Assembly: GCA_035635755.1 (NCBI GenBank)
Contig: DASQAK010000198.1
Coordinates: forward strand, 12,710 to 76,709
Length of the DNA stretch: 64,000 bases
Direction of reading: 5' to 3'
DNA from: Candidatus Methylomirabilota bacterium
GTDB taxonomy: Bacteria > Methylomirabilota > Methylomirabilia > Rokubacteriales > CSP1-6
Shown piece by piece: positions 1 through 64,000 of this stretch. The notes beneath the pieces are model-generated. The model saw only the letters and a program-made list of their open reading frames with translations. It did no database searches and had not been told where the DNA came from. Each line of letters opens with the position of its first letter. Within the stretch, counting starts at the first letter, position 1. Position numbers and translations under genes: made by a program.

Positions 1-959
1 TTCGCGAGCACGGGCCGACCGCGCAGCTTCCCGTCATCATGCTCACCGCCAAGGCCCAGCTCGCCGACAAGATCCAGGGCTTCGATCGCGGTGCCGACGA
101 CTACGTCGCCAAGCCCTTCGAGCCCTCGGAGATGCTGGCCCGCGTGCAGTCGCTCCTCAAGCGCACGGCGCTCGCGCGGCTGACCGGACCGCTCATGGGC
201 GTGCTGGGCGATTGGTTCAATCGAGAAGGCGTGGCGCAGCTCACCCGGGATCTCGAGGCCGCGCGCGACATCCAGCAGCGCCTGCAGCCGGCCGTGCCCT
301 CCGCGCTCGCCGGGCTCGAGGTGGGCGCCTTGCTCCGTCCCTCGACCATGGTCGGGGGCGACTTCTTCGACATCTTCCCGATGGGCGAGCGCATCGGGGT
401 GGCCGTGGGTGACGTCTCCGGCAAGGGCATCCCCGCCGCTCTCCTCATGGTCATGGTCCGCACGCTGCTCCGCGAGATCGCGCGCGGGCTCAGCGAGCCC
501 GCCGAGGTCCTGGCCAAGCTCAACGCCTCCCTGTGCCGCGACATGCCGCCGTCCATGTTCGTCACCCTCGTCCTCGGCGTGCTCTCTCCGGGGCACGTGG
601 GACGGATCGCCCTCGCCTCGGGCGGGCACCCGGAGCCGCTCCTGATGCGCGCCGCGGGAATCCCGGCCCCCGTTCGCGTCGGCGGCATGATCCTGGGCGT
701 GTTCGAGGAGACGCGCTTCGAGCAGGTCGAGATCGACCTCGAGTCGGGGGACAGCCTCGTCCTTCTGACCGACGGCCTCATCGAGGCTCCGGAGAGCGGG
801 GGCAAGCGTCCCGGGCTGCCGCGCGTGCTCGACGCCCTCGTTCGCGCGCGCGCGCTCACGGCTCAGCGACAGGCCGAGGCCCTGACCGCGGACGTGCTCG
901 AGCGCGGGACGGCCCAGGTGCACGATGACATGACGACGTTCATCCTCAAGCGTCCCTAG
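1..959 (+). CDS. Response regulator (receiver domain, 5' end cut by window edge) fused to a PP2C/SpoIIE-family serine phosphatase; RsbU/HsbR-like
   Basis: The frame is open from nt 3. The N-terminal stretch reads ..[40 protein letters not shown], which is the C-terminal half of a CheY-like receiver. It is followed by SpoIIE/PP2C motifs GGDFFDIF and [15 protein letters not shown], and the C-terminal DDMTTFILK. Stop at 957-959. Confidence 0.9.
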
Positions 960-968
960 GAGACGGCC

Positions 969-1520
969 GTGCCCAGAGTGCGCGAGATCGAAGACGACGG
1001 CGGCGATCCCATCCTGAAGGAGGCTTTCGCCAAGCAGCGCGAGGTCTTCGGGGGCCTCTTGAATCCGACCAAGGTCCTCGCGCACTGCCCACCCATCCTC
1101 AAGGCGGCCGCCCAGCTCTCGGGCTCCATCGAGAAGTCGGGCCGGCTGCCCGCCGAGCTGCTGCCTCTCATCTACCTGCGCGTGGCGCTGATCAACGGCT
1201 GCCCGTTCTGAATTGACATCAACGCATCCCGGGGGATGCAGGCGGGGGCGGATGACGACAAGGTGCGCGAGGTGCCGACCTGGCGCGAAAGCCGGCGCTT
1301 CTCGACCATGGAGCGGGTGGCCCTCGAGTACGCGGAGGCCATGACCATCACGGGTCAGAAGGTGAGCGACGAGCTCTTTGCGCGCCTCAAGAGTATCTTC
1401 GACGACGGCCAGATCGTGGAGCTGACGGCGGCGGTCGCCCTGGAAAACTTCCGGAGCAAGTTCAACGTGCCCCTGGGGGTCGAGTCCCAGGGCTTCTGCG
1501 TGCTCAAGCCGTCGAGCTAA
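969..1520 (+). CDS. Carboxymuconolactone decarboxylase (CMD)/AhpD-like family protein containing an in-frame UGA at 1209-1211; candidate selenoprotein, alternatively a nonsense-disrupted gene
   Basis: ORFs 969-1211 and 1236-1520 are in the same frame. Joined, they read ..LRVALINGCPF[UGA]IDINASRG..VPTWRESRRFSTMERVALEYAEAMT.., which is one continuous CMD domain. The UGA falls where the second Cys of the NGCxxC redox motif is expected. GC3 stays high across the junction. Confidence 0.6.
1224..1239 (+). promoter_or_regulatory. Candidate SECIS-like hairpin (GCATCC-CGGG-GGATGC) starting 12 nt downstream of the in-frame UGA
   Basis: Perfect 6-bp stem with a G-rich 4-nt loop. The UGA-to-loop distance of about 19-22 nt lies within the range described for bacterial SECIS elements. 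Confidence 0.35.
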
Positions 1521-1521
1521 T

Positions 1522-1547
1522 CGCCGTCGGCTCTCCCCGCGACGGCG
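1522..1547. terminator. GC-rich hairpin between convergent genes (possible bidirectional terminator)
   Basis: CGCCGTCG (1522-1529) pairs with CGACGGCG (1540-1547) around a 10-nt loop. It lies between the stop at 1520 (+) and the stop at 1551 (-). There is no clear U-tract. Confidence 0.4.
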
Positions 1548-1550
1548 CGG

Positions 1551-1826
1551 TCAGCGTGGCCGCTCGGCCGGAGCGAGCGATCGGCCGCGCACCACCATCT
1601 CGTGCACTTCGTGGCCGCCCGCGGTGCACAGCCCCTCTTCCAGAGTCTCGCACTGGCCCTTGCGGACCACGGCGTAGAGGAACCGCGCCAGGTGCACGTG
1701 CTGCTCGGGCTTGACCTTGGCGGCAGTGGCGAGATGGGCGACGCAGTAGCCGAGCGGAAGACTCCCGGGCAGCTGGCGCTGGAGCACCGCCAGGACGCGT
1801 TCTTCCTGCGATCGCGACAGAACCAT
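1551..1826 (-). CDS. Hypothetical small protein (91 aa, three Cys)
   Basis: The minus-strand frame has strong G/C third-position bias and a non-repetitive protein-like composition. The overlapping + ORF 1602-1865 looks like its shadow. No family recognised. Confidence 0.55.
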   Translation of the reverse strand: MVLSRSQEERVLAVLQRQLPGSLPLGYCVAHLATAAKVKPEQHVHLARFLYAVVRKGQCETLEEGLCTAGGHEVHEMVVRGRSLAPAERPR

Positions 1827-1992
1827 CGTTCCCTCGCTACCTCCGCGCGAATGCTGGAGTCATGAGCAAGATCGCCCCCGTACTGAGAACAGCAATTTCA
1901 GGGCCACCGGGCGAGTCCGAGCACAATCAGTGGGTTAGACGACACCCTGGCCGGGCTTTGACGGAGAAGGGCAGAGGAGGTGACGTGGGGGC

Positions 1993-2457
1993 TCAATGAG
2001 CGCCCTGGTGGCTGCCCCGGCGCAACAAGACGATCAGATACCACACGATAGCGATATTGATCGCGATGACGGTGAGACGCGTCGGGGTCACGTGTCGCCA
2101 CAGCTCGTAGAGCTCGAGCGGAATGAACGAGCCCGTCACGATGACGGTGAAGTATTCCGCCCAGCGCTTCCGCAGGAGCAGGCCGACGCCTTCGGTCAGA
2201 AGCAGGGCGGCGTAGCCAAAGGTGCCCGCGCTGATCGCTCTCAGCTTGCGGTCATCGACAGACAGCAGCCGGGTCAGCAGGCGATCAGCAAGGCGGCCCT
2301 CCGGGTCGACATGGACCTGATCGAGCCAGCCCGCGACCACGTCGGCCACGTCCTTGTGCACCAAGTGCAGGGCCCCGACACCGACGACCACGAGCAGGAG
2401 GCCCTTGACCAGCTTGAAGCCTCCGATCAGCCAGAGGGCTTTATCGCTGGAAGGCAT
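1993..2457 (-). CDS. DUF2127-family small membrane protein
   Basis: 154 aa with about 4 hydrophobic helices. The N-terminal stretch LWLIGGFKLVKGLLLVVVGVGAL and the segment RKRWAEYFTVIVTGSFIPLELYEL are typical of DUF2127 proteins. Confidence 0.75.
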   Translation of the reverse strand: MPSSDKALWLIGGFKLVKGLLLVVVGVGALHLVHKDVADVVAGWLDQVHVDPEGRLADRLLTRLLSVDDRKLRAISAGTFGYAALLLTEGVGLLLRKRWAEYFTVIVTGSFIPLELYELWRHVTPTRLTVIAINIAIVWYLIVLLRRGSHQGAH

Positions 2458-2610
2458 GAGGGCTCAAGGGCCTCACCATGGATTGAGAGTAGCAGAAGGC
2501 TCCCGGGAATCCGGGCATCCCCTGACGGGAATGTCTCCGATTCCGTGTGATAAAGGGACCGGGCGAGGAACTCCCGGCCTGCGGCCGGATGGTGATATTC
2601 TGGCCAAGTC

Positions 2611-4443
2611 ATGTGCGGCATCGTCGGCTACGTCGGGGGCAACTTCGCCGAGATCGTGGTGGTGGACGGTCTCAAGCGCCTGGAGTACCGCGGCTATGAC
2701 TCCGCGGGTCTCGCCGTCCCCCTCGACGGCGGTCTCAAGCTCCGCCGCCGGGTCGGCAAGATCATCAATCTGGAGCGCGAGGTGCTCAAGGAGCCCCTGC
2801 AGGCGCACGTGGGCATCGGGCATACGCGCTGGGCCACGCATGGCGCCCCCACCGAGGCCAACACCCATCCGCATACGGACGCGGCCGGGCGCATCGCCGT
2901 CGTGCACAACGGCATCATCGAGAACTACCTGGAGCTACGCCACGAGCTCGAGACGGCCGGCGATCACTTCACCTCGGCCACCGACACCGAGGTCGTGCCC
3001 CATCTGGTCGCCGCGGGGATGGCTCGAGGGCTCGGCCTCGTGGAGGCGTTCCGTGCGGCCCTCCGGCGACTCGAGGGCAGCTTTGCCCTCGGTCTCGTCT
3101 CGGCCAGCCATCCGGGCGTGATTCTCGGCGCCCGCCGGTCGAGCCCGCTCGTCGTCGGCTATGGCGAGGGAGAGTTCCTCCTCGCCTCGGACGTCCTCGC
3201 GATCCAGTCCTATGCGGAGGCGGTGAGCTATCTCGAGGACGGCGACGTCTGCGTCATCGAGGCCTCGGGGGTGACCCTGAGCGATCTCGAGGGGCGCCCC
3301 GTGGAGCGGCCCCGCCACAAGGTGAATCGCGAGAGCCTGGCCGTGCACAAGGAAGGCTATCGCCACTTCATGGCCAAGGAGATCCACGAGCAGCCGCGCG
3401 TGCTCGCCCAGACCATCTCGGGCCGCATCGCCGACAGCGGCCGCGACGTGGTGCTCGACGGCGTCGGCCTCACGGGCGACCAGGTGCGCGAGCTCGAGCA
3501 CGTCCAGATCGTCGCCTGCGGGACGTCATGGCACGCCGGGCTCCTCGGCCGCTACCTCATCGAGGGCCTGGCGGGCATCCCCGTTCGCGTGGACTACGGA
3601 TCGGAATTCCGAGGGCGCGCCGCGCTGCTGCCGAAGCGCTCGCTCTTCCTCACCATCTCGCAGTCGGGAGAGACCGCCGACACGCTCACGGCGCTCCGGG
3701 GCATCCGGGGGCAGGGCGTGCGGACGCTGACCGTCTGCAACGTGCCGACCTCCTCCATGGTCCGGGAGTCCGACGACGCGCTGCTCACCCTGGTCGGCCC
3801 CGAGATCGGCGTCGCCTCGACCAAGGCCTTCACCGGACAGATCCTCGCCCTCGCCCTCCTGGCCGCCCACTGGGGCGTGGCGCGAGGGACGCTGAGCCCG
3901 GTGGACGCGGAGAGTTTCCTGGACCATCTCGTCCGGCTCCCAGGGCTGGTGGAGCACGCCTTCACCGTCGAGCCGGTCCTGCTCGAGGAAGCGCGCGGGC
4001 TGGCGGATGTGCGGAGCGTCCTCTATCTCGGGCGAGGCATCAACTACCCCGTGGCCCTGGAGGGCGCGCTCAAGCTCAAGGAGCTCTCGTATATCCATGC
4101 CGAGGGCTATCCGGCGGGCGAGATGAAGCACGGGCCCATCGCGCTCATCGACCCCCGCTTCCCCGTGATTGCCGTGGCGGGGAGCGGTCAGGACCAGGCC
4201 AAGCTCCTGTCGAACCTCTCCGAGGTGCGGGCGCGCGAGGCGCGGGTCACTCTCGTCACCACCGATCCCGAGACGCCGGCGAGCGCCGCGGACCGGCTCA
4301 TCGTGGTGCCGCGGACTTCGCCGTGGCTCGAGCCCATCCTCCTCGTGCTCCCGCTCCAGCTCTTGGCCTATCACACCGCGGTGCTCAAGGGCTCGGACGT
4401 GGATCAGCCGCGCAACCTCGCCAAGAGCGTGACCGTCGAATGA
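2611..4443 (+). CDS. glmS: Glutamine--fructose-6-phosphate aminotransferase (isomerizing)
   Basis: Begins MCGIVGY (N-terminal nucleophile Cys). 610 aa with two SIS domains (SQSGETADT, EGALKLKE). Ends ..PRNLAKSVTVE, the canonical GlmS C-terminus. Confidence 0.97.
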   Translation: MCGIVGYVGGNFAEIVVVDGLKRLEYRGYDSAGLAVPLDGGLKLRRRVGKIINLEREVLKEPLQAHVGIGHTRWATHGAPTEANTHPHTDAAGRIAVVHNGIIENYLELRHELETAGDHFTSATDTEVVPHLVAAGMARGLGLVEAFRAALRRLEGSFALGLVSASHPGVILGARRSSPLVVGYGEGEFLLASDVLAIQSYAEAVSYLEDGDVCVIEASGVTLSDLEGRPVERPRHKVNRESLAVHKEGYRHFMAKEIHEQPRVLAQTISGRIADSGRDVVLDGVGLTGDQVRELEHVQIVACGTSWHAGLLGRYLIEGLAGIPVRVDYGSEFRGRAALLPKRSLFLTISQSGETADTLTALRGIRGQGVRTLTVCNVPTSSMVRESDDALLTLVGPEIGVASTKAFTGQILALALLAAHWGVARGTLSPVDAESFLDHLVRLPGLVEHAFTVEPVLLEEARGLADVRSVLYLGRGINYPVALEGALKLKELSYIHAEGYPAGEMKHGPIALIDPRFPVIAVAGSGQDQAKLLSNLSEVRAREARVTLVTTDPETPASAADRLIVVPRTSPWLEPILLVLPLQLLAYHTAVLKGSDVDQPRNLAKSVTVE

Positions 4444-4901
4444 CGCGCCCCGCCGCCAAAGGCACCTTTTCCATGACGAGCGAGGCGGGCGAGCTCGTCC
4501 GCCTGCGGAAATGGCTGCGCGAGGAGCTCGAAGGGCACGGCGTGCCGCGGCCCGACCAGTCGAACCTGCTCCTGGCCGTCGGCGAGCTCTGCAACAACTC
4601 GATCCAGCACGCCTATGAGGGCCAGTCCGGCAAGCCCATCCGCGTCTCTGTGCGATCCAGCGACGAGGCGCTGACCATAGAGGTCGAGGACTTCGGCAAG
4701 CCCTTCGACGCCGAGCAGTACGAGGCGCCGAATTTGGAGGCCGTGCCCGATCACGGATACGGCCTCTTCCTCGTGAAGACCATTGCCGATAACCTCTCCG
4801 TTGACATTGCCCGAGAACGCGGCACCCGGTGGACCATCGTCAAGTACCGCCCCGGCCGCGGACCCGCGGTCGGTACGAAGGACGGGGTTTCCCGTTCGTG
4901 A
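4440..4901 (+). CDS. Anti-sigma-factor-type serine protein kinase (RsbW/SpoIIAB-like, HATPase_c_2)
   Basis: The ATG at 4440 overlaps the glmS stop (ATGA). N-box ELCNNSIQHA, G1 box VEDFGKPFD, G2 box HGYGLFLV. About 153 aa. The long upstream extension of ORF 3528-4901 is a glmS shadow. Confidence 0.85.
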   Translation: MTRPAAKGTFSMTSEAGELVRLRKWLREELEGHGVPRPDQSNLLLAVGELCNNSIQHAYEGQSGKPIRVSVRSSDEALTIEVEDFGKPFDAEQYEAPNLEAVPDHGYGLFLVKTIADNLSVDIARERGTRWTIVKYRPGRGPAVGTKDGVSRS

Positions 4902-4913
4902 GTGGAGGAGAGC

Positions 4914-5249
4914 ATGGACATTGATGTGACCCAGTCCAGCGAGGTGACCGTGGTCGCCCCGAAAGGCGACCTGGACATGGCGGCCGCGGACCAGGTGAAG
5001 CGGACGCTCACCGGACTCATCGGGCAGGGTCAATCGCGGCTCGTCATGGATCTGGGCGGCGTGGGCTATATCGACAGCTCGGGCATGGGAGTGCTCGTCG
5101 CGTCGATGAAGCAGGCCCGGGCCGCGGGCGGGGACGTCCGGCTCTGTGGCCTGCAGGAGGATGTCCGCGCCATCTTCGAGATGACCCGCCTGATCAAGGC
5201 CATGAGCGTCCACCCGACGCGTCAGGAGGCGCTCGCCTCTTGGCGCTAG
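4914..5249 (+). CDS. STAS-domain anti-sigma-factor antagonist (RsbV/SpoIIAA/HsbA-like)
   Basis: GGAGGAG sits upstream of the ATG at 4914; an alternative GTG lies at 4902, directly after the kinase stop. The GYIDSSGMGVLV motif carries the conserved phosphorylatable Ser (codon 5076-5078). About 111 aa. Confidence 0.88.
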   Translation: MDIDVTQSSEVTVVAPKGDLDMAAADQVKRTLTGLIGQGQSRLVMDLGGVGYIDSSGMGVLVASMKQARAAGGDVRLCGLQEDVRAIFEMTRLIKAMSVHPTRQEALASWR

Positions 5250-6103
5250 GCCGCCGGCTGCTCGCCATCACATTGGCGATCATGTCCGGCGGCACCGCAT
5301 GGGCCGGCCCCTTCCCGACCGGGCCGCTGGGCGGGGTCAAGACCTGGGCCGTCTACTACGGGGCGGCGCCCGAGACGGCTGCCGAGCTCGCCCGCTTCGA
5401 TCTCGTCGTCCTCGACCCGACCCGGCACCCGCCGCTCAACAACGTGAAGCGCCACGGCGCTTTGCTGCTCATGTATGTGAGTTTGGGTGAGGTCAATATC
5501 CACTCGCCGGCCTATCCGTCCATCGCCACGGAGCCGTGGGTGCTCGCCCCCAATCCGAACTGGCCCGAGGCTCGGCGACTCGATCCGCGTGCTCCGGGCT
5601 ACGAACGGTGGCTGCTCGAGCAGGTCGTGCCCGCGGCCCTCGCGGGGCCGGTCAATGGGCTCTTTCTCGACACGGCGGACACGCCAATGGAGCTCGAGCG
5701 GGCCGAGCCCGCACGCTTTGGCGGAGCGACCGAGGCGCTCGAGCGGGTGCTGGGGGCCCTCCACCGGGCGCATCCGCGCGCTCTGCTCGTCCTCAACGGC
5801 GGGCTGCCCCTCGTGGAGCGCTCCCGCCCCATGCTCGCCGGCGTGGCGGTCGAGTCGATCCTGACCGACTACGACTTCAAGGCCCAGCGGTACCGGGCGC
5901 GCGCGCCGGAGGCGGCGCGCGAGCGCGCGGCGGCCCTCCGGCGCGTCACCGCGCTCGGCCTCCCTGTCCTGGCCCTGGAGTACGCGCCACCGGATGACGC
6001 CGGCTGGACGCAGAGCCTGATCATCAAGACCCGCGAGGCGGGCCTGATTCCGTACATTTCAACAATCGGACTGGACAAAGTTTTCACTCAGACGCTACGC
6101 TAG
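5240..6103 (+). CDS. pelA: Secreted glycoside hydrolase resembling the N-terminal hydrolase domain of PelA (GH114/GH166-like alpha-1,4-galactosaminidase fold)
   Basis: A TTG start at 5240 overlaps the STAS stop and gives a Sec signal peptide MALGRRLLAITLAIMSGGTAWA/G. The composition is TIM-barrel-like. It sits directly 5' of the deacetylase ORF, in pelA position. Confidence 0.65.
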   Translation: MALGRRLLAITLAIMSGGTAWAGPFPTGPLGGVKTWAVYYGAAPETAAELARFDLVVLDPTRHPPLNNVKRHGALLLMYVSLGEVNIHSPAYPSIATEPWVLAPNPNWPEARRLDPRAPGYERWLLEQVVPAALAGPVNGLFLDTADTPMELERAEPARFGGATEALERVLGALHRAHPRALLVLNGGLPLVERSRPMLAGVAVESILTDYDFKAQRYRARAPEAARERAAALRRVTALGLPVLALEYAPPDDAGWTQSLIIKTREAGLIPYISTIGLDKVFTQTLR

Positions 6104-6109
6104 GGTCCG

Positions 6110-8347
6110 ATGCCCGAGGTGATGCTTTCCCGGCGCGCCCTCCTGAAGGGGTCACTGGCGATGGGAGCACTGACTCTGGACCCTCGGGCCGCTCTCGCCG
6201 CCAACGCCCTGCGTCGCCCCGAGGTCGCCCCGGGCGATGGCGAGCTCCCCCGCCGGGTCCTGGCCCTCTACAAGTCCTCCGAGCTCTACAACGCCGTGGA
6301 GGGCGCTCGCCCCAAGACGGCCTGGCTCAACGAGGTCCACGCCTGGGCCCAGATGCCGCTGAACTGGCTCGGGCTCATGGTCGACTACCACGACGTCGCG
6401 CGTGGCCTCCCCGACGAAGCGCAGATGGGGCGCTACCGCGGCGTGCTTACCTGGCACCAGACCGAGGAGATCGACGATCCGCTCGGCTACCTCCAGTGGC
6501 TCGCCGCGCAGGTCCGCGCGGGCCGCCGCCTCGTGATCCTGGGCAACCTCGGGGCCTATCGCGATCGCAAGACCCTCAAGACGCCGGGCCTGGACGAGAT
6601 CTCGCTCGCCCTCGCGCCCACCGGGCTCGAGTTCCGGGGACGCTGGACGGGCAACTCGCGGGTCATCGAGCTCCGCCAGAAGAATGCCGCCATGGTCGAG
6701 TTCGAGCGGGCCCTGCCGCCCGCCCTGCCGAACTACTATCAGGTCGTCTCGCGCCGGACGGACAGCCGCGTGCACCTCACGATCGGCCGCAAGGACGCTC
6801 CCGACTCGGACAGCCACCTCGTCGTGACGGGCCCGTGGGGCGGGTTCGCGGGGGAGGACTACGTCCGCTACCAGCAGGCCGTGCCCTACGCGGCGCCTGC
6901 CCTCGGAGGCAGCGCACGGGTGGACGCCTCGTACCAGCAGCTCGAGGCATTTCGCACCCGCTGGTGGATCAACCCCTTCGCCTTCTTCGAGGCGGCGCTC
7001 GGCCTCGAGGAATGGCCCCGGCCTGACGTGACCACGCTCAACGGGCGGCGCCTCTTCTACAGCCACATCGACGGGGACGGGATGCGCAACGTGTCCGAGG
7101 TGCGACCCCAGGCGCTGTCCGGCGAGGTCATCCACGACGAGATCCTGTCGAAGGTGCCCCTGCCCATCTCCGTGTCGGTGGTCGTGGCCGAGGTCGATCC
7201 CGAGCTCCTGGGCTCGGCGCGGACCCAGGGCTTGGCGCGCGCCATGTTCGCCCTGCCCAATGTCGAGGCGGCCAGCCATTCCTTCACGCACCCGCTCGAC
7301 TGGGAGAAGCGCACGCGGAGCTTCGATCTGCCGCGTCTGCCGTACTCCGTGGAGACCGAGATCGCGGGCTCCGTCCGCTACATCGAGGAGCGGCTTCTGC
7401 CCCGCGGCAAGCGTGTGAGGCTCTTCCAATGGTCGGGGTCGACGCGGGTGAGTGAGGAGGCCCTCGCCCTCGTCGAGCGGCTCGGGCTGCCGAACATCAA
7501 CGGCGGCGACTCCATGTTCGATCGCGAGTGGCCGTCGTACACGAAGGTCGCCCCCCTCGGGCGCGCGGTCGGGCGGTACTGGCAAAGCTATACCTCGGCG
7601 GCCAACGAGAACCTCTACACGAACCTCTGGGCGGGGCCCTTCTACGGCTTTCGCCATGTCGTGGAGACGTTCAAGAGCACGGAGAGTCCGCGCCGGGTCA
7701 GCCCCGTCAACGTCTACTATCACTTCTACTCGGGAGAGCGCGTGGCTTCGCTGGCTGCGTTGCGTGTCGTCTACGACTGGGCGAGACGACAGCCGGTGGC
7801 CCCGGTCTTCACCAGCGAGTACCTGGCCATGGTCGAGGGTTTCCGCACGGCCCGCGTCGCGCGCGCGGGGGCAGGGTACCGGGTGTGGGACCATGGCGCG
7901 CTCCGGACTATTCGGTTCGACGCGGGTCGGTTCGACGCGGGTCGGTTCGACGCTGGGCGGTCCGACGCGGGCCACGCAGCGGTGGACATGACGCGCTCGC
8001 GCGGCGTGCTGGGGTTCACCCGCCACCAGGGCTCGCTCTATGTCCATCTCGAGGGACCCGGCGAGGCCTTCATCGTGCCCTCGGCGACGCCAGGCCCCGG
8101 CCCCTACCTGGCGGGGGCCAGCCATCGCGTCTCCCGCTGGCAGCGCCAGGGAAGAGACTGGAGCTTCAAGCTCGAAGGCATAGGCGCCAAGTCTGCCGAG
8201 ATCGGGGGACTGCGGGCGGGGGAGGAGACGCAAGTCGAGATCAGCGGGAGCGAGGGCACGCGCCACGTGCGGGCCCGCGTCTCAACTGAGGGCATCCTCG
8301 CCCTCACGCTCGGCGACGGCCCCGAGGTCCAGGTGCGCGTCCTGTGA
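6110..8347 (+). CDS. pelA: Tat-exported polysaccharide deacetylase (CE4) multidomain protein, corresponding to the C-terminal two-thirds of PelA
   Basis: Twin-arginine signal MLSRRALLKGSLAMGALTL. CE4 motifs SHIDGDG and HSFTHP (H-S-x-x-H). 745 aa. Position in the locus fits pelA. Confidence 0.75.
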   Translation: MPEVMLSRRALLKGSLAMGALTLDPRAALAANALRRPEVAPGDGELPRRVLALYKSSELYNAVEGARPKTAWLNEVHAWAQMPLNWLGLMVDYHDVARGLPDEAQMGRYRGVLTWHQTEEIDDPLGYLQWLAAQVRAGRRLVILGNLGAYRDRKTLKTPGLDEISLALAPTGLEFRGRWTGNSRVIELRQKNAAMVEFERALPPALPNYYQVVSRRTDSRVHLTIGRKDAPDSDSHLVVTGPWGGFAGEDYVRYQQAVPYAAPALGGSARVDASYQQLEAFRTRWWINPFAFFEAALGLEEWPRPDVTTLNGRRLFYSHIDGDGMRNVSEVRPQALSGEVIHDEILSKVPLPISVSVVVAEVDPELLGSARTQGLARAMFALPNVEAASHSFTHPLDWEKRTRSFDLPRLPYSVETEIAGSVRYIEERLLPRGKRVRLFQWSGSTRVSEEALALVERLGLPNINGGDSMFDREWPSYTKVAPLGRAVGRYWQSYTSAANENLYTNLWAGPFYGFRHVVETFKSTESPRRVSPVNVYYHFYSGERVASLAALRVVYDWARRQPVAPVFTSEYLAMVEGFRTARVARAGAGYRVWDHGALRTIRFDAGRFDAGRFDAGRSDAGHAAVDMTRSRGVLGFTRHQGSLYVHLEGPGEAFIVPSATPGPGPYLAGASHRVSRWQRQGRDWSFKLEGIGAKSAEIGGLRAGEETQVEISGSEGTRHVRARVSTEGILALTLGDGPEVQVRVL
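7913..7972 (+). repeat. In-frame 15-bp tandem repeat x4 (CGGTTCGACGCGGGT) encoding (RFDAG)n inside the PelA-like deacetylase
   Basis: Direct reading: cggttcgacgcgggt / cggttcgacgcgggt / cggttcgacgctggg / cggtccgacgcgggc. Confidence 0.9.
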
Positions 8348-8360
8348 ACCTCAACCGCCC

Positions 8361-10604
8361 ATGAATCTCAACCGATGGAAGGTCTGGTCGTGCGTGGCCG
8401 GAGTCCTGCTCCTGCTCGCCCTCGTCACGCCGTCACGAACCGATCTCGGGTGGGCCTACCTCTCGCGGCGCGAATATGCCCTCGCGCGCGAGACCTTCGT
8501 GGAGCAGCTGCGACGCGACCCGTCCGATCCCCAGACCTGGCTCGGACTGGCCGCCGTCTACGATGCGCTCGGAGATCCCGACCGGCAGATCGCGGCGCTC
8601 GAGACGGTGGCTCGCCGCTTCCCGGGCCATCGCGACGCACGCCGGCTCCTCGCCGACGTCTACGAGTGGAACCGCGACCCCGAGAGTGCCCTGCGCGTCC
8701 TCGCGCAGATGCCGCCCACGGGCGAGGCCGAGGACCAGCCGAGGCTCATGCGCGTCCTCGGTCTCTCGCAATGGCTGGGTCAGTACGACCGCATGGTCAT
8801 CTCCCTCCACCAGATCCTGAGGCTGGGGCCGACGGTGCGCGACACTCTCGAGGATCTCGTGGTTTCGGCGCGCGTGCTCGGCCGGCAGAGCGAGGTCTTG
8901 CCGGCCCTTGTCGCCTACGCGGAGCGTCGCCCCTCGGATGCCGAGGGCCAGCGCCTCCTCGCCGAGGTCTACGATTCGCTGGGCGACGAGAAGCAGGCGC
9001 TCGACCGCTGGCGTATCGTGGCCCGCCTGCGGCCCAAGGACGCCGCGGCGCGCGCGCGTCTCCTCCCCGAGCCGGGCGGCGCCGCGCCCGTCGAGGAGCT
9101 GGCCCTTCTCGAGCGTGCCCGCGAGAGCGATCCGCGGGACGAAGCGGCGCGGCGCCGGCTCGTCGAGATCTACCACGGGGCCGGTGACATCCCGCGCGCC
9201 ATCGAGATCCAGCGCGAGCTGGTGGCCCTCCGGCCGCGGGACGCCGAGGCCCTGATCGCCCTCGGGGGACTCCTCGTCGCCCAGGACCGCGGGCGCGAGG
9301 CGATCGGCGTCTACGAGCGCGCCCTCGAGATCGAGCCGGGGCGGGCCAGCCTCGAGATGACCCTGGCCCAGCTCTACGAGTGGACCAATCAGCCCGGCCG
9401 AGCGGCTGCGCTTCTCGAGCGGGCCTCGGCGGCCCGCCCGGGTGACCGGGCCCTCGCCGAGCGTGTGATCGCGGCCGCGAGCGCGGCAGGGGATACGGAC
9501 AAGGCGGTGGCGGTTCTCGACCGGCTCGCTCGGCTGTATCCCGACGATCATCGCTACGCTCGCCGGGCCGCGGACGCGCTCGTGGCCGCCAACCGCGTGC
9601 CCGAGGCGATCCCACGCCAGCGCGCCCTCCTCGAGCGCGAGCCGGGCGCCCCCGAGCCGGCGCTGAGGCTCGCCCAGCTCTACGAATGGACGGGCAAGGA
9701 GGCCGAAGCCATCGGCGTGTACGAGGGGCTGGATCGCGCGGGCAGTCTTCCGGAGGCCTCCGCCCTCAGGCTCGCCGAGCTCTATCGCTTCCAGAACCGC
9801 CCCGCCGATTTCGTGCGGCTGGCCGAGCGGCTCCTGTCGCGACGGCCGGACGACGCGTCGCTGCGACGGGAAGCCATAGAGACAGCGACGGGCCTCGGCC
9901 GCGCGGACCTCGCCCTCAGGCTCCTCCGTCCCCTGGTCGATCGGCAGCCGGCCGACGAGACGCTGGCTCTTCGCTATCTCGGCCTCGCGGCGGAGGCGCG
10001 GCGCCTGGACGACGGGCTCGGCGTGTGGCGGCGATTCCTGGCCGCGACCCCCGGGGCCAAGATCGACGCCCGGCTCAAGGCCGGGAAGCTTCTCGCCGAC
10101 CTTGGGCGGCCGGGGGATGCCATCGTTGAATATGAAGCGGCGGTCGCTTTGGGAGGCGACAAGCCTGAGGCCGCCGCGAACGTGACCGCCCGCCTCGCCC
10201 TCGCCGCGCTCTACGAAGCCACCGGGGCCCCGGCGAAATCGCTGGCCCAGCTCGAGGCGCTCCAGCGGTTGCGCCCGCGTGATCCCGCCATCCTGCGCGA
10301 GGTAGGGCGGCGCAGTCTCGGCCTGTCCCGACAAGAGTCCGCCTTGCGCGCGTATCAGGCGCTGCTCGACCAGGAACCCAACGACCTCGAGGCGCTCAAG
10401 CGGGTCGGCCAGCTCCTGGCCTGGAGCGGCGAGCGACCGCGCGCGAGGCAGGCGCTCGAGCGGTTCAATCGTCTCAAGGGGGGCGACTACGAAGTGCACT
10501 ACCTGCTGGGCGAGATCTACACGGCCGAGCACGACGAGGGACGTGCCCGGTCCGAGTACGAGAAGGCCTTGCGGCTTCTCCCCCCACGGTCAGCCACGAG
10601 ATAG
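8361..10604 (+). CDS. pelB: TPR-repeat scaffold protein with N-terminal membrane anchor, corresponding to the N-terminal TPR region of PelB
   Basis: N-terminal hydrophobic segment VWSCVAGVLLLLALV, then about 700 aa of repeated A/L/R/E-rich 34-residue TPR-like units (..AEVYDSLGD.., ..AQLYEWTG..). It lies in pelB position. Confidence 0.8.
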   Translation: MNLNRWKVWSCVAGVLLLLALVTPSRTDLGWAYLSRREYALARETFVEQLRRDPSDPQTWLGLAAVYDALGDPDRQIAALETVARRFPGHRDARRLLADVYEWNRDPESALRVLAQMPPTGEAEDQPRLMRVLGLSQWLGQYDRMVISLHQILRLGPTVRDTLEDLVVSARVLGRQSEVLPALVAYAERRPSDAEGQRLLAEVYDSLGDEKQALDRWRIVARLRPKDAAARARLLPEPGGAAPVEELALLERARESDPRDEAARRRLVEIYHGAGDIPRAIEIQRELVALRPRDAEALIALGGLLVAQDRGREAIGVYERALEIEPGRASLEMTLAQLYEWTNQPGRAAALLERASAARPGDRALAERVIAAASAAGDTDKAVAVLDRLARLYPDDHRYARRAADALVAANRVPEAIPRQRALLEREPGAPEPALRLAQLYEWTGKEAEAIGVYEGLDRAGSLPEASALRLAELYRFQNRPADFVRLAERLLSRRPDDASLRREAIETATGLGRADLALRLLRPLVDRQPADETLALRYLGLAAEARRLDDGLGVWRRFLAATPGAKIDARLKAGKLLADLGRPGDAIVEYEAAVALGGDKPEAAANVTARLALAALYEATGAPAKSLAQLEALQRLRPRDPAILREVGRRSLGLSRQESALRAYQALLDQEPNDLEALKRVGQLLAWSGERPRARQALERFNRLKGGDYEVHYLLGEIYTAEHDEGRARSEYEKALRLLPPRSATR

Positions 10605-10614
10605 GCCGACCACC

Positions 10615-12189
10615 ATGGTCCGGCTCCTGGTCGCCCTGGCAATCGCGGCGGCCGGAGTCGCCCCTGCCGCCGCCCAGGCGCCGCCCCCCATCCAGGCTCC
10701 GGCCATGCCGGCTCCGGACGATCAAGCGGCGCAGGCCGCGGCGTCCCCGATCGCCCCCGCGACGCAGGCTCAACCAGCGCCGCAGGCCCAACCAGCGCCG
10801 CAGGCCCGACCAGCGCCGCAGGCCCAACCAGCGCCGCAGGCCCAAGAAGACACTCGCGAGGCCGAGATCATCCGCGCCCGCCTTCTCTCGCGACTCGGCC
10901 GCACGGAGGAGGCCCTCGCCGCCTTCGCCGCCCTGCTCGCCAAGTACCCGGACGATCACGCGCTGCGGGCGGACCACGTCGAGTTTCTTCTCGACGCGGG
11001 CTTCACGGACCGGGCGGAAGCCGATCTCGCCCGGCTCCTGCTCGTGGATCCGCGCTCGGCGAGGGTCCGGCGACTGCAGGCGCGCCTCGAGATCGACCGC
11101 GGGGCGCCCCAGCGGGCGGCGGAGATCCTGGCTGCGCTTGTCGAGGAATCGCCGGACGATATCGGGCTCCGCGCCGACCTCGCCTCGGCCCGGCTCGCGG
11201 CCGGGCGCTGGGCGCAGGCACTGTCCGTCTACTCGGATCTCCTCGAGCGGAGTCCCGACAACGAGGACTGGCGCGCGGCTCATCGCGATCTCCTCGCCGG
11301 GTACGCTCCACGCCTGCTGTACACGCACCTGAGCCTCTACCAGCAGCAGGCGTCGCATCACGTGGACGAGGTGACCTGGAAGGGCTGGGTGGGGGAGCAG
11401 TGGTGGGTGCGGGCGGGCACGCGCTACGGCCAGTATCATCAGCAGGCGAGCTCCGGCAATCCCGCCTTCACGGAGCACATCGTGACGCCGCTCGTCGAGG
11501 TGGGCTTCCAGGCGACCAGACGGCTGCTCCTCCGCGCCGGGCTCGAGGAGCCCGTTCGTCACGAGACGGCCCAGACCACCCTGAGGCTCGGGGGAGCCTT
11601 CGATGATGGCCGGCTCGTCACCATGACGCTCGACGCCGCCGTCCACGAGATCGTGACCAATCCCGTCGTCGCCATCCCGCTGCGCGGCACCCGGGACCGC
11701 GTGACGGTCGATCTCAGCCGGCGACTGACGGACTGGGTGGTCGGCTTCGCTCACTACGAGTACCGCCACTACCGCGCCTCGGGCGAGGAGCTCGGGCATG
11801 CGTGGGAAGCCGCGGGGCGAGCCGAGGTCGCGCTCTGGCGATCGCAGCCGTTGCAAGTTACCCTCATCCCACAGCTGTTCTTCGAGGAATACACGCCCGA
11901 CGCGGGCAGCCCGCTCCGCGATCAGATCGCCTTCATTCGGCGCCGCGACATGCTCGGCATGGGGCTCCTCATCGGCTGGGAAGTCCTGCCCGGGCTCCGG
12001 GTGCAGGTCGGCTCCACCGGGCACCGGGATTTTCATCGGGCCGCGACCTCCTGGGAGGCGCTCGGCGAGGTGCGGTGGCGAATTCGGCGCTGGGTCGAGA
12101 TGCGCGTGCTCTATAATCGGAACACGGACGGGAGCCTGCTGGGGGGGACAGAACAGCTCTTCACCGCCAACCTGGAGATCCTCTACTGA
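10615..12189 (+). CDS. pelB: Secreted TPR + C-terminal beta-barrel protein, corresponding to the porin end of PelB
   Basis: Own signal peptide MVRLLVALAIAAAGVAPAAAQA. A Pro/Ala/Gln repeat linker and a few TPRs precede an alternating-polarity C-terminal region ending ..LFTANLEILY, the aromatic terminal residue typical of OM barrels. Confidence 0.75.
   Translation: MVRLLVALAIAAAGVAPAAAQAPPPIQAPAMPAPDDQAAQAAASPIAPATQAQPAPQAQPAPQARPAPQAQPAPQAQEDTREAEIIRARLLSRLGRTEEALAAFAALLAKYPDDHALRADHVEFLLDAGFTDRAEADLARLLLVDPRSARVRRLQARLEIDRGAPQRAAEILAALVEESPDDIGLRADLASARLAAGRWAQALSVYSDLLERSPDNEDWRAAHRDLLAGYAPRLLYTHLSLYQQQASHHVDEVTWKGWVGEQWWVRAGTRYGQYHQQASSGNPAFTEHIVTPLVEVGFQATRRLLLRAGLEEPVRHETAQTTLRLGGAFDDGRLVTMTLDAAVHEIVTNPVVAIPLRGTRDRVTVDLSRRLTDWVVGFAHYEYRHYRASGEELGHAWEAAGRAEVALWRSQPLQVTLIPQLFFEEYTPDAGSPLRDQIAFIRRRDMLGMGLLIGWEVLPGLRVQVGSTGHRDFHRAATSWEALGEVRWRIRRWVEMRVLYNRNTDGSLLGGTEQLFTANLEILY
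10771..10842 (+). repeat. In-frame 18-bp tandem repeat x4 (CAACCAGCGCCGCAGGCC) encoding (QPAPQA)n linker in the PelB-like porin protein
   Basis: Four abutting copies; the third has a single A-to-G change (CGACCAGCG...). Confidence 0.9.
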
Positions 12190-12206
12190 CGTCCTGGACG
12201 AGGAGG

Positions 12207-12779
12207 ATGGAGACGGCGCAGCACAGAGCGCGCGCGGCGCTGGCGCTGCTCGCCACGCTCCTCCTGGTCTCCTGCGCGGGCCCCAGCCAGGAATGGACCC
12301 GCCCCGGCGCGTCGCGGATAAGCAAGCTCGCCGTGCTCCCCTTCGAGAACCAGACCAGCGCCGTCCGGCCCGGCGCCTCCGTGTCCGAGCTCCTGGTCTC
12401 CGAGCTTCTGGCCTCGGGGCCGGTGGCGGTCATGGATCCGAGCGAGGTCGCCGATCTCCTCCGCCGCGAGAACCTCGATCCCGCCGACGCGGGGCGCCTG
12501 CCCTCGGCGCAGCGCATGGGCCGTCTCCTGCAGGTGTCTCACGTCCTCCAGGGCGCCGTCACCGAGTACCGTTACCGTCCCGGCCTTTCCGAGACGCCCG
12601 TGGTCGGCGTGACCGCGCGGGTCATCGACGTCGCCACCGGGGACCTGGTGTGGACCGCGAGCTACGCGCGCTCCGGATCGTCGTGGCGGCAGGAGGGACT
12701 ATCGAGCGTGGCCCAGTCCATTGCCCGGGACATGGCCACGCATCTGTCCGGCGCGCTGGGCGACGCCCGGGCGCGGTAA
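12207..12779 (+). CDS. pelC: Outer-membrane lipoprotein PelC-like
   Basis: Lipobox LLLVSC at the end of the signal peptide. The LAVLPFENQT motif is typical of PelC/TolB-N-like lipoproteins. 190 aa, in pelC position. Confidence 0.8.
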   Translation: METAQHRARAALALLATLLLVSCAGPSQEWTRPGASRISKLAVLPFENQTSAVRPGASVSELLVSELLASGPVAVMDPSEVADLLRRENLDPADAGRLPSAQRMGRLLQVSHVLQGAVTEYRYRPGLSETPVVGVTARVIDVATGDLVWTASYARSGSSWRQEGLSSVAQSIARDMATHLSGALGDARAR

Positions 12780-12786
12780 GCGCCGG

Positions 12787-14157
12787 GTGAGCGGCGCCTC
12801 CCACCGCGTCGACGCCTATCTCCTCGAGCTCGGCGCCGGGATCATCCTGCTCGCCATCGTCAATGTCCTGTTCCTGCCGCACGACATCGGCTTTCTGGGC
12901 TGGCAGCCCAATCCCGCCCTCGCCCTCGTCGCGGTCATCGCGGCGCGCCACGGGCTTCGCGAGGGGATCATGGCCGCCCTCGTGATGGCGGGTCTCGAGC
13001 TCGCCTGCCGGTTCGGCCGAGCCGAAGACCTGTCGTGGAGCATGATGCGGAGCCTGCAGACGTATGTCACCCCCCTCCTGCTCCTGAGCACGGGTTTCCT
13101 CCTGGGTGCCATCCGGGAGGAGCGGCGGCGAGAAACGGAGGGGCTCGGGCAGCGCGTCCGCGATCTCGAGGACGAGCTCGCCGACCAGGCCGTGCGCTTC
13201 ATGGCCGCCTCGGAGGCAAAGCACGAGCTCGAGCGGCGCGTGGCCGACGAGGGCGCCTCCCTCTCCAACCTGTATGCCGCCGCCCAGGCCCTCGAGACCC
13301 TCGACGTCGATCGCCTCTATCCGGCCATCCCCCAGACGGCGCGGCGCTTTCTCCAGGCCGATGCGTGCCAGCTCTATCTCCTCGACGGCGACGTCCTGCG
13401 GCTGCGGGCCGCCGAGGGCGCGCCGCCGCCGCTCACGGAGCTCAATCCGGGAGAAGGGCTCGCGGGGCTCGCCATCCGCCAGGGCAAGGCGCAGAGCCTG
13501 CGCGACCTCATGACGATCTCCACGGCCGAGGAGCTGCAGCGCGCGCCCTTCGTCATGGCCGCCCCGCTCACCGGACGCGAAGGCGCCCTCCTGGGGTGCC
13601 TCACGGTCACCCGCCTGCCCTTCCTGCGTCTCAATCCCGTCGCCCTCGACCGACTCGGGCTCGTGGCGAACTGGGCGGCCCTCGCGGTCGACAACGCCCG
13701 GACGCACGAGAGAACGCGGGCCCGCACCATCCAGGACGATCTCATCCGCGCCTACACGTACGCCTACTACCAGCACCGGCTCGAGGAGGAGGAGGCGCGC
13801 GCCGCGCGCTATGATCGGCCCCTCGCCGTCCTGATCTTCCGCATCCGGCAGCTCGAGCTGATCGCCTCGGCGCGGCGTGCGGAGCTGGGCCGCGTGCTCT
13901 CGCTCGTGTTCAACCACTCGCTGCGCGACGTGGACATCGTCTGCCGCTACGCGACCGACGATGCCTTCGCCGTCATCCTGCCCGAGACGGACGCCGAGGG
14001 CGCGGCGGTGGTGGCCGCGCGTGTCGAGCACGAGATCGCCGCCTTCCAGTTCGCGCCCTACGCCGACGAGGACCGCGACCTCGAGTTCACCATCCGCGTG
14101 CTCCCCGTGCGGGAGCCGGGGCAGGGCCCCGCGAGAGGACGGGAGCCGCGGGGATGA
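12787..14157 (+). CDS. pelD: PelD-like inner-membrane c-di-GMP receptor (TM helices + GAF + degenerate GGDEF)
   Basis: GTG start at 12787. About 4 N-terminal TM helices and a central GAF-like region. The C-terminal GGDEF fold has the active site degenerated to ATDDAF (13951-13968) but keeps the I-site RDVD (13924-13935) with canonical 5-residue spacing. About 456 aa. Confidence 0.85.
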   Translation: MSGASHRVDAYLLELGAGIILLAIVNVLFLPHDIGFLGWQPNPALALVAVIAARHGLREGIMAALVMAGLELACRFGRAEDLSWSMMRSLQTYVTPLLLLSTGFLLGAIREERRRETEGLGQRVRDLEDELADQAVRFMAASEAKHELERRVADEGASLSNLYAAAQALETLDVDRLYPAIPQTARRFLQADACQLYLLDGDVLRLRAAEGAPPPLTELNPGEGLAGLAIRQGKAQSLRDLMTISTAEELQRAPFVMAAPLTGREGALLGCLTVTRLPFLRLNPVALDRLGLVANWAALAVDNARTHERTRARTIQDDLIRAYTYAYYQHRLEEEEARAARYDRPLAVLIFRIRQLELIASARRAELGRVLSLVFNHSLRDVDIVCRYATDDAFAVILPETDAEGAAVVAARVEHEIAAFQFAPYADEDRDLEFTIRVLPVREPGQGPARGREPRG

Positions 14158-15149
14158 GAGCCCTCCTGCTCACCCTGCTCGCGGCGGCGATGGAGGCGGG
14201 GGCCGGCCTCGCCCTCTGGGCCGCCGGCATGCCAGCACTTCCCGTGGCGATCGTCCTCCATGGCCTCGCCAGCCTGCTTGCCGCCGGGGGTCTCGCGCGG
14301 CGCACACGGCCCGACGAGCGGCTCTACGTTTTTGGCACTGTGCTCGCCCTGCCCGGTCTGGGCCTGCTCGGCGTCGCCGGGGTTCGGCTCTGGGCCGTCC
14401 TCGTGCCGCCCTCGGGAATGTACGAGGACATACACACGGAGATGGGCGATCTGCCTGCGCCCGCGCTGCCGCCCGAGTCCGTGGACCGGGTCTCCGAGTG
14501 GGTACAGCAGCAGGTCTCCGTGCAACCCCTGGCCGATCTCGTCCGGGCGGGCGACCCTCGCACCCAGCGCTGGGCCATCGATCTCCTCGGCCGCCGCGGC
14601 GATCGCGCGGCCGTTGACTTGCTCCGCGAAGCGCTGGGCGCCACCGACCGCGACGTGCAGATGGCGGCCTCTTCAGCCCTCCAGCGCGTCGAGGAGCGAC
14701 TCACCCGGGAGATCTCTCGCGGCCAGGAGCGTCTGAGGGAAGAGCCCGACTCGGCCATCGCCTGGCACGCTTTTGGCGAGACCTGTCGGTCCTACTGGGG
14801 CTCGCACCTCCTCGATCCCACCATGGGCCAGCACTGGCTGGGCGAGGCCGAAGCCGCCTACCGACGGGCGCGGGCGCGGCGACCGGGCTGGCTACCGCCT
14901 ACCGTGGGATTGGTGCAAGCACTGCTGGGGCTGGGCAAGCTGCACGAGGCCGAGGCCCTGGCGCGCGAGGCGGAGGAGCTGTCGCCGTCGGGCACCCTCG
15001 ATCTGTTGCTCGCCGAGGTGCTCTTCCGCGAGCAGCGATGGTCCGAGCTTCGACGGCTGGCCCGCGGCGCCGTCGCTGCCGGACGCCAGGATGAGCGGCT
15101 CGCCTGGTGGGCGGGCGCCGAGCCATCGCGAGAGGCCCCGCATGGCTGA
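14154..15149 (+). CDS. pelE: PelE-like inner-membrane TPR protein
   Basis: ATGA overlap with pelD. Hydrophobic N-terminal helices are followed by HEAT/TPR-like repeats. 331 aa, in pelE position. Confidence 0.8.
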   Translation: MRALLLTLLAAAMEAGAGLALWAAGMPALPVAIVLHGLASLLAAGGLARRTRPDERLYVFGTVLALPGLGLLGVAGVRLWAVLVPPSGMYEDIHTEMGDLPAPALPPESVDRVSEWVQQQVSVQPLADLVRAGDPRTQRWAIDLLGRRGDRAAVDLLREALGATDRDVQMAASSALQRVEERLTREISRGQERLREEPDSAIAWHAFGETCRSYWGSHLLDPTMGQHWLGEAEAAYRRARARRPGWLPPTVGLVQALLGLGKLHEAEALAREAEELSPSGTLDLLLAEVLFREQRWSELRRLARGAVAAGRQDERLAWWAGAEPSREAPHG

Positions 15150-16653
15150 GAGGGCGGACGTCTGCCTGATTCTCGAAGGCACGTATCCGTACGTCACGGG
15201 CGGCGTGTCGGCCTGGATCCATCAGCTGCTCCGTGCCCTGCCGGAGATCCGCTTCGCCCTCTTCCACATCGGCTCCACCGCGGGCACCACGCTCACCGCC
15301 CAGTACCAGCTGCCGTCGAACGTCGTCAGCCTGACCAATCTCGGCCTGCATGGCGGCGACGAGCCCGACGTGCATGGCCAGGCCCTCCAGCCCGACGACT
15401 GGGAGGCGGTCCGGACTTTCCACGATCAGCTCCAGGAGGAGCGGACGGCCGGATTCGCCGGACTCATGGAGCGGATCGCGCCCGCCCCCGGGGGCGGGCC
15501 CTCGGGCCACGACTATCTCTACGGCAAGCCCTCCTGGGATGTCGTCCGGCAGATCTATGAAGCGCGCGCGTCCGACGTCTCGTTCGTCGACTACTACTGG
15601 ACCTGGCGCTTCACGCACCTGCCGATGTTCCGGCTCATGCACGCCACGCTTCCAGAGGCCGCCGTGTATCACACGGTCTCCACGGGCTGGGCGGGACTCG
15701 CCGCCACCCTGGCTCGCGTGCGGACCGGTCGCCCCATGCTCCTGACCGAGCACGGCATCTATGCGCGCGAGCGCCGCAGCGAGATCGACCAGGCGGAATG
15801 GATCTATGTCCAGCGGCAGGGGCCGATGAGCCTGTCCGGCGGGCCCGGCTTCTTCAAGGAGCTCTGGACGCGGCTCTTCGTGCGCCTCTCGCAGCTCACC
15901 TATGAGCACGCCGACCTCATCGTCACCATATTCGAGGGCAACCGCCAGGCGCAGATCCGCGACGGCGCCGATCCCGCCAAGACCCTCGTCATCCCCAACG
16001 GGGTGGACATCGAGCCCCTGGCCGCGCTCGTGCCGGTGCCCGCCGCGCCGGGCGAGTTCCGCGTGGGGTTCGTGGGGCGCATCGTTCCGATCAAGGACGT
16101 CAAGACCTTCCTCCGCGCCATCAAGATCCTCGTCGAGCATCTGCCGGGAGCGCGCGCCGTGCTGGCCGGGCCAACCGACGAGGATCCGGACTATGTCACC
16201 GAGTGCCGGACCCTCGCCGCCACTCTCGGGATCCAGGATCGCGTCGAGATCACGGGCGCGGTGGACGTGCGGGAGATCTACGCGCGGCTCGACGCCGTGG
16301 CCCTCACCAGCGTGTCGGAGGGCCTGCCCCTCGTCGTGCTGGAGGCGGGTGCGGCCGGCCTTCCCATGGTCGCCACGGACGTGGGCGCGTGCCGAGAGCT
16401 GCTGCAGGGACGCGACCGCGCCGACCGGGCGCGGGGGCCGAGCGGCCTCGTCACGGGCGTGGCCGACCCCGGCGCGACGTCCGAGGCCCTGCTCACGCTC
16501 GCGCGCGATCCCGGCCTCCGCCACGAGATGGGCCGCGTCGCTCGCGAGCGGATCCGTGCCCACTACCAGGAGCGGGACCTCGTCGCGAGCTATCGCGACA
16601 TCTATAGCCGCCTGATGGCGGCCGCTCCCGATCCCGCGGGTCTAGGCCAATGA
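15142..16653 (+). CDS. pelF: PelF-like GT4 glycosyltransferase
   Basis: The ATG at 15142 overlaps the pelE stop. The N-terminal stretch LILEGTYPYVTGGVSAWIHQL is typical of PelF. The GT4 C-terminal region SVSEGLPLVVLEAGAAGLPMVATDVG is present. About 503 aa. Confidence 0.9.
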   Translation: MAERADVCLILEGTYPYVTGGVSAWIHQLLRALPEIRFALFHIGSTAGTTLTAQYQLPSNVVSLTNLGLHGGDEPDVHGQALQPDDWEAVRTFHDQLQEERTAGFAGLMERIAPAPGGGPSGHDYLYGKPSWDVVRQIYEARASDVSFVDYYWTWRFTHLPMFRLMHATLPEAAVYHTVSTGWAGLAATLARVRTGRPMLLTEHGIYARERRSEIDQAEWIYVQRQGPMSLSGGPGFFKELWTRLFVRLSQLTYEHADLIVTIFEGNRQAQIRDGADPAKTLVIPNGVDIEPLAALVPVPAAPGEFRVGFVGRIVPIKDVKTFLRAIKILVEHLPGARAVLAGPTDEDPDYVTECRTLAATLGIQDRVEITGAVDVREIYARLDAVALTSVSEGLPLVVLEAGAAGLPMVATDVGACRELLQGRDRADRARGPSGLVTGVADPGATSEALLTLARDPGLRHEMGRVARERIRAHYQERDLVASYRDIYSRLMAAAPDPAGLGQ

Positions 16654-16654
16654 T

Positions 16655-16755
16655 AAGGGGCCATCTGCTTCGTTGCCGCCCTCGGCCGCCCGCTCAACGT
16701 ACAGAAAGTACGCCTCGCGTGCGGCCGTCGGGCGACGCCTCGCATCTGGCCCCTT
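16655..16755. repeat. About 101-bp palindromic intergenic element (family X copy 1): termini AAGGGGCCA...TGGCCCCTT
   Basis: It fills most of the only large gap in the pel cluster. It shares GCCCTCGGCYGCMCGCTCAACGTAC and TACGCCTCG...CGCCTCGCATCTGGSCCYTT with the element at 48585-48797. Confidence 0.8.
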
Positions 16756-16792
16756 CTCATTTCCCTAGACAGGCATGAAAGGGCGCTGAACC

Positions 16793-18193
16793 GTGGCGGG
16801 TATAGGATTTCGGCTGAAGCGGCTCATCGCCGAGGAGAGCTATGGCGGCTGGCTGCGGGCGCACCTCTACGGCGCCGTGCTGTCCTCGGGCCCCTGGCTC
16901 CTCAGCATCTTCACGCTCGCCTCCCTGAGCTTGCTCTCGCGCGGCATCGTCGACGATCCCGCGCGCGATCTCTTTCGCACCATCGTGGCGTGGACCTACT
17001 CCTTTTCCCTGGTGACCACGGGCGCGCTGCAGATGGTGGTCACGCGCCAGCTTGCCGACGCCCTGTATCTGGGACGGCTCGGGGTGGTGGTGACGGCCTT
17101 TCGCTGGACGATGGGCTGGACGGCCCTCGCCCATCTGGGGCTGGGCGCGATCTTTTACGGTCTGGCCCCCGGCCTCCCGCCCGGGGCCCGTGTCTTCGGC
17201 GTCATGCTGCTCGTGGTGGTGTCCTCGACGTGGATGGCCATGATCTTCGTGGGCGCCGCGCAGGACTACGCGAGCGTGGTCGTGGCCTTCTTCATGGGCA
17301 ACGCTGTGTCGGCGGCGGCGGCGCTCGGGGGCGGCTATCTCTGGGGCGTGGAGGGATACCTGGCGGGCTTCCTGCTCGGCCAGACCGCCATCGTCTTCGT
17401 GCTCGCGGCGCGGATCGAGCGCGAGTTTCCCGCCCGCGGCGACGCCGAGCGCCTTCGCTTCGGGCGTGCCCTGCGGAAGTACCGGGCCCTCGCGGTGGCG
17501 GGCACCTGCTACAACGCGGCCATCGTCGCGGACCGCGTGGTCTTCTGGTGCTCCGCCGAGGGCCGTCACGTGGCGAGCTGGTTCTGGGCTTCGCCGTACG
17601 ACACCGCGGTGTTCCTGGCCTATCTCTCCGTGGTACCGTCGCTCACCATCTTCCTCGTGCGCGTCGAGACGGACTTCTACGACCGCTTCCGTGAGTACTA
17701 CGGGGCCGTGAGCAAGCATGGGACGCTGGCCCAGGTGCTGCACGCCAAGGAGGGGATGGCCGAGTGCTTGCGCGAGAGCCTGCGCCGGGTCTTCCTCGCG
17801 CAGGGTCCGCTCACCCTCGCCCTCGTCGCGCTCGCCCCCTGGATCGCCGCGGGACTGGGCCTCGATCGATTGCAGGCGGCCATGCTGCGGCCACTCCTCG
17901 TGGGCGCGGCCCTGCATATCGTGGCGCTCTTCGGCACCATCATCCTGCTGTACTTCGATCGGCGCCGAGACGCCGCCGAGGTGTCCGTCATCTTCTTCGT
18001 GGCCAACCTGGCCCTGACTGCCGCCACGCTCTGGGCCGGACCGCGCTTCTATGGACAGGGATATCCGATGGCGGCGCTCCTCGCCGCGGCCTGGGCCTAC
18101 CACCGTCTCGAGCAGACCCTGCGCGACCTCGAATACCTGACCTTCGCCTCTCAGCCCATGGACCCCGAAGACCAGCCGGCCGCCGCCTCGTGA
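16793..18193 (+). CDS. pelG: PelG-like polytopic membrane protein (PST/MOP-type exporter)
   Basis: GTG start. The N-terminus MAGIGFRLKRLI.. is typical of PelG. About 12 hydrophobic segments, 466 aa. Confidence 0.88.
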   Translation: MAGIGFRLKRLIAEESYGGWLRAHLYGAVLSSGPWLLSIFTLASLSLLSRGIVDDPARDLFRTIVAWTYSFSLVTTGALQMVVTRQLADALYLGRLGVVVTAFRWTMGWTALAHLGLGAIFYGLAPGLPPGARVFGVMLLVVVSSTWMAMIFVGAAQDYASVVVAFFMGNAVSAAAALGGGYLWGVEGYLAGFLLGQTAIVFVLAARIEREFPARGDAERLRFGRALRKYRALAVAGTCYNAAIVADRVVFWCSAEGRHVASWFWASPYDTAVFLAYLSVVPSLTIFLVRVETDFYDRFREYYGAVSKHGTLAQVLHAKEGMAECLRESLRRVFLAQGPLTLALVALAPWIAAGLGLDRLQAAMLRPLLVGAALHIVALFGTIILLYFDRRRDAAEVSVIFFVANLALTAATLWAGPRFYGQGYPMAALLAAAWAYHRLEQTLRDLEYLTFASQPMDPEDQPAAAS

Positions 18194-19869
18194 CGCGGCG
18201 GTCCGCTCCCGAAGGAATACGGGCGGAGCGCGTGGTGGTCGCCATGCTGCTCCTGCTGCTGGGAGCGGCCATCGTCCTGCCCCTCCTCGACGTCCTGATG
18301 GGCGCCGTGGTCATCGATCGCCGGCCGACGATGGAGATCCTCACCGCGGTCTTCGCGAAGCCTCTCTTCGTGCGGGCGCTCGCCAACACCCTGCTTTCCG
18401 GGGTGCTCGTGGTGGGACTCGGCAGCCTGATCGCGGTCCCGCTCGCCTGGCTCACCGCCCGCTATGACTTTCCCGGTCGCCGGGTGCTGACCACGCTCGG
18501 GCTCCTGCCCCTCGTCGTGCCGCCTTTCGTGGGCGCCATGGCCTTCCAGCAGATCCTGGGCCGGGAGGGCATGGTCGACCTCTTCCTCCTCCAGCGCTTC
18601 GGCCTGAGTCTTCCCTTCATGGAGGGGCTCCGTGGCGTCGTCCTCGTGCAGACGCTCCACTACTTTCCTGTCATCATGGTCGCCACGGCCGCGGCCCTGT
18701 CCGGAATCGATCGCTCGCTCGAGGAGGCCGCGCAGGTGCTCGGCGCCTCGGGTCTGCGCCTCCACCGTCGCATCCTGCTCCCCCTGGCCCGGAGCGGATA
18801 TGCCGCCGGCGCGCTCCTGACCTTCGTCCGCGTCATCGACGACCTCGGCACGCCTCTCATGCTCGACTACCCGACGCTCCTCGCCCCCCAGGCCTATATC
18901 CGCGTGAGCACCGACGGCGTGGCGGACGGGGAGGCGTCCGTCATCTGTGTCGTCCTGATCGCGCTCTCGCTCGGGGCGCTCTGGCTCTTCACGCGCGCGC
19001 TCGGACGGAAGGAGCTGACGGCGCTGGGCCAGAGCGGGAAGAGCCCTACCATTCGCCTGCGGGCCGTCGGCACCACCGGGGCGTGGGCGCTGGCCGCGCT
19101 GTTCCTGTGCCCCGCGCTCCTGCCCCAGCTCGGCCTTGTCCTTCTCTCCGTGTCCAAGGTGTGGAGCTTGACGCTCCTCCCGAGCGAGTACACGACAGCC
19201 CACTATTGGGGGATTCTCTCGCTGACGCCTTTCATCTGGAACACGCTCCGCTACGCCGTGCTGGCGGCTTGCGTCGACATGGCGCTGGGCACCGTGATCG
19301 CCTGGCTCCTGCTGAGAGGTCGCACGCGCGGGGGCGCATGGCTGGATGCCGTCGCATCGGTGCCCCTGGCCGTGCCGGGCGTGGTGCTGGCCATCGGCTA
19401 TCTACGCTTCTTCCACGGCTGGAACGTGCCGGGCCTGGGCGCGCCGCTGACCGCGACGTGGCTTCCGCTCGTCGTGGTCTACGCCGTAGGGCGCTTGCCG
19501 TACACGGTACGCGGCAGCTACGCCGCGCTCCAGCGGCTGCCGCCGTCGCTCGAAGAAGCCGCCCAGGGCCTCGGAGCCAGCCGGGCGCGCGCCTTCCTCA
19601 AGATGACGGCGCCGCTCATGGCGAGCGGGCTCCTCGTGGGCGGCCTCGTGGCTTTCGTGAGCTCGGCCTCTGATGTTTCCGCGACGCTGCTGCTCGTGCC
19701 GCGCCCCGAGCTCGGGCCGCTCTCCTACGGCATCTTTCTCATCAGGCTCCTGGATGGAGGCCGCGGCCCGGCGGCCGCCCTCGGCGTGATCGTCATCGCG
19801 ATCGTGGCCGCGGGCACCTGGGTCGCCGCGCGCCTCGCCCTCCGCGGCGCCGCCACGACGAGGAGCTGA
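18190..19869 (+). CDS. ABC importer permease with two fused transmembrane domains (FbpB/ThiP-like); start uncertain
   Basis: A GTG at 18190 overlaps the pelG stop (GTGA); alternative ATG at 18244. There are two BPD-transporter EAA-type loops (..LEEAAQVLGAS.. and ..LEEAAQGLGAS..). Confidence 0.85.
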   Translation: MTRRSAPEGIRAERVVVAMLLLLLGAAIVLPLLDVLMGAVVIDRRPTMEILTAVFAKPLFVRALANTLLSGVLVVGLGSLIAVPLAWLTARYDFPGRRVLTTLGLLPLVVPPFVGAMAFQQILGREGMVDLFLLQRFGLSLPFMEGLRGVVLVQTLHYFPVIMVATAAALSGIDRSLEEAAQVLGASGLRLHRRILLPLARSGYAAGALLTFVRVIDDLGTPLMLDYPTLLAPQAYIRVSTDGVADGEASVICVVLIALSLGALWLFTRALGRKELTALGQSGKSPTIRLRAVGTTGAWALAALFLCPALLPQLGLVLLSVSKVWSLTLLPSEYTTAHYWGILSLTPFIWNTLRYAVLAACVDMALGTVIAWLLLRGRTRGGAWLDAVASVPLAVPGVVLAIGYLRFFHGWNVPGLGAPLTATWLPLVVVYAVGRLPYTVRGSYAALQRLPPSLEEAAQGLGASRARAFLKMTAPLMASGLLVGGLVAFVSSASDVSATLLLVPRPELGPLSYGIFLIRLLDGGRGPAAALGVIVIAIVAAGTWVAARLALRGAATTRS

Positions 19870-19873
19870 GACG

Positions 19874-21040
19874 ATGGCGTCCGCGCGGGGGCGGGGACTC
19901 TGGGCCCTGCAGGTGTCCATGTTCATCGGCACCTTCGCCTGGTCGTTCATCCAGGTCAGCCTGCCCTTCTACATCGGGAAGATCTCCACGCTGGACGCGG
20001 CGGCGACTCTGCGGTGGACGGGCTGGATCCTCGGCATCAGCTCGCTCGTCACCATGGTCATGGCGCCGTTCTCCGCGCGTATCTTCGGGGAGAAGAATCC
20101 CAAGCGCTCCTATGTCGCCACCCAGATGCTCCAGGGCGGCGGCTTCTTTTTCATGGCCGCCTCCCGCACGCTCCTCGATCTCTTCTTCTCGCGGATGCTC
20201 CTGGGCTTCATGGGCGCCGTCTCCACCTTCGCCTTCATCATGGTGGGACGGAGTGGTGGAGATATCCGGCGCGGCATATCCGCCATCCAGTCGGGCATGA
20301 CCCTGGGGCAGGTGCTGGGACCGGCTGCGGGCGCTCTCGTGGCGGCCCGCCTGGGCTTTCGACTCTCCTTCGTGATGGCGGGCTTCATGCTCTGGGCCTG
20401 CTCCGCTCTGGTGGGCTGGGGTGTGCCCACGCAGCAGCCTCAGGGATCGGCGCGCGACCGCGCCCAGACCGCATCCGTCCGCGAGATCGCCACCGTGTGT
20501 CTGCTCGTCCTGGCGGGCTCGACCCAGATATTCTTCCTCACGGCCATCTTGCCGACGATCCTTCCGCCCCTCGGCGTGCCCGCGGCCATGACCCTCGAGG
20601 TGGGCGGGCTCCTGATCATGGCCACGGGCCTGGCCGCCGCCCTCGGCTCCATGGCGGCGCCGCGTATCGGCGAGATCGTGGGCGATCGGACCACCATCGT
20701 CTGGTTTCTCGCCGCCTCCTCGCTCGCGCTGGGTGGGCTCGCCTTGGCGCCGGGCGTATGGAGCTTTGGCATCGTGCGGTTCTTCCAGGTGCTGTGCATC
20801 GCGCCGGTCTTTCCCCTGTCCGTGGCCGGCGTCGCGCAGCGGGCGTCCGGAATGGCCATCGGCATCGTGAACTCTTCGCGGATCGCCGGCGCATTTCTCG
20901 GGCCCGTGCTCGCCACCACGCTGCTCGCGTGGCTGCCGCCGGCGGCGGTCTATCTGACCGTGGCCGCGCTGGGACTGCTGGTGGCGCCCCTCGTGGCCCG
21001 CCTCGGCCTGCGGGGACGCGGCGGGAAGGAGGCGATGTGA
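19874..21040 (+). CDS. MFS transporter
   Basis: 388 aa, about 12 TM segments, typical MFS composition. It is inserted between the ABC permease and its ATPase. Confidence 0.8.
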   Translation: MASARGRGLWALQVSMFIGTFAWSFIQVSLPFYIGKISTLDAAATLRWTGWILGISSLVTMVMAPFSARIFGEKNPKRSYVATQMLQGGGFFFMAASRTLLDLFFSRMLLGFMGAVSTFAFIMVGRSGGDIRRGISAIQSGMTLGQVLGPAAGALVAARLGFRLSFVMAGFMLWACSALVGWGVPTQQPQGSARDRAQTASVREIATVCLLVLAGSTQIFFLTAILPTILPPLGVPAAMTLEVGGLLIMATGLAAALGSMAAPRIGEIVGDRTTIVWFLAASSLALGGLALAPGVWSFGIVRFFQVLCIAPVFPLSVAGVAQRASGMAIGIVNSSRIAGAFLGPVLATTLLAWLPPAAVYLTVAALGLLVAPLVARLGLRGRGGKEAM

Positions 21041-22155
21041 TGACTCAGGACGAGGCGGTGGTCCGGGTATCGGAAGCGCGCATGGAAGGCGTGGGCAAGC
21101 GCTACGGGGGCAGATGGGCCGTTCGCGATATCTCGCTCTCCATCCGTCCCGGCGAGTTCTACACGCTTCTCGGTCCCTCGGGCAGCGGCAAGACCACGCT
21201 GCTTCGGATGCTCGCGGGGTTCATCACGCCCGACGAGGGGCGCATCGTGGTGGACGACGAGCCCATCGACGACGTGCCGCCCTGGAAGCGCAACCTGGGC
21301 ATGGTCTTCCGCGACTACGCTCTTTGGCCCCACCTGAGCGTGTTCGAGAACGTGGCCTTCGGGCTCCGCGAGCGCGGCGCGCGGGGGGCCGAGCTCGAGG
21401 GCAAGGTCAAAGCTGCCCTGCGGCAGGTGGGCCTCGCGGGCATCGAGGCGCGCCGGCCCTCGGAGCTCTCGGGAGATGAGCAGCAGCGCGTGGCGGTGGC
21501 GCGCGCCCTCGTCGTCCAGCCACGGCTCCTGCTACTCGACGAGCCGCTCTCCGAGCTGGACGCGCAGCCCCGCGCCCGCATGCGTCTCGAGCTCGCGCGC
21601 CTGCACCGCGAGGTCGGCATCACCACGCTGTACGTCACTCATGACCAGGCCGAGGCGCTCTCGCTGTCCACCCGCATCGGGGTGGTGTCGGGCGGATCCC
21701 TCATCCAGGAGGGGAAGCCCGAGGAGATTTACTGGAAGCCGCGCAACGCGTTCGTCGCCGAGTTCGTGGGCGCGGCCAATCTCGTGCCCGTTCGCGTGAC
21801 CGAGCTGCGTGAGATGGGCGTGGTGGTGGAGACGGCGGGCGGCGCGCGCCTGCCCGTCTCCTCCGGCGCGCACACCTGGACGGCGGGCGCGCGCGCCCTT
21901 CTCTGTCTCCGGCCCGAGGCGCTGCGGGTGGAGGAGGCCGCCCTCGCCCCCGGAGGCATTCCAGGCACAGTGGCCGGCCACGTGTTCGAGGGCTCACGCC
22001 AGCTCTACGACGTCAGCATTCCCGGGGCGACGGTCAGGGTCGAGATGATCACCTCCGCCCTCGTGGGCCGGAGCTTCCGCCTGGGCGATGAGGTCAAGAT
22101 CGAGGTGTCCCCCGAGACTTCCGTCCTCCTCCCCGACGAGCGGCCCGCCCCGTGA
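21040..22155 (+). CDS. ABC transporter ATP-binding protein with C-terminal TOBE-like domain (PotA/FbpC/CysA type)
   Basis: The ATG overlaps the MFS stop. Walker A GPSGSGKTT, signature LSGDEQQR, Walker B LLLLDEP. The C-terminal regulatory domain is about 120 aa. Confidence 0.92.
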   Translation: MTQDEAVVRVSEARMEGVGKRYGGRWAVRDISLSIRPGEFYTLLGPSGSGKTTLLRMLAGFITPDEGRIVVDDEPIDDVPPWKRNLGMVFRDYALWPHLSVFENVAFGLRERGARGAELEGKVKAALRQVGLAGIEARRPSELSGDEQQRVAVARALVVQPRLLLLDEPLSELDAQPRARMRLELARLHREVGITTLYVTHDQAEALSLSTRIGVVSGGSLIQEGKPEEIYWKPRNAFVAEFVGAANLVPVRVTELREMGVVVETAGGARLPVSSGAHTWTAGARALLCLRPEALRVEEAALAPGGIPGTVAGHVFEGSRQLYDVSIPGATVRVEMITSALVGRSFRLGDEVKIEVSPETSVLLPDERPAP

Positions 22156-22183
22156 TAATCTTCTGGGCCGGAGGATAGAATTC

Positions 22184-22504
22184 ATGAACAGCGAGCTGAC
22201 GCCGGCCGAACTCAAGGCGCGCCTGGACGAGCGCGCCCCTGTCGTGCTCCTCGACGTGCGCCAGGACTGGGAGACCAAGCTCTGCCGGCTGGAGAACGCC
22301 GTGCACATCCCCATCGAGGAGATCGAGCTCAGGACCGACGAGCTCAACTCCGCCGACGAGATCGTCGTGTACTGCCACCAGGGCGTGCGCAGCGCCGCCG
22401 TGGCCGAGTACCTGCGGAGCCTCGGCTTCGGTAACGTGAAGAACCTGGCAGGCGGTCTCGACGCCTGGGCGCGCGCCGTCGACCCCTCGATGCGCCGCTA
22501 CTGA
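22184..22504 (+). CDS. Single-domain rhodanese (sulfurtransferase)
   Basis: GGAGGA precedes the ATG at 22184. Active-site loop VVYCHQGVRS. 106 aa. Confidence 0.85.
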   Translation: MNSELTPAELKARLDERAPVVLLDVRQDWETKLCRLENAVHIPIEEIELRTDELNSADEIVVYCHQGVRSAAVAEYLRSLGFGNVKNLAGGLDAWARAVDPSMRRY

Positions 22505-22506
22505 TG

Positions 22507-22795
22507 TTCGAGCCGAGACGCTGCCGACGAGCCGTAGGCGAGGAGAGCGGCGAGGCGAGGGCTGGGTTGAGCTTCGAGCCGAGACGCTGCCGACGAGCCG
22601 CAGGCGAGGAGAGCGGCGAGGCGAGGGCTGGGTTGAGCTTCGAGCCGAGACGCTGCCCGCCGTTCGAGCCGAGTGGCGGCCCGCGGCCGTCGCGAGGCGA
22701 GAGCTGGGTTGGTCCCGCAGGCGTGGCAGTTCGAGCTGAAGGGCATAGCCTTGAGGCGAGGGCTGAGTCGATCAGCGACGAGGCGAGGGCTGAAT
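22507..22795 (+). repeat. Intergenic repeat array, family R1 (TTCGAGCYGAG...GAGGCGAGGGCTGRRT units)
   Basis: Two abutting 66-bp copies (22507-22572 and 22573-22638) are 65/66 identical. Three shorter diverged units start at 22639, 22663 and 22730. The array ends 2 nt before the ATG at 22798. Confidence 0.9.
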
Positions 22796-22797
22796 AG

Positions 22798-23562
22798 ATG
22801 TCGGATCTGGTTCGGGTCGAGCGAAAAGGTCGCTGCGCGTGGGTGACCTTGGATCGGCCCCCCCTCAACCTCTTCACGCCCGAGCTCATCGCGGCCGTGC
22901 GCGAGACGTTCGACACCCTCGCGCGCGACGCCGGCGTGGGCGCGGCGGTGCTGACGGGGGCGGGCCGTGCCTTCACGGCTGGCATGCAGGTACAGGTGCT
23001 GCGGGATCTCACGCCCGCCTCCGCCAAGGCCCTGATCACCTCGCTGCACGAGGCCATCCACGCCGTTCACGAGGCGCCCTTCCCCACGATTGCCATGGTC
23101 AACGGCCCCTGTCTCGGCGCCGGCTTCGAGCTTGCCATGGCCTGCGACATCCGCACCGCCGCCGACGGCGCGCGGCTGGGACTGCCGGAGGTCAAGGTGG
23201 GCGTGCCCTCGGTGATCGAGGCGGCCCTCCTGCCCGCCCTCGTCGGCCCCGGGCGCGCGGCCGAGATCCTCCTGACGGGCGAGCCCGTGGACGCCGCCCA
23301 GGCGCTCGAGTGGGGTCTCGTCAACCGTGTCGCCTCGCCGGACAAGCTCGAGGCCGTGACGGCCGAGATGGCGGGGCAGATCCTCGCGTGCGCCCCGGGC
23401 GCCATCCGCCTGCAGAAAGAGCTGATCGTGCGGTGGCGAAACGCGGATCTCTCCTCGGCCATCCGCTTCGGCATCAACGCCTTCGCCCAGAGCTACGCCA
23501 CGGGCGAGCCTCGCGAGGCGGCCCTCGCCTTTCTCGAGAAGCGCCGGCCGAAGTTCGAGTAG
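22798..23562 (+). CDS. Enoyl-CoA hydratase/isomerase (crotonase superfamily)
   Basis: 254 aa. Contains ..VLTGAGRAFTAGMQV.. and ..NGPCLGAGFELAMACDIR.., typical crotonase oxyanion-hole segments. Confidence 0.9.
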   Translation: MSDLVRVERKGRCAWVTLDRPPLNLFTPELIAAVRETFDTLARDAGVGAAVLTGAGRAFTAGMQVQVLRDLTPASAKALITSLHEAIHAVHEAPFPTIAMVNGPCLGAGFELAMACDIRTAADGARLGLPEVKVGVPSVIEAALLPALVGPGRAAEILLTGEPVDAAQALEWGLVNRVASPDKLEAVTAEMAGQILACAPGAIRLQKELIVRWRNADLSSAIRFGINAFAQSYATGEPREAALAFLEKRRPKFE

Positions 23563-23566
23563 GGCC

Positions 23567-24301
23567 ATGGTCAAGGCGGTGACCTTCGATTTCTGGGAGA
23601 CGCTCGTGCAGGATTCGGCGGAGAACCTGCGCGCCCAGCGGAGGCTCCGCATCGAGGCCCTCCACCAAGCCGTCCGTCGAGCCGGCTGCGAGCTCGAGGA
23701 ATCGCTCGTCGTGGAGGCCTACGATCGCTCGGAGCGCATGCTCACCGAGAGCTTCTGGAGCCAGGACCGCGATCCGCGCATCGAGGAGCAGGTGCGGCTC
23801 GTCCTCGAGATCGTTTCCCCGAGCGTCTGCGAGGCGATGCCCACCGCGCACTTCGAGGATGCGCTTGCCGGCTACATCGAGCCCGTGCTGCGACTCCCGC
23901 CCGCCCTGTGCCCGGGGGCGGACGAAGCCGTGCGGGCCCTCGCCGCGCGCGGGATCGCCCTCGGGATCGTGTCGAACACGGGCCGGACGCCCGGCATCAT
24001 CCTGAGGAAGGTTCTCGCAAGCTACGATCTCCTGCGTCACTTCTCCGTCATTTCCTACTCCGACGAAGTCGGCTACCGCAAGCCCGACGCCGAGATATTC
24101 CGCCGCACCCTCGCCGCCCTCGCCACCGAGCCGCGCCACGCCGCGCATGTGGGCGACAACCCGATCGCCGACGTTCAGGGCGCCCAGGGCATCGGGATGC
24201 GCGGGATCCACTTCGCGGCCGCGGGCACGCCCGGCGCCGCCCATGCCGATCTCGTGGTCACCGATCTCCGCCAGCTCGTCGATCGCCTCCTCGATAGCTG
24301 A
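23567..24301 (+). CDS. HAD-superfamily hydrolase (subfamily IA-like)
   Basis: Motif I variant VTFDFWETLV. Motif IV region HVGDNPIADVQGAQGIGMRGI. 244 aa. Confidence 0.75.
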   Translation: MVKAVTFDFWETLVQDSAENLRAQRRLRIEALHQAVRRAGCELEESLVVEAYDRSERMLTESFWSQDRDPRIEEQVRLVLEIVSPSVCEAMPTAHFEDALAGYIEPVLRLPPALCPGADEAVRALAARGIALGIVSNTGRTPGIILRKVLASYDLLRHFSVISYSDEVGYRKPDAEIFRRTLAALATEPRHAAHVGDNPIADVQGAQGIGMRGIHFAAAGTPGAAHADLVVTDLRQLVDRLLDS

Positions 24302-24326
24302 TCGCGGTTTGTATTGCGTCATCTGA

Positions 24327-24878
24327 ATGTCACGCGTAAGATCGACGCCCGTCATGGATGTGGCCGCCCTCAGAGCAAAAATTCGCGACATCAAGGATTT
24401 CCCCACCGAAGGCATTCTCTTCAAAGACATCACCACGCTGCTCAAGGATGGTCCGGCCTGGACGGCGGTGATCGAGCATCTGGCCGCCCGACATGGCCGA
24501 GGCAGCGTGGACGTGGTGGTCGGCGTCGAGTCGCGAGGCTTCATCTTCGGCGGCGCGCTCGCGCAGCAGCTGGGGGCGGGTTTCGTCCCCGTGCGCAAGA
24601 AAGGCAAGCTGCCGTCACGGGTCATCGAAGAAGAATACGAGCTCGAATATGGCCGGGATGTCCTGGCCATTCACGAAGACGCCATCCGCCAGGGCCAGAA
24701 GGTCCTGGTGGTGGACGACCTGCTCGCCACGGGCGGCACCATGGCCGCCACGCTTCGCCTCATCGAGCGCCTGGGCGGCGTCGTGGTGGCCGCGGAGTTC
24801 CTCATCGAGCTCAGGTTCCTCAAGGGACGTGATCGGCTGAAAGGCTACCGCGTCGAGTCGCTCATCCAGTACGACTGA
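24327..24878 (+). CDS. apt: Adenine phosphoribosyltransferase
   Basis: [24 protein letters not shown], and the PRPP loop [13 protein letters not shown]. The true start may be the ATG at 24354 ([10 protein letters not shown]..). Confidence 0.93.
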
Positions 24879-24880
24879 GG

Positions 24881-25309
24881 AGTCCGCATGGATCGTCCGT
24901 TGAGCGAGAGCACCAGCGCGCCCGGGCCCTGGGGGGGGCGACCATGGGCCGCATCGTTTCGTGGGGCGTGGCGGGGGTCGATCCGGATATCATGAGCATA
25001 GGGCCCGTGCCGGCCTCGCGGCAGGCGCTGCACCGGGCCGGCCTCGGGGTGCAGGAGCTCGACCTCGTCGAGATCAATGAAGCCTTCGCCGCGCAGTACC
25101 TCGCGGTGGAGCGGGAGCTGGGGTTGGACAGGGAAAAATCGAACGTCAACGGGGGCGCGGTGGCCCTCGGGCACCCGGTGGGTGCCTCGGGGGCGCGGCT
25201 CTGCTTCACCCAGGAGCTTGGACGGCGACGGGGCCGTTTCGGCCTCGCCTCGCTCTGCATCGGGGGCGGGCAGGGGATCGCCATGGTGGTGGAGGCCCTT
25301 CATGACTAG
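24881..25309 (+). pseudogene. 3'-terminal remnant (about 120-140 aa) of an acetyl-CoA acetyltransferase (thiolase) gene
   Basis: ..[81 protein letters not shown] corresponds to the last third of a roughly 390-aa thiolase. The N-terminal about 255 aa, including the acylated Cys, have no room because apt ends at 24878. Confidence 0.75.
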
Positions 25310-25652
25310 GTCGACCCGGACGATCGCGTCGGCGCTCCTGATCCTGCTGCTCGGCGCGGCTGCGCCGGCCGCGGCGGAAGAGCTTCGCCAGGGTCTCAAT
25401 GCTCCGCTGATTCTCCAGATGCTGTCACGGCCCCCCGACAAGCCCGAGACGATCATGAAGGAGGGTCTTCGTCGCGACGCCGAGCTCTCGAAGGTGACGC
25501 GCCCCTCGGAGGGACAGGTGATGCCGGATGGCTCGGTCCGCTACGGCAGCATGGACGGGGCCTCCGTCACGGTGACGATCAAGAACCCGTGCCCGCCGGG
25601 CGATATCGCCCACGAGATGGCCGTCCCGCTGCCCGGCCGCGGCCGCAGGTAG
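25302..25652 (+). CDS. Small secreted hypothetical protein
   Basis: The ATG at 25302 overlaps the end of the thiolase remnant. Signal peptide MTRSTRTIASALLILLLGAAAPAAA. 116 aa. High GC3. Confidence 0.6.
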   Translation: MTRSTRTIASALLILLLGAAAPAAAEELRQGLNAPLILQMLSRPPDKPETIMKEGLRRDAELSKVTRPSEGQVMPDGSVRYGSMDGASVTVTIKNPCPPGDIAHEMAVPLPGRGRR

Positions 25653-25705
25653 CCGTACCGCCGCTCCACGCTGTCCGCTCCTCGTACCAGGGAGGTCGTT
25701 CGAGC

Positions 25706-26563
25706 ATGGCCATCAAGCAGGTCGGCGTCATCGGCTGTGGGCTCATGGGTTCCGGCATCGCGCAGGTCTCGGCGCAGGCGGGCTTCCCCACCGTCGTGAT
25801 CGAAGCCAACCAGGGCTTCCTCGACAAAGGTCTCGCGGGCATCCGCAAGAGCCTGGAGGCGCAGGTGGCCAAGGCGAGGATGGAGGCCCGCGCCAAGGAC
25901 GAGACGCTCGGGCGGATCAAGGGCTCGATCCAGTTCGAGGACCTCAAGGACTGCGATCTCGTCATCGAGGCGATCACCGAGAACCAGACCCTCAAGAACG
26001 AGACCTTCGCCCGGCTGGACGCCATCTGCCGGCCGCATGCCCTGCTCGCCTCGAACACCTCGTCGTGCACGATCACGGCCATGGCCGCGGCGACGAAGCG
26101 GCCCGGGCAGGTGCTGGGGTTGCATTTCTTCAACCCCGTTCCCTTGATGAAGCTCGTGGAGGTCGTGCAGTCCATCCTGACCGACGAGGCCACCGTCAGC
26201 GGGGCCTACGAGTGGGTGCAGGCGGTGGGCAAGGTGCCCGTCAAGACCAAGGACTCCACGGCCTTCATCGTCAATCGCCTGCTCGTGCCCTATCTTCTCG
26301 ACGCCATCCGCGTCTACGAGGGCGGGCTCGCCACCCTCGAGGACATCGACCAGGCCATGAAGCTGGGCTGCGGCTACCCCATGGGCCCCTTCACCCTGCT
26401 CGATCTCGTCGGGCTCGACACGACCATGTTCGTGGCGGAAGTCATGTTCGAGGAGTTCCGCGAACCCCGCTACGCCCCGCCGCCGCTCCTCAAGCGCATG
26501 GTCATGGCGGGGCGCCTGGGACGGAAGTCCGGCCGGGGCTTCTACGATTACGCGCAGAAATAG
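25706..26563 (+). CDS. hbd: 3-hydroxybutyryl-CoA / 3-hydroxyacyl-CoA dehydrogenase (NAD-binding)
   Basis: GGGAGG precedes the ATG. Rossmann motif VGVIGCGLMGSGIAQV. Also FFNPVPLMKLVEV, and the C-terminal domain ..GCGYPMGPFTLLDLVGLD... Confidence 0.92.
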   Translation: MAIKQVGVIGCGLMGSGIAQVSAQAGFPTVVIEANQGFLDKGLAGIRKSLEAQVAKARMEARAKDETLGRIKGSIQFEDLKDCDLVIEAITENQTLKNETFARLDAICRPHALLASNTSSCTITAMAAATKRPGQVLGLHFFNPVPLMKLVEVVQSILTDEATVSGAYEWVQAVGKVPVKTKDSTAFIVNRLLVPYLLDAIRVYEGGLATLEDIDQAMKLGCGYPMGPFTLLDLVGLDTTMFVAEVMFEEFREPRYAPPPLLKRMVMAGRLGRKSGRGFYDYAQK

Positions 26564-26594
26564 ATAGCCGGCGCCTCGGCCAAGGACGCCCTCC

Positions 26595-27746
26595 ATGCAG
26601 AATCTCTTCTACCTCACGAACGAGCAGCGGGCCATCCGCGATCTGGCCCGCGACATCGCGCGCGAGCGGATCGCTCCCCGGGCCGCTCACGTGGACGAGA
26701 CGGGCGAGTACCCTCGGGAGCAGCTGGCCGCCCTCGCCAAGCAGGGCCTCATGGGGCTGCACATCCCCGAGCAGTACGGGGGCAGCGCGGCGGGCGCGCT
26801 GGCCTTCTGTCTCGCGGCCGAAGAAGTCGCCTGGGCCTGCGCCTCGACCTCGACCATCTTCCTCGTGCAGAACCTCGGCGGCTATCCCATCCTTTTCGCG
26901 GGCACCGAGGCGCAGAAGCGCCGCTACCTCCCGCGCATCGCCGCGGGAGAGATCACCGCCGCGTTTTCACTCTCAGAGTCCGGCTCGGGCTCCGACGCCG
27001 CCGCCGTCACCTGCGCGGCCGTGCGCAAGGGTGATCGGTACATCGTCAACGGATCGAAGATGTGGGTGACCAACGGCTCTCACGCCGGCATCATCACGGT
27101 GTTCGTGTCCACGGACAAGGCCAAGCGCGCCAAGGGCGTCACCGCCCTCCTCGTCGAGCCCGGCATGAAGGGATTCAGCGTCGGCAAGCCGGAGAGGAAG
27201 CTCGGAATTCACGGAAGCCCGACGGTGTCGCTGCACTTCACCGATTGCGAGGTGCCCGTGGACAATCGCCTCGGCGACGAGGGGCAGGGGTTTCCCGTGG
27301 CCATGCGGACGCTGCAGCAGTCGCGGCCGACCATCGGCGCCCAGGCCGTGGGAATCGGCCAGGCCGCGCTCGATGCCGCGGTGTCCTACGCCCGCGAGCG
27401 GCGTGCCTTCGACCAGCCCATCGGCGCCTTCCAGGGCATCCAGTTCATGCTCGCGGACATGGCCATGGCCGTGCACGCCTCACGCCTGACCGTGCATCAC
27501 GCGGCCGGGCTCATCGATCGAGGGGAGACGCAGACCGCGATGGAGGCGTCCTTCGCCAAGTGCCTGGCCTCGGACAGCGCCATGAAGGTGGCCACGGACG
27601 CCGTGCAGGTGCTGGGCGGCTACGGGTATACGCGGGAGTTCCCCGTCGAGCGGTTCATGCGGGACGCCAAGATCACGCAGATCTACGAAGGCACCAACCA
27701 GATCCAGCGCCTGGTGATCGCCCAGCATCTCCTGGGCAAGCTCTGA
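26595..27746 (+). CDS. Short-chain (butyryl-CoA-type) acyl-CoA dehydrogenase
   Basis: 383 aa. ..FSLSESGSGSDAAA.., and ..RDAKITQIYEGTNQIQRLVIA.. containing the catalytic Glu. Confidence 0.92.
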   Translation: MQNLFYLTNEQRAIRDLARDIARERIAPRAAHVDETGEYPREQLAALAKQGLMGLHIPEQYGGSAAGALAFCLAAEEVAWACASTSTIFLVQNLGGYPILFAGTEAQKRRYLPRIAAGEITAAFSLSESGSGSDAAAVTCAAVRKGDRYIVNGSKMWVTNGSHAGIITVFVSTDKAKRAKGVTALLVEPGMKGFSVGKPERKLGIHGSPTVSLHFTDCEVPVDNRLGDEGQGFPVAMRTLQQSRPTIGAQAVGIGQAALDAAVSYARERRAFDQPIGAFQGIQFMLADMAMAVHASRLTVHHAAGLIDRGETQTAMEASFAKCLASDSAMKVATDAVQVLGGYGYTREFPVERFMRDAKITQIYEGTNQIQRLVIAQHLLGKL

Positions 27747-27793
27747 CGCGCGCAGCCTCGGAAGAGAAGTAGCCGTCTTTCGCCCGCTCACCG

Positions 27794-27834
27794 ACACAGC
27801 CCGCGGCCGGGACCATCCCGGCCGCGGGCTGTGT
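27794..27834 (+). terminator. Perfect 19-bp GC-rich hairpin (ACACAGCCCGCGGCCGGGA / TCCCGGCCGCGGGCTGTGT, 3-nt loop)
   Basis: It lies 48 nt after the acyl-CoA dehydrogenase stop and 19 nt before livH. There is no U-tract, so it may act as a terminator, attenuator or mRNA-stabilising element. Confidence 0.5.
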
Positions 27835-27852
27835 TAAGGTGCCGGACAGTCC

Positions 27853-28725
27853 ATGGACCTCGTGCTGATCGCCCAGGGCCTTCTCAACGGCCTCTTGTTC
27901 GGAGGGGTCTACAGCCTCATGGCGGTGGGCCTGACCCTGATCTTCGGCGTCATGCGCGTGGTCAACTTCGCCCACGGCGACATGATGGTCTGGGGCATGT
28001 ACCTGGCCTTCCTGCTCGCCACGCGCCTCGGGCTCGATCCCTACGCGGGCTTTCCCCTGTGCGCGGCTGCCCTCTTCGCCCTGGGCTTCGTCGTGCAGCG
28101 CCGACTGGTCAACCGCATCATCGACGCCCCGCACGAGATGCAGATCCTCCTCATGCTCGGCATCGCCGTCGTGCTGGAAAATGGCGCCCTCGTGGTCTTC
28201 GGCCCCGACCCCCGGCGCGTGAAGTCCTTCCTCGCTCTCTCCACCGTCTGGCTGGGTCCCCTCTTCGTGGACGTGGCGCGGCTCGTGACGTTCCTGCTCG
28301 CCGGCGTGCTCACGGGGCTCCTCTATCTCTTCTTGTTCAGGACGGATCTTGGCCGCAGCATGCGGGCGGCCGCCGACAATCCATACGGGGCCGCCGTCAT
28401 CGGCACCGATGTCCGACGCGTGTACGCGGTGGCCTTCGGCATCGGCGCGGCCTGCGTGGGGGCGGCGGGCGCCCTGGTGGCGCCCTTCTATCCCTTTCAG
28501 CCCTCCGTGGGACTGGGAGCGAGCGTGACGTCGTTCAACATCGTCATCATCGGCGGCATGGGCAGCCTGCCCGGAGCCTTCCTTGGCGGCCTCCTCGTGG
28601 CGGTGGCCGAATCCCTCGGCGCCGTCTTCCTCTCGCCGTCGCTGAAGGAGCTCGTCTCCTTCTCCCTGCTCATCCTGATCCTCCTCTTCAGGCCGGCCGG
28701 CCTCTTCGGGGGCAAGGTCGCGTGA
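27853..28725 (+). CDS. livH: Branched-chain-amino-acid-type ABC permease (LivH family)
   Basis: 290 aa, about 8 TM segments. Motifs ..GVMRVVNFAHGD.. and ..IIGGMGSLPGAFLGG... Confidence 0.9.
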   Translation: MDLVLIAQGLLNGLLFGGVYSLMAVGLTLIFGVMRVVNFAHGDMMVWGMYLAFLLATRLGLDPYAGFPLCAAALFALGFVVQRRLVNRIIDAPHEMQILLMLGIAVVLENGALVVFGPDPRRVKSFLALSTVWLGPLFVDVARLVTFLLAGVLTGLLYLFLFRTDLGRSMRAAADNPYGAAVIGTDVRRVYAVAFGIGAACVGAAGALVAPFYPFQPSVGLGASVTSFNIVIIGGMGSLPGAFLGGLLVAVAESLGAVFLSPSLKELVSFSLLILILLFRPAGLFGGKVA

Positions 28726-29678
28726 GGCTCTGGCCCCTCGGTCTCGCCCTGGTCGCCCTCGCCGCGCTGCCTCCCTTCATCGGCTCGTACGCGGTCACCC
28801 TTTTCACCCTGATCTTCTTCTACGCCTACCTGGGCCAGGCCTGGAACATCCTCGGGGGATACGCGGGACAGCTCTCCGCCGGCCATGCGGCCTTCGTGGG
28901 CATCGGCGCCTACGTCACCGCCGTCCTGTCGCTCCGGCTGGGCCTCACCCCCTGGATCGGCATGTTCGTGGGCGCGGCCGCGGCGGCCCTGCTCGGCGCC
29001 ATCATCGGCTACCTGGGCTTCCGCTTCGGGCTGCGCGGCTTCTACTTCGTGCTCCTCACCGTGGCCTTCGCCGAGGTGTGCCGGATCATCGCCCTGAACA
29101 CCGAGGCGGTGGGCGGCGCCGTCGGGCTCTACATCACGTTCACGGGCAATCCCGCGCAGTTCCAGTTCCAGAACCCCCGGGCCTACTACTACATCGCGCT
29201 CGTCCTGATGACCGGCGCCACCGTCGCCGTGTGGCGGCTCGAGCGGTCGCGCCTCGGCGCCTACCTGGTCGCCATCCGCGAGGACGAGCAGGCGGCCGAG
29301 GCCCTCGGCATCGACACCTTCCGGTGCAAGCTGCTCGCGAGCGTGCTCTCCGCCTTCCTCACCGGGATCGGCGGGGCCTTCTACGCCTTCTATCAGTTCT
29401 CGCTCCAGCCCAACACGCTCTTCGGCATCCCCCTCTCCGTGGAGATCATCATCCGTCCCATCGTGGGCGGCGCCGGCACGCCGCTGGGGCCGGTCCTCGG
29501 CTCCTTCATCCTCTCCCCGCTCGCCGAGCTTTCCCGGAGCTACTTCGCGGCCACCGGCTGGTCGGGCGGCCATCTCATCGTGTACGGCTCGCTCCTCATC
29601 GCCGTGGTGCTCTTCCTGCCCGAGGGCGCCGCCCCCTTCGTGGCGCGCCTCGCGCGATCGTGGAGGATGGCGCGCTGA
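28722..29678 (+). CDS. livM: Branched-chain-amino-acid-type ABC permease (LivM family)
   Basis: The GTG at 28722 overlaps the livH stop (GTGA). ..LGQAWNILGGYAGQLSAGHAAFVGIGAY... Confidence 0.88.
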   Translation: MRLWPLGLALVALAALPPFIGSYAVTLFTLIFFYAYLGQAWNILGGYAGQLSAGHAAFVGIGAYVTAVLSLRLGLTPWIGMFVGAAAAALLGAIIGYLGFRFGLRGFYFVLLTVAFAEVCRIIALNTEAVGGAVGLYITFTGNPAQFQFQNPRAYYYIALVLMTGATVAVWRLERSRLGAYLVAIREDEQAAEALGIDTFRCKLLASVLSAFLTGIGGAFYAFYQFSLQPNTLFGIPLSVEIIIRPIVGGAGTPLGPVLGSFILSPLAELSRSYFAATGWSGGHLIVYGSLLIAVVLFLPEGAAPFVARLARSWRMAR

Positions 29679-30409
29679 GCTTTCTCGAGGTGCGCGGGCT
29701 CTCCAAGCGCTTCGGAGGTCTCCTCGCCGTGGAGAGAGTCGATCTGACCATGGCCGACGGCGACATGCTCGGCCTCATCGGGCCCAACGGGGCGGGGAAG
29801 ACCACCGTCTTCAATCTGCTCTCGGGCTTTCTCGCTCCCGACGCGGGCGAGATCCGGTTCCGCGAGCGGCGCCTCGGGGGGCTCAAGCCGCATGACATCT
29901 GCCGGCTCGGGCTCGCGCGCACCTTCCAGATCGTGCGACCCTTCGCGCGGCTCTCCGTGCTCGACAACGTCAAGGTCGCCGCGCTGGCCCGCCATCCCGC
30001 CATGGCGGATGCGCTCGCCGCGGCGCGGGCGGTCCTGGAGCGGGTGGGGCTCGTCGACCGGGCCTCCGAGCTCGCCTCGCGCCTCACCCTGGCCGACCGT
30101 AAGCGCCTCGAGCTGGCCCGAGCGCTCGCCACGGAGCCGACTCTCCTCTTGCTTGACGAGGTGATGGCCGGGCTCAACGCCACCGAGATCGACGCCATGG
30201 TCCGGCTCATCGGCGCCATCAACTCGGGGGGGATCTCCGTCCTCCTCATCGAGCACAACATGCGGGCCGTCATGTCGCTCTCGCACCGGGTCATCGTGCT
30301 GTCCTTCGGGGAGAAGATCGCCGAGGGCACCCCCCGCGCCGTGGCCGCCGACCGCCGGGTCATCGAGGCCTATCTCGGAGACGAGTATGTCCATCCTGCT
30401 GCGCATTGA
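29660..30409 (+). CDS. livG: ABC ATP-binding protein (LivG family); start uncertain
   Basis: A GTG at 29660 overlaps the end of livM. Walker A GPNGAGKTT, Walker B LLLLDE, H-loop IEHNM. Confidence 0.88.
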   Translation: MEDGALSFLEVRGLSKRFGGLLAVERVDLTMADGDMLGLIGPNGAGKTTVFNLLSGFLAPDAGEIRFRERRLGGLKPHDICRLGLARTFQIVRPFARLSVLDNVKVAALARHPAMADALAAARAVLERVGLVDRASELASRLTLADRKRLELARALATEPTLLLLDEVMAGLNATEIDAMVRLIGAINSGGISVLLIEHNMRAVMSLSHRVIVLSFGEKIAEGTPRAVAADRRVIEAYLGDEYVHPAAH

Positions 30410-31100
30410 CGGCATCCAGGTCGGCTACGGTGACATGACGGCCGTCCACGAGGCCTCGCTCGAGGTCCGCCAGGGCGAGACGGTGGCTCTCATCGGCGGC
30501 AACGGGGCGGGCAAGACCACGACCCTGCGCGCCGTGTCGGGGCTCCTGCCTCTCCGCCGCGGGCACATCGAGCTCGACGGCCGGCGCCTCGACGGCCTCG
30601 GAAGCGCCGACGTCGTCGGGCTCGGCGTCGCGCACGTGCCCGAGGGGCGGCAGCTCTTCCCGACCATGACCGTCAGGGAGAACCTCGAGCTCGGGGCCCG
30701 ATCGAGCGAGGCCCGGCGGCAGCGGATCGAGACACTGCAGTGGGTGTTCGAGCTGTTTCCCCGGCTCTCCGAGCGCCAGGGGCAGCTGGCGGGCACGCTG
30801 TCGGGCGGAGAGCAGCAGATGTGCGCCATCGGCCGGGGCCTCATGGCCAAGCCACGACTTCTCATGCTCGACGAGCCGAGCCTCGGCCTCGCCCCCGTCA
30901 TGGTCAAGCTCATCTTCGATAATCTCGAGCGCATCAACGCGGAGGGGTTGACCATCCTCCTTGTCGAGCAGAACGTGCTGCGCTCGCTGCAGCTCTGCCA
31001 CCGGGGCTATGTCCTGGAAAACGGGCGGATCACTCTGGAAGGCCCCCGCGAGAGCCTGCTCCAGAGCCCACATATCAAGCAGGCATATCTGGGGCTATAG
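30387..31100 (+). CDS. livF: ABC ATP-binding protein (LivF family)
   Basis: Walker A GGNGAGKTT, signature LSGGEQQM, Walker B LLMLDEPS. 237 aa. Confidence 0.92.
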   Translation: MSILLRIDGIQVGYGDMTAVHEASLEVRQGETVALIGGNGAGKTTTLRAVSGLLPLRRGHIELDGRRLDGLGSADVVGLGVAHVPEGRQLFPTMTVRENLELGARSSEARRQRIETLQWVFELFPRLSERQGQLAGTLSGGEQQMCAIGRGLMAKPRLLMLDEPSLGLAPVMVKLIFDNLERINAEGLTILLVEQNVLRSLQLCHRGYVLENGRITLEGPRESLLQSPHIKQAYLGL

Positions 31101-31173
31101 CAGGGGTTGTAGGCCAGTCCCCAGCCACACCCGCTCCCTGGTCACGAAAAGCGGCATCGAGCCTCCAGGAAAG

Positions 31174-31202
31174 TTGCAGTATCGGGCACTTACGAATATG
31201 CT
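31174..31202 (+). promoter_or_regulatory. Candidate sigma70-type promoter TTGCAG-17 nt-TATGCT upstream of the giant kinase
   Basis: Read by eye in the 140-bp spacer. The direct repeat CTGGTCACG occurs at 31138-31146 and 31201-31209, the latter abutting the -10 hexamer. Confidence 0.3.
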
Positions 31203-31240
31203 GGTCACGCCGGGAGACCTACCGTCCCCGGACGTCGTCC

Positions 31241-34200
31241 ATGCGCTTCTCGACACGGCATCTCGTTTTCGTGGCGTCCCTGGCCACGCTGGTTCTCAGC
31301 GGCCTGGGCATGGGTGGGGTCGCGGTCACCCTGCGACATCTCTCCTTCGCCCGCCAGGAGGCGGTGGCGCGAGGTCAGGAGACCGCGGGGCTCCTCATCG
31401 CCGACGCGCAGGCGGCCTTGCGCCGCGAGGCCGGCCTCCTGGCTCGAGACGCGGCCCTCGTGGACGGTGTCGCAAAGGGCGACTGGGCCACCCTCGTGCG
31501 AGGTGTGTCACCCCGGCTGGCCGATCTGACCCTCGAAGGCATCGCCGATCTCGTCGTCATTCTCGACGACACGGGCAGCCCCATTCTCCAGGCCCCGCCC
31601 CAGACGCAGACCGCGCTCGCGAATCCGATCGCGCTGGCCAAGGCGCCGCCCTCGCTGATCTCCGTGGGCGATCGCCCGTACATCATCGCGTCCGCTCAGG
31701 TGCGGCTACCGGGGGAGAGATCCGACGGACGCCCCATCGGCTTCGTCCTCGTGGCGCGAAGGCTCGAAAATATCGCGCCGGCCATCGGGAGTCCCGACCG
31801 GCCCGCTCTCGTCTTCATCGAGGGCGGCCGTAGCGTAGCCATCGGCCTGGGAGCTCCCGCGCAGATCGACTGGTCCCGGGCCACGGCCTCGGGACGCCTG
31901 ATGCTGCCCGACGGCCGCGCCTACCTCGTGCGCCCGGCGAGCCAGGCCATGGTCTCGTCGCCAGGGCAGGGACGGCTCTGGGTCCTGTCGGGCGATGTCG
32001 GTGCCTCGCAGCGGTCGAGGCTCCTGGCCTGGCTCGGCGGCCTCGGAGTGGTCGCCTTGGCGAGCGCAGTGGCCGCGCTGCTCCTGGCCCGTCCCTCACC
32101 GGGAGGCCGGGCGAGCAAGACTACCCCGTTCATGCCCTTCGAGACGCAGGATCCCGACGCGGAGCTCCAGCGCCGTAACCGCGAGCTCGAAGCCCTCAAC
32201 GCCGTCGCCCTCAGCATGGGCCGCTCCGCCGACGTGCTGGCCACGGCGGGAGAGATGCTGGACGTCGTGCGCGCCCTCGCCCAGATGGACGTCGGAGGCG
32301 TGCACCGTGTCGACCCCACCGCGGGCACCCTGACCCTCATCGCCCAGCGCGGACTCTCGCCCGAGTTCGCCGAGCAGATTCGCGTGAGGCCGCTGGACGG
32401 CTCCTATGTGGGCGAGGCGGCACGGACGGGGCGCCTCATCGTGACTCACATCGATCCCGCCTCCATCACGGACCCGAAGCTGACTCAGCTCCAGGCCACG
32501 CGGGCCCATCGCAGTCAGCTCGCTCTCCCCATTCCCGTCAAAGGCAGGACGTGGGGGGTCATGTCGCTCATCTCGCAGGAGCGGCGCGACTTCCCGCAGG
32601 AGGAAGTCAAGGTCCTCGAGTCCGTGGCTCACCAGATCGGTCAGGTGGTCGAGCGGTCCATGCTCCTCGCCGAGATGGAAGAGCAGAGCCGCCGGCTCGA
32701 GACCCTCGCGGAGAGCGGCCACGCCCTCACGGCGGCCCGCTCCCTGGGCGACGTGCTGAACGCCGTCGTGAGCGCCGCGCGCCGGCTCGTCTCCGACGGA
32801 GCCGCCCGCCTCGCCCTCGTGGAAGGCGACCGGCTGGTCTTCCGTGCCACCGCGGGTCTGCGCGGCAGCGCGCCGGCGGAGATGCTGGAGAGCCTCGGCA
32901 TGGGCGAAGGGCTCGCCGGGCGTGCGGCCCAGAACCGCGCCCCCGTCGTGTGCGAGCGAATCGAGGACGAGCCGGATCTGCTCGGCCGCTCCTGGCTCCT
33001 GGCCGAGGGCTTCGTGGCGGGGGCAGCCCTGCCCCTCCTCGTGCGGGACCGGCTCGTGGGCTCCCTGACCATGCTCACGCGCACTCCCTACGCCTTCGAG
33101 CCGCAGGACATGGACCTCCTGCTCTCCTTCGCCAGTCACGCCGCCATCGCCATCGACAATGCCCAGCTCTTCGCCCAGGAGCAGGCGAGCGCCGCCCGCT
33201 ACCGCGCGCTCTTCGAGATCAGCCGCGCCCTGGCCACGGATCTCGAGGCCGACCCCATCCTGGACGCCATCGTGGAGCGCTGCCAGAATCTGACGGGCGC
33301 GGCCGCGGCGGGCATCTTCCGCGTCGACCCCGAGACGCGCTCCATCGGCTATCTGCGCGCGGCGGGCGTCTCTCAGGAGTTCGTGGCGAGCTTGCGCGTG
33401 CGCGTGGGCGAGGGGACGGCCGGCCGGGCCATCCGCGAGCGGGCGCCCGTGTGGACGGAGGACATCCTCAACGATCCGACCATCGCCCTCGATGAGGCGA
33501 CGCGGCAGCTCGTCGAGCACGAGGGCTACCGGAGCGTGCTCACCGTGCCTGTCCTCATCAAGGGCGAGCCCTGGGGCGGCATCACCATGTACTGGTGGGA
33601 GCCCCACGCGCTCTCCGCGGCGGAGGTCGAGGTGATGACCGCGCTCGCCGACCAGGCGGCGGTGGCCATCGAGAACGCCCGCCTCTTCGCGGACGAGCGG
33701 AGCGGCCGCGCCTATCTTTCCGCCCTCCTCGAGGTCAACAAGAAGATCGGTGCCCTCGGGCCCACCGACGCCCTCCTGACCTCGGTGGCCGAAGAGGCCA
33801 TGCGGCTGCTGGATCTCGACAACGCGGGATTCCGGCTGCTCGAAGGCGATGAGCTGGTGGTGGCGGGCCTCGCTGGCACCGCGCCGGAGACGATGCTGAG
33901 AGCGCGAATCAAGTTGAACGAGGGCGAGAGTCTAGCCGGGCGTGTCGTGGCAACCAGGGCGGCGGTCATCGGTGAACTCGCCGGGCTGCCGGCAATGACG
34001 TCCGAGGTCATGGCGGCCGATCGCCGCCTCGGCTACACGCACTACATGGCTCTCCCCCTCCGCGTGGGCGAGCGCATCATCGGCGTGCTGACGTTCCGCG
34101 CTCGGCGGCTCTTCACCCGACGCGACCAGGAGGTGGCCGAGGCATTCACCGGCCAGGCGGCCATCGCGCTCGAGCATTCGCGGCTCTTCCGGGAGGCGGC

Positions 34201-37200
34201 CCAGCAGGCCGAGCGCCTCCGCTCGCTCGCGCGCGTCAACCAGCTCATCTCCTCCTCGCTGGACACCGACGAGGTCCTGGGGGGCATCGCGCGGGCCGCC
34301 GCGGCCCTCATGGGCGTGCCCGTGGTGTCCGTGTGGGTGGCCGACGGCGACACGGAGAGCTTGAGCGTGCGCGCCTTCTCGGATGCCGCCATGGGCGAGG
34401 CCTTCCCGCTACGGACCATCGCGTTCGGGCAGGGCTCCATCGGCCTCGTCGCCCTGCATCGCCAGGCCCTGTCGATCCCGAACATGGCGGACGACCCGCG
34501 CCAGCTCGGCGAGGACTGGTGGCGCGAGCACGCCCTCACGAGCTTCCTCGGCATGCCCATCGTGCTCCAGGATCGGCTCCTCGGCGTGGTCGCCCTCTGC
34601 GGGCGCGCGCCCTTCCGGCTCGACGCCGACGAGCGCGAGCTCCTCGAGAGCTTCGTCGCCCAGGCCGCCGTGGCCATCCGCAACGCGGGACTCTATGCCC
34701 AGACGGCCCAGCGCCTGGAGCAGACCCGGGCCTTGCTCCAAGTGGCCGAGATCCTGAACGCGTCGCTCGATCCCCAGCAGATGCTGAAGCGCGCCTGCGT
34801 CAAGATCGCCCAGGTCTGCCGCGTCGATCGCTGCTCGGTGGAGCGCTGGAACGACGATGGCGTCACGCCGCTCATGTCCCAGTACGCCGACGGTCGCCGG
34901 GATTCCGCCATGTGGAAGCGATTCACGGAGCAGCGCTCGCATACCCCCGCCGACGTGCCCGCCTATTCCCAGCTCATGAGCACGCTCCGGCCCGTGGTCA
35001 TCCCGGATGTGGCGCAGACGCAGCTTCTTCCGCGCGACTGGGTGGAGGGGTTCGGCTTCAAGACCTGCATGATCGTGCCCCTCATCCGCCAGGGCCGCGT
35101 GATGGGGGCCATCCAGCTCGACTACACGGATCGCCAGCCGCCCTGGGAGCCCTGGCAGGCCGATCTGGCCGTGACCATCGCGGGCCAGCTCGCTCTCGCC
35201 CTCGACAACACGCGGCTCTACGCCGAGGCGCAGGAGCGGCTCCGGGAGACCACGACCCTCCTCGCGGTGAGCCGGGCCCTGTCCGAGATCGACGCGCCGG
35301 ACCAGGTCATGCGCAGCGTGGCGCGCGAGGCGGGCCGCACCTTCGGCGCCGACATGGCGGGTGTCTACCGGTTCGACCCCAAGCAGGAGGCGCTCGTGCC
35401 CGCGGCGGGCTGGCACGTGCCCAAGGACCTGCTCCCGCTCTTCATGACGCGTCCCTTCCGCCTCGACGGCATGCCCGCCCTCGGCGAGGCCTGGCGCTCG
35501 GGCCGCGCGGCCTGGTCGTCCGATGTCAGGAGCGACCCGGGGTTCGCCCAGGCCATCTTCGAGGACCTCGAGCCCCACGCCGTGCTCTTCGCTCCCGCCA
35601 TGGCCCACGGCGCGCCCGTGGGCGCCGTCTTCCTCATCTGGTGGGGTGGTGGGCGGGAGTTCACGACCCAGGAGGTGCGGCTCATCGAAGGCGTGGCCGC
35701 GCAGGTCGGCCTGGCCATGGAGAACTCCGAGCTCGCGCGGCAGACCCGGCTCCGCCTGGAAGAGACGGAGGCCCTGCTCGCCGAGCTGTCCGTCCTGCAC
35801 GATCTCTCCCGCACCGTCACGGGCCAGCTCCATCAGGAGGACGTGGTCGAAGCAATCCAGCGCCAGGTCGCGCGGCTCCTCGACATCCGCAACATGATCC
35901 TCGCCGTGACCGACGAGGCCACGGGCGACCTCGTTCCGCTTCTCCTCCTTCGAGACGGCGCGCGGGTGCTCAACCCGCCGCCCCTCAGCAGCGCGGAGCG
36001 GGAAGGCCTCGCGTCGCTCGTCGCGGAATCCGGCCGCTCGATCCGTACGGATGACTACCTGGGCGAGTGTCGACGCAGGGGAGTGGAGGCGGGCCTGTCC
36101 GCCGTGCCCATGCGGCACTGGATCGGCGTGCCCATGCTCGCGGGCACGCAGGTGGTCGGAGTGCTCGCCCTTCGCAGCGTGGAGCGCCGGTTCACGGAAG
36201 ACGACGAGCGGGTGCTGAGCAATCTTGCCGGCTTGGCTGCCCTTGCCCTGCGCAGCGCCCGCCTCTACCAGGACCGTACACGGGCCTACGAAGAGCTGGC
36301 CCAGGCCCAGGACCAGCTCGTCCGGAGCGAGAAGCTGCGCGCCCTCGGCGAGATGGCCTCGGGCGTCGCGCACGACTTCAACAATCTCCTCGCGGCCATT
36401 CTCGGACGCGCCCAGCTCCTGCTCCAGAGGGTGGAGGATCCCACCGCGCGGCAGTGGCTCCAGATCATCGAGCGCTCGGCCGCCGACGGCGCAAAGACGG
36501 TCCGGCGCCTGCAGGAGTTCACCCGCATCCGGCGGGATCAGCCCGCCGTGGCCGTGGACCTCAACCAGGTCGTGCGGGACGCGCTCGAGATCACGGAGTC
36601 GGCCTGGCGCCTGGAGCCGCCGCGCCGCGGGATTCACATCCAGGTCGTCTCCAAGCTCGAGCCCGATCTGCCCACGACGATCGGCGACCCCTCCGAGCTG
36701 CGCGAGGTGATGACCAACCTGATCCTGAACGCGGTCGACGCCATGCCGCGCGGCGGGACCCTGACCCTCGCCACGGCCAAGCGGAGCGACAAGCTGGAGA
36801 TCCGGATCACCGACACGGGCGTGGGCATTCCGGAGGCGGTGCGGAGCAAGATCTTCGATCCCTTCTTTACGACCAAGGGGCCGAAGGGCACGGGCCTCGG
36901 GCTTTCCATGACCTACGGCATCCTCTCGCGACACGGCGCCACCATCTCCGTCGACAGCGTCGAGGGCCGCGGGACGACCTTCGCCATGCTCTTCCCCGCG
37001 GGCACCGCGGCCAAGGCGCCCGCCCCCGAGGCCCAGCCCGCGCCCGCCGTCTCCTTGCTCCGCTGCCTGGTCGTGGACGACGAGGAAGCCGTGGGCGACG
37101 TGATCGCGGACGTGCTGCGATCGGCCGGGCACACCGCGGAGGTCGCGCGAAGCGCGGGCGAGGGACTCTCGAGGATCAAGACGGAGCCCTTCGACCTCGT

Positions 37201-37423
37201 CTTCAGCGATCTGAGCATGCCCAGCATGACGGGGTGGGAGCTGGCTCGCGTCGTGCAAGAGGTCCTCCCCGGGCTGCCCGTCGTTCTCGTGAGCGGCTAC
37301 GCCGTCGAGGTCAGCCCGGAGGAGTTGCAGGCCAGCGGCGTCCACGCCGTGCTCGCCAAGCCCATCAACATCAAGGAAGTCCTGGGAGTCGCCGCGGCCA
37401 TACGGCCCCGGAGCGCGCAGTGA
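31241..37423 (+). CDS. Giant hybrid sensor histidine kinase: TM - periplasmic domain (about 230 aa) - TM - eight tandem GAF domains - HisKA - HATPase_c - receiver
   Basis: 2060 aa. TM helices lie near aa 5-27 and 262-285. Eight recurrences of the GAF C-terminal helix plus coiled linker were counted: ..VAHQIGQVVERSMLLAE, FASHAAIAIDNAQLFAQ, LADQAAVAIENARLFAD, FTGQAAIALEHSRLFRE, FVAQAAVAIRNAGLYAQ, IAGQLALALDNTRLYAE, VAAQVGLAMENSELARQ, LAGLAALALRSARLYQD. H-box EMASGVAHDFNNLL (His codon 36371-36373); N-box NLILNAVDAM; DTGVGI; GTGLGL. Receiver ..LVVDDE..DLVFSDLSMP (Asp codon 37208-37210)..LAKP. Confidence 0.93.
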   Translation: MRFSTRHLVFVASLATLVLSGLGMGGVAVTLRHLSFARQEAVARGQETAGLLIADAQAALRREAGLLARDAALVDGVAKGDWATLVRGVSPRLADLTLEGIADLVVILDDTGSPILQAPPQTQTALANPIALAKAPPSLISVGDRPYIIASAQVRLPGERSDGRPIGFVLVARRLENIAPAIGSPDRPALVFIEGGRSVAIGLGAPAQIDWSRATASGRLMLPDGRAYLVRPASQAMVSSPGQGRLWVLSGDVGASQRSRLLAWLGGLGVVALASAVAALLLARPSPGGRASKTTPFMPFETQDPDAELQRRNRELEALNAVALSMGRSADVLATAGEMLDVVRALAQMDVGGVHRVDPTAGTLTLIAQRGLSPEFAEQIRVRPLDGSYVGEAARTGRLIVTHIDPASITDPKLTQLQATRAHRSQLALPIPVKGRTWGVMSLISQERRDFPQEEVKVLESVAHQIGQVVERSMLLAEMEEQSRRLETLAESGHALTAARSLGDVLNAVVSAARRLVSDGAARLALVEGDRLVFRATAGLRGSAPAEMLESLGMGEGLAGRAAQNRAPVVCERIEDEPDLLGRSWLLAEGFVAGAALPLLVRDRLVGSLTMLTRTPYAFEPQDMDLLLSFASHAAIAIDNAQLFAQEQASAARYRALFEISRALATDLEADPILDAIVERCQNLTGAAAAGIFRVDPETRSIGYLRAAGVSQEFVASLRVRVGEGTAGRAIRERAPVWTEDILNDPTIALDEATRQLVEHEGYRSVLTVPVLIKGEPWGGITMYWWEPHALSAAEVEVMTALADQAAVAIENARLFADERSGRAYLSALLEVNKKIGALGPTDALLTSVAEEAMRLLDLDNAGFRLLEGDELVVAGLAGTAPETMLRARIKLNEGESLAGRVVATRAAVIGELAGLPAMTSEVMAADRRLGYTHYMALPLRVGERIIGVLTFRARRLFTRRDQEVAEAFTGQAAIALEHSRLFREAAQQAERLRSLARVNQLISSSLDTDEVLGGIARAAAALMGVPVVSVWVADGDTESLSVRAFSDAAMGEAFPLRTIAFGQGSIGLVALHRQALSIPNMADDPRQLGEDWWREHALTSFLGMPIVLQDRLLGVVALCGRAPFRLDADERELLESFVAQAAVAIRNAGLYAQTAQRLEQTRALLQVAEILNASLDPQQMLKRACVKIAQVCRVDRCSVERWNDDGVTPLMSQYADGRRDSAMWKRFTEQRSHTPADVPAYSQLMSTLRPVVIPDVAQTQLLPRDWVEGFGFKTCMIVPLIRQGRVMGAIQLDYTDRQPPWEPWQADLAVTIAGQLALALDNTRLYAEAQERLRETTTLLAVSRALSEIDAPDQVMRSVAREAGRTFGADMAGVYRFDPKQEALVPAAGWHVPKDLLPLFMTRPFRLDGMPALGEAWRSGRAAWSSDVRSDPGFAQAIFEDLEPHAVLFAPAMAHGAPVGAVFLIWWGGGREFTTQEVRLIEGVAAQVGLAMENSELARQTRLRLEETEALLAELSVLHDLSRTVTGQLHQEDVVEAIQRQVARLLDIRNMILAVTDEATGDLVPLLLLRDGARVLNPPPLSSAEREGLASLVAESGRSIRTDDYLGECRRRGVEAGLSAVPMRHWIGVPMLAGTQVVGVLALRSVERRFTEDDERVLSNLAGLAALALRSARLYQDRTRAYEELAQAQDQLVRSEKLRALGEMASGVAHDFNNLLAAILGRAQLLLQRVEDPTARQWLQIIERSAADGAKTVRRLQEFTRIRRDQPAVAVDLNQVVRDALEITESAWRLEPPRRGIHIQVVSKLEPDLPTTIGDPSELREVMTNLILNAVDAMPRGGTLTLATAKRSDKLEIRITDTGVGIPEAVRSKIFDPFFTTKGPKGTGLGLSMTYGILSRHGATISVDSVEGRGTTFAMLFPAGTAAKAPAPEAQPAPAVSLLRCLVVDDEEAVGDVIADVLRSAGHTAEVARSAGEGLSRIKTEPFDLVFSDLSMPSMTGWELARVVQEVLPGLPVVLVSGYAVEVSPEELQASGVHAVLAKPINIKEVLGVAAAIRPRSAQ

Positions 37424-38487
37424 CGAGCCCCATCATCGCCGATGCGGTGCGGGCCCTCGTGGAGCGGCGTGACCTCTCCCGGATCGAAGCGGCGGGAGCC
37501 ATGGACGCCATCATGTCCGGGGCCGCCACCAATGCGCAGATCGCGGCCTTTCTCGTCGCGCTCCGGATGAAGGGCGAGACGGTGGAGGAGCTGATCGGAT
37601 TCGCCCAGGTGATGCGGCAGAAGGTCGTGCGCGTCCGCACGCGCGGGGACGAGGTGGCGGGTCTCACCGGCACCGACCGCGAGATGCTCATCGACACCTG
37701 CGGCACGGGCGGCGACGCCTCCGGCACCTTCAATGTCTCCACCGCCACGGCCTTCGTGGTGGCGGGGGCGGGCCTGAAAGTCGCCAAGCACGGCAACCGC
37801 TCGTCCTCGACCTTGTGCGGATCGGCCGACGTCGTGGAGACCCTTGGGATCAGCCTCGAGCTTACCCCGGCGCAGGTGGGCCGCTGCATCGACGAGATCG
37901 GCATCGGGTTCATGTATGCCCCGCTCCTTCACACGGCCATGAAGCATGTGATGCCTGCCCGTCGTGAGATCGGAGTCCGGACCGTCTTCAATCTCCTGGG
38001 TCCGCTGACGAATCCCGCGGGCGCCAATGCCCAGGTGATCGGTGTCGCTTCGGCGGGCCTCACGGAGCCCCTGGCCCGCGTGCTCGCGGAGCTCGGCACC
38101 ATCCGGGCGTTCGTCGTCCACGGTGCCGACGGGCTCGACGAGATCTCCAACACCGGCGAGAGCCAGATCTCCGAGGTGCACGAGGGCGTGGTGCGGAGCT
38201 CGCGCGTGCGCCCCGAGGACTTCGGTCTGCCCCGCGCGACCATCCGTGATCTCCGGGGCGGCGATCGCGGCGAGAACGCCCAGATCATCCGTCTCGTGCT
38301 GGGCGGCGAGGCCGGCCCGCGACGGGACATCGTCCTCATGAATGTGGCGGCGGCCCTGGTGGCGGGAGGCAAGGCGCGCGACCTCAAGGAGGGCGTGGGG
38401 ATGGCATCCCAGTCCATCGACTCGGGCGCGGCCGCGTCGAAGCTTGCTGCCCTCGTGGAGCGCTCCCAGAGCCTCGCCAGCAACTAG
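37420..38487 (+). CDS. trpD: Anthranilate phosphoribosyltransferase
   Basis: The GTG at 37420 overlaps the kinase stop (GTGA). Motifs DTCGTGGDASGTFNVSTA, KHGNRSSSTLCGSADVVETLG, FNLLGPLTNPAGA. 355 aa. Confidence 0.9.
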   Translation: MTSPIIADAVRALVERRDLSRIEAAGAMDAIMSGAATNAQIAAFLVALRMKGETVEELIGFAQVMRQKVVRVRTRGDEVAGLTGTDREMLIDTCGTGGDASGTFNVSTATAFVVAGAGLKVAKHGNRSSSTLCGSADVVETLGISLELTPAQVGRCIDEIGIGFMYAPLLHTAMKHVMPARREIGVRTVFNLLGPLTNPAGANAQVIGVASAGLTEPLARVLAELGTIRAFVVHGADGLDEISNTGESQISEVHEGVVRSSRVRPEDFGLPRATIRDLRGGDRGENAQIIRLVLGGEAGPRRDIVLMNVAAALVAGGKARDLKEGVGMASQSIDSGAAASKLAALVERSQSLASN

Positions 38488-38557
38488 TAGCGGAGCACTC
38501 TTGCTCGTGAGGGCATGAGCAGTACTGAGGCAGACTCGTCGCGCGGTCGAACAGCCA

Positions 38558-38587
38558 TTGACCCGGGTCGGGACCCCCGGTTACAAT
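38558..38587 (+). promoter_or_regulatory. Candidate sigma70-type promoter TTGACC-18 nt-TACAAT upstream of the GntR regulator / etf-acd genes
   Basis: Near-consensus hexamers in the 209-bp spacer, about 110 nt upstream of the ATG at 38697. Confidence 0.45.
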
Positions 38588-38696
38588 GGCCCCGGTTGCC
38601 GTAACTGCCGACCGATCCTCCTGAAATCCCGTTCCGTAGCTCGACGACGGCGTTGAGCGGCCACCAGAGTTCTAGAAGACCAGCCGGGAGGCGGAG

Positions 38697-39431
38697 ATGC
38701 GAAGGACGGTGCCGCGCTATCACCAGATCGCCGAGGCTCTGCGCGCGCGCATCAGCGCGGGCGGCCTGACGGCGGGGCAGCGTCTCGACAATCAGCGCCA
38801 GCTCGCCCAGTCCTTCGGTGTGACGCTCATGACGCTCCGCCAGGCCCTCGACGTGCTCGCGCGCGACGGCCTGATCACGCGCCGCCACGGCCTCGGCACC
38901 TTCGTCGCGTCCCCGCCCGTCGACTACGACATCCTCCAGTTCAGGACACTCGCGGGGGATCTCAGCGCCGTGGGCGAGGACGTGGCGACGCGGTTTCTCC
39001 GGAGCCGGTTCGGGCGGGCCGATCGGCGCGTGGCGCAGGAGCTGGGCCTGGCCGAGGGTGCGCGGATGTTCGTCCTCGAGCGGCTGCGTCTCGTGGACGG
39101 CCAGCCGCTGTCCTTCCAGGTCTCGCACCTGCCCGCGGCCATCGGCGAAGAGACGGCCAAGGCGGATCTGACCGTGACCCCTCTCCGCCACGTCCTCTCC
39201 TTCAAGCTCGGCATCGAGATCACCGCCGCCCGCGAGACCGTGTCCGCCGAGACGCTGCCCGCGCGGGCGGCCCGAGAGCTCGGCTGCGCGGCGGGCGCCC
39301 CCTGCTTCCGCTCGGACCGCGTCTCCACCGACGCGGAGCGCCGTCCCATCGTCTACGACCGTGTCTTCATCCCCGGCGATCGCTTCCGCATCACGCGGCA
39401 ACTCCACTACGACAGGAGTGCGACAGCATGA
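38697..39431 (+). CDS. GntR-family transcriptional regulator (HutC-like, UTRA effector domain)
   Basis: N-terminal wHTH ..YHQIAEALRARI..RLDNQRQLAQSFGVTLMTLRQALDVLARDGLITRRHGLGTFV. The C-terminal domain of about 150 aa is UTRA-like. Confidence 0.88.
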   Translation: MRRTVPRYHQIAEALRARISAGGLTAGQRLDNQRQLAQSFGVTLMTLRQALDVLARDGLITRRHGLGTFVASPPVDYDILQFRTLAGDLSAVGEDVATRFLRSRFGRADRRVAQELGLAEGARMFVLERLRLVDGQPLSFQVSHLPAAIGEETAKADLTVTPLRHVLSFKLGIEITAARETVSAETLPARAARELGCAAGAPCFRSDRVSTDAERRPIVYDRVFIPGDRFRITRQLHYDRSATA

Positions 39432-40207
39432 AGATCCTCGTCATGATCAAGCAGGTGCCGGACACGGCGACCCAGGTGAAGATCTCTGGGGATCCGAAGG
39501 CCATCGACACGGCCGGCATCACCTGGATCGTCTCTCCCTACGACGAGTTCGCCGTCGAGGAGGCGCTCCGGATCAAGGAGAAGCGGGGGCAGGGCGAAGT
39601 GGTCGCCGTCACTCTGGGCCCGGAGCGCGCCAAGGAGGCCCTGCGGTCGTGCCTCGCCATGGGCGCCGATCGCGCCATCCATCTCAATGATCCCACCTGG
39701 GAGCAGGCCGACACCCTCCTCACCGCGCGCGCGCTCGCGGCCGTGATCAAGCAGGAGCAGGCCGCCCTCGCCCTCTTCGGGCGCCAGGCCATCGACGACG
39801 ACATGGGCGCGGTCGGCGCGGCGGTGGCCGAGCTACTCGGCTGGCCGTGCGCGTCCTGGATCATGGAGGAGTCGGTGGACGAGGCGGGCAAGACGATCCG
39901 CGTCGGGCGCCAGGTGGAAGGCGGACTCGAGATCTTCGATCTGCCGCTCCCCGCCGCCGTGTCGGCGCAAAAGGGCCTGAACGAGCCTCGCTATCCGACC
40001 CTCAAGGGCATCATGGGAGCCAAGAAGAAGGAGATCAAGGACGTCAAGGCCGCCGATCTCGGCCTGGCCTCCGAGGCGCCCGCTCTCTCCGTGGTCAAGC
40101 TCGAAGCGCTCCCGCCGCGTCCGCCGGGACGCATCATTCCCGGAGACCCCGCGGAAGCGGCCAAGGCCCTCGTGAAGGCCCTTCGCGAAGACGCCAAAGC
40201 AATCTAA
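39428..40207 (+). CDS. etfB: Electron transfer flavoprotein beta subunit
   Basis: MKILVMIKQVPDT..., ..VSPYDEFAVEEALRIKE.., and ..YPTLKGIMGAKKKEI... The ATGA overlaps the gntR stop. Confidence 0.95.
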   Translation: MKILVMIKQVPDTATQVKISGDPKAIDTAGITWIVSPYDEFAVEEALRIKEKRGQGEVVAVTLGPERAKEALRSCLAMGADRAIHLNDPTWEQADTLLTARALAAVIKQEQAALALFGRQAIDDDMGAVGAAVAELLGWPCASWIMEESVDEAGKTIRVGRQVEGGLEIFDLPLPAAVSAQKGLNEPRYPTLKGIMGAKKKEIKDVKAADLGLASEAPALSVVKLEALPPRPPGRIIPGDPAEAAKALVKALREDAKAI

Positions 40208-40230
40208 CTCTGCCAGGAGACGACAACGAT

Positions 40231-41220
40231 ATGGCCGGCGCGATCTGGTGCGTGGTTGAGGACGATAGGCAGGGCAATCCCAAGAAAGTGATGGCCGAGG
40301 TTCTGGGCGAAGCCTCGCGGCTGGCTTCGCAGCTGGGCGGCCCCACCGAAGCGGTGTGGCTCACCGACAAGGCGACCGAGGCCGGCCTCAAGCAGCTCGG
40401 TGAGTGGGGCGCCAAGCGTGTGCTTCTCGTCGAGAACGCCGGCCTCGCGCCGTATCGGGGCGAAGTGTGGGCGCCCGTGCTCGCCGAGCTGGTGCAGAAG
40501 GAGTCGCCGCAGGCGGTCTTTGGCGCGGTGACGACGCGGCAGCGCGAGGTCATGGCGCGCCTGGCCGCGCGGCTGGGCGCCGGGCTCGCCGCCGATGTCG
40601 TGGCCCTCGCCGTCGAGGACGGCAAGCTCATCGCCACGCGGCCCGTCTACGCGGGCAAGCTGCTCTCGAAGATGACCTGGGCCAAGACGCCGTGGCTCGC
40701 CACGCTCAGGCCCAATGTCTTCAAGCCGGCCGAAGGCCAGCCGGGGGCGGCGGCCGCGGTGGACAAGCCGGCGGCCACGGTGCCTGCGCCGGCCATGAGC
40801 CTCGTGGAGCGGCGGGAGGAGTCCTCCACCGGTCTTCCCGAGCTGGCCGAGGCCGAGATCGTGGTGTCAGGCGGCCGCGGTCTCAAGGGACCGGAGAACT
40901 TCGTCATCCTCGAATCCCTGGCCAAGGTGCTGGGGGCGGCCGTGGGCGCTTCGCGCGCGGCCGTCGACGCGGGCTGGCGGCCCCACCGCTTCCAGATCGG
41001 GCAGACGGGGCGGACCATCTCGCCGAAGCTGTATCTGGGCTTCGGCATCTCGGGCGCCATCCAGCACCTGGCGGGTATGCGCACCTCCAAGGTGATCTGC
41101 GCCATCAACAAGGACCCCGAGGCGCCGATCTTCAAGATTGCGGATTTCGGCATCGTGGGCGATCTCTTCGAGGTTGCCCCGGCGCTCGAGCAAGAGTTCA
41201 AGAAGCTCCTGGAGAAATAG
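40231..41220 (+). CDS. etfA: Electron transfer flavoprotein alpha subunit
   Basis: The C-terminal FAD-binding region is ..VVSGGRGLKGPENF..LGAAVGASRAAVDAGW..QIGQTGRTISPKLYLGFGISGAIQHLAGM... 329 aa. Confidence 0.95.
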   Translation: MAGAIWCVVEDDRQGNPKKVMAEVLGEASRLASQLGGPTEAVWLTDKATEAGLKQLGEWGAKRVLLVENAGLAPYRGEVWAPVLAELVQKESPQAVFGAVTTRQREVMARLAARLGAGLAADVVALAVEDGKLIATRPVYAGKLLSKMTWAKTPWLATLRPNVFKPAEGQPGAAAAVDKPAATVPAPAMSLVERREESSTGLPELAEAEIVVSGGRGLKGPENFVILESLAKVLGAAVGASRAAVDAGWRPHRFQIGQTGRTISPKLYLGFGISGAIQHLAGMRTSKVICAINKDPEAPIFKIADFGIVGDLFEVAPALEQEFKKLLEK

Positions 41221-41236
41221 CTTCCATAGATGGCCT

Positions 41237-41288
41237 TTCGAGCTGAGACGGGTCGACGAGCCGCAGGCGAGGCGAGGGCTGAATGAGG
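41237..41288 (+). repeat. Single R1 repeat unit (TTCGAGCTGAGACGGGTCGACGAGCCGCAGGCGAGGCGAGGGCTGAATGAGG)
   Basis: Same head, core and tail motifs as the units at 22507-22795 and 42468-42688. It lies between etfA and the next acyl-CoA dehydrogenase. Confidence 0.85.
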
Positions 41289-41305
41289 AAGCGTGTGAGC
41301 GACGC

Positions 41306-42463
41306 ATGAACGTGGAGCTGACGGAAGAGCAGAGGATGATCCAGGACGTGGCGCGTGATTTCGCCGAGAAGGAGCTGCGGCCCATCGCGGGGGCCATCGA
41401 CCGCGAGGCGCGCTTTCCCCGGGAGACCGTCCGCCGCATGGGCGAGCTCGGGCTCATGGGCATCTTCATCCCCGAGGCGTGGGGGGGCAGCGGCAGCGAT
41501 TCGGTGAGTTACGTCGTGGCCGTGGAGGAAGTCTCGCGGGGCTGCGCCTCTCACGGCGTCATCATGTCGGTGAACAACTCGCTCTTCTGCTACCCCGTGT
41601 GCACGCGCGGCACCGACGAGCAGAAGCGCCGCTTCCTCACCCCCTTCGCCTCCGGCACCAAGCTCGGCTGCTACTCCTTGACCGAGCCGGAGGCGGGCTC
41701 GGACGCCACCAACCAGCGCACGCGGGCCGAGCGCGCGGGCGACGTCTACGTGCTGAACGGCCGGAAGGTCTTCGTCACCAGTGGTCGTGAGGCGCACGCC
41801 GCGCTGGTCTTCGCCCAGACGGACGAGGTTCGCGCCCACCACGGAATCAGCGCCTTCATCGTGGAGAAGGGCACGCCCGGCTTCACGGTGGTCAAGACCG
41901 AGGACAAGCTGGGGATCCGCGCCTCGGACACCGCGGAGTTCCTCTTCGAGAATTGCCGGGTGCCCGTGGAGAACCGCCTGGGCGAAGAGGGGGAGGGGTT
42001 CAAGATCGCCCTCGGGGCCCTCGACGGCGGGCGCCTCGGCATCGCGGCCCAGGCCGTGGGCATCGCGGTGGCGGCCTACGAAGTATCGCTGGCCTATGCG
42101 CGCGAGCGTAAGAGCTTCGGCGTGCCCATCGGCGAGCACCAGATGGTGCAGTGGATGCTGGCCGACATGGCCACGGCCATTGAGGCGGCGCGCCTCCTCA
42201 CGCGGCGGGCGGCCTTCCTCAAGGACAAGGGTCTGCCCTTCGGCCCCGAGGCGGCCATGGCCAAGCTCTTCGCCTCCGAGATGGCCATGCGCGTGACCAC
42301 GGACGCCATCCAGGTCCACGGCGGCTACGGCTTCATCACGGAATACCCGGTGGAGCGGCACTTCCGGGACGCCAAGATCACTCAGCTCTACGAGGGGACG
42401 TCCCAGATCCAGAAGCTTGTCATCGCCCGACACCTTCTCGACGGTCAGACGAAGGCAGCGTAG
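41306..42463 (+). CDS. Short/branched-chain acyl-CoA dehydrogenase
   Basis: 385 aa. ..YSLTEPEAGSDATN.., ..RDAKITQLYEGTSQIQKLVIA... Confidence 0.92.
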   Translation: MNVELTEEQRMIQDVARDFAEKELRPIAGAIDREARFPRETVRRMGELGLMGIFIPEAWGGSGSDSVSYVVAVEEVSRGCASHGVIMSVNNSLFCYPVCTRGTDEQKRRFLTPFASGTKLGCYSLTEPEAGSDATNQRTRAERAGDVYVLNGRKVFVTSGREAHAALVFAQTDEVRAHHGISAFIVEKGTPGFTVVKTEDKLGIRASDTAEFLFENCRVPVENRLGEEGEGFKIALGALDGGRLGIAAQAVGIAVAAYEVSLAYARERKSFGVPIGEHQMVQWMLADMATAIEAARLLTRRAAFLKDKGLPFGPEAAMAKLFASEMAMRVTTDAIQVHGGYGFITEYPVERHFRDAKITQLYEGTSQIQKLVIARHLLDGQTKAA

Positions 42464-42467
42464 GCAG

Positions 42468-42688
42468 TTCGAGCTGAGACGTGGCCCGTTTTTCGAGCTG
42501 AGTGGCGAAGCCGCGCGGCGAGGGCCGAGTAGATCCCGCAGGCGTGGCAGTTCGAGATGAGCGGCGAAGCCGCGAGACGAGAGCTGAGTGGATCCGCGGC
42601 GAGGCGAGTGCTGAGAGAAGACGTTCGAGCTGAGACGGGGCCGACGAGCCGCAGGCGAGGAGCCCGGCGAGGCGAGTGCTGAGAGAGG
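42468..42688 (+). repeat. R1 repeat array (four units, heads at 42468, 42492, 42551, 42624)
   Basis: TTCGAGCTGAG / TTCGAGATGAG heads and GCGAGGGCCGAGT / GAGAGCTGAGT / GGCGAGTGCTGAGAGA tails. The last tail (..CTGAGAGAGGAG) supplies the SD-like sequence for the ATG at 42695. Confidence 0.85.
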
Positions 42689-42694
42689 AGCGAC

Positions 42695-44347
<1,653 letters not shown>

Positions 44348-44360
44348 AAGGAGTAGGACC

Positions 44361-45428
44361 ATGTCCGACGCGATCAGGATCGTCAAGGCGACGACGCGCA
44401 AGCCGAAGCCCAAGGACTCCGAGCTGGGCTTCGGGAATGTCTTCACCGACCACATGTTCGTGGCCGATTTCCAGGAGGAGAAGGGCTGGTACGATCCGCG
44501 GGTCGAGCCCTACGGGCTCCTGCCCCTCGATCCCGCGGCCGCCGTGCTGCACTATGCCCAGGCCGTCTTCGATGGCCTCAAGGCCTTCCGGGGCGTCGAT
44601 GGCAAGATCCGCCTCTTCCGCCCGCAGAAGCACGTGGAGCGTCTCAACAACTCCGCCAAGCACATGTGCATCCCGCCGCTGGATCCCGAGCTCGCCCTGC
44701 GGTCGCTCGTGACCCTCGTGGGGATCGAGCGCGAGTGGGTGCCCAAGGCCATCGGCACGTCGCTGTATATCCGGCCGACCATCATCGCCAGCGAGCCCTT
44801 CCTGGGCGTCCGCCCGGCCAAGTCGTACATCTACTTCGTCATCCTCTCGCCCGTGGGCGCCTACTACCCGGAGGGCATGGCCCCCGTCAAGATTCGCGTG
44901 GAGGAGCGGCATGTTCGCGCCGTGGAGGGCGGGCTGGGCGACGCCAAGACCGGCGCCAACTATGCGGCGAGCCTCATGGCGGGGGAGGAGGCCAAGCACG
45001 AGGGCTTCACCCAGGTCCTCTGGCTCGACGGCGTGCACCGGAAGTACATCGATGAGGTCGGGACCATGAACATCATGGTCAAGATCGCGGGCGAGGTGAT
45101 CACGCCGCCGCTCACCGGCACCATCCTGCCCGGCGTGACGCGCGACTCCGCCCTCACCCTCCTGCGCGATTGGGGCGGCAAGGTCAGCGAGCGCCAGGTC
45201 TCCATCGACGAGGTGGTCGATGCCTACACGGCCGGCACTCTGGAGGAGATCTTCGGTACCGGCACCGCCGCCGTCATCTCTCCCGTGGGCGAGCTCGCCT
45301 TCAAGGGCCACCGCATGGTCATCAACGGGGGAAAGATCGGACCGACGACCCAGAAGCTCTACGACGCCATCGTGGGCATCCAGTACGGCAAGCTCGCCGA
45401 TCCTCGCGGCTGGACGGTCGAGGTGTAG
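44361..45428 (+). CDS. ilvE: Branched-chain amino acid aminotransferase (long, class IV type)
   Basis: AAGGAG precedes the ATG. 355 aa. ..FGNVFTDHMF.., ..LHYAQAVFDGLKAFR.., ..GGLGDAKTGANYAAS.., ..TPPLTGTILPGVTRDS... Confidence 0.93.
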   Translation: MSDAIRIVKATTRKPKPKDSELGFGNVFTDHMFVADFQEEKGWYDPRVEPYGLLPLDPAAAVLHYAQAVFDGLKAFRGVDGKIRLFRPQKHVERLNNSAKHMCIPPLDPELALRSLVTLVGIEREWVPKAIGTSLYIRPTIIASEPFLGVRPAKSYIYFVILSPVGAYYPEGMAPVKIRVEERHVRAVEGGLGDAKTGANYAASLMAGEEAKHEGFTQVLWLDGVHRKYIDEVGTMNIMVKIAGEVITPPLTGTILPGVTRDSALTLLRDWGGKVSERQVSIDEVVDAYTAGTLEEIFGTGTAAVISPVGELAFKGHRMVINGGKIGPTTQKLYDAIVGIQYGKLADPRGWTVEV

Positions 45429-45430
45429 GA

Positions 45431-45844
45431 ATGGCCGATTGCATTTTCTGCATGATCCGCGACGGCAAGATCCCGTCCGCCAAGGTGTACGACGACCAGC
45501 GAACCCTTGCGTTCATGGACATCAATCCGCTGAGTCGCGGCCACTGCCTGGTGGTGCCCAAGGCCCACGCGGCCACGCTCTACGACGCGGAGGCGGAGGA
45601 TCTCAAGGCCGCCATCGCGACTGCGAAGAAGGTGGCGGGAGCCATACGGAAAACGCTGAATCCCGACGGGCTCAACTTGCTCCAGGCTAATGGAGCGGCG
45701 GCCTTCCAGTCCGTGCCGCACTTTCACCTGCACCTCATCCCGCGATGGACGAACGACGGGAAGGGGTTCGACTGGAAGGAAGTCCCAGGGAACCGGGAAG
45801 AGATCATGGGCACCGCGGACCGTATCCGCGCCATGTTCGGATAG
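45431..45844 (+). CDS. HIT-family (histidine triad) protein
   Basis: MADCIFCMI.., and the HxHxHxx motif [13 protein letters not shown]. 137 aa. Confidence 0.9.
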
Positions 45845-45884
45845 CCATGGCCGAGCGAACGATCCATCTCGAGCGGCGCGGGTC

Positions 45885-46289
45885 ATGAGCGAGCGGAAGA
45901 TACGGCTCGTGGTCGCCAAGCCCGGATTGGACGGGCATGATCGCGGCGCCAAGATCGTGGCGCGCGCACTCCGCGACGCGGGCTTCGAGGTCATCTATAC
46001 CGGCCTCCACCAGACGCCAGAGCAGATCGTGGCGACGGCCATCCAGGAAGACGCCGACGCGGTCGGGCTCTCCGTCCTCTCGGGGGCCCACAATTACCTC
46101 TTCAAGCGCGTCCTGGAATTGCTGCGCGAGAAAGGCGCAGAGGATATCGTGGTTTTCGGCGGCGGGATCATCCCGGCCGAGGACATCGCCGCGCTCAAGG
46201 CCATGGGGGTCAAGGAGCTGTTCACCCCGGGGGCCACGACCCAGGACATCATCCGCTTCGTCCGCGACAACATCCGGGCTGCCGTATGA
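45885..46289 (+). CDS. icmB: B12-binding small subunit of the acyl-CoA mutase
   Basis: 134 aa. DxHxxG cobalamin motif in ..[19 protein letters not shown]... Also ..GLSVLSGAH.. and ..VVFGGGIIP... Confidence 0.88.
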
Positions 46290-46366
46290 GCGCATGGGCT
46301 GTGTGCCGGCGGCGTGAGCTGGGTTGCGGGTCCGCTCAGGTCCGCTGTATGAACTCGCGCGCATTC

Positions 46367-46597
46367 GGCCGTCGGGGGGCAGGGGGGTGCCGTCGGGAGC
46401 GAATCCGACGAGCCGTAGCGCGCCCCGAAGCGCAGGGCACCTCCGCCGCGCGAGCCGTCCCCGCCGCAGGCGGGGTGGCGAGCGCACCCCCCGCTTCGGG
46501 GGGATGGGGGGGCAGGCGGAGGCGCCCGAGCGAGGTGGCGCGCGAGGCGAGGAGGTTTGAGCGGACGACGGCACCCCCCTGCCTCCCCCCGACGGCC
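46367..46597. repeat. Long-range inverted repeat (29/32 nt arms) enclosing about 170 bp of nested GC hairpins, within the 346-bp icmB-acd spacer
   Basis: GGCCGTCGGGGGGCAGGGGGGTGCCGTCG (46367-46395) versus CGACGGCACCCCCCTGCCTCCCCCCGACGGCC (46566-46597). Internal hairpins include CCCCGCC-GCA-GGCGGGG and CCCCCCG-CTT-CGGGGGG. R1-like fragments flank it (CGACGAGCCGTAGCG, GCGAGGCGAGGAGGTTTGAGC, TTCGAGCCGAATTCGAGC). Confidence 0.8.
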
Positions 46598-46635
46598 GCC
46601 TCGCGCTTTCGAGCCGAATTCGAGCAGGCCCAGCC

Positions 46636-47781
46636 ATGAACTTCGACCTGACGCCAGAACAGCAAGCGGTGCGCGCGATGGCTCGCGAGTGGGCGCTGGC
46701 CGAGGTCGCCCCGGTCATTCATCACTTCGACGAGACGCACGAGTTCCCCCACGAGATCGTGCGCAGCCTCGGCAAGACTGGCCTTCTGGGAGCGCTCGTG
46801 CCCGAGGAGTATGGGGGCGCCGGGCTCGACTATGTCTCGTACGCCCTCGCCGTCGAGGAGCTCAACCGCGTGGACGCCTCGGTCGGTATCACCATGTGGG
46901 CGCACAACTCGCTCTGTACCAACCACATCGTGCTGTTTGGCTCCTCCGCGCAGAAGGAGAGCTACCTGCCGCGCCTGGCGCGTGGAGAGGCGCTCGGCGC
47001 CTGGGGGCTGACGGAGCCCGGCTCAGGCTCCGATGCCGCGGCCATGAAGTCGCGCGCGGTGCGCGAGGGCGATCGCTTCGTGTTGAACGGCAGCAAGGCC
47101 TTCATCACCAATGCGGGCGTAGCCGAGGTCGCGGTGGTGATGGCCTTGACGGACCCCGCGCACGGCAACAAGGGCATCTCGGCCTTCATCCTCGATCGCG
47201 GCATGCCGGGTTTCGCGGCGGGGCGGCCGTATCGGAAGCTCGGGCTCCACGCCTCCAACACCGCCGAGCTCGTGTTCGACAATGTCAGCGTGGAGGCGGC
47301 CCGCCTGCTCGGCGAGCCCGGCATGGGCTTCGTCAATACCATGCAGGTGCTGGAGGGTGGGCGCATCGCCATGGCGGCCATGGCCGTGGGCATTGCCCAG
47401 GCCGCTCTCGACGAGGCGCTTGCCTACATGAAGCAGCGGAGCGCCTTCGGCAAGACCCTGGCCGAGTTCAACGGCCTGCAGGGCATGATCGCCGACATGG
47501 GCACCGATGTGGAGGCGGCCCGACTCTTGACGCTGCGGGCGGCCGCTCTCAAGGATGCGGGCAAGCCGGCCAGAACGGCCGCGTCCATGGCCAAGGTGTT
47601 CGCCTCGGAGGCGGCCATGAAGGCGGCCACCAAGGCGCTCCAGATCCACGGGGGCGCCGGGTACATCACGGAGTTTCCCATCGAGCGCATCTTCCGCGAC
47701 GCCAAGCTGACCGAGATCGGCGAGGGAACCTCCGAGATCCAGCGAATGGTCATCGCGCGCGATATCCTGGGCCTGCGCTAG
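46636..47781 (+). CDS. Acyl-CoA dehydrogenase
   Basis: 381 aa. ..WGLTEPGSGSDAAAM.., ..RDAKLTEIGEGTSEIQRMVIA... Confidence 0.92.
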   Translation: MNFDLTPEQQAVRAMAREWALAEVAPVIHHFDETHEFPHEIVRSLGKTGLLGALVPEEYGGAGLDYVSYALAVEELNRVDASVGITMWAHNSLCTNHIVLFGSSAQKESYLPRLARGEALGAWGLTEPGSGSDAAAMKSRAVREGDRFVLNGSKAFITNAGVAEVAVVMALTDPAHGNKGISAFILDRGMPGFAAGRPYRKLGLHASNTAELVFDNVSVEAARLLGEPGMGFVNTMQVLEGGRIAMAAMAVGIAQAALDEALAYMKQRSAFGKTLAEFNGLQGMIADMGTDVEAARLLTLRAAALKDAGKPARTAASMAKVFASEAAMKAATKALQIHGGAGYITEFPIERIFRDAKLTEIGEGTSEIQRMVIARDILGLR

Positions 47782-47801
47782 ATCGACACGAGAGGAATGC
47801 C

Positions 47802-48584
47802 ATGGCCGAGTCGAGCGTGCTGTACGAGGTCCGGAACGGCGTGGCCACGGTCACCTTGAATCGTCCCGCCGTCCTCAATGCGCTCGACCAAGCCATGGTT
47901 GCCGAGTTTGCCGATCGCGTGGAGGCGGCGGAGAAGGACGCCGACGTGTGGGCCGTGGTCGTGCGAGGCGCGGGGCGCGCGTTCTGCTCGGGCATGGACC
48001 GCACGGCCCTCTCGGCTGGGCACATCGGCGACGCCTTCTACCGGCACTGGATCCGCGCCCTCAACTGCCTCGAGGACATGGACAAGCTGGTCGTCGGGGT
48101 CCTGCATGGCTACTCGATAGGCGGGGGGCTGCAGCTGGCGGTGGCGTGCGACCTTCGCATCGCCACCGATGATGCCGTTCTCGGGCTCGGCGCCACGCGC
48201 CACGGCCTCGTTCCCGACGGGTCCATTCTCCGGCTCGCCCGGATCATCGGAATGGGGCGCGCGAAGGAGCTCACGCTCCTCAACGACCACATCACGGCCG
48301 AGGCCGCGCTCGCCATGGGCCTCGTGAACTGGGTGGTGGCCCCCGCCCGCCTGGACGCGAAGATCGAGGAGATCGTCGAGAAGGCCTTCCACGCCTCCCG
48401 CACCGCGACGGGGCACGCCAAGCGTCTGCTCCAGGCGTCCTTTCACACCGACCCCCGCGACATGATCGAGGAGATCGTGCGGGCGCAAGCGGCCTGCCGG
48501 AGCTCGTGGGAGATCGACGCCGCCAACCGCGCGTGGGACACGGCGAAGAAGGACGTCCGCTTCTACCCGCCTCCAGGCGGCTGA
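47802..48584 (+). CDS. Enoyl-CoA hydratase/isomerase (crotonase superfamily)
   Basis: 260 aa. ..VVRGAGRAFCSGMD.., ..HGYSIGGGLQLAVACDLRIA... Confidence 0.9.
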   Translation: MAESSVLYEVRNGVATVTLNRPAVLNALDQAMVAEFADRVEAAEKDADVWAVVVRGAGRAFCSGMDRTALSAGHIGDAFYRHWIRALNCLEDMDKLVVGVLHGYSIGGGLQLAVACDLRIATDDAVLGLGATRHGLVPDGSILRLARIIGMGRAKELTLLNDHITAEAALAMGLVNWVVAPARLDAKIEEIVEKAFHASRTATGHAKRLLQASFHTDPRDMIEEIVRAQAACRSSWEIDAANRAWDTAKKDVRFYPPPGG

Positions 48585-48797
48585 AAAAGGCCCCTCTGCG
48601 GCGATGAGCGCTTGCGCGAAGAGACTCTACCGCTCAGCCAGGGTCATCTATACCTAGCCAAGATAGGACGGCGCCCTCGGCTGCACGCTCAACGTACGTG
48701 GCAGTTCGAGCTGCGGGGCGAAGCCACGAGGCGAGGGCTGAGTGAGAACTACGCCTCGGGGGCCGCGGCGCTCGCCGCCTCGCATCTGGGCCTTTTT
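48585..48797. repeat. Palindromic element family X copy 2 (AAAAGGCCC...GGGCCTTTTT) carrying nested insertions, including one R1 unit at 48705-48749
   Basis: It shares both internal blocks with 16655-16755. It fills the convergent spacer between the crotonase gene (+) and the ketopantoate-reductase-like gene (-). The termini resemble a bidirectional terminator stem with A/T tracts. Confidence 0.8.
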
Positions 48798-48807
48798 GAG
48801 CCGCCTG

Positions 48808-49860
48808 CTAAATGCCGGCGGTTTTCAGGGCCTGCTCGATGTGGGCGGGTGAGGAGGTGCGGGACCCCGCGTCGATCTCTCGCATGATCCCGACCACGGC
48901 CGCCGATACAGGCGTGGCCACGCCCTTCTCTTTCCCCTTGGCCGCGATGTGGCCGTTCATGTACTCGATCTCCGAGCGGCGGCCCTTGATCACGTCCTGG
49001 GCCATGGAGGCGCGCCAGTTCCGAGAGGCATCCGCCTTCGGGGTCAGCAGCCGGTCGAGCTCCGCGTAGACGACGGGGTCATCGGCGGCGGCCCAGGTCT
49101 TGACGTCGGCCACCCCGAACTTGGGAATCGTGTAGCCGAGGGCCAGTCCCACGCGAGCCGACTCCGCGCCAAGGCGGATGGTGATCTCGCGGCCCCGAGC
49201 CTCGCGGGCGACCTCGAGGCTGCCCAGCCCGGTCATGGCCTGGACCGGGTTGCCCATGGCGTTGAGGCAGAGCTTGGACCAGCGCTCGCCCCAGAGATTG
49301 TCCGTGGGCCGGGCGCCGTCGACCACTGAGAGAATCTTCGCGAGGGACTCCACGCGCGGCGTGATGCGGCCGTCGTGCTCGCCGGCCCGGAAGACCTCGT
49401 GTCCGGAGGCGCTGCCCTTCTCGCTGCCGCGCTCGACCTCACCCGACTTCCAGAGGGCCACGGAGATCCTCGACATGACGAGGCCGACCGCGCGCGAGAC
49501 GCCGGCCACCGCGGCCACCGTCGGATCGTTCCAGCAATTCTGGGCGGAGACGACGTAGCCCTCCGGCTTGAGATGGGGCACGGCGAGGTGCGTCGCCCAC
49601 GCCGTGTCGTAGGCCTTCATGGCCACGATGGCGAAATCGAAGTCCTCGCCGAGGCTCTGCGCCTCGTGGACGTGGAGGGCCCGGGGCCGGGCCTCGAAGG
49701 GATCGTGCGGTCCGCTGAGGGCGATGCCGCGACTGCGGATCGCCTCCACCTGCTCCGGCCAGGGATCGACCAGGGTGACGTCGTGCTCCGCCCGGGAGAG
49801 GAAGCCGCCGAGATAGCTGCCGACCGCGCCTGCGCCGATGATGAGGATTCGTGAGCTCAT
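48808..49860 (-). CDS. 2-dehydropantoate 2-reductase family oxidoreductase (ApbA/PanE-like)
   Basis: Rossmann start MSSRILIIGAGAVGSYLGG; I prefer the ATG at 49860 over 49884. The C-terminal ApbA_C-like region is ..SMAQDVIKGRRSEIEYMNG... Confidence 0.8.
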   Translation of the reverse strand: MSSRILIIGAGAVGSYLGGFLSRAEHDVTLVDPWPEQVEAIRSRGIALSGPHDPFEARPRALHVHEAQSLGEDFDFAIVAMKAYDTAWATHLAVPHLKPEGYVVSAQNCWNDPTVAAVAGVSRAVGLVMSRISVALWKSGEVERGSEKGSASGHEVFRAGEHDGRITPRVESLAKILSVVDGARPTDNLWGERWSKLCLNAMGNPVQAMTGLGSLEVAREARGREITIRLGAESARVGLALGYTIPKFGVADVKTWAAADDPVVYAELDRLLTPKADASRNWRASMAQDVIKGRRSEIEYMNGHIAAKGKEKGVATPVSAAVVGIMREIDAGSRTSSPAHIEQALKTAGI

Positions 49861-49878
49861 GGCGCACATGATATCCGC

Positions 49879-49907
49879 TTGCACCGTCCCTGCGCCATCG
49901 CTATCAT
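49879..49907 (+). promoter_or_regulatory. Candidate sigma70-type promoter TTGCAC-17 nt-TATCAT only about 10 nt upstream of the livG-type ATG (possible leaderless or very short-leader mRNA)
   Basis: Hexamers read by eye in the 56-bp divergent spacer. No SD is visible before the ATG at 49917. Confidence 0.3.
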
Positions 49908-49916
49908 CGGCGGGCC

Positions 49917-50684
49917 ATGCCGACCGATCTGATCCTCGAGACCGAGGGTCTGACCAAGGAGTTCCGCGGCTTCCTCGCCGTCAAGGACGTGAGCCTCAGG
50001 GTCCGCCGGGGGACCATTCACGCCCTCATCGGCCCCAACGGGGCGGGGAAGACCACGTGCTTTAACTTGCTCACCCATTTCCTCACGCCCACGCGGGGAC
50101 GCATCACCTTCAACGGCCGCGAGATCACCGGCTCCACGCCCGCCCACATCGCGCGGCTAGGCCTCGTCCGCTCCTTCCAGATCTCCGCCGTCTTCCCGCA
50201 TCTGAGCGTGCTCGAGAATGTCCGGGTCGCCCTCCAGAGGCGGCGGGGACGCTCCTTCGACTTCTGGCGATCGGAGCGGGTGCTGGAGGGGCTCGACGGC
50301 CGGGCCCTGGAGCTGATCGAGGCGGTGGGTCTCTCCGCCTTCGCGGCCACCCCCGCCGTGGAACTGCCTTATGGGCGCAAGCGGGCGCTCGAGATCGCCA
50401 CCACCCTCGCCCTCGATCCCGAGATGATGCTGCTCGACGAGCCAACGGCGGGCATGACCCACGAGGACGTGGAGCGCATCTCCGCCCTCATCCGGCGGGT
50501 CGCCGCCAATCGCACCGTGCTCATGGTCGAGCACAATCTCAGCGTGGTCGCCAATCTTTCCCACAGCATCACCGTGCTCGCCCGAGGCGAGATCCTGGCC
50601 GAAGGCGACTATGCCGCCGTCTCGAAGAACCCGGACGTCATCCAGGCCTATATGGGATCGGGGCAGGGCTCCGGCCATGCCTGA
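49917..50684 (+). CDS. ABC ATP-binding protein (LivG family)
   Basis: Walker A GPNGAGKTT, ..LPYGRKRALEIATTL.., Walker B MMLLDEPTAG, H-loop VEHNL. Confidence 0.92.
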   Translation: MPTDLILETEGLTKEFRGFLAVKDVSLRVRRGTIHALIGPNGAGKTTCFNLLTHFLTPTRGRITFNGREITGSTPAHIARLGLVRSFQISAVFPHLSVLENVRVALQRRRGRSFDFWRSERVLEGLDGRALELIEAVGLSAFAATPAVELPYGRKRALEIATTLALDPEMMLLDEPTAGMTHEDVERISALIRRVAANRTVLMVEHNLSVVANLSHSITVLARGEILAEGDYAAVSKNPDVIQAYMGSGQGSGHA

Positions 50685-51384
50685 GAGCTCCCTGCTCGAG
50701 GTCCGGGACCTCCACGCCTGGTATGGCGAGTCGCACATCCTGCACGGCGTCGGCTTCGAGGTGCGGGCGGGGGAGGTGGTGACGCTGCTCGGGCGCAACG
50801 GCGCCGGCAAGACCACCACGCTCAAATCCATCATGGGCATGGTGCCGCGGCGACAGGGCTCGATCCGCTTCGACGGGCACGAGCTCGTGGCCCTGCCCTC
50901 GAACCGCATCGCGCGCCTCGGCCTCGCCTTCTGCCCCGAGGAGCGCGGAATCTTCGCGAGCCTCAACGTCGAGGAGAACCTCCTGCTGCCCCCGGAGGTC
51001 CGCCCGGGCGGGCTTCCCCTCGACGGCGTCTTCGGTCTTTTCCCGAATCTCAAGGAGCGGCTCCGCAGCCAGGGCACCAAGCTCTCGGGGGGCGAGCAGC
51101 AGATGCTCGCCATCGGTCGCATCCTGCGCACGGGCGCGCGCCTGCTCCTCCTCGACGAGCCGACGGAGGGCCTGGCCCCCGTCATCGTGCAGCAGATCGG
51201 GGCCACCATCCGGCGCCTGCGGTCCGAGGGCTTCACCATCCTCCTCGTCGAGCAGAACTTCCTCTTCGCGGCCACGGTGGCGGACCGGCACTGCGTCATG
51301 GAGCACGGCCGCGTGGTGGACGTGATTCCCAACGCCGCCCTCGAGGCCAGCATGGGCAAGCTCCACGAATACCTTGGGGTATAA
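50677..51384 (+). CDS. ABC ATP-binding protein (LivF family)
   Basis: The ATG at 50677 overlaps the upstream stop. GRNGAGKTT, LSGGEQQM, LLLLDEPT. Confidence 0.92.
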   Translation: MPESSLLEVRDLHAWYGESHILHGVGFEVRAGEVVTLLGRNGAGKTTTLKSIMGMVPRRQGSIRFDGHELVALPSNRIARLGLAFCPEERGIFASLNVEENLLLPPEVRPGGLPLDGVFGLFPNLKERLRSQGTKLSGGEQQMLAIGRILRTGARLLLLDEPTEGLAPVIVQQIGATIRRLRSEGFTILLVEQNFLFAATVADRHCVMEHGRVVDVIPNAALEASMGKLHEYLGV

Positions 51385-51429
51385 TCCCTCCGCCTTCACG
51401 GGTTCCCACTGAGGAAAGGAGTCCCAGAA

Positions 51430-52641
51430 ATGCTGATGCGCATCGCGATCCTGCTGGCAGCGCTGCTCGCCCTGGGGCCCGCGATGGCGCGGGCACAGAT
51501 CTCCGACGGCGTGATCAAGATCGGCGTGCTCAACGACCAGTCGGGCCTTTACGCCGACCTGGCGGGGCAGGGCTCGGTGGTGGCCGCCCGCATGGCCGTC
51601 GAGGACTACGGCGCCGACAAGAAGGGCATGAAAGTGGAAGTCGTCTTCGCCGACCATCAGAACAAGGCCGACGTGGGGTCCGCGATCGCCCGCCAGTGGT
51701 ACGACGTGGACAAGGTGGACCTGATCGTGGACGTGCCGAACTCCGGGGTGGCCCTCGCCGTCAGCCAGATCACGCGCGACAAGGGCAAGGCCTTCATCGT
51801 CTCGTCGGCTGCGACCTCCGACCTGACGGGCAAGGCCTGCTCGCCCAACACGATCCACTGGACGTACGACACGTGGGCGCTCGCCAACGGCACCGCCAAT
51901 GCCCTCGTCAAGCAGGGGGCCGACAGCTGGTTCTTCATCACCGCGGACTATGCCTTCGGCCACGCCCTCGAGCGTGACGTCGAGGCCGTGGTGCTCAAGA
52001 ACGGCGGCAAGGTGCTGGGCAAGGTGCGCCATCCGCTCAACACCCAGGATTTCTCCTCCTTCCTCCTCCAGGCTCAGGCGTCCAAGGCGAAGGTGATCGG
52101 GCTGGCCAATGCGGGCGGCGACACCACGAACGCCATCAAGCAGGGCGCGGAGTTCGGCATCGTCAAGGGTGGGCAGAACTTCGCAGGCCTCCTCGTGTTC
52201 CTCACGGACGTCCATGCTCTCGGGCTCCAGACCGCGCAGGGGCTCGTCTTCACCGAGACGTTCTACTGGGACCTGAATGATCGGACGCGCGCCTTCGCCA
52301 AGCGGTTCGCCGAGCGCAATCGCGGTATCCATCCGACCATGATCCACGCCGGCGTCTATGCGGGTGTCACGCACTACCTGAAGGCGGTGGAGGCGCTAAA
52401 GAGCGACGACGGCACCAAGGTCATCGCGAAGATGAAGGAGATCCCGACCGACGACCCGCTCTTCGGCAAGGGCACCATCCGCGTCGATGGGCGGAAGATT
52501 CATCCCGCCTATCTCGTGGAGGTCAAGAAGCCCTCGGAATCGAAGGCGCCCTGGGACTACTACAAGATCCGGGCGACCATCCCTGCCGACCAGGCCTTCC
52601 GCCCCCTCGACCAGGGCGAGTGCCCGCTGGTCAAGAAGTAG
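51430..52641 (+). CDS. Periplasmic substrate-binding protein of Liv-type ABC transporter (Peripla_BP_6-like)
   Basis: AAAGGAG precedes the ATG. Signal peptide MLMRIAILLAALLALGPAMARA. ..IKIGVLNDQSGLYADLAG... 403 aa. Confidence 0.9.
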   Translation: MLMRIAILLAALLALGPAMARAQISDGVIKIGVLNDQSGLYADLAGQGSVVAARMAVEDYGADKKGMKVEVVFADHQNKADVGSAIARQWYDVDKVDLIVDVPNSGVALAVSQITRDKGKAFIVSSAATSDLTGKACSPNTIHWTYDTWALANGTANALVKQGADSWFFITADYAFGHALERDVEAVVLKNGGKVLGKVRHPLNTQDFSSFLLQAQASKAKVIGLANAGGDTTNAIKQGAEFGIVKGGQNFAGLLVFLTDVHALGLQTAQGLVFTETFYWDLNDRTRAFAKRFAERNRGIHPTMIHAGVYAGVTHYLKAVEALKSDDGTKVIAKMKEIPTDDPLFGKGTIRVDGRKIHPAYLVEVKKPSESKAPWDYYKIRATIPADQAFRPLDQGECPLVKK

Positions 52642-52655
52642 CGTGACCGATTCGT

Positions 52656-52687
52656 CCCCCTCTCCCCGCCTCGGCCGGGAGAGGGGG
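52656..52687 (+). promoter_or_regulatory. Intercistronic 11-bp perfect hairpin (CCCCCTCTCCC / GGGAGAGGGGG) whose 3' arm contains the SD-like sequence of the downstream permease gene
   Basis: It lies between the binding-protein stop (52641) and the livH-type ATG (52696). The 3' arm ends 8 nt before that ATG. Confidence 0.5.
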
Positions 52688-52695
52688 AATCCGCG

Positions 52696-53583
52696 ATGAG
52701 CAGCATCTTCGGCGTCCCGACCCAGGCCTTGTTCGGCCAGCTCTTGATCGGACTGATCAACGGCTCCTTCTATGCCCTCCTGAGCCTCGGGCTGTCCGTC
52801 ATCTTCGGGCTGCTCAACATCATCAACTTCGCCCATGGCGCCCTGTACATGATGGGCGCCTTCGTGGCGTACTTTCTCCTGCAGTGGGCGGGGCTCGGCT
52901 ACTGGTGGGCCCTTCTGCTCTCGCCGATCGTGGTCGGTTTCCTCGGCGTCGTGCTGGAGCGGACCATGCTGAAGCGCCTCTACCATCTCGATCACCTCTA
53001 CGGGCTCCTGCTGACCTTCGGGCTCGCCCTCATCATCCAGGGACTCTTCCGCAACCAATTCGGATCCTCGGGACTGCCGTACGCCATGCCGGTGCAGCTC
53101 GCGGGGGGGCGGAGCCTGGGCTTCATGTTCCTGCCGAACTACCGGGCCTGGGTCATCGTCTTCTCGCTCGCGACGTGTCTGGCCACGTGGTACGTGATCG
53201 AGCGGACCAAGCTCGGCTCCTACCTCCGCGCGGCCACCGAGAACCCGGCGCTCGTCCAGGCCTTCGGCATCAATGTGCCGCGGATGATCACGCTCACGTA
53301 CGGATTCGGGGTGGCGCTGGCCGCTCTGGCCGGGGTGCTCGCCGCACCTATCTACCAGGTGAACCCCCTCATGGGCGCCGATCTCATCATCGTGGTCTTC
53401 GCGGTGGTGGTGATCGGGGGACTGGGATCGATCATGGGCTCGATCCTGACCGGCTTCGCGCTGGGGATCGTCGAGGGCCTGACCAAGGTCTTCTATCCGG
53501 AGGCCTCGAACACGGTCATCTTCGTCATCATGGCGCTGGTCCTGCTCGTCAAGCCCACCGGGCTCTTCGGCCGGGAGAAGTAG
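52696..53583 (+). CDS. Liv-type ABC permease (LivH family)
   Basis: 295 aa. ..GLLNIINFAHGALYMMGAF.., ..VIGGLGSIMGSILTG... Confidence 0.9.
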   Translation: MSSIFGVPTQALFGQLLIGLINGSFYALLSLGLSVIFGLLNIINFAHGALYMMGAFVAYFLLQWAGLGYWWALLLSPIVVGFLGVVLERTMLKRLYHLDHLYGLLLTFGLALIIQGLFRNQFGSSGLPYAMPVQLAGGRSLGFMFLPNYRAWVIVFSLATCLATWYVIERTKLGSYLRAATENPALVQAFGINVPRMITLTYGFGVALAALAGVLAAPIYQVNPLMGADLIIVVFAVVVIGGLGSIMGSILTGFALGIVEGLTKVFYPEASNTVIFVIMALVLLVKPTGLFGREK

Positions 53584-53586
53584 CCG

Positions 53587-54558
53587 GTGCCGGCCGCCCA
53601 GGAAGCCGCGCCCGCCGTCGAGACGCCCGTCGTCACCAGTCGTCACCAGCTCGTCGCCTTCGCCGTCATGGTCGTCTTCTTCGTGGTGGCGCCGTTTTTC
53701 ATCTACCCGCTCTTTCTCATGAAGGCGCTCTGCTTCGCGCTCTTCGCCTGTGCCTTCAATCTCCTGATCGGCTATGTCGGGCTCCTGTCCTTCGGGCATG
53801 CCGCCTTCCTCGGCTCCGCCGGCTACATCTCGGCGCACACCGCCAAGGTCTGGGGCTGGCCGCCGGAGCTGGCCATTCTCGCGGGGACGGTCGTGGCGGG
53901 GGCTCTCGGCGTCTTGATCGGCGCCCTGGCCATCCGGAGCCGGGGCATCTACTTCGCCAACATCACGCTGGCCCTGGCCCAAATGATCTACTTCTTCTGC
54001 CTCCAGGCCCCGTTCACTCACGGCGAGGACGGTATCCAGGCGGTGCCCCGCGGCATGCTCTTCGGCCTCCTCGACCTGCGCCATACCATGACCATGTACT
54101 TCGTGGTGCTGGTCGTGTTCCTCGCGGGCTTTCTGCTCATCTACCGGATCATCCACTCGCCCTTCGGCCAGGTGCTGAAGGCCATTCGCGAGCACGAGCC
54201 GCGGGCCGTCTCGCTCGGCTATACCGCGGAGCAGTACAAGCTCCTCGCCTTCGTGCTCTCCGCCACGCTCTCGGGGCTGGCGGGCGGCACCAAGGCCATC
54301 GTCTTTCAGCTCGCCTCGCTCACCGACGTCCACTGGACCATGTCGGGCGAGGTCGTGTTGATGACGCTCCTGGGCGGCCTCGGCACCGTCTTTGGCCCCG
54401 TCGCGGGTGCCTTCATCGTTGTCTCGCTCGAGAACTACCTGTCTCAGCTCGGGGCCTGGGTGACCGTGGTGCAGGGGGTGATCTTCGTGCTCTGCGTGCT
54501 GACCTTCAGGCGTGGCGTCGTCGGCGAGCTGGCCCGCCTCCTCAAAAGGCCCTTCTAG
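53587..54558 (+). CDS. Liv-type ABC permease (LivM family)
   Basis: GTG start. ..FNLLIGYVGLLSFGHAAFLGSAGY... 323 aa. Confidence 0.9.
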   Translation: MPAAQEAAPAVETPVVTSRHQLVAFAVMVVFFVVAPFFIYPLFLMKALCFALFACAFNLLIGYVGLLSFGHAAFLGSAGYISAHTAKVWGWPPELAILAGTVVAGALGVLIGALAIRSRGIYFANITLALAQMIYFFCLQAPFTHGEDGIQAVPRGMLFGLLDLRHTMTMYFVVLVVFLAGFLLIYRIIHSPFGQVLKAIREHEPRAVSLGYTAEQYKLLAFVLSATLSGLAGGTKAIVFQLASLTDVHWTMSGEVVLMTLLGGLGTVFGPVAGAFIVVSLENYLSQLGAWVTVVQGVIFVLCVLTFRRGVVGELARLLKRPF

Positions 54559-54885
54559 GCTGCTGAAGCTTGGCAGCGCTCCTCGAATTCCGACAGCATC
54601 TTCCGGTACTTGTCCTCGATGGCCCGCTTCTCGCCCTCCCAGTTGGCCTCGAAGCGCTGCCGCTCCTTCCGGCGGCATGCGGCGGCGCCCGATTCCTCCT
54701 GGACATCGGCCGAAGGCCTCCCACATGGCCGCTCGATTGGTGTCCTCGGCGCCTTCTATCTCCGAGAGCATCAAGCGCCCGACCACGCTTCGGGCTTGCT
54801 GAGGCCGGGCGCAGTCCATCTCGAGCTGGGCCCAGCTGGTCGACCAGCTCAGAACGACCCCCACGATCCAGACGGCCGAGCGCAT
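54555..54885 (-). pseudogene. Small secreted Cys-containing protein gene with an apparent +1 frame change near 54706-54711 (frameshifted gene or sequence indel)
   Basis: Minus frame A, from the ATG at 54885, gives a signal peptide and coding-like sequence: MRSAVWIVGVVLSWSTSWAQLEMDCARP...AAMWEAFG. After that it degenerates into Gly/Arg-rich shadow. The adjacent frame then reads a clean, high-GC3 stretch ..ADVQEESGAAACRRKERQRFEANWEGEKRAIEDKYRKMLSEFEERCQASAA, with its stop at 54555-54557 overlapping the livM stop. Confidence 0.4.
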
Positions 54886-54950
54886 CCTCAGGTGGCTGCC
54901 CCTGAGGTCCGAAGGTGACTGTAAACCCTTGTCGTGCCTCGCAAAGTCCC

Positions 54951-54979
54951 TTGACAGCCCGGAGCCGGTCGTTTAGACT
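54951..54979 (+). promoter_or_regulatory. Candidate strong sigma70-type promoter TTGACA-17 nt-TAGACT upstream of the acyl-CoA synthetase/ABC module
   Basis: Consensus -35 hexamer (54951-54956), 17-nt spacer, -10 hexamer 54974-54979. This implies a leader of about 220 nt before the ATG at 55206. Confidence 0.5.
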
Positions 54980-55205
54980 CTCGCCACTCCAGCCCCCCCG
55001 GCGTGGCTGCCTTACCGGGGCCTCGTGCCCGGGGCAAGGCGGACGATTGTGGAAACTCTCTCCAATGGCGTGGGCGAGTGTCGCTTCACGGATCCCATGT
55101 GATCCGCGTGAGGGCGCGCGGGCGCAGACGGTGTGAATATGCCAGCCAACCGACCCTGTGGTCCGTCATGCCCCGCGCCTCCATGGTCCGGATGACCCAC
55201 TCCTG

Positions 55206-57116
55206 ATGCTCGCTCCCGGCCGCGACACCCTCCCCAAGCTCGCGCTCGACAATTCCCAGCGTCTCGCCGCGGCCGTGGCCATCCGCGAGAAGGAGTTCGG
55301 GATCTGGCAGGCACATACGTGGAAGGACTACGTCGAGCACGTGCGGCGCATCGCCCTCGGCCTCGCCAGCCTGGGCTTCCGCCGCGGAGACAAGATCGCC
55401 GTCATCGGCGACAACCGCCCCCAGCTCTACTGGACCATGGTGGCGGCCCAGGCCCTCGGTGGCGTGCCCGTGCCCGTCTATCAGGACGGAATCGCCGCGG
55501 AGATCCACTACGTCATCGATCACTCCGAGTCCCGGATGGTCGTCTGCGAGGACCAGGAGCAGGTCGACAAGATTCTGGAGATGAAGGACAAGCTGCCCCT
55601 CGTCGAGGTCATCGTCTACGACGACCCCAAGGGCATGCGGCACTACGACCATCCGTGGCTGGTGAGCCTGGATCAGGTCCAGGCGCGGGGTGTCGAGTTC
55701 GCCCGCGATCATCCCGGGCACTGGGACGCCGAGGTGGCCAGGGGACTCGCGACGGATCTCGCCATCATCAACTACACGTCGGGGACGACGGGGTTTCCCA
55801 AGGGCGTGATGATCTCCCACGGCGCCCTTCTCGCCACCGCGCGGCAGTTCCTCGAGGTGGAGCCCATGGGCCGGGGCGACGAGATCATGGCCTACCTGCC
55901 CATGGCCTGGATCGGGGACAGCTTCTTCTCTCTCGCCGTGGCCTTCCTCGCGGGCTGCACGGTCAACTGCCCCGAAGACGCCTCCACCGTCCGTCACGAC
56001 TTCCGTGAGATCGGCCCGACCATGACCTTCGCGCCGCCGCGCATCTGGGAGAACATCCTCTCCCAGGCCCAGGTGCGCATCGAGGACGCCAACTGGCTCC
56101 AGCGGCGCCTCGCGGAGCTCTTTCTTCCCCACGGGATGCTCAGGGCGCGTCTCGAGCTCGAGGACAAGCCGGTGTCCATCCGGCTCCGCGCCCTGACCTG
56201 GCTCGGACGCTGGCTCGTCTTCGACCCCCTTCGCGATCAGCTCGGGTTTCGGCGCATCCGCGCGGCCATCACGGGGGGCGCCGCCCTCGGTCCCGAGATG
56301 ATGCAGTTCTTCCGGGCCATCGGTGTCAACCTCAAGCAGCTCTACGGCGCCACCGAGTGCTGCGCGCCGGCCACCCTGCACCGGGACGGTCGAGTCAAGC
56401 TGGAGACCGTGGGCTCGCCGCTGCCCGGCGTCGACATCAAGCTCTCCGATCGGGGCGAGGTGCTCATCCGCACCGAGGGCCTCTTCACGGGCTACTACAA
56501 GAGCCCGGAGCAGACGGCCTCGGCGCTGCGCGATGGGTGGCTCCATACCGGCGATGCCGGCCTCTTCGATCCCGATGGACAGCTCGTCATCATCGATCGC
56601 GTCAAGGACGTGGCCACGCTGGAGGACGGCACGGTGTTCGCCCCCCAGTACATCGAGAACAAGCTCAAGTTCAGCGTCTACATCAAGGAAGCGGTGGCGG
56701 TGGGCCATGCGCGCCCCTATATCGCGGCGATGCTCAACATCGACATGGAGGTCGTGGGCAACTGGGCGGAGCGACGCGGCATCGGCTATACGGGCTATAC
56801 CGACCTTGCCCAGAATCCCGCCACCTATGAGCTGATCCACCAGGAGATCCGTCGCGCCAATGACACCCTGGCGCCCTCGCAGCGCGTCAGGCGCTTTGCC
56901 ATCCTGCACAAGGAGCTGGATCCCGACGACGCCGAGATCACGAGAACCAGGAAGGTCCGTCGCGGGTTCATCAATGAGAAGTATGCGTCCATCATCGCCG
57001 CCCTCTACGACCGAGACGCCACCGCGGTGGCGGTCCGCGCCACCGTGACGTACGAGGACGGGCGGACCTCCGAGATGGAGCGCCACATCCGCATCATGGA
57101 CCTGGAGGGAGCCTAG
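55206..57116 (+). CDS. AMP-dependent acyl-CoA synthetase (long-chain-fatty-acid--CoA ligase family)
   Basis: AMP-binding motif INYTSGTTGFPKGVMISH. ..TGDAGLFDPDGQLVIIDRVKD... The ATG at 55206 is chosen by alignment with the paralog at 62890 (..TLPKL../..TLPRL..); ORF 55158 is an alternative start. Confidence 0.9.
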   Translation: MLAPGRDTLPKLALDNSQRLAAAVAIREKEFGIWQAHTWKDYVEHVRRIALGLASLGFRRGDKIAVIGDNRPQLYWTMVAAQALGGVPVPVYQDGIAAEIHYVIDHSESRMVVCEDQEQVDKILEMKDKLPLVEVIVYDDPKGMRHYDHPWLVSLDQVQARGVEFARDHPGHWDAEVARGLATDLAIINYTSGTTGFPKGVMISHGALLATARQFLEVEPMGRGDEIMAYLPMAWIGDSFFSLAVAFLAGCTVNCPEDASTVRHDFREIGPTMTFAPPRIWENILSQAQVRIEDANWLQRRLAELFLPHGMLRARLELEDKPVSIRLRALTWLGRWLVFDPLRDQLGFRRIRAAITGGAALGPEMMQFFRAIGVNLKQLYGATECCAPATLHRDGRVKLETVGSPLPGVDIKLSDRGEVLIRTEGLFTGYYKSPEQTASALRDGWLHTGDAGLFDPDGQLVIIDRVKDVATLEDGTVFAPQYIENKLKFSVYIKEAVAVGHARPYIAAMLNIDMEVVGNWAERRGIGYTGYTDLAQNPATYELIHQEIRRANDTLAPSQRVRRFAILHKELDPDDAEITRTRKVRRGFINEKYASIIAALYDRDATAVAVRATVTYEDGRTSEMERHIRIMDLEGA

Positions 57117-57944
57117 GTGCCGGGGGCCGTGGCGGAGGAGATCGCGGCTCCGGGCACGATGACGGGCGCGCGCCCGGAGCCACTCCTCCGCGTCGAGGGC
57201 ATCAGCGTTCACTTCGGGGCCGTCCAGGCCCTCAGCGACGTCAGCCTCGACATCCAGCGGGGAGAGGTCGTCGCCATCATCGGGCCCAACGGAGCGGGCA
57301 AGACCACGCTCCTGAACGTCATCAGCGGCTTCTACCATCCCCAGCGGGGCCGCATCATCTTCGACGGCGAGGACCGGACCGACCTCAAGCCGTTCGAAGT
57401 CGCCGAGCTCGGCATTGCGCGCACCTTCCAGAACGTCGCCCTCTTCAAGGGCATGACGGTGCTGGACAATATCATGACGGGGCGGCTCCTCAAGATGCGG
57501 GGACACTTCCTGCTGGACGCCATTTACTGGGGTCCGGCCCGTCGTCAGGAGCTCGCGCACCGGGCCGCCGTCGAGCGCGTCATCGACTTCCTGGAGATCC
57601 AGGCCATTCGCAAGACGCCGGCGGGCCGGCTGCCCTACGGGCTCCAGAAGCGGGTGGAGCTGGCCCGCGCCCTCGCCGCCGAGCCCCAGCTCCTCCTTCT
57701 CGACGAGCCCATGGCCGGGATGAACGTCGAGGAGAAGGAAGACATGTGCCGCTTCGTGCTCGACGTGCACGACGAGTTCGGGACCACCATCGCGCTGATC
57801 GAGCACGACATGAGCGTGGTGATGGATATCTCCGATCGCGTGGTGGTCCTGGACTACGGCCGCAAGATTGCCGAGGGCGTGCCCGATGCCGTGCGCGCCG
57901 ACCCCGCCGTCATCGACGCCTATCTCGGGGTCGCCCATGATTGA
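57117..57944 (+). CDS. ABC ATP-binding protein (LivG family)
   Basis: GPNGAGKTT, ..LPYGLQKRVELARAL.., LLLLDEPMAG, IEHDM. Start GTG 57117 or ATG 57159. Confidence 0.9.
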   Translation: MPGAVAEEIAAPGTMTGARPEPLLRVEGISVHFGAVQALSDVSLDIQRGEVVAIIGPNGAGKTTLLNVISGFYHPQRGRIIFDGEDRTDLKPFEVAELGIARTFQNVALFKGMTVLDNIMTGRLLKMRGHFLLDAIYWGPARRQELAHRAAVERVIDFLEIQAIRKTPAGRLPYGLQKRVELARALAAEPQLLLLDEPMAGMNVEEKEDMCRFVLDVHDEFGTTIALIEHDMSVVMDISDRVVVLDYGRKIAEGVPDAVRADPAVIDAYLGVAHD

Positions 57945-58875
57945 GCTGCTCCGGAGCGTGCTCGTCGCTCCCTTCGCGGACATGGCGGGCAACCTGACCT
58001 TTCTCACCGAGGTGCTCTTCGGCGGTGTCGCGGCCGGGCTCATGTACTCCCTGGTCGCCCTGGGCTTCGTTCTCATCTTCAAGGCCTCGGGCGTGTTCAA
58101 CTTCGCCCAGGGCGTCATGGTCCTCTTCTCGGCCCTCACCCTGGTCGGGCTCATGGAAAAGGGCGTGCCCGTGCCCATCGCGCTTGCCCTGACCCTCCTG
58201 GCCATGGTCGCGCTCGCCTTCGTCATCGAGCGAGTGGTCCTCCGCCCCCTCGTCAACCAGGAGCCGATCATCCTGTTCATGGCGACCATCGGACTCAACT
58301 TCTTTCTGGAGGGCTTCGGCGAGATGGCCTGGGGCGCCAACGTCAAGAAGCTCGACGTGGGCATCCCCGATACATCGTTCATCGTTCACGGAGTCCAGGT
58401 GAACCGGCTCGAGTTGACGGCGGCCTTGACCGCGGCCGTCCTCGTGGGAATCCTGGCCGTCTTCTTCCAGCGGACCAAGATCGGTCGGGCCCTGCGCGCG
58501 GTGGCCGATGATCACGAGGCCGCCCTCAGCATCGGTATCCCCCTCAAGACCATCTGGGTGGTGGTGTGGTCGGTGGCGGGGCTGGTGGCCCTCGTGGCGG
58601 GCATCATGTGGGGGGCGAAGAGCGGCGTGCAGTTCAGCCTCTCCCTCATTGCCCTCAAGTCGCTACCCGTGCTCATCCTGGGCGGCTTCACCTCGGTGCC
58701 GGGAGCTATCGCGGGCGGCCTCATCATCGGCGTCGGCGAGAAGCTCGGCGAGGTGTACTGGGGGCCGCTCGTGGGCGGGGCCATCGAGAACTGGTTCGCC
58801 TATGTCCTGGCCCTGGCCTTCCTCTTGCTTCGCCCGCAGGGACTGTTCGGGGAGAGGATCATCGAAAGGGTCTGA
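57937..58875 (+). CDS. Liv-type ABC permease (LivH family)
   Basis: The ATG at 57937 overlaps the upstream stop. ..ASGVFNFAQGVMVLF.., ..ILGGFTSVPGAIAGG... Confidence 0.9.
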   Translation: MIELLRSVLVAPFADMAGNLTFLTEVLFGGVAAGLMYSLVALGFVLIFKASGVFNFAQGVMVLFSALTLVGLMEKGVPVPIALALTLLAMVALAFVIERVVLRPLVNQEPIILFMATIGLNFFLEGFGEMAWGANVKKLDVGIPDTSFIVHGVQVNRLELTAALTAAVLVGILAVFFQRTKIGRALRAVADDHEAALSIGIPLKTIWVVVWSVAGLVALVAGIMWGAKSGVQFSLSLIALKSLPVLILGGFTSVPGAIAGGLIIGVGEKLGEVYWGPLVGGAIENWFAYVLALAFLLLRPQGLFGERIIERV

Positions 58876-58880
58876 GCGAG

Positions 58881-59957
58881 TTGATCTACCGCGAGACGGG
58901 GCAGTTCAAGAGCAGCTACGCCAGCGACCAGGCGATTTTTCCCATCGTCCAGGATCGCGTGCTCGTGCTGCTCGGCATTGCGGCGGCCTTCGTGGTGCCG
59001 CCCCTCGTGGCCAACGAGTACTGGCTCCAGGCCGTGCTCATCCCGCTCTTGATTTACGCGCTGGCCGCGATCGGTCTGAACCTCCTCACCGGCTATGCGG
59101 GGCAGGTGTCGCTCGGCACGGGTGGCTTCATGGCCGTCGGGGCCTATTCGGCCTTCAAGTTCGCCACGAGCTTTCCCTGGCTCAATATCATCGTCGTCTT
59201 CCTCCTCTCGGGCCTCATCGCGGCCGCCGTCGGCCTCGTCTTCGGCGTGCCCAGCCTCCGGATCAAGGGCTTCTATCTCGCCGTGGCCACCCTGGCCGCC
59301 CAGTTCTTCCTGGTCTGGCTCTTCAACAAGGTGCCGTGGTTCGTCAACTACGCCTCCTCGGGCACCATCACGGCGCCGACCCGGACGCTGCTCGGGGTGA
59401 TGGTCACCGGGCCCCAGGCCTCGGCGGAGGCGCGCTACCTGGTGGCCCTGGGTCTCGTGGCCGTCTTCGCCCTCGTGGCCAAGAACCTCGTGCGGGGACG
59501 GGTGGGACGCTCGTGGATGGCCATCCGCGATCGAGACATCGCCGCCGAGATCATCGGGGTGCGCCCGATGCGCACCAAGCTCCTCGCCTTCGGTATCAGC
59601 TCGTTCTACTGTGGGGTGGCCGGCGCCGAGTTCGTGTTCCTCTACCTGGGCAGCGCGGAGACGCTCGCCTTCGACATCAACCTGTCCTTCCTCGTCCTGT
59701 TCATGGTCATCATCGGGGGACTCGGGAGTGTGCTCGGATCCTTCCTGGGGGCCGGTTTCATCGTGCTCGTGCCGATCTTTCTCACCAATGCCCCCCACCT
59801 GATCGGTCTGCCCCTGCCCGTGGCCCTGCAGAAGCAGATCGAGCTGATGGTGTTCGGAGCGTTGATCATCTTCTTCCTGATCGTCGAACCCAACGGGCTG
59901 GCGCGGCTCTGGCAGATCGCGAAGGAGAAGCTGCGCCTGTGGCCGTTTCCCCACTAG
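58881..59957 (+). CDS. Liv-type ABC permease (LivM family); start uncertain (TTG 58881 or CTG 58872, no in-frame ATG/GTG nearby)
   Basis: ..LIYRETGQFKSSYASDQAIF.., ..LNLLTGYAGQVSLGTGGFMAVGAY... Ends ..LRLWPFPH. Confidence 0.85.
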   Translation: MIYRETGQFKSSYASDQAIFPIVQDRVLVLLGIAAAFVVPPLVANEYWLQAVLIPLLIYALAAIGLNLLTGYAGQVSLGTGGFMAVGAYSAFKFATSFPWLNIIVVFLLSGLIAAAVGLVFGVPSLRIKGFYLAVATLAAQFFLVWLFNKVPWFVNYASSGTITAPTRTLLGVMVTGPQASAEARYLVALGLVAVFALVAKNLVRGRVGRSWMAIRDRDIAAEIIGVRPMRTKLLAFGISSFYCGVAGAEFVFLYLGSAETLAFDINLSFLVLFMVIIGGLGSVLGSFLGAGFIVLVPIFLTNAPHLIGLPLPVALQKQIELMVFGALIIFFLIVEPNGLARLWQIAKEKLRLWPFPH

Positions 59958-59971
59958 CACGGAGGATCGCA

Positions 59972-61294
59972 ATGAAGCGAGTGAGAGTGCCAATGATCGG
60001 TCTCCTGGCCCTGGCCGTGGTGCTGGGGCCGCTGACCGGCGCCGTGTCCGCGCAGTCGCCGGGCATCTTCATTCCGTTGCTCGTGTACCGGACGGGTCCC
60101 TACGCGCCGAGCGGGATCCCCATCGCCAACGGGTTCGTGGACTACTTCACCCTCCTCAACGAGCGGGACGGCGGCGTCAACGGGGTCAAGCTCGTCTGGG
60201 AGGAGTGCGAGACGCAGTACGACACCAAGCAGGGTGTCGAGTGCTACGAGCGCTTGAAGGGCAAGAGCCCCGTCCTCGTGAACCCCTACAGCACGGGCAT
60301 CACGTACCAGCTCATCCCCAAGGCTCCCGTCGACAAGGTCGTGGTCTTCTCCATGGGCTATGGCATGACGGCGGCCGCGGACGGGCGCTGGTTCCCCTGG
60401 GTCTTCAGCTTCCCCACCACGTACTGGAGCCAGGCCTCGGCCGTCATCCGCTACATGGGCCAGCAGGAGGGGGGGCTGGAGAAGCTCAAGGGCAAGAAAA
60501 TCGTCCACATCTTTCACAACAGCCCCTACGGCAAGGAAGCCAACCCCACCCTCGAGGAGCTGGCCAGGAAGTACGGCTTCGAGCTGACCCTCCTGGCCGT
60601 GGACCATCCCGGACAGGAGCAGAAGGCGACGTGGCTGCAGGTCCGCCGGCTCAACCCCGACTGGATCTTCATGTCGGGCTGGGGGGTGATGAACCAGGTC
60701 GCGGTCAAGGAAGCCGTGGTCACCGGCATCAAGATGGACCACTTCATCGGCAACTGGTGGTCGGCCAACGACTCCGACGTGGTGCCCGCAGGCGAGGGCG
60801 CCAAGGGCTACAAGGGCGCGACTTTCCATGCGCCGGGCACCAACTTCAAGACCTTCCAGGAGATCGTCAAGAACGTGTACGACAAGGGGAAGGGCGCGGG
60901 GAAGAAGGAGGAGATGGGCGCGCCCCTCTACAACCGCGGCATCGTCAACGCCATGCTCGCCGCCGAGGCCATCCGTACGGCCATGGGGAAGTACGGCAAC
61001 AAGGTGCTGACGAGCGAGCAGGTGCGCTGGGGGTTCGAAAACCTGAACCTGACCGAGGCGCGCCTCGATCAGATGGGGATGAAGGGCTTCACCCACCCGA
61101 TCAAGGTCACCTGCGAGGACCACGAGGGCAACGGCCCCGTGCTGATCCAGCAGTGGGACGGCAAGAAGTGGAGCATCGTCTCCGAGTGGCTCGCCCCCAT
61201 GCGCGACGTGGTGCGGCCGAAGCTCGAGGCATCCGCCGTGGAAGAGGGGAAGAAGCTGAATTACACTCAGCGCGATTGCGCCAAGGAGAAGTAG
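59972..61294 (+). CDS. Periplasmic substrate-binding protein of the acyl-CoA-synthetase-linked ABC transporter
   Basis: GGAGGA precedes the ATG. Signal peptide MKRVRVPMIGLLALAVVLGPLTGAVSA. 440 aa with Peripla_BP_6-like composition. Confidence 0.88.
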   Translation: MKRVRVPMIGLLALAVVLGPLTGAVSAQSPGIFIPLLVYRTGPYAPSGIPIANGFVDYFTLLNERDGGVNGVKLVWEECETQYDTKQGVECYERLKGKSPVLVNPYSTGITYQLIPKAPVDKVVVFSMGYGMTAAADGRWFPWVFSFPTTYWSQASAVIRYMGQQEGGLEKLKGKKIVHIFHNSPYGKEANPTLEELARKYGFELTLLAVDHPGQEQKATWLQVRRLNPDWIFMSGWGVMNQVAVKEAVVTGIKMDHFIGNWWSANDSDVVPAGEGAKGYKGATFHAPGTNFKTFQEIVKNVYDKGKGAGKKEEMGAPLYNRGIVNAMLAAEAIRTAMGKYGNKVLTSEQVRWGFENLNLTEARLDQMGMKGFTHPIKVTCEDHEGNGPVLIQQWDGKKWSIVSEWLAPMRDVVRPKLEASAVEEGKKLNYTQRDCAKEK

Positions 61295-61314
61295 CCGTCA
61301 TCGGCACACGCGAC

Positions 61315-62118
61315 ATGGCCCGACCGCTGCTCTCGGTCAACAACGTTGAGGTGATCTACGATCACGTCATCCTCGTGTTGAAGGGGGTGTCGCTCGCCGT
61401 CCCCGAGGGGGGCATCGTTGCCCTCCTCGGGGCCAACGGTGCCGGCAAGAGCACGACCCTCAAGGCCATCTCGGGACTTCTGCGGACGGAAAGGGGAGAC
61501 GTGAGCAAGGGCAGCATCGAGTTTCTCGGGGAGTCCATCAAGCGAAAGGATCCGTCGGAGGTCGTCCGGCGCGGCATCGTGCAGGTGATGGAAGGCCGGC
61601 ACGTGTTCGAGCACCTGACCGTGGAGGAGAACCTCTTGACGGGCGCCTACACCCGTGACGGGCGCTCGCTCAAGCGGGATCTCGAGAGGGTCTACCAGTA
61701 CTTCCCGCGCCTCCGCGAGCGGCGCGGGGTCCGGGCGGGCTACGTCTCCGGAGGCGAGCAACAGATGGTGGCCATCGGGCGGGCCCTCATGGCCCACCCC
61801 AAGCTCATGCTCCTGGACGAGCCGTCCATGGGCCTCGCTCCCATGCTCGTGCAGGAGATCTTCGAGATCGTGAGCCGCTTGAACCACGAGGAGGGCGTGG
61901 CCGTGCTCCTCGCCGAGCAGAACGCGTCCATCGCCCTCCGCTTCGCCGACTACGCGTACGTGATGGAGAACGGCCGGGTCGTGCTCGACGGTGACCGGAA
62001 GACCATCAGCGAGAACGAGGACATCAAGGAGTTCTACCTGGGCCTCTCGGGCGTGGGGCAGCGCAAGAGCTACCGGAACGCCAAGCACTACAAGCGTCGC
62101 AAGCGGTGGTTGTCGTGA
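61315..62118 (+). CDS. ABC ATP-binding protein (LivF family) with basic C-terminal tail
   Basis: GANGAGKST, VSGGEQQM, LMLLDEPS. C-terminal tail ..QRKSYRNAKHYKRRKRWLS. Confidence 0.9.
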   Translation: MARPLLSVNNVEVIYDHVILVLKGVSLAVPEGGIVALLGANGAGKSTTLKAISGLLRTERGDVSKGSIEFLGESIKRKDPSEVVRRGIVQVMEGRHVFEHLTVEENLLTGAYTRDGRSLKRDLERVYQYFPRLRERRGVRAGYVSGGEQQMVAIGRALMAHPKLMLLDEPSMGLAPMLVQEIFEIVSRLNHEEGVAVLLAEQNASIALRFADYAYVMENGRVVLDGDRKTISENEDIKEFYLGLSGVGQRKSYRNAKHYKRRKRWLS

Positions 62119-62909
62119 GCGACCAGCTCAGCATCGCCGAGGTGTCCAAGTCGTTCGGCGGCGTCCAGGCCGTGACCCGGGTGAGCCTGGACGTGCGGCA
62201 GGGCGAGATCATGTCCGTCATCGGCCCCAATGGCGCGGGCAAGACCACCCTCCTCAACATGATCAGCGGCTTCTACCATCCAGACACCGGACGCATCCTG
62301 CTCGAGGGGGCTGACATCACCCACGACAAGCCGAGCCACGTGGCCGAGCTGGGCGTGGCGCGCACCTTCCAGAACATCGCGCTGTTCCGCGGGATGACCG
62401 TGCTCGACAACCTCATGCTTGGTCGACATGTCCGAATGAAGTCGGGTGTCATCGCGTCCTTCATCTACTGGGGGATGGCCCAGCGGGAGGAAGTTGCCCA
62501 CCGGCGTCGGGTCGAGGACATCATCGACTTCCTGAAGATCCAGGACCTGCGTCGCCGCCCCTGCGGCTCCCTGGCCTACGGGCTGCAGAAGCGCGTGGAG
62601 CTCGGGCGCGCCCTCGCCCTCGACCCCAAGGTCCTGCTCCTGGATGAGCCCATGGGCGGCTGCAACCACGAGGAGAAGGAAGACATGGCCCGCTTCGTGC
62701 TCGACGTCAACCAGGAATGGGGCACGACCATCATCTTGATCGAGCACGACATGGGGGTCGTGATGGACATCTCGGACCGGGTGGCCGTGCTCGACATGGG
62801 GCAGAAGATCGCCGAGGGAACGCCGGACAATGTCCGTTCGAACCCCCAGGTCATCAAGGCATATCTCGGAGACACCAAGGGCGTAACCAATGGAGGGACA
62901 CGTGGCTGA
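62106..62909 (+). CDS. ABC ATP-binding protein (LivG family), paralog of 57117-57944
   Basis: GPNGAGKTT, ..LAYGLQKRVELGRAL.., LLLLDEPMGG, IEHDM. It overlaps the upstream stop; start GTG 62106 or 62115. Confidence 0.9.
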   Translation: MVVVSDQLSIAEVSKSFGGVQAVTRVSLDVRQGEIMSVIGPNGAGKTTLLNMISGFYHPDTGRILLEGADITHDKPSHVAELGVARTFQNIALFRGMTVLDNLMLGRHVRMKSGVIASFIYWGMAQREEVAHRRRVEDIIDFLKIQDLRRRPCGSLAYGLQKRVELGRALALDPKVLLLDEPMGGCNHEEKEDMARFVLDVNQEWGTTIILIEHDMGVVMDISDRVAVLDMGQKIAEGTPDNVRSNPQVIKAYLGDTKGVTNGGTRG

Positions 62910-64000
62910 CCTGACGACGCTTCCGCGCTTGCTCCAGCGCAACGCACGGGATCTGGGAGACCGTCCGGCCATCCGCGAGAAGGACCGCGGGATCTGGCAG
63001 TCCTGGACGTGGCGCGAGTACGAGGAGCAGGTGCGGGACTTCGCGCTGGGCCTGGCCGCTCTCGGGTTCGCCCGCGGCGACCGGCTCTCCGTGATCGGCG
63101 ACAACCGGCCGCGCCTGTACTGGGCGCAGGTCGCCGCGCAATGCCTGGGCGGCGTGCCCGTGCCCGTCTACCAGGACTCCATCGCCAAGGAGCTCGCCTA
63201 CGTCTGGAACCACGCCGAGGTGAGCGTGATCGTGGCCGAGGATCAGGAGCAGGTCGACAAGATTGTCGCGCTGAAGGCAGAGCTGCCCGCCCTGCGCCTC
63301 GTGATCTACGACGATCCACGCGGCCTGAGCGGGTCCAAGTACGAGTGGCTCAAGTCCTATCAGAATGTCCAGGAGGCGGGGCGGAAGTTCGGAGTCGAGC
63401 ATCCCGGCTACTTCGAGGCCGAGATCGACAAGGGCAAGGCCGAGGACGTCGTCATCATCTGCTACACGTCCGGCACCACCGGCAACCCCAAGGGCGCCAT
63501 GCTCACCAACGCCAACGCCATCGGCGTGGCGGAGAGCTTTCGCCGGGAGGCAAGGCTGGCCCCGGAGGACACGTCGCTCGCCTATCTCCCCATGGCGTGG
63601 GCGGGCGACTCCGTGTACACGCTCTTCGCCAGCTTGATCGTCGGATTCTGCGCCAATTGCCCCGAGAGCCCCGAGACCGTCCAGCGCGATCTCCGGGAGC
63701 TGGGGCCCTCGACCATCCTGGCTCCACCGCGCATCTGGGAAAACATGCTCACGGCGGTCCAGGTCCGGGCCGCCGACGCCACGCCCCTCAAGCGCCGGAC
63801 CTTCGAGTATTTCCGCGGAGCGGCCGAGCGGGCCGAGATCCTCCGCGCCGACGGCAAACCCATCCCGGCGGGCCTTCGCCTCGCCACGGCCCTCGGCGAG
63901 TTCTTCGTCTACCGTCCCGTCCGCGACCAGCTCGGCCTTCGCCAGGCCAAGTGGGCGCTCACCGGGGGTGCGCCGCTCGGGCCCGACACCTTCCGGTTCT
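62890..64000 (+). CDS. AMP-dependent acyl-CoA synthetase, paralog of 55206-57116; 3' end runs off the window
   Basis: This ORF is not in the supplied ORF track because it has no stop inside the window. My own translation from the ATG at 62890 gives MEGHVADLTTLPRLLQRNARDLGDRPAIREKDRGIWQSWTW...ICYTSGTTGNPKGAML...APPRIWENM...LTGGAPLGPDTFRF. The frame is open to nt 64000. Confidence 0.88.
   Translation, partial: MEGHVADLTTLPRLLQRNARDLGDRPAIREKDRGIWQSWTWREYEEQVRDFALGLAALGFARGDRLSVIGDNRPRLYWAQVAAQCLGGVPVPVYQDSIAKELAYVWNHAEVSVIVAEDQEQVDKIVALKAELPALRLVIYDDPRGLSGSKYEWLKSYQNVQEAGRKFGVEHPGYFEAEIDKGKAEDVVIICYTSGTTGNPKGAMLTNANAIGVAESFRREARLAPEDTSLAYLPMAWAGDSVYTLFASLIVGFCANCPESPETVQRDLRELGPSTILAPPRIWENMLTAVQVRAADATPLKRRTFEYFRGAAERAEILRADGKPIPAGLRLATALGEFFVYRPVRDQLGLRQAKWALTGGAPLGPDTFRF

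Follow-up and report, generated by a model that had tools for sequence, protein, structure and literature searches.

An in-frame UGA in a Methylomirabilota gene is predicted to encode the selenocysteine of an AhpD-like CPFU protein

Near the start of the 64,000-nucleotide stretch of Methylomirabilota DNA that we analysed (the window), a single reading frame extends from a GTG at position 969 to a TAA at 1518–1520, interrupted solely by a TGA at 1209–1211 (Table 1). The first-pass annotation had described two ORFs here, 969–1211 and 1236–1520, which share one frame and together form a single CMD domain. Our analysis bears this out: the ATG at 1236 lies in frame with the GTG at 969, and the Pfam CMD model (PF02627) spans residues 41–124, across the TGA, and scores 50.5 bits (cut-off 23; E 2e-13). 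Read through the TGA, the frame yields a 183-residue protein (P0001) in which Cys78 is encoded by the TGC at 1200–1202, and aligned orthologues begin with MPRV.EI at the codon that matches the window's GTG start. Immediately upstream, on the same strand (window 3–959, +), lies a gene whose product joins a response-regulator receiver domain to a SpoIIE/PP2C phosphatase (Pfam Response_reg and SpoIIE), and whose TAG stop overlaps the Shine-Dalgarno-like AGGAGA of the gene studied here.

Table 1. Features of the predicted selenoprotein gene in the window, and of the selenocysteine machinery and other candidate selenoprotein genes elsewhere in the same genome
Feature	Location	Strand	Remarks
Shine-Dalgarno-like AGGAGA	window 958–963	+	5 nt from GTG 969; read directly from the sequence
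Predicted selenoprotein gene, AhpD-like/YciW-like, CMD fold	window 969–1520	+	183 codons, GTG start, putative Sec codon mid-gene, TAA stop
Predicted redox motif C78-P79-F80-U81 (TGC CCG TTC TGA)	window 1200–1211	+	putative Sec codon TGA at 1209–1211
Putative bacterial SECIS core: GCAUCC/GGAUGC 6-bp stem, CGGG apical loop	window 1224–1239	+	covariation and conservation in orthologues
selB, selA and tRNA-Sec cluster (L001, L007, L008)	contig C46:5117–9962	−	
selD, Sec-containing form (L014)	contig C81:18029–18970	−	in-frame TGA, AACAG-U-ASKMGPGDL; 9-bp hairpin after it
CMD/AhpD-like paralogue, candidate selenoprotein (L104)	contig C203, about 620–1138	+	LNGCRY-U-LTLRY
Third AhpD-like paralogue, candidate selenoprotein (L105)	contig C33, about 9540–10050	+	LNDCAY-U-MATRY

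We collected 80 orthologous loci, each from the genome of a different species and 63–87% identical to the window's protein, which together with the window make a set of 81. They come from metagenome-assembled genomes of Methylomirabilota/Rokubacteria and from soil Alphaproteobacteria, the latter including the cultured Reyranella soli, Reyranella sp. CPCC 100927, Vineibacter terrae, and Rhodospirillales bacterium URHD0017. Genomic context varies across this set. The window's gene is flanked by the response-regulator/PP2C phosphatase gene and a gene for a DUF2127 protein; such a phosphatase neighbour occurs in only nine of the 81 loci, and the commonest neighbour is an M28 peptidase (22 other loci). 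Neighbourhood clustering of the 81 loci found no conserved partner gene, and none of them showed a peroxiredoxin cluster or linkage to ahpC.

The TGA itself is present at the equivalent codon in all 81 sequences, every one of which reads NGCPF-TGA-[I/M/V]-D-[I/L/V]-N. The gene also occurs in 84 of 151 genomes sampled evenly from the window's phylum, where nearly every match contains one internal TGA. By contrast, nine more distant full-length homologues carry Cys in this column, among them P0004 (NACSFC), P0102 (GCEWC), and P0118 (DCRFC). The first-pass annotation had placed the UGA at the second cysteine of a CxxC motif and had suggested examining whether the column alternates between Cys and Sec across relatives; the alignment confirms the placement, giving a CPFU motif whose last position corresponds to Cys in the homologues, with TGA in the close orthologues and Cys farther out. 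Codon comparisons of the window's gene with ten close orthologues gave dN/dS values of 0.15–0.26 upstream of the TGA and 0.11–0.25 downstream of it, which show purifying selection on either half of the gene. The short stretch from the TGA to the following ATG is likewise maintained: residues 82–89 are conserved in frame, and Asp83 is invariant in the alignment.

A perfect hairpin begins 12 nt past the TGA, composed of GCATCC (1224–1229), CGGG (1230–1233), and GGATGC (1234–1239); the distance between UGA and loop is 18 nt and the folding energy −9.2 kcal/mol. The published consensus for bacterial SECIS elements (bSECIS) comprises a 4–16 bp stem with a 3–9 nt loop, a G at loop position 1 or 2 with G or U after it, a UGA-to-loop distance of 16–37 nt, and a minimum free energy of at most −7.5 kcal/mol (PMC13188914, Fig. 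2A). The window's hairpin agrees with all four features (6-bp stem and 4-nt loop, G at the second loop position followed by G, 18 nt, −9.2 kcal/mol), so the spacing that had been called SECIS-compatible on first inspection is supported by the consensus. Taken alone, the hairpin is nevertheless statistically indistinguishable from chance: about 12% of shuffled sequences contain a perfect stem of at least 6 bp in an equal search space, and in a single-sequence fold of 1209–1270 (62 nt; z = 0.34) the minimum free energy structure lacks the 1224–1239 hairpin. An Rfam scan of 1100–1400 was negative, also for bacterial SECIS families. Since the single-sequence signal is absent, the significance of the hairpin derives only from its conservation and covariation among orthologues.

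These are pronounced. A perfect stem of 5–7 bp, located 14–18 nt from the U of the UGA and closed by a loop of 3–6 nt, is found in 81 of 81 sequences, in 24 sequence versions that include GCAUCC-CGGG-GGAUGC, GCAUCA-CGUG-UGAUGC, UUCCGUC-CGUGU-GAUGGAA, UUCGGUC-CGUGU-GACCGAA, and CUGCG-CGUGC-CGCAG. In the alphaproteobacterial set, 97.3% of the alignment cells are paired and five of the seven stem pairs show compensatory changes on both sides; these pairing values were matched by none of 500 shuffles, and slid registers pair to at most 60%. In the Rokubacteria/Reyranella set the inner five stem pairs do not vary, even at third codon positions where a change would be synonymous; five sequences have A-U instead of C-G as the pair that closes the loop, and at the outer end of the stem U-A and C-G alternate. 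The residues encoded by the stem (A-S-R-G-M-Q or S-V-R-V-M-E) shift jointly while pairing is preserved. In many orthologues the G at the second loop position is followed by U, where the window has G, and the energy limit of −7.5 kcal/mol is passed by 67 of the 81 hairpins, the other 14 being weaker (folds of 25-nt segments). The hairpin is thus conserved with compensatory changes and conforms to the bSECIS consensus, the outcome on which the first-pass annotation had made its proposal depend.

One of the Cys forms, P0004 (L098/L100:3001–3561), has TGC at the codon in question and is 56–58% identical. Its gene has a 5-bp hairpin, CUGCG-CGCCU-UGCAG, at an offset of 16 nt, which may be a SECIS remnant left after a recent Sec-to-Cys conversion; the genome that encodes P0004 also has selA. 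Only chance-level 4-bp stems were seen in two more distant Cys forms (L101 and L102).

The window's genome (3.86 Mb in 270 contigs, 82% complete) encodes the entire Sec pathway, as the first-pass annotation had proposed to verify. tRNA-Sec was detected on contig C46 with 67.9 bits, in agreement with ARAGORN, which reports SeC(tca) with anticodon TCA; selA (583.6 bits) and selB (376.3 bits) lie on the same contig, and selD (343.4 bits) is on contig C81. In addition, the genome holds three other candidate Sec genes, namely two CxxU paralogues of the window's gene and selD itself, each followed by a hairpin 16–17 nt after the UGA. In the C203 paralogue this is a 7-bp hairpin, AUGCCGG-GGC-CCGGCAU, beginning 16 nt after the UGA, and in the C33 paralogue CGCCUU-GGG-AAGGCG about 17 nt after it. 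The best NCBIfam match of the C203 protein is NF053654, at 79 bits and below the cut-off. Beyond this genome, selA was found in eight of nine genomes tested via the orthologue loci, the four cultured isolates among them, and in 133 of the 151 genomes of the phylum sample (74 of 84 carriers of the gene and 59 of 67 non-carriers). The carriers in which selA was not detected (10 of 84 in the phylum sample and one of nine among the orthologue loci) are all draft metagenome assemblies. Because selA is nearly universal in the phylum, its co-occurrence with the gene there does not discriminate.

From this evidence, read from sequence and its comparison, we conclude that the UGA at 1209–1211 is very probably decoded as selenocysteine. 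We place equally high confidence in the reading of 969–1520 as one gene for a predicted 183-residue thiol/selenol oxidoreductase that is AhpD-like (CMD-fold, YciW-related) and carries the motif Cys78-Pro-Phe-Sec81. The original proposal of a candidate selenoprotein is accordingly strengthened by the TGA in 81 of 81 sequences, the Cys of distant homologues, the covarying hairpin, and the Sec machinery of the genome.

The first-pass annotation had considered a nonsense pseudogene, in which one TGC-to-TGA substitution in this genome disabled what had been a normal AhpD-like gene with a CxxC motif, to be an equally simple explanation. A single base change would indeed suffice, and gene callers do report two ORFs. 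However, the identical TGA recurs in all 81 sequences, in two phyla and throughout the phylum sample, the half of the gene downstream of it has a dN/dS of 0.11–0.25, and the residues between TGA and ATG are retained, with Asp83 unchanged. A TGA that never varies among the orthologues, with purifying selection on the coding sequence to either side of it, excludes a nonsense pseudogene of recent origin; we regard the probability of this reading as negligible, and the supposed parity of the two explanations does not hold. It is also extremely improbable that the locus makes two small proteins, residues 1–80 and residues 90–183 started at the ATG at 1236, that assemble as a split CMD domain. This ATG is kept in most Rokubacteria orthologues (MQAG...), but the Met codon forms part of the hairpin (GGG AUG C), and several alphaproteobacterial orthologues have Val, Thr, Ala, or Arg instead of Met90 (SARAVE, SVRATE, SARAAE, SLRVRD), so that there is no conserved downstream start. 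Moreover, a split at this place would ignore the in-frame conservation of residues 82–89 and would fall within residues 79–91, which form one continuous helix in the AlphaFold2 model.

A further possibility is that the UGA is read through without selenium, by near-cognate insertion of Trp, Cys, or Arg or by local reassignment, with the hairpin acting as a mere stimulator. Several public full-length entries (P0002, P0003, P0005, and P0007) have G, S, W, or L where the Sec would stand, as might be expected from such read-through; these residues presumably stem from TGA translated under other codes, and the entries show only that some pipelines translate the codon in this way. TGA terminates 15 of the 32 long, high-GC3 ORFs of the window; as a normal stop for these ORFs, it is not reassigned genome-wide. 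The homologous residue, furthermore, is always Cys, the genome encodes a complete Sec pathway, and both the geometry of the hairpin and its G-containing loop fit SelB-dependent elements. We therefore consider selenium-free read-through very unlikely and retain selenocysteine insertion as the preferred reading. A crude read-through scan also returned two other TGAs in the window with open high-GC3 frames on both sides, at 27080–27082 (−) and 40867–40869 (−). Neither has a nearby Cys or a Pfam domain, and both overlap long ORFs on the opposite strand; they were rejected as read-through sites and probably belong to antisense frames.

With selenocysteine insertion, decoding would proceed as follows. 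When the ribosome reaches the UGA at 1209–1211, the mRNA hairpin at 1224–1239, through its G-rich apical loop, would recruit SelB-GTP with Sec-tRNA(Sec); selenocysteine would then be inserted and translation would run on to the TAA at 1520. In the resulting protein, Sec81 would most likely be the nucleophile; as it reduces an oxidised partner or substrate, it would become linked to Cys78 in a transient selenenylsulfide.

The structural prediction is compatible with such a redox centre. An AlphaFold2 model built on a 30-sequence alignment shows an all-helical AhpD-like fold (pLDDT 93.1, pTM 0.88) in which Cys78 directly precedes helix 79–91 and Sec81 lies within its first turn. CxxC redox centres are usually arranged in this way, with one Cys just ahead of a helix and the second residue in the first turn. 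The closest solved structure is that of PA0269, an AhpD-like protein of Pseudomonas aeruginosa (PDB 2O4D, 2IJC, 7XW1), both by sequence (E about 1e-17) and by Foldseek (TM 0.91–0.94 over the target); Atu0492 is also among the closest structures. The segment INGCAYCVNMH of PA0269 aligns with INGCPFUIDIN, so that Sec81 corresponds to Cys51 of PA0269, which has Cys where the window's protein has the predicted Sec. About 40 additional N-terminal residues distinguish the window's protein from PA0269; the 'peroxidase-related' structures 2PRR, 2OYO, and 6K40 have such an extension too and are the closest over the full length (Foldseek TM 0.85). AhpD of Mycobacterium tuberculosis (PDB 1KNC, 1GU9) shares a CxxC-type redox centre on a CMD-fold helix-turn-helix and is a remote structural match only (Foldseek E about 0.3, TM 0.55).

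PA0269 has weak peroxidase activity in vitro, and a proton relay has been described for Glu36, Cys48, Tyr50, Cys51, and His55 of this protein and for Glu118, Cys130, Cys133, and His137 of the M. tuberculosis enzyme (PMC3141380). In the window's protein, the residues equivalent to the PA0269 relay are Pro66, Cys78, Phe80, Sec81, and Asn85. The Cys pair is thus kept as Cys78/Sec81, whereas the relay Glu is replaced by Pro66, in a variable column, and the relay His by Asn85; the Glu118/His137 relay of the M. tuberculosis AhpD is equally not kept. The first-pass annotation had correctly noted an Asn in place of a usually conserved His, but had located that His two residues further on, and in AhpD it sits four residues after the second Cys. 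The Asn85 column holds Asn in most aligned homologues, including several Cys forms, and we therefore interpret it as a trait of the clade and not as a sign of decay. With both Glu and His lost, the proton relay of AhpD proper is absent, for which reason we call the protein AhpD-like instead of AhpD, and it is unlikely to handle its substrate exactly as the classical enzyme does. A third cysteine, Cys177 (window 1497–1499), belongs to a C-terminal QGFC motif and is near-invariant in Sec and Cys forms alike; a role as resolving or relay cysteine is possible. Asp83 and Cys177 are accordingly put forward as candidates for auxiliary roles, by inference only.

Selenoproteins of this general type were known from metagenomes, as the first-pass annotation had stated. 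Among the selenoprotein families newly described from the Sargasso Sea was one of AhpD-like CxxU proteins (27 sequences, COG2128; Zhang et al, 2005, PMC1088965), and the GOS data contained 299 sequences of "AhpD-like 1" (COG2128, CxxU) and 70 of "AhpD-like 2" (pfam02627, CxxU) (Zhang and Gladyshev, 2008, PMC2398784). A 2026 review lists several AhpD-related selenoprotein families, including 'AhpD-like protein' (TIGR01926, CxxU) (PMC13188914). Compared by their published descriptions, these marine proteins share with the window's protein a CMD/AhpD-like domain, Sec as the second residue of the CxxU pair, a small G-containing apical loop in a SECIS just downstream, and widespread Cys homologues; they come from marine plankton, whereas the clade described here comes from soil and groundwater Methylomirabilota and from Alphaproteobacteria. 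TIGR01926, the model cited for AhpD-like selenoproteins, gives the window's protein only 41.5 bits against a cut-off of 81.8.

The best curated match is NCBIfam NF053654, 'GroundWater_YciW: YciW-related (seleno)protein', a family with Sec and Cys forms, which aligns end to end (residues 3–175 on profile positions 3–175 of 179; E 4.5e-42). At 143.8 bits the window's protein falls far under the equivalog cut-off of 310, as do the Reyranella soli orthologue (133 bits) and the Cys-form P0004 (124 bits); these scores argue for a sister clade of NF053654 and not for membership, and by this sequence comparison the window's protein probably belongs to such a clade. The clade defined by NGCPF-U-IDIN is marked by Asn where the relay has His, by the invariant Asp that follows the Sec at a distance of two residues, and by the near-invariant Cys of QGFC, and it ranges over more than half of the sampled Methylomirabilota and cultivable aerobic soil Alphaproteobacteria (Reyranella, Vineibacter). 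Tentatively, and with the balance somewhat against it, one might regard the clade as a distinct YciW-like subfamily that almost always uses Sec, lies outside every curated model, and perhaps performs a chemistry other than AhpC recycling. Its members could then use a Sec81/Cys78/Cys177 relay on a small-molecule or protein substrate, with an ionised selenol that would dispense with the proton relay of AhpD.

The family is systematically mis-annotated in public protein collections. A protein search returned 643 relatives. Among the 120 best, the majority are roughly 100-residue fragments beginning at Met90 (MQAGADEDK...); the shared start indicates that gene callers everywhere split the gene at one place. 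One database entry stops exactly at ...INGCPF, and hundreds of public entries, P0008–P0101 among them, contain only the C-terminal half, under the name 'alkylhydroperoxidase family enzyme' or 'hypothetical protein'.

AhpD-like selenoproteins have been known since 2005, and the window's protein adds a member. Its correct reading matters chiefly for annotation, as it supplies one more selenoprotein to a genome with at least three other candidates. Very large selenoproteomes have recently been reported for Methylomirabilota (PMC13188914, citing Deng et al, 2026), and the Sec reading proposed here, together with the other candidates, agrees with them. Finally, cultured bacteria of the genera Reyranella and Vineibacter carry orthologues, through which the function of an AhpD-like selenoprotein can be tested in practice.

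Follow-up and report, generated by a model that had tools for sequence, protein, structure and literature searches.

A partner-switching kinase and STAS gene recurrently adjoining the pel exopolysaccharide locus of Rokubacteria

Introduction

In an uncultured soil bacterium of the Rokubacteria, an RsbW-like kinase gene and a STAS gene lie between glmS and a pel exopolysaccharide locus, which raises the question of whether this partner-switching pair acts on Pel. The first-pass annotation of the 64,000-nt stretch analysed here (the window) described the pair as translationally welded to pel and suggested that it may be a dedicated switch for the Pel machine or for precursor supply. We compared the locus with related and unrelated pel loci, and with relatives that lack pel.

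Results and Discussion

Organization of the gene string

The genes glmS, the RsbW-like kinase gene, the STAS gene and a full pel locus form a single, tightly packed string on the + strand (Table 1). The pelABCDEFG set is complete, as first annotated, but PelA and PelB are each encoded in two ORFs. The end of glmS reads GTC GAA TGA, and the letters confirm that it shares ATGA with the start of the kinase gene, whose ATG lies at 4440. The kinase stop (4899-4901) is directly followed by a GTG at 4902, and the likely STAS start is the ATG at 4914, preceded by a GGAGGAG Shine-Dalgarno sequence at 4905-4911. Because public gene calls make the STAS protein 111 aa, the gap is 12 nt instead of the zero previously given. 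The STAS stop (TAG, 5247-5249) does overlap the TTG start (5240) of the GH114 protein, by 10 nt; read from this TTG, the protein has the signal peptide MALGRRLLAITLAIMSGGTAWA. The junctions from the GH114 gene onwards measure +6, +13, +10, +17, +7, -4 and -8 nt, with the start of the PelB C-terminal part set at ATG 10615, and 139 nt separate pelF from pelG. The described pattern of overlaps and gaps of at most 17 nt outside this spacer was therefore correct, but the spacer is not repeat-filled; it contains only weak short repeats, including one 17-nt pair with 82% identity.

The chain of tight junctions runs past pelG, whose stop overlaps the GTG of an ABC permease gene (GTGA, 18190-18193), and the overlaps go on through MFS and ABC ATPase genes. 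One strand carries almost every gene of the 64 kb, and genes as unlike in function as those for rhodanese, enoyl-CoA hydratase and HAD proteins also adjoin tightly. In related loci, roughly one junction in two does not exceed 17 nt (10/20 in L096); therefore, tight spacing alone is not above background, and the supposed welding is how this genome packs its genes in general. What exceeds background is the recurrence of the STAS/pel adjacency.

An extended -10-like element before glmS is a candidate promoter, of a leaderless type, for the whole string. Ahead of the kinase gene, 10 related loci conserve the pattern TGCTAT(A/T/G)(C/G)T, followed by 10 nt and ATG; a generic promoter scan did not call the element in the window.

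Table 1. Features of the glmS-kinase-STAS-pel region (window coordinates)
Feature	Position	Strand	Evidence
REC-PP2C (SpoIIE-type) phosphatase, C-terminal 318 aa of 387 aa, cut by window start	3..959	+	Pfam SpoIIE 1.5e-51 and Response_reg
AhpD-like (CMD family) gene, in-frame TGA 1209-1211, candidate selenoprotein	969..1520	+	
Extended -10-like element TGATATTCT, 10 nt before glmS ATG	2592..2600	+	motif conserved in related loci
glmS, glutamine-fructose-6-phosphate aminotransferase, 610 aa	2611..4443	+	Pfam GATase_6/7 and 2 SIS
RsbW/SpoIIAB-type serine kinase, 153 aa	4440..4901	+	Pfam HATPase_c_2 E 2.5e-26
STAS-domain-only protein, 111 aa	4914..5249	+	Pfam STAS E 1.3e-23
PelA hydrolase part, GH114, 287 aa, signal peptide	5240..6103	+	Pfam GH114 5.4e-9
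PelA deacetylase/beta-jelly-roll part, 745 aa, TAT-like signal	6110..8347	+	PDB 9cgy PelA residues 418-851, E 3.7e-71
PelB TPR part, 747 aa	8361..10604	+	many TPR families matched
PelB C-terminal part, TPR and presumed outer-membrane barrel, 524 aa, signal peptide	10615..12189	+	TPR matches in N-terminal half
PelC-like lipoprotein, 190 aa, lipobox LLVSC	12207..12779	+	weak CsgG/LpoB-like Pfam matches; conserved locus position
PelD, transmembrane segment, GAF and degenerate GGDEF	12787..14157	+	family search
PelE-like protein, 331 aa, HEAT/TPR	14154..15149	+	
PelF glycosyltransferase, DUF3492 and GT4	15142..16653	+	Pfam 2.9e-81
PelG	16793..18193	+	Pfam PelG E 2.5e-121
ABC permease, GTG start overlapping pelG stop	18190..19869	+	right edge of pel indel

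The kinase-STAS pair and its probable upstream input genes

Its motifs mark the pair as genuinely of the RsbW/RsbV kinase/STAS type, as first annotated. The N, G1 and G2 boxes of the kinase are intact and conserved in 14 Rokubacteria orthologs, and its closest solved structure is RsbW (6m36). The closest structures to the STAS protein are SpoIIAA and TM1442, with RsbV also among the nearest solved structures of the pair. Ser55 of the STAS protein, the codon 5076-5078 singled out earlier, is the serine of DSSG in the invariant motif YIDSSGMG; it aligns with Ser58 of SpoIIAA and is the predicted phosphorylatable residue.

The first-pass annotation overlooked the REC-PP2C phosphatase gene at the window start and the hybrid kinase gene before it. 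We took the full-length phosphatase gene and the hybrid kinase gene from L001; the latter encodes 1537 aa (6xGAF-PAS-HisKA-HATPase-REC), and its end overlaps the phosphatase gene by 4 nt on the source contig. The REC-PP2C protein is likely the STAS phosphatase, and together with the hybrid histidine kinase it would complete a partner-switching pathway with the kinase and the STAS protein. The cassette also includes, as a conserved component, the AhpD-like gene between the phosphatase and kinase genes.

Recurrence of the switch genes beside pel

A gene-neighbourhood survey found STAS directly upstream of pelA in 9/9 distinct Rokubacteria pel loci sampled, accompanied by the kinase gene in eight. 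The 10-nt STAS-pelA overlap is shared by the window, L012, L013 and L017, and probably by L016. The identity of the kinase and STAS proteins among these pel lineages falls to 52-55%, and among the lineages keeping the overlap it is down to roughly 65%. In L016, a rearrangement took away the kinase, glmS and phosphatase context and left the STAS gene with pel.

The survey also found five loci in Desulfobacterales (MAG L051 and four metagenome contigs, with PelD-like proteins 72-87% identical), in which the genes for a PP2C-kinase protein and a STAS protein lie directly upstream of pelD-like, pelE-like, pelF and pelG genes. Here the kinase is part of a single FHA-GAF-PAS-PP2C-HATPase_c_2 protein and the STAS protein is only 28% identical to that of the window; on these comparisons, the module is an independent case, differently built. 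Among 73 non-Rokubacteria pel loci, only two have an adjacent STAS gene, approximately the number expected from STAS gene density, and only their placement is unusual. Judged from gene neighbourhoods, the link between the partner switch and Pel is real and recurrent, and the proposal withstands the test of recurrence set with the first-pass annotation. The reappearance of the pairing in a group of unrelated bacteria hints that Pel may have a control input not described before.

Relatives without pel

The same backbone, but lacking pel, occurs in six related Rokubacteria lineages, whose kinases are 71-78% identical. The pel operon was deleted in them, since a remnant of the pelA start persists; the deletion is clean, and the ABC permease gene comes directly after the STAS gene. 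The pair sits within an ABC-transporter gene string there. Both switch genes remain intact under purifying selection (dN/dS 0.07-0.19), and the switch therefore works without adjacent pel. Calling it dedicated to Pel was too strong: because these relatives keep it, Pel is probably one output and not the sole one.

A possible protein-level switch and its alternatives

The best explanation, to which we give a probability of about 0.4, is an old Rokubacterial operon whose switch acts on Pel at the protein level, with Pel as one of its outputs. What the sequences show is gene content, motifs, recurrent synteny, the direction in which genes were lost, and purifying selection; the transcription of the string as one unit, all contacts between proteins and whether regulation is positive or negative are inferred. 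The operon would run from the promoter through glmS, the RsbW-like kinase and STAS genes to pelA (two ORFs), pelB (two ORFs) and pelCDEFG, just downstream of its own input pathway, the 6xGAF-PAS hybrid histidine kinase and the REC-PP2C phosphatase. The kinase would phosphorylate Ser55, the hybrid kinase would set the dephosphorylation rate via the receiver domain of the phosphatase, and the resulting phosphorylation state would decide which partner the STAS protein binds. One STAS form may then act on the cytoplasmic Pel synthase complex. The prime candidate target is PelD, with a GGDEF-like domain resembling HsbD; in Pseudomonas aeruginosa, phosphorylated HsbA binds the GGDEF protein HsbD and raises biofilm formation. 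An environmental phospho-switch input would thereby be added on top of c-di-GMP gating, with glmS as an optional co-transcribed gene for precursor supply. The completeness of the module, comprising the kinase, the STAS protein with its DSSG serine, the REC-PP2C and the hybrid kinase, argues for this reading, as do the constant place of STAS before pelA in Rokubacteria, its retention in L016, the independent Desulfobacterales module and the lack of a sigma gene near either module type. SypA/SypE, All4160/HenR and the binding of HsbD by phosphorylated HsbA set a precedent for STAS proteins that govern polysaccharide synthesis independently of sigma factors. Against it stand the pel-less relatives that keep the switch, the low count of adjacent STAS genes in other pel loci and the tight spacing that is background here. 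Moreover, PelD keeps the RxxD I-site for c-di-GMP (RDVD; the A-site is degenerate, ATDDAF), and therefore no regulatory gap needs filling.

The retained I-site, by which a c-di-GMP route would suffice, equally suits indirect control, which we consider somewhat less likely. The partner would then be encoded elsewhere, and the pair itself would be either an ordinary anti-sigma/anti-anti-sigma module or a relay of the HsbA kind to a diguanylate cyclase or an anti-sigma factor; Pel would be affected via transcription or c-di-GMP only, or would ride on the switch promoter. The likeness of the stand-alone 153-aa HATPase_c_2 protein to RsbW and of the STAS protein to SpoIIAA is consistent with this, as is the HsbR/HsbA system, whose targets RpoS, FlgM and HsbD are not encoded beside an exopolysaccharide locus. 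In addition, since purifying selection maintains the pair in lineages that have lost pel, another partner must exist. However, Pfam searches found no sigma-70-family ORF in the 64 kb, in agreement with the first-pass annotation, and a six-frame phmmer search with SigB, SigF, RpoE and FliA queries gave only E > 0.7. Neither module type, in Rokubacteria or Desulfobacterales, has a sigma gene nearby in the loci examined. The conserved upstream element resembles a housekeeping extended -10 instead of a SigB/F-type promoter, and two unrelated module architectures are both inserted within pel loci.

It is unlikely that there is no functional link at all, and that pel and glmS are cargo inherited beside a general signalling cassette in a dense, co-directional region. 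The near-uniform strand, the short junctions between unrelated functions, losses of pel and glmS independent of the switch, the position of the pair among ABC-transporter genes in pel-less relatives, and the rarity of STAS beside pel outside the two clades all fit such a history. It accounts poorly for the Desulfobacterales loci, where the association recurs with a different architecture and position, for the L016 rearrangement, and for an overlap kept while the switch proteins diverged.

Distribution of glmS

The glmS gene is present in 2/9 pel-bearing Rokubacteria lineages, with deletion remnants in others. It is absent from 6/6 pel-less lineages that keep the pair and from the Desulfobacterales loci; elsewhere, a methyltransferase, PAS protein or enoyl-CoA hydratase gene occupies the slot upstream of the kinase gene. 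The glmS/kinase ATGA junction is identical in L017, which is not the closest relative of the window, and L012 and L013 have remnants of both glmS ends, with short and weak BLAST similarity (E 0.05-0.75). From this pattern, glmS looks ancestral and lost at least three times, and is dispensable. A switch of precursor supply, in which the STAS protein or kinase regulates GlmS activity, is very improbable: the shared junction and the remnants suggest an ancestral fusion, but the remnant similarity is weak, seven of the nine pel-bearing lineages lack the gene, and unrelated genes take its slot in other lineages.

Comparison with known systems

Two systematic surveys of pel loci mention neither STAS proteins, anti-sigma factors nor glmS, and a partner switch acting on Pel would be new in that respect, as first proposed. 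The concept is not, since partner switches in exopolysaccharide loci are already known from Vibrio (SypA/SypE), Anabaena (HenR/All4160) and Nostoc (HmpUVW). In Vibrio fischeri, the syp exopolysaccharide locus likewise encodes a STAS-only protein, SypA, whose phosphorylatable serine is Ser56; RsbW-like kinase and PP2C phosphatase activities controlled by a receiver domain set its state, and the locus has no sigma factor. However, SypE combines kinase, receiver and phosphatase in one protein, whereas the kinase here is separate from the REC-PP2C; syp is Wzx/Wzy-like and pel synthase-dependent, and the present switch also persists without polysaccharide genes. In the HptB-HsbR-HsbA system of Pseudomonas aeruginosa, itself a Pel producer, hybrid sensor kinases similarly set the state of a partner-switching STAS protein through a receiver-PP2C protein. 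HsbR, in contrast, is a single chain with REC, PP2C and kinase parts and depends on HptB, while we saw no Hpt gene in the present region; moreover, hsb genes adjoin flagellar genes, not pel, and are linked to Pel only indirectly, via c-di-GMP and Gac/Rsm.

The formation of a polysaccharide layer is likewise controlled by a REC-SpoIIE phosphatase together with a STAS domain and a serine kinase in Anabaena (HenR/All4160/Alr3423) and Nostoc (HmpU/V/W). There, however, the STAS domain forms part of a glycosyltransferase fusion and the genes are dispersed, whereas the separate STAS gene here is co-oriented with pelA and overlaps it. The Bacillus subtilis RsbU/RsbV/RsbW-SigB and SpoIIE/SpoIIAA/SpoIIAB-SigF systems use the same three protein families and the same serine motif; in contrast, the present operon and the 64 kb around it hold no cognate sigma gene, and the phosphatase has a receiver-domain input. 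As for glmS, galE/pelX-type epimerases flanking other pel loci are likewise nucleotide-sugar supply genes adjoining pel, but GlmS works three steps further up the pathway, and its gene is often lost.

Recurrence of the switch among Rokubacteria pel loci

The association between the Pel genes and a partner switch, composed of an RsbW-like HATPase_c_2 kinase and a STAS-domain protein, is real and recurrent. The first-pass annotation, which had joined this pair and glmS to pelABCDEFG and suggested a dedicated protein-level switch, is borne out by related genomes in this respect. The switch is not reserved for Pel, however, glmS can be dispensed with, and other polysaccharide systems already offer clear precedents for the idea. 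We compared the window with homologous loci (L numbers) from two sources, the neighbourhoods of kinase homologs and a genome survey of 80 loci that started from a PelA alignment; the survey loci were scanned with STAS, kinase, PP2C, and Pel protein profiles. The kinase search reached Rokubacteria-like relatives only, and the cross-phylum view comes from the PelA-based survey (at least 577 PelA relatives).

Nine distinct Rokubacteria pel loci were obtained: the window, L012, L013, L014, L016, L017, L018, L019, and L020. The STAS gene is located directly upstream of pelA in all nine, and the kinase is present in eight. The STAS stop and the pelA start overlap by 10 nt in the window, L012, L013, and L017, and, from a reading of the sequence, probably in L016. 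In L013, L018, and L020, kinase and STAS are one fused gene, and in L017 the kinase frame runs on into STAS. L016 is rearranged, with unrelated genes and an AT-rich stretch right before STAS; the 6.5 kb upstream no longer contain the kinase, glmS, or the phosphatase, yet STAS is still with pel. A candidate frameshifted STAS pseudogene in L016 was rejected as a 100-N scaffold gap with a duplicated flank.

A locus identical to that of the window was found in many soil metagenomes and MAGs. The deep-branching locus L019 carries two STAS genes before pelA, with a 318-aa ORF of no Pfam family between them. L096 (DATJPC010000030.1) is publicly labelled 'Candidatus Bathyarchaeia archaeon' and L020 (DATLFG010000064.1) 'Candidatus Limnocylindria bacterium'; both are syntenic with the Rokubacteria backbone, and the labels are probably binning or labelling errors.

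Gene content and the encoded pathway

The window has a G+C content of ~70%, and almost every gene is on the + strand. The junctions of the glmS, kinase, STAS, and pel string are as first described, save for the STAS start: the gene does adjoin the kinase, but it most likely begins at ATG 4914, preceded by a GGAGGAG Shine–Dalgarno sequence and in agreement with public gene calls.

Coordinates of the features discussed, by locus
Locus	Feature	Position	Strand	Remarks
Window	REC-SpoIIE (PP2C) phosphatase	3-959	+	Cut by the window start
Window	AhpD-like (CMD family) gene	969-1520	+	Called as ORFs of 80 and 94 aa; in-frame TGA 1209-1211
Window	Two small genes		-	Between AhpD-like gene and glmS
Window	glmS	2611-4443	+	
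Window	HATPase_c_2 kinase, 153 aa	4440-4901	+	Pfam PF13581, E 2.5e-26
Window	STAS protein, 111 aa	4914-5249	+	Pfam PF01740, E 1.3e-23
Window	pelA ORF 1, GH114 hydrolase	5240-6103	+	
Window	pelA ORF 2, deacetylase part, 745 aa	6110-8347	+	PDB 9cgy match
Window	pelB, two ORFs	8361-10604 and 10615-12189	+	
Window	pelC, pelD, pelE, pelF, pelG	12207-18193	+	
Window	ABC permease	starts 18190	+	
Window	Counterpart of the L096 ABC-transporter string	18190-22155		
Window	121-aa thiolase-like ORF	24944-25309	+	
Window	2060-aa hybrid histidine kinase	31241-37423	+	Eight GAF domains
L013	Motif and presumed glmS remnant, two tandem copies	~9878-10000		Copies 60 nt apart
L019	Region with two STAS genes	7043-9989		STAS at 7500-7829 and 8800-9129
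L096	ABC-transporter string	7937-9271 and 10919-14870		
L025	Receiver genes upstream of pelA	8171-8960		Two in tandem
L032	Receiver gene upstream of pelA	8619-9017		
L034	Receiver gene upstream of pelA	2925-3296		
L035	Receiver gene upstream of pelA	2751-3128		
L037	Receiver gene upstream of pelA	8477-8890		
L040	Receiver gene upstream of pelA	4291-4740		
L042	Receiver gene upstream of pelA	1439-1816		
L044	Receiver gene upstream of pelA	9570-9950		
L082	Receiver gene upstream of pelA	9398-9931		

The nearest solved structures are RsbW for the kinase and SpoIIAA for the STAS protein (its best PDB match). The N, G1, and G2 boxes of the kinase (ELCNNSIQHAY, EDFGKPFD, and GYGLFLV) are kept in 14 of 14 Rokubacteria orthologs, as is, invariantly, the YIDSSGMG motif with the DSSG serine in the single-domain STAS protein. 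The left edge of the window, overlooked at first, holds a truncated REC-SpoIIE gene, which encodes 387 aa at full length in L001. Upstream of it lies the gene of a 1537-aa hybrid histidine kinase with six GAF domains, PAS, HisKA, HATPase_c, and a receiver, the end of which overlaps the REC-SpoIIE start by 4 nt. Since a sensor kinase, a receiver-controlled PP2C phosphatase, a STAS protein, and a serine kinase are all present, the locus encodes, as judged from its genes, a complete partner-switching pathway, for which the phosphorylation cycle and partner exchange are predicted. The REC-PP2C gene occurs within 10 kb upstream in 5/9 pel-bearing and 5/6 pel-less lineages; L011 is without it, and L098 shows only a cut, unannotated ORF. 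The window encodes another very large sensor, which is built like the hybrid kinase upstream of the REC-PP2C gene.

RsbW/SpoIIAB-type kinases bind and inhibit a cognate sigma factor, usually of the same operon. The reported absence of a sigma gene was confirmed: Pfam scans of essentially all confident ORFs revealed no sigma-70-family gene in the 64 kb, and six-frame phmmer with approximate SigB, SigF, RpoE, and FliA query sequences gave a best E of 0.77. No sigma factor was seen in the annotated neighbourhoods of Rokubacteria relatives.

The 745-aa ORF has no Pfam family and matches the solved P. aeruginosa PelA (9cgy, residues 418-851) with E 3.7e-71. PelF (DUF3492 plus GT4) and PelG are recognized by Pfam at 2.9e-81 and 2.5e-121, and PelD by its GAF and GGDEF domains; its RDVD aligns with the diguanylate cyclase I-site, and its A-site is a degenerate ATDDAF. 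PelB, PelC, and PelE are tentatively assigned to TPR ORFs, a lipobox protein, and a HEAT/TPR membrane protein, which follow one another in the expected order, the presumed PelB porin and PelC being identified by gene position and weak matches. The split of PelA into GH114 and deacetylase ORFs, and of PelB into TPR and TPR-plus-C-terminal ORFs, recurs in gene-called L012 and L013; L014 is without the GH114 ORF. The thiolase-like ORF matches the C-terminal domain of thiolase only (E 7e-47) and is possibly a truncated gene or a longer ORF with a missed start.

The AhpD-like gene is probably an unannotated selenoprotein. The TGA occupies the second-Cys position of a CxxC motif (INGCPF-TGA-IDIN) and is kept in eight loci, distant ones included, as are the protein sequence on either side and a hairpin farther downstream (GCATCC-CGGG-GGATGC). 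The selenocysteine reading draws on this conservation, since the stability of the hairpin does not exceed that of shuffles (z -0.9).

Pel loci outside Rokubacteria

STAS genes are present in 2 of 73 other PelA loci from many phyla. Two per ~1.3 Mb equals the expectation from STAS gene density, and it is the placement alone that is unusual. In L093 (Desulfovibrionaceae), a lone STAS gene is divergent from pelC. In L051 (Desulfobacterales), genes for a SpoIIE-HATPase_c_2 protein and a STAS protein immediately precede, in the same orientation, a weakly PelD-like gene, which is followed by an unassigned ORF in the place of pelE, by pelF, and by pelG. A metagenome search with the L051 PelD-like protein yielded four relatives (72-87% identity), all with the same arrangement within contig reach; in one of them, L102, the upstream protein is FHA-GAF-PAS-PAS-SpoIIE-HATPase_c_2 of 1128 aa. 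Because the Desulfobacterales STAS protein is only 28% identical to that of the window, the build is different, and the module is situated before pelD instead of pelA, sequence comparison marks this as an independent case of a partner switch integrated in a pel locus.

We favour direct action of the STAS protein on the PelD–G complex (probability about 0.4), because two unrelated modules are found inside pel loci, one right before pelD, because no sigma gene is near either module, and because there are precedents. For Anabaena HenR (REC-SpoIIE), the STAS-glycosyltransferase All4160, and its kinase, the authors argue for direct control of a biosynthetic enzyme, and in P. aeruginosa, biofilm formation is promoted by phosphorylated HsbA, which binds the GGDEF protein HsbD. 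Protein contacts, co-transcription, and the sign of regulation are predictions here.

Many ~125-aa ORFs matching the PP2C profile were rejected as phosphatases, the match covering the receiver part only; Pfam assigns them as stand-alone response regulators. Stand-alone receiver genes (~125 aa) are located just upstream of pelA in at least nine loci from Omnitrophota, Deltaproteobacteria, Bdellovibrio, Flavobacteriaceae, and unclassified MAGs. From this raw count, many uncultured lineages may feed a phosphorelay into Pel.

Relatives without pel

Six loci (L011 and L095-L099), which are all sampled kinase homologs of the 71-78% identity class, contain neither pel nor glmS. Their backbone comprises, on the left, genes for a sugar-phosphatase-like hydrolase, a methyltransferase, the GAF hybrid kinase, REC-PP2C, in some a binding protein, and the AhpD-like protein, and, on the right, the kinase, STAS, ABC permease, MFS, ABC ATPase, rhodanese, and enoyl-CoA hydratase. 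The first pelA codons, GCCGCCGG..., are retained after the STAS stop, and the permease starts 22-88 nt downstream of that stop, so the pel-less state looks like a clean deletion of ~13 kb. A neighbour-joining analysis of kinase plus STAS, with the root set by the Desulfobacterales pair, clusters the window with the pel-less lineages at 100% bootstrap, and pel is on all deeper branches. Pel would have been lost once or twice, as the monophyly of the pel-less set has a support of only 50%.

Within this set, the kinase-STAS dN/dS is 0.07-0.19, except for the L097-L098 pair (0.30), which indicates that the switch is maintained without an adjacent pel operon; with six such lineages, the description "dedicated" does not hold. 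Control of Pel through an unlinked partner is nearly as likely as direct action: it is needed anyway to explain the pel-less lineages, and against it stand the two pel-embedded modules.

The pel-less kinase-STAS pair sits within an ABC-transporter string of binding protein, AhpD-like protein, kinase, STAS, fused permease, MFS, and ATPase. The window has no binding-protein gene at this position, and pel lies between STAS and the permease.

Gene packing and regulatory elements

The ABC permease begins with a GTG that overlaps the stop of pelG (GTGA, 18190-18193), and 4-nt gaps or overlaps extend over the MFS and ABC ATPase genes that follow. In the pel-less L096, 10 of 20 junctions measure at most 17 nt, some of them between plainly unrelated enzymes. 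Given both observations, tight packing by itself carries no meaning. Mere inherited adjacency, which such packing would favour, is only somewhat less likely than indirect control, with the second, unrelated module before pelD standing against it. That outcome would also be useful, as it would illustrate how operon-like packing in the dense genomes of uncultured phyla can mislead functional inference.

An Rfam scan of positions 1-20000 detected no glmS ribozyme and no c-di-GMP riboswitch; its sole match, flg-Rhizobiales, was dismissed as sub-threshold (28 bits against a gathering score of 55). A generic promoter and terminator scan of 900-18400, uninformative at 70% G+C, gave no signal beyond that of shuffled sequence and detected no terminator from glmS to pelG.

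glmS and the shared upstream element

L017 has the same glmS-kinase ATGA junction as the window, with identical flanking sequence, and is sister (98% bootstrap) to L012, which is without glmS. The glmS-less lineages carry a conserved extended -10-like motif, TGCTAT(A/T/G)(C/G)T, upstream of the kinase, followed after exactly 10 nt by an ATG and a few codons resembling the glmS start. The window counterpart, TGATATTCT (2592-2600), is 10 nt before the glmS ATG. L012 and L013 also retain a short stretch resembling the glmS 3' end, and in other lineages unrelated genes fill the glmS slot. From position and sequence reading, it may be suggested that glmS came first in the ancestral operon and was deleted at least three times, leaving its promoter to drive the kinase; this is suggestive only, because the remnant similarities are short and not significant in BLAST (E 0.05-0.75). 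In L013, the promoter-like motif and presumed glmS remnant are duplicated upstream of the fused kinase-STAS gene. GlmS itself, joined to the kinase in the window and L017 but absent from other lineages, is a highly improbable target of the switch.

Implications and comparison with known systems

Pel is a widespread biofilm polysaccharide, and to our knowledge c-di-GMP binding to PelD is its only established post-translational control. As the RxxD of PelD aligns with the I-site, this control probably still operates, and the switch would act in addition to it. A more specific form of direct action, which we advance tentatively and with the odds against it, is that the STAS phospho-switch forms a second, c-di-GMP-independent gate of the Pel synthase: in one phospho-state, STAS would permit polymerisation by binding to the GGDEF-like domain of PelD (or to PelE/PelF). 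Such an arrangement would have had at least two origins, one in Rokubacteria and one in Desulfobacterales. If so, the receiver genes near pelA would suggest widespread phosphorelay input outside the model proteobacteria. If the built-in module functions in both lineages, Pel would in some bacteria receive a serine-phosphorylation input fed by large GAF/PAS sensors. The loci also provide a defined protein set for asking what the STAS proteins of polysaccharide loci, such as SypA, bind.

Two systematic surveys of pel loci make no mention of STAS, anti-sigma factors, or glmS, and among the top-ranked literature on the subject we found nothing linking Rokubacteria with Pel. Partner switches without a known sigma factor are described for other polysaccharides, namely SypA/SypE inside the syp locus of Vibrio fischeri and HmpU/V/W in Nostoc. 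In the HptB-HsbR-HsbA system, a hybrid kinase signals by way of an Hpt protein to the phosphatase receiver; the hybrid kinase here adjoins REC-PP2C, and no Hpt domain was seen among the genes scanned. As in the syp locus, a STAS-only gene lies inside the polysaccharide locus of the window; SypE, however, is one kinase-REC-PP2C protein, whereas the kinase and REC-PP2C of the window are encoded by separate genes. In Desulfobacterales, the PP2C and kinase are fused, as in SypE, but with an FHA-GAF-PAS input in place of a receiver.
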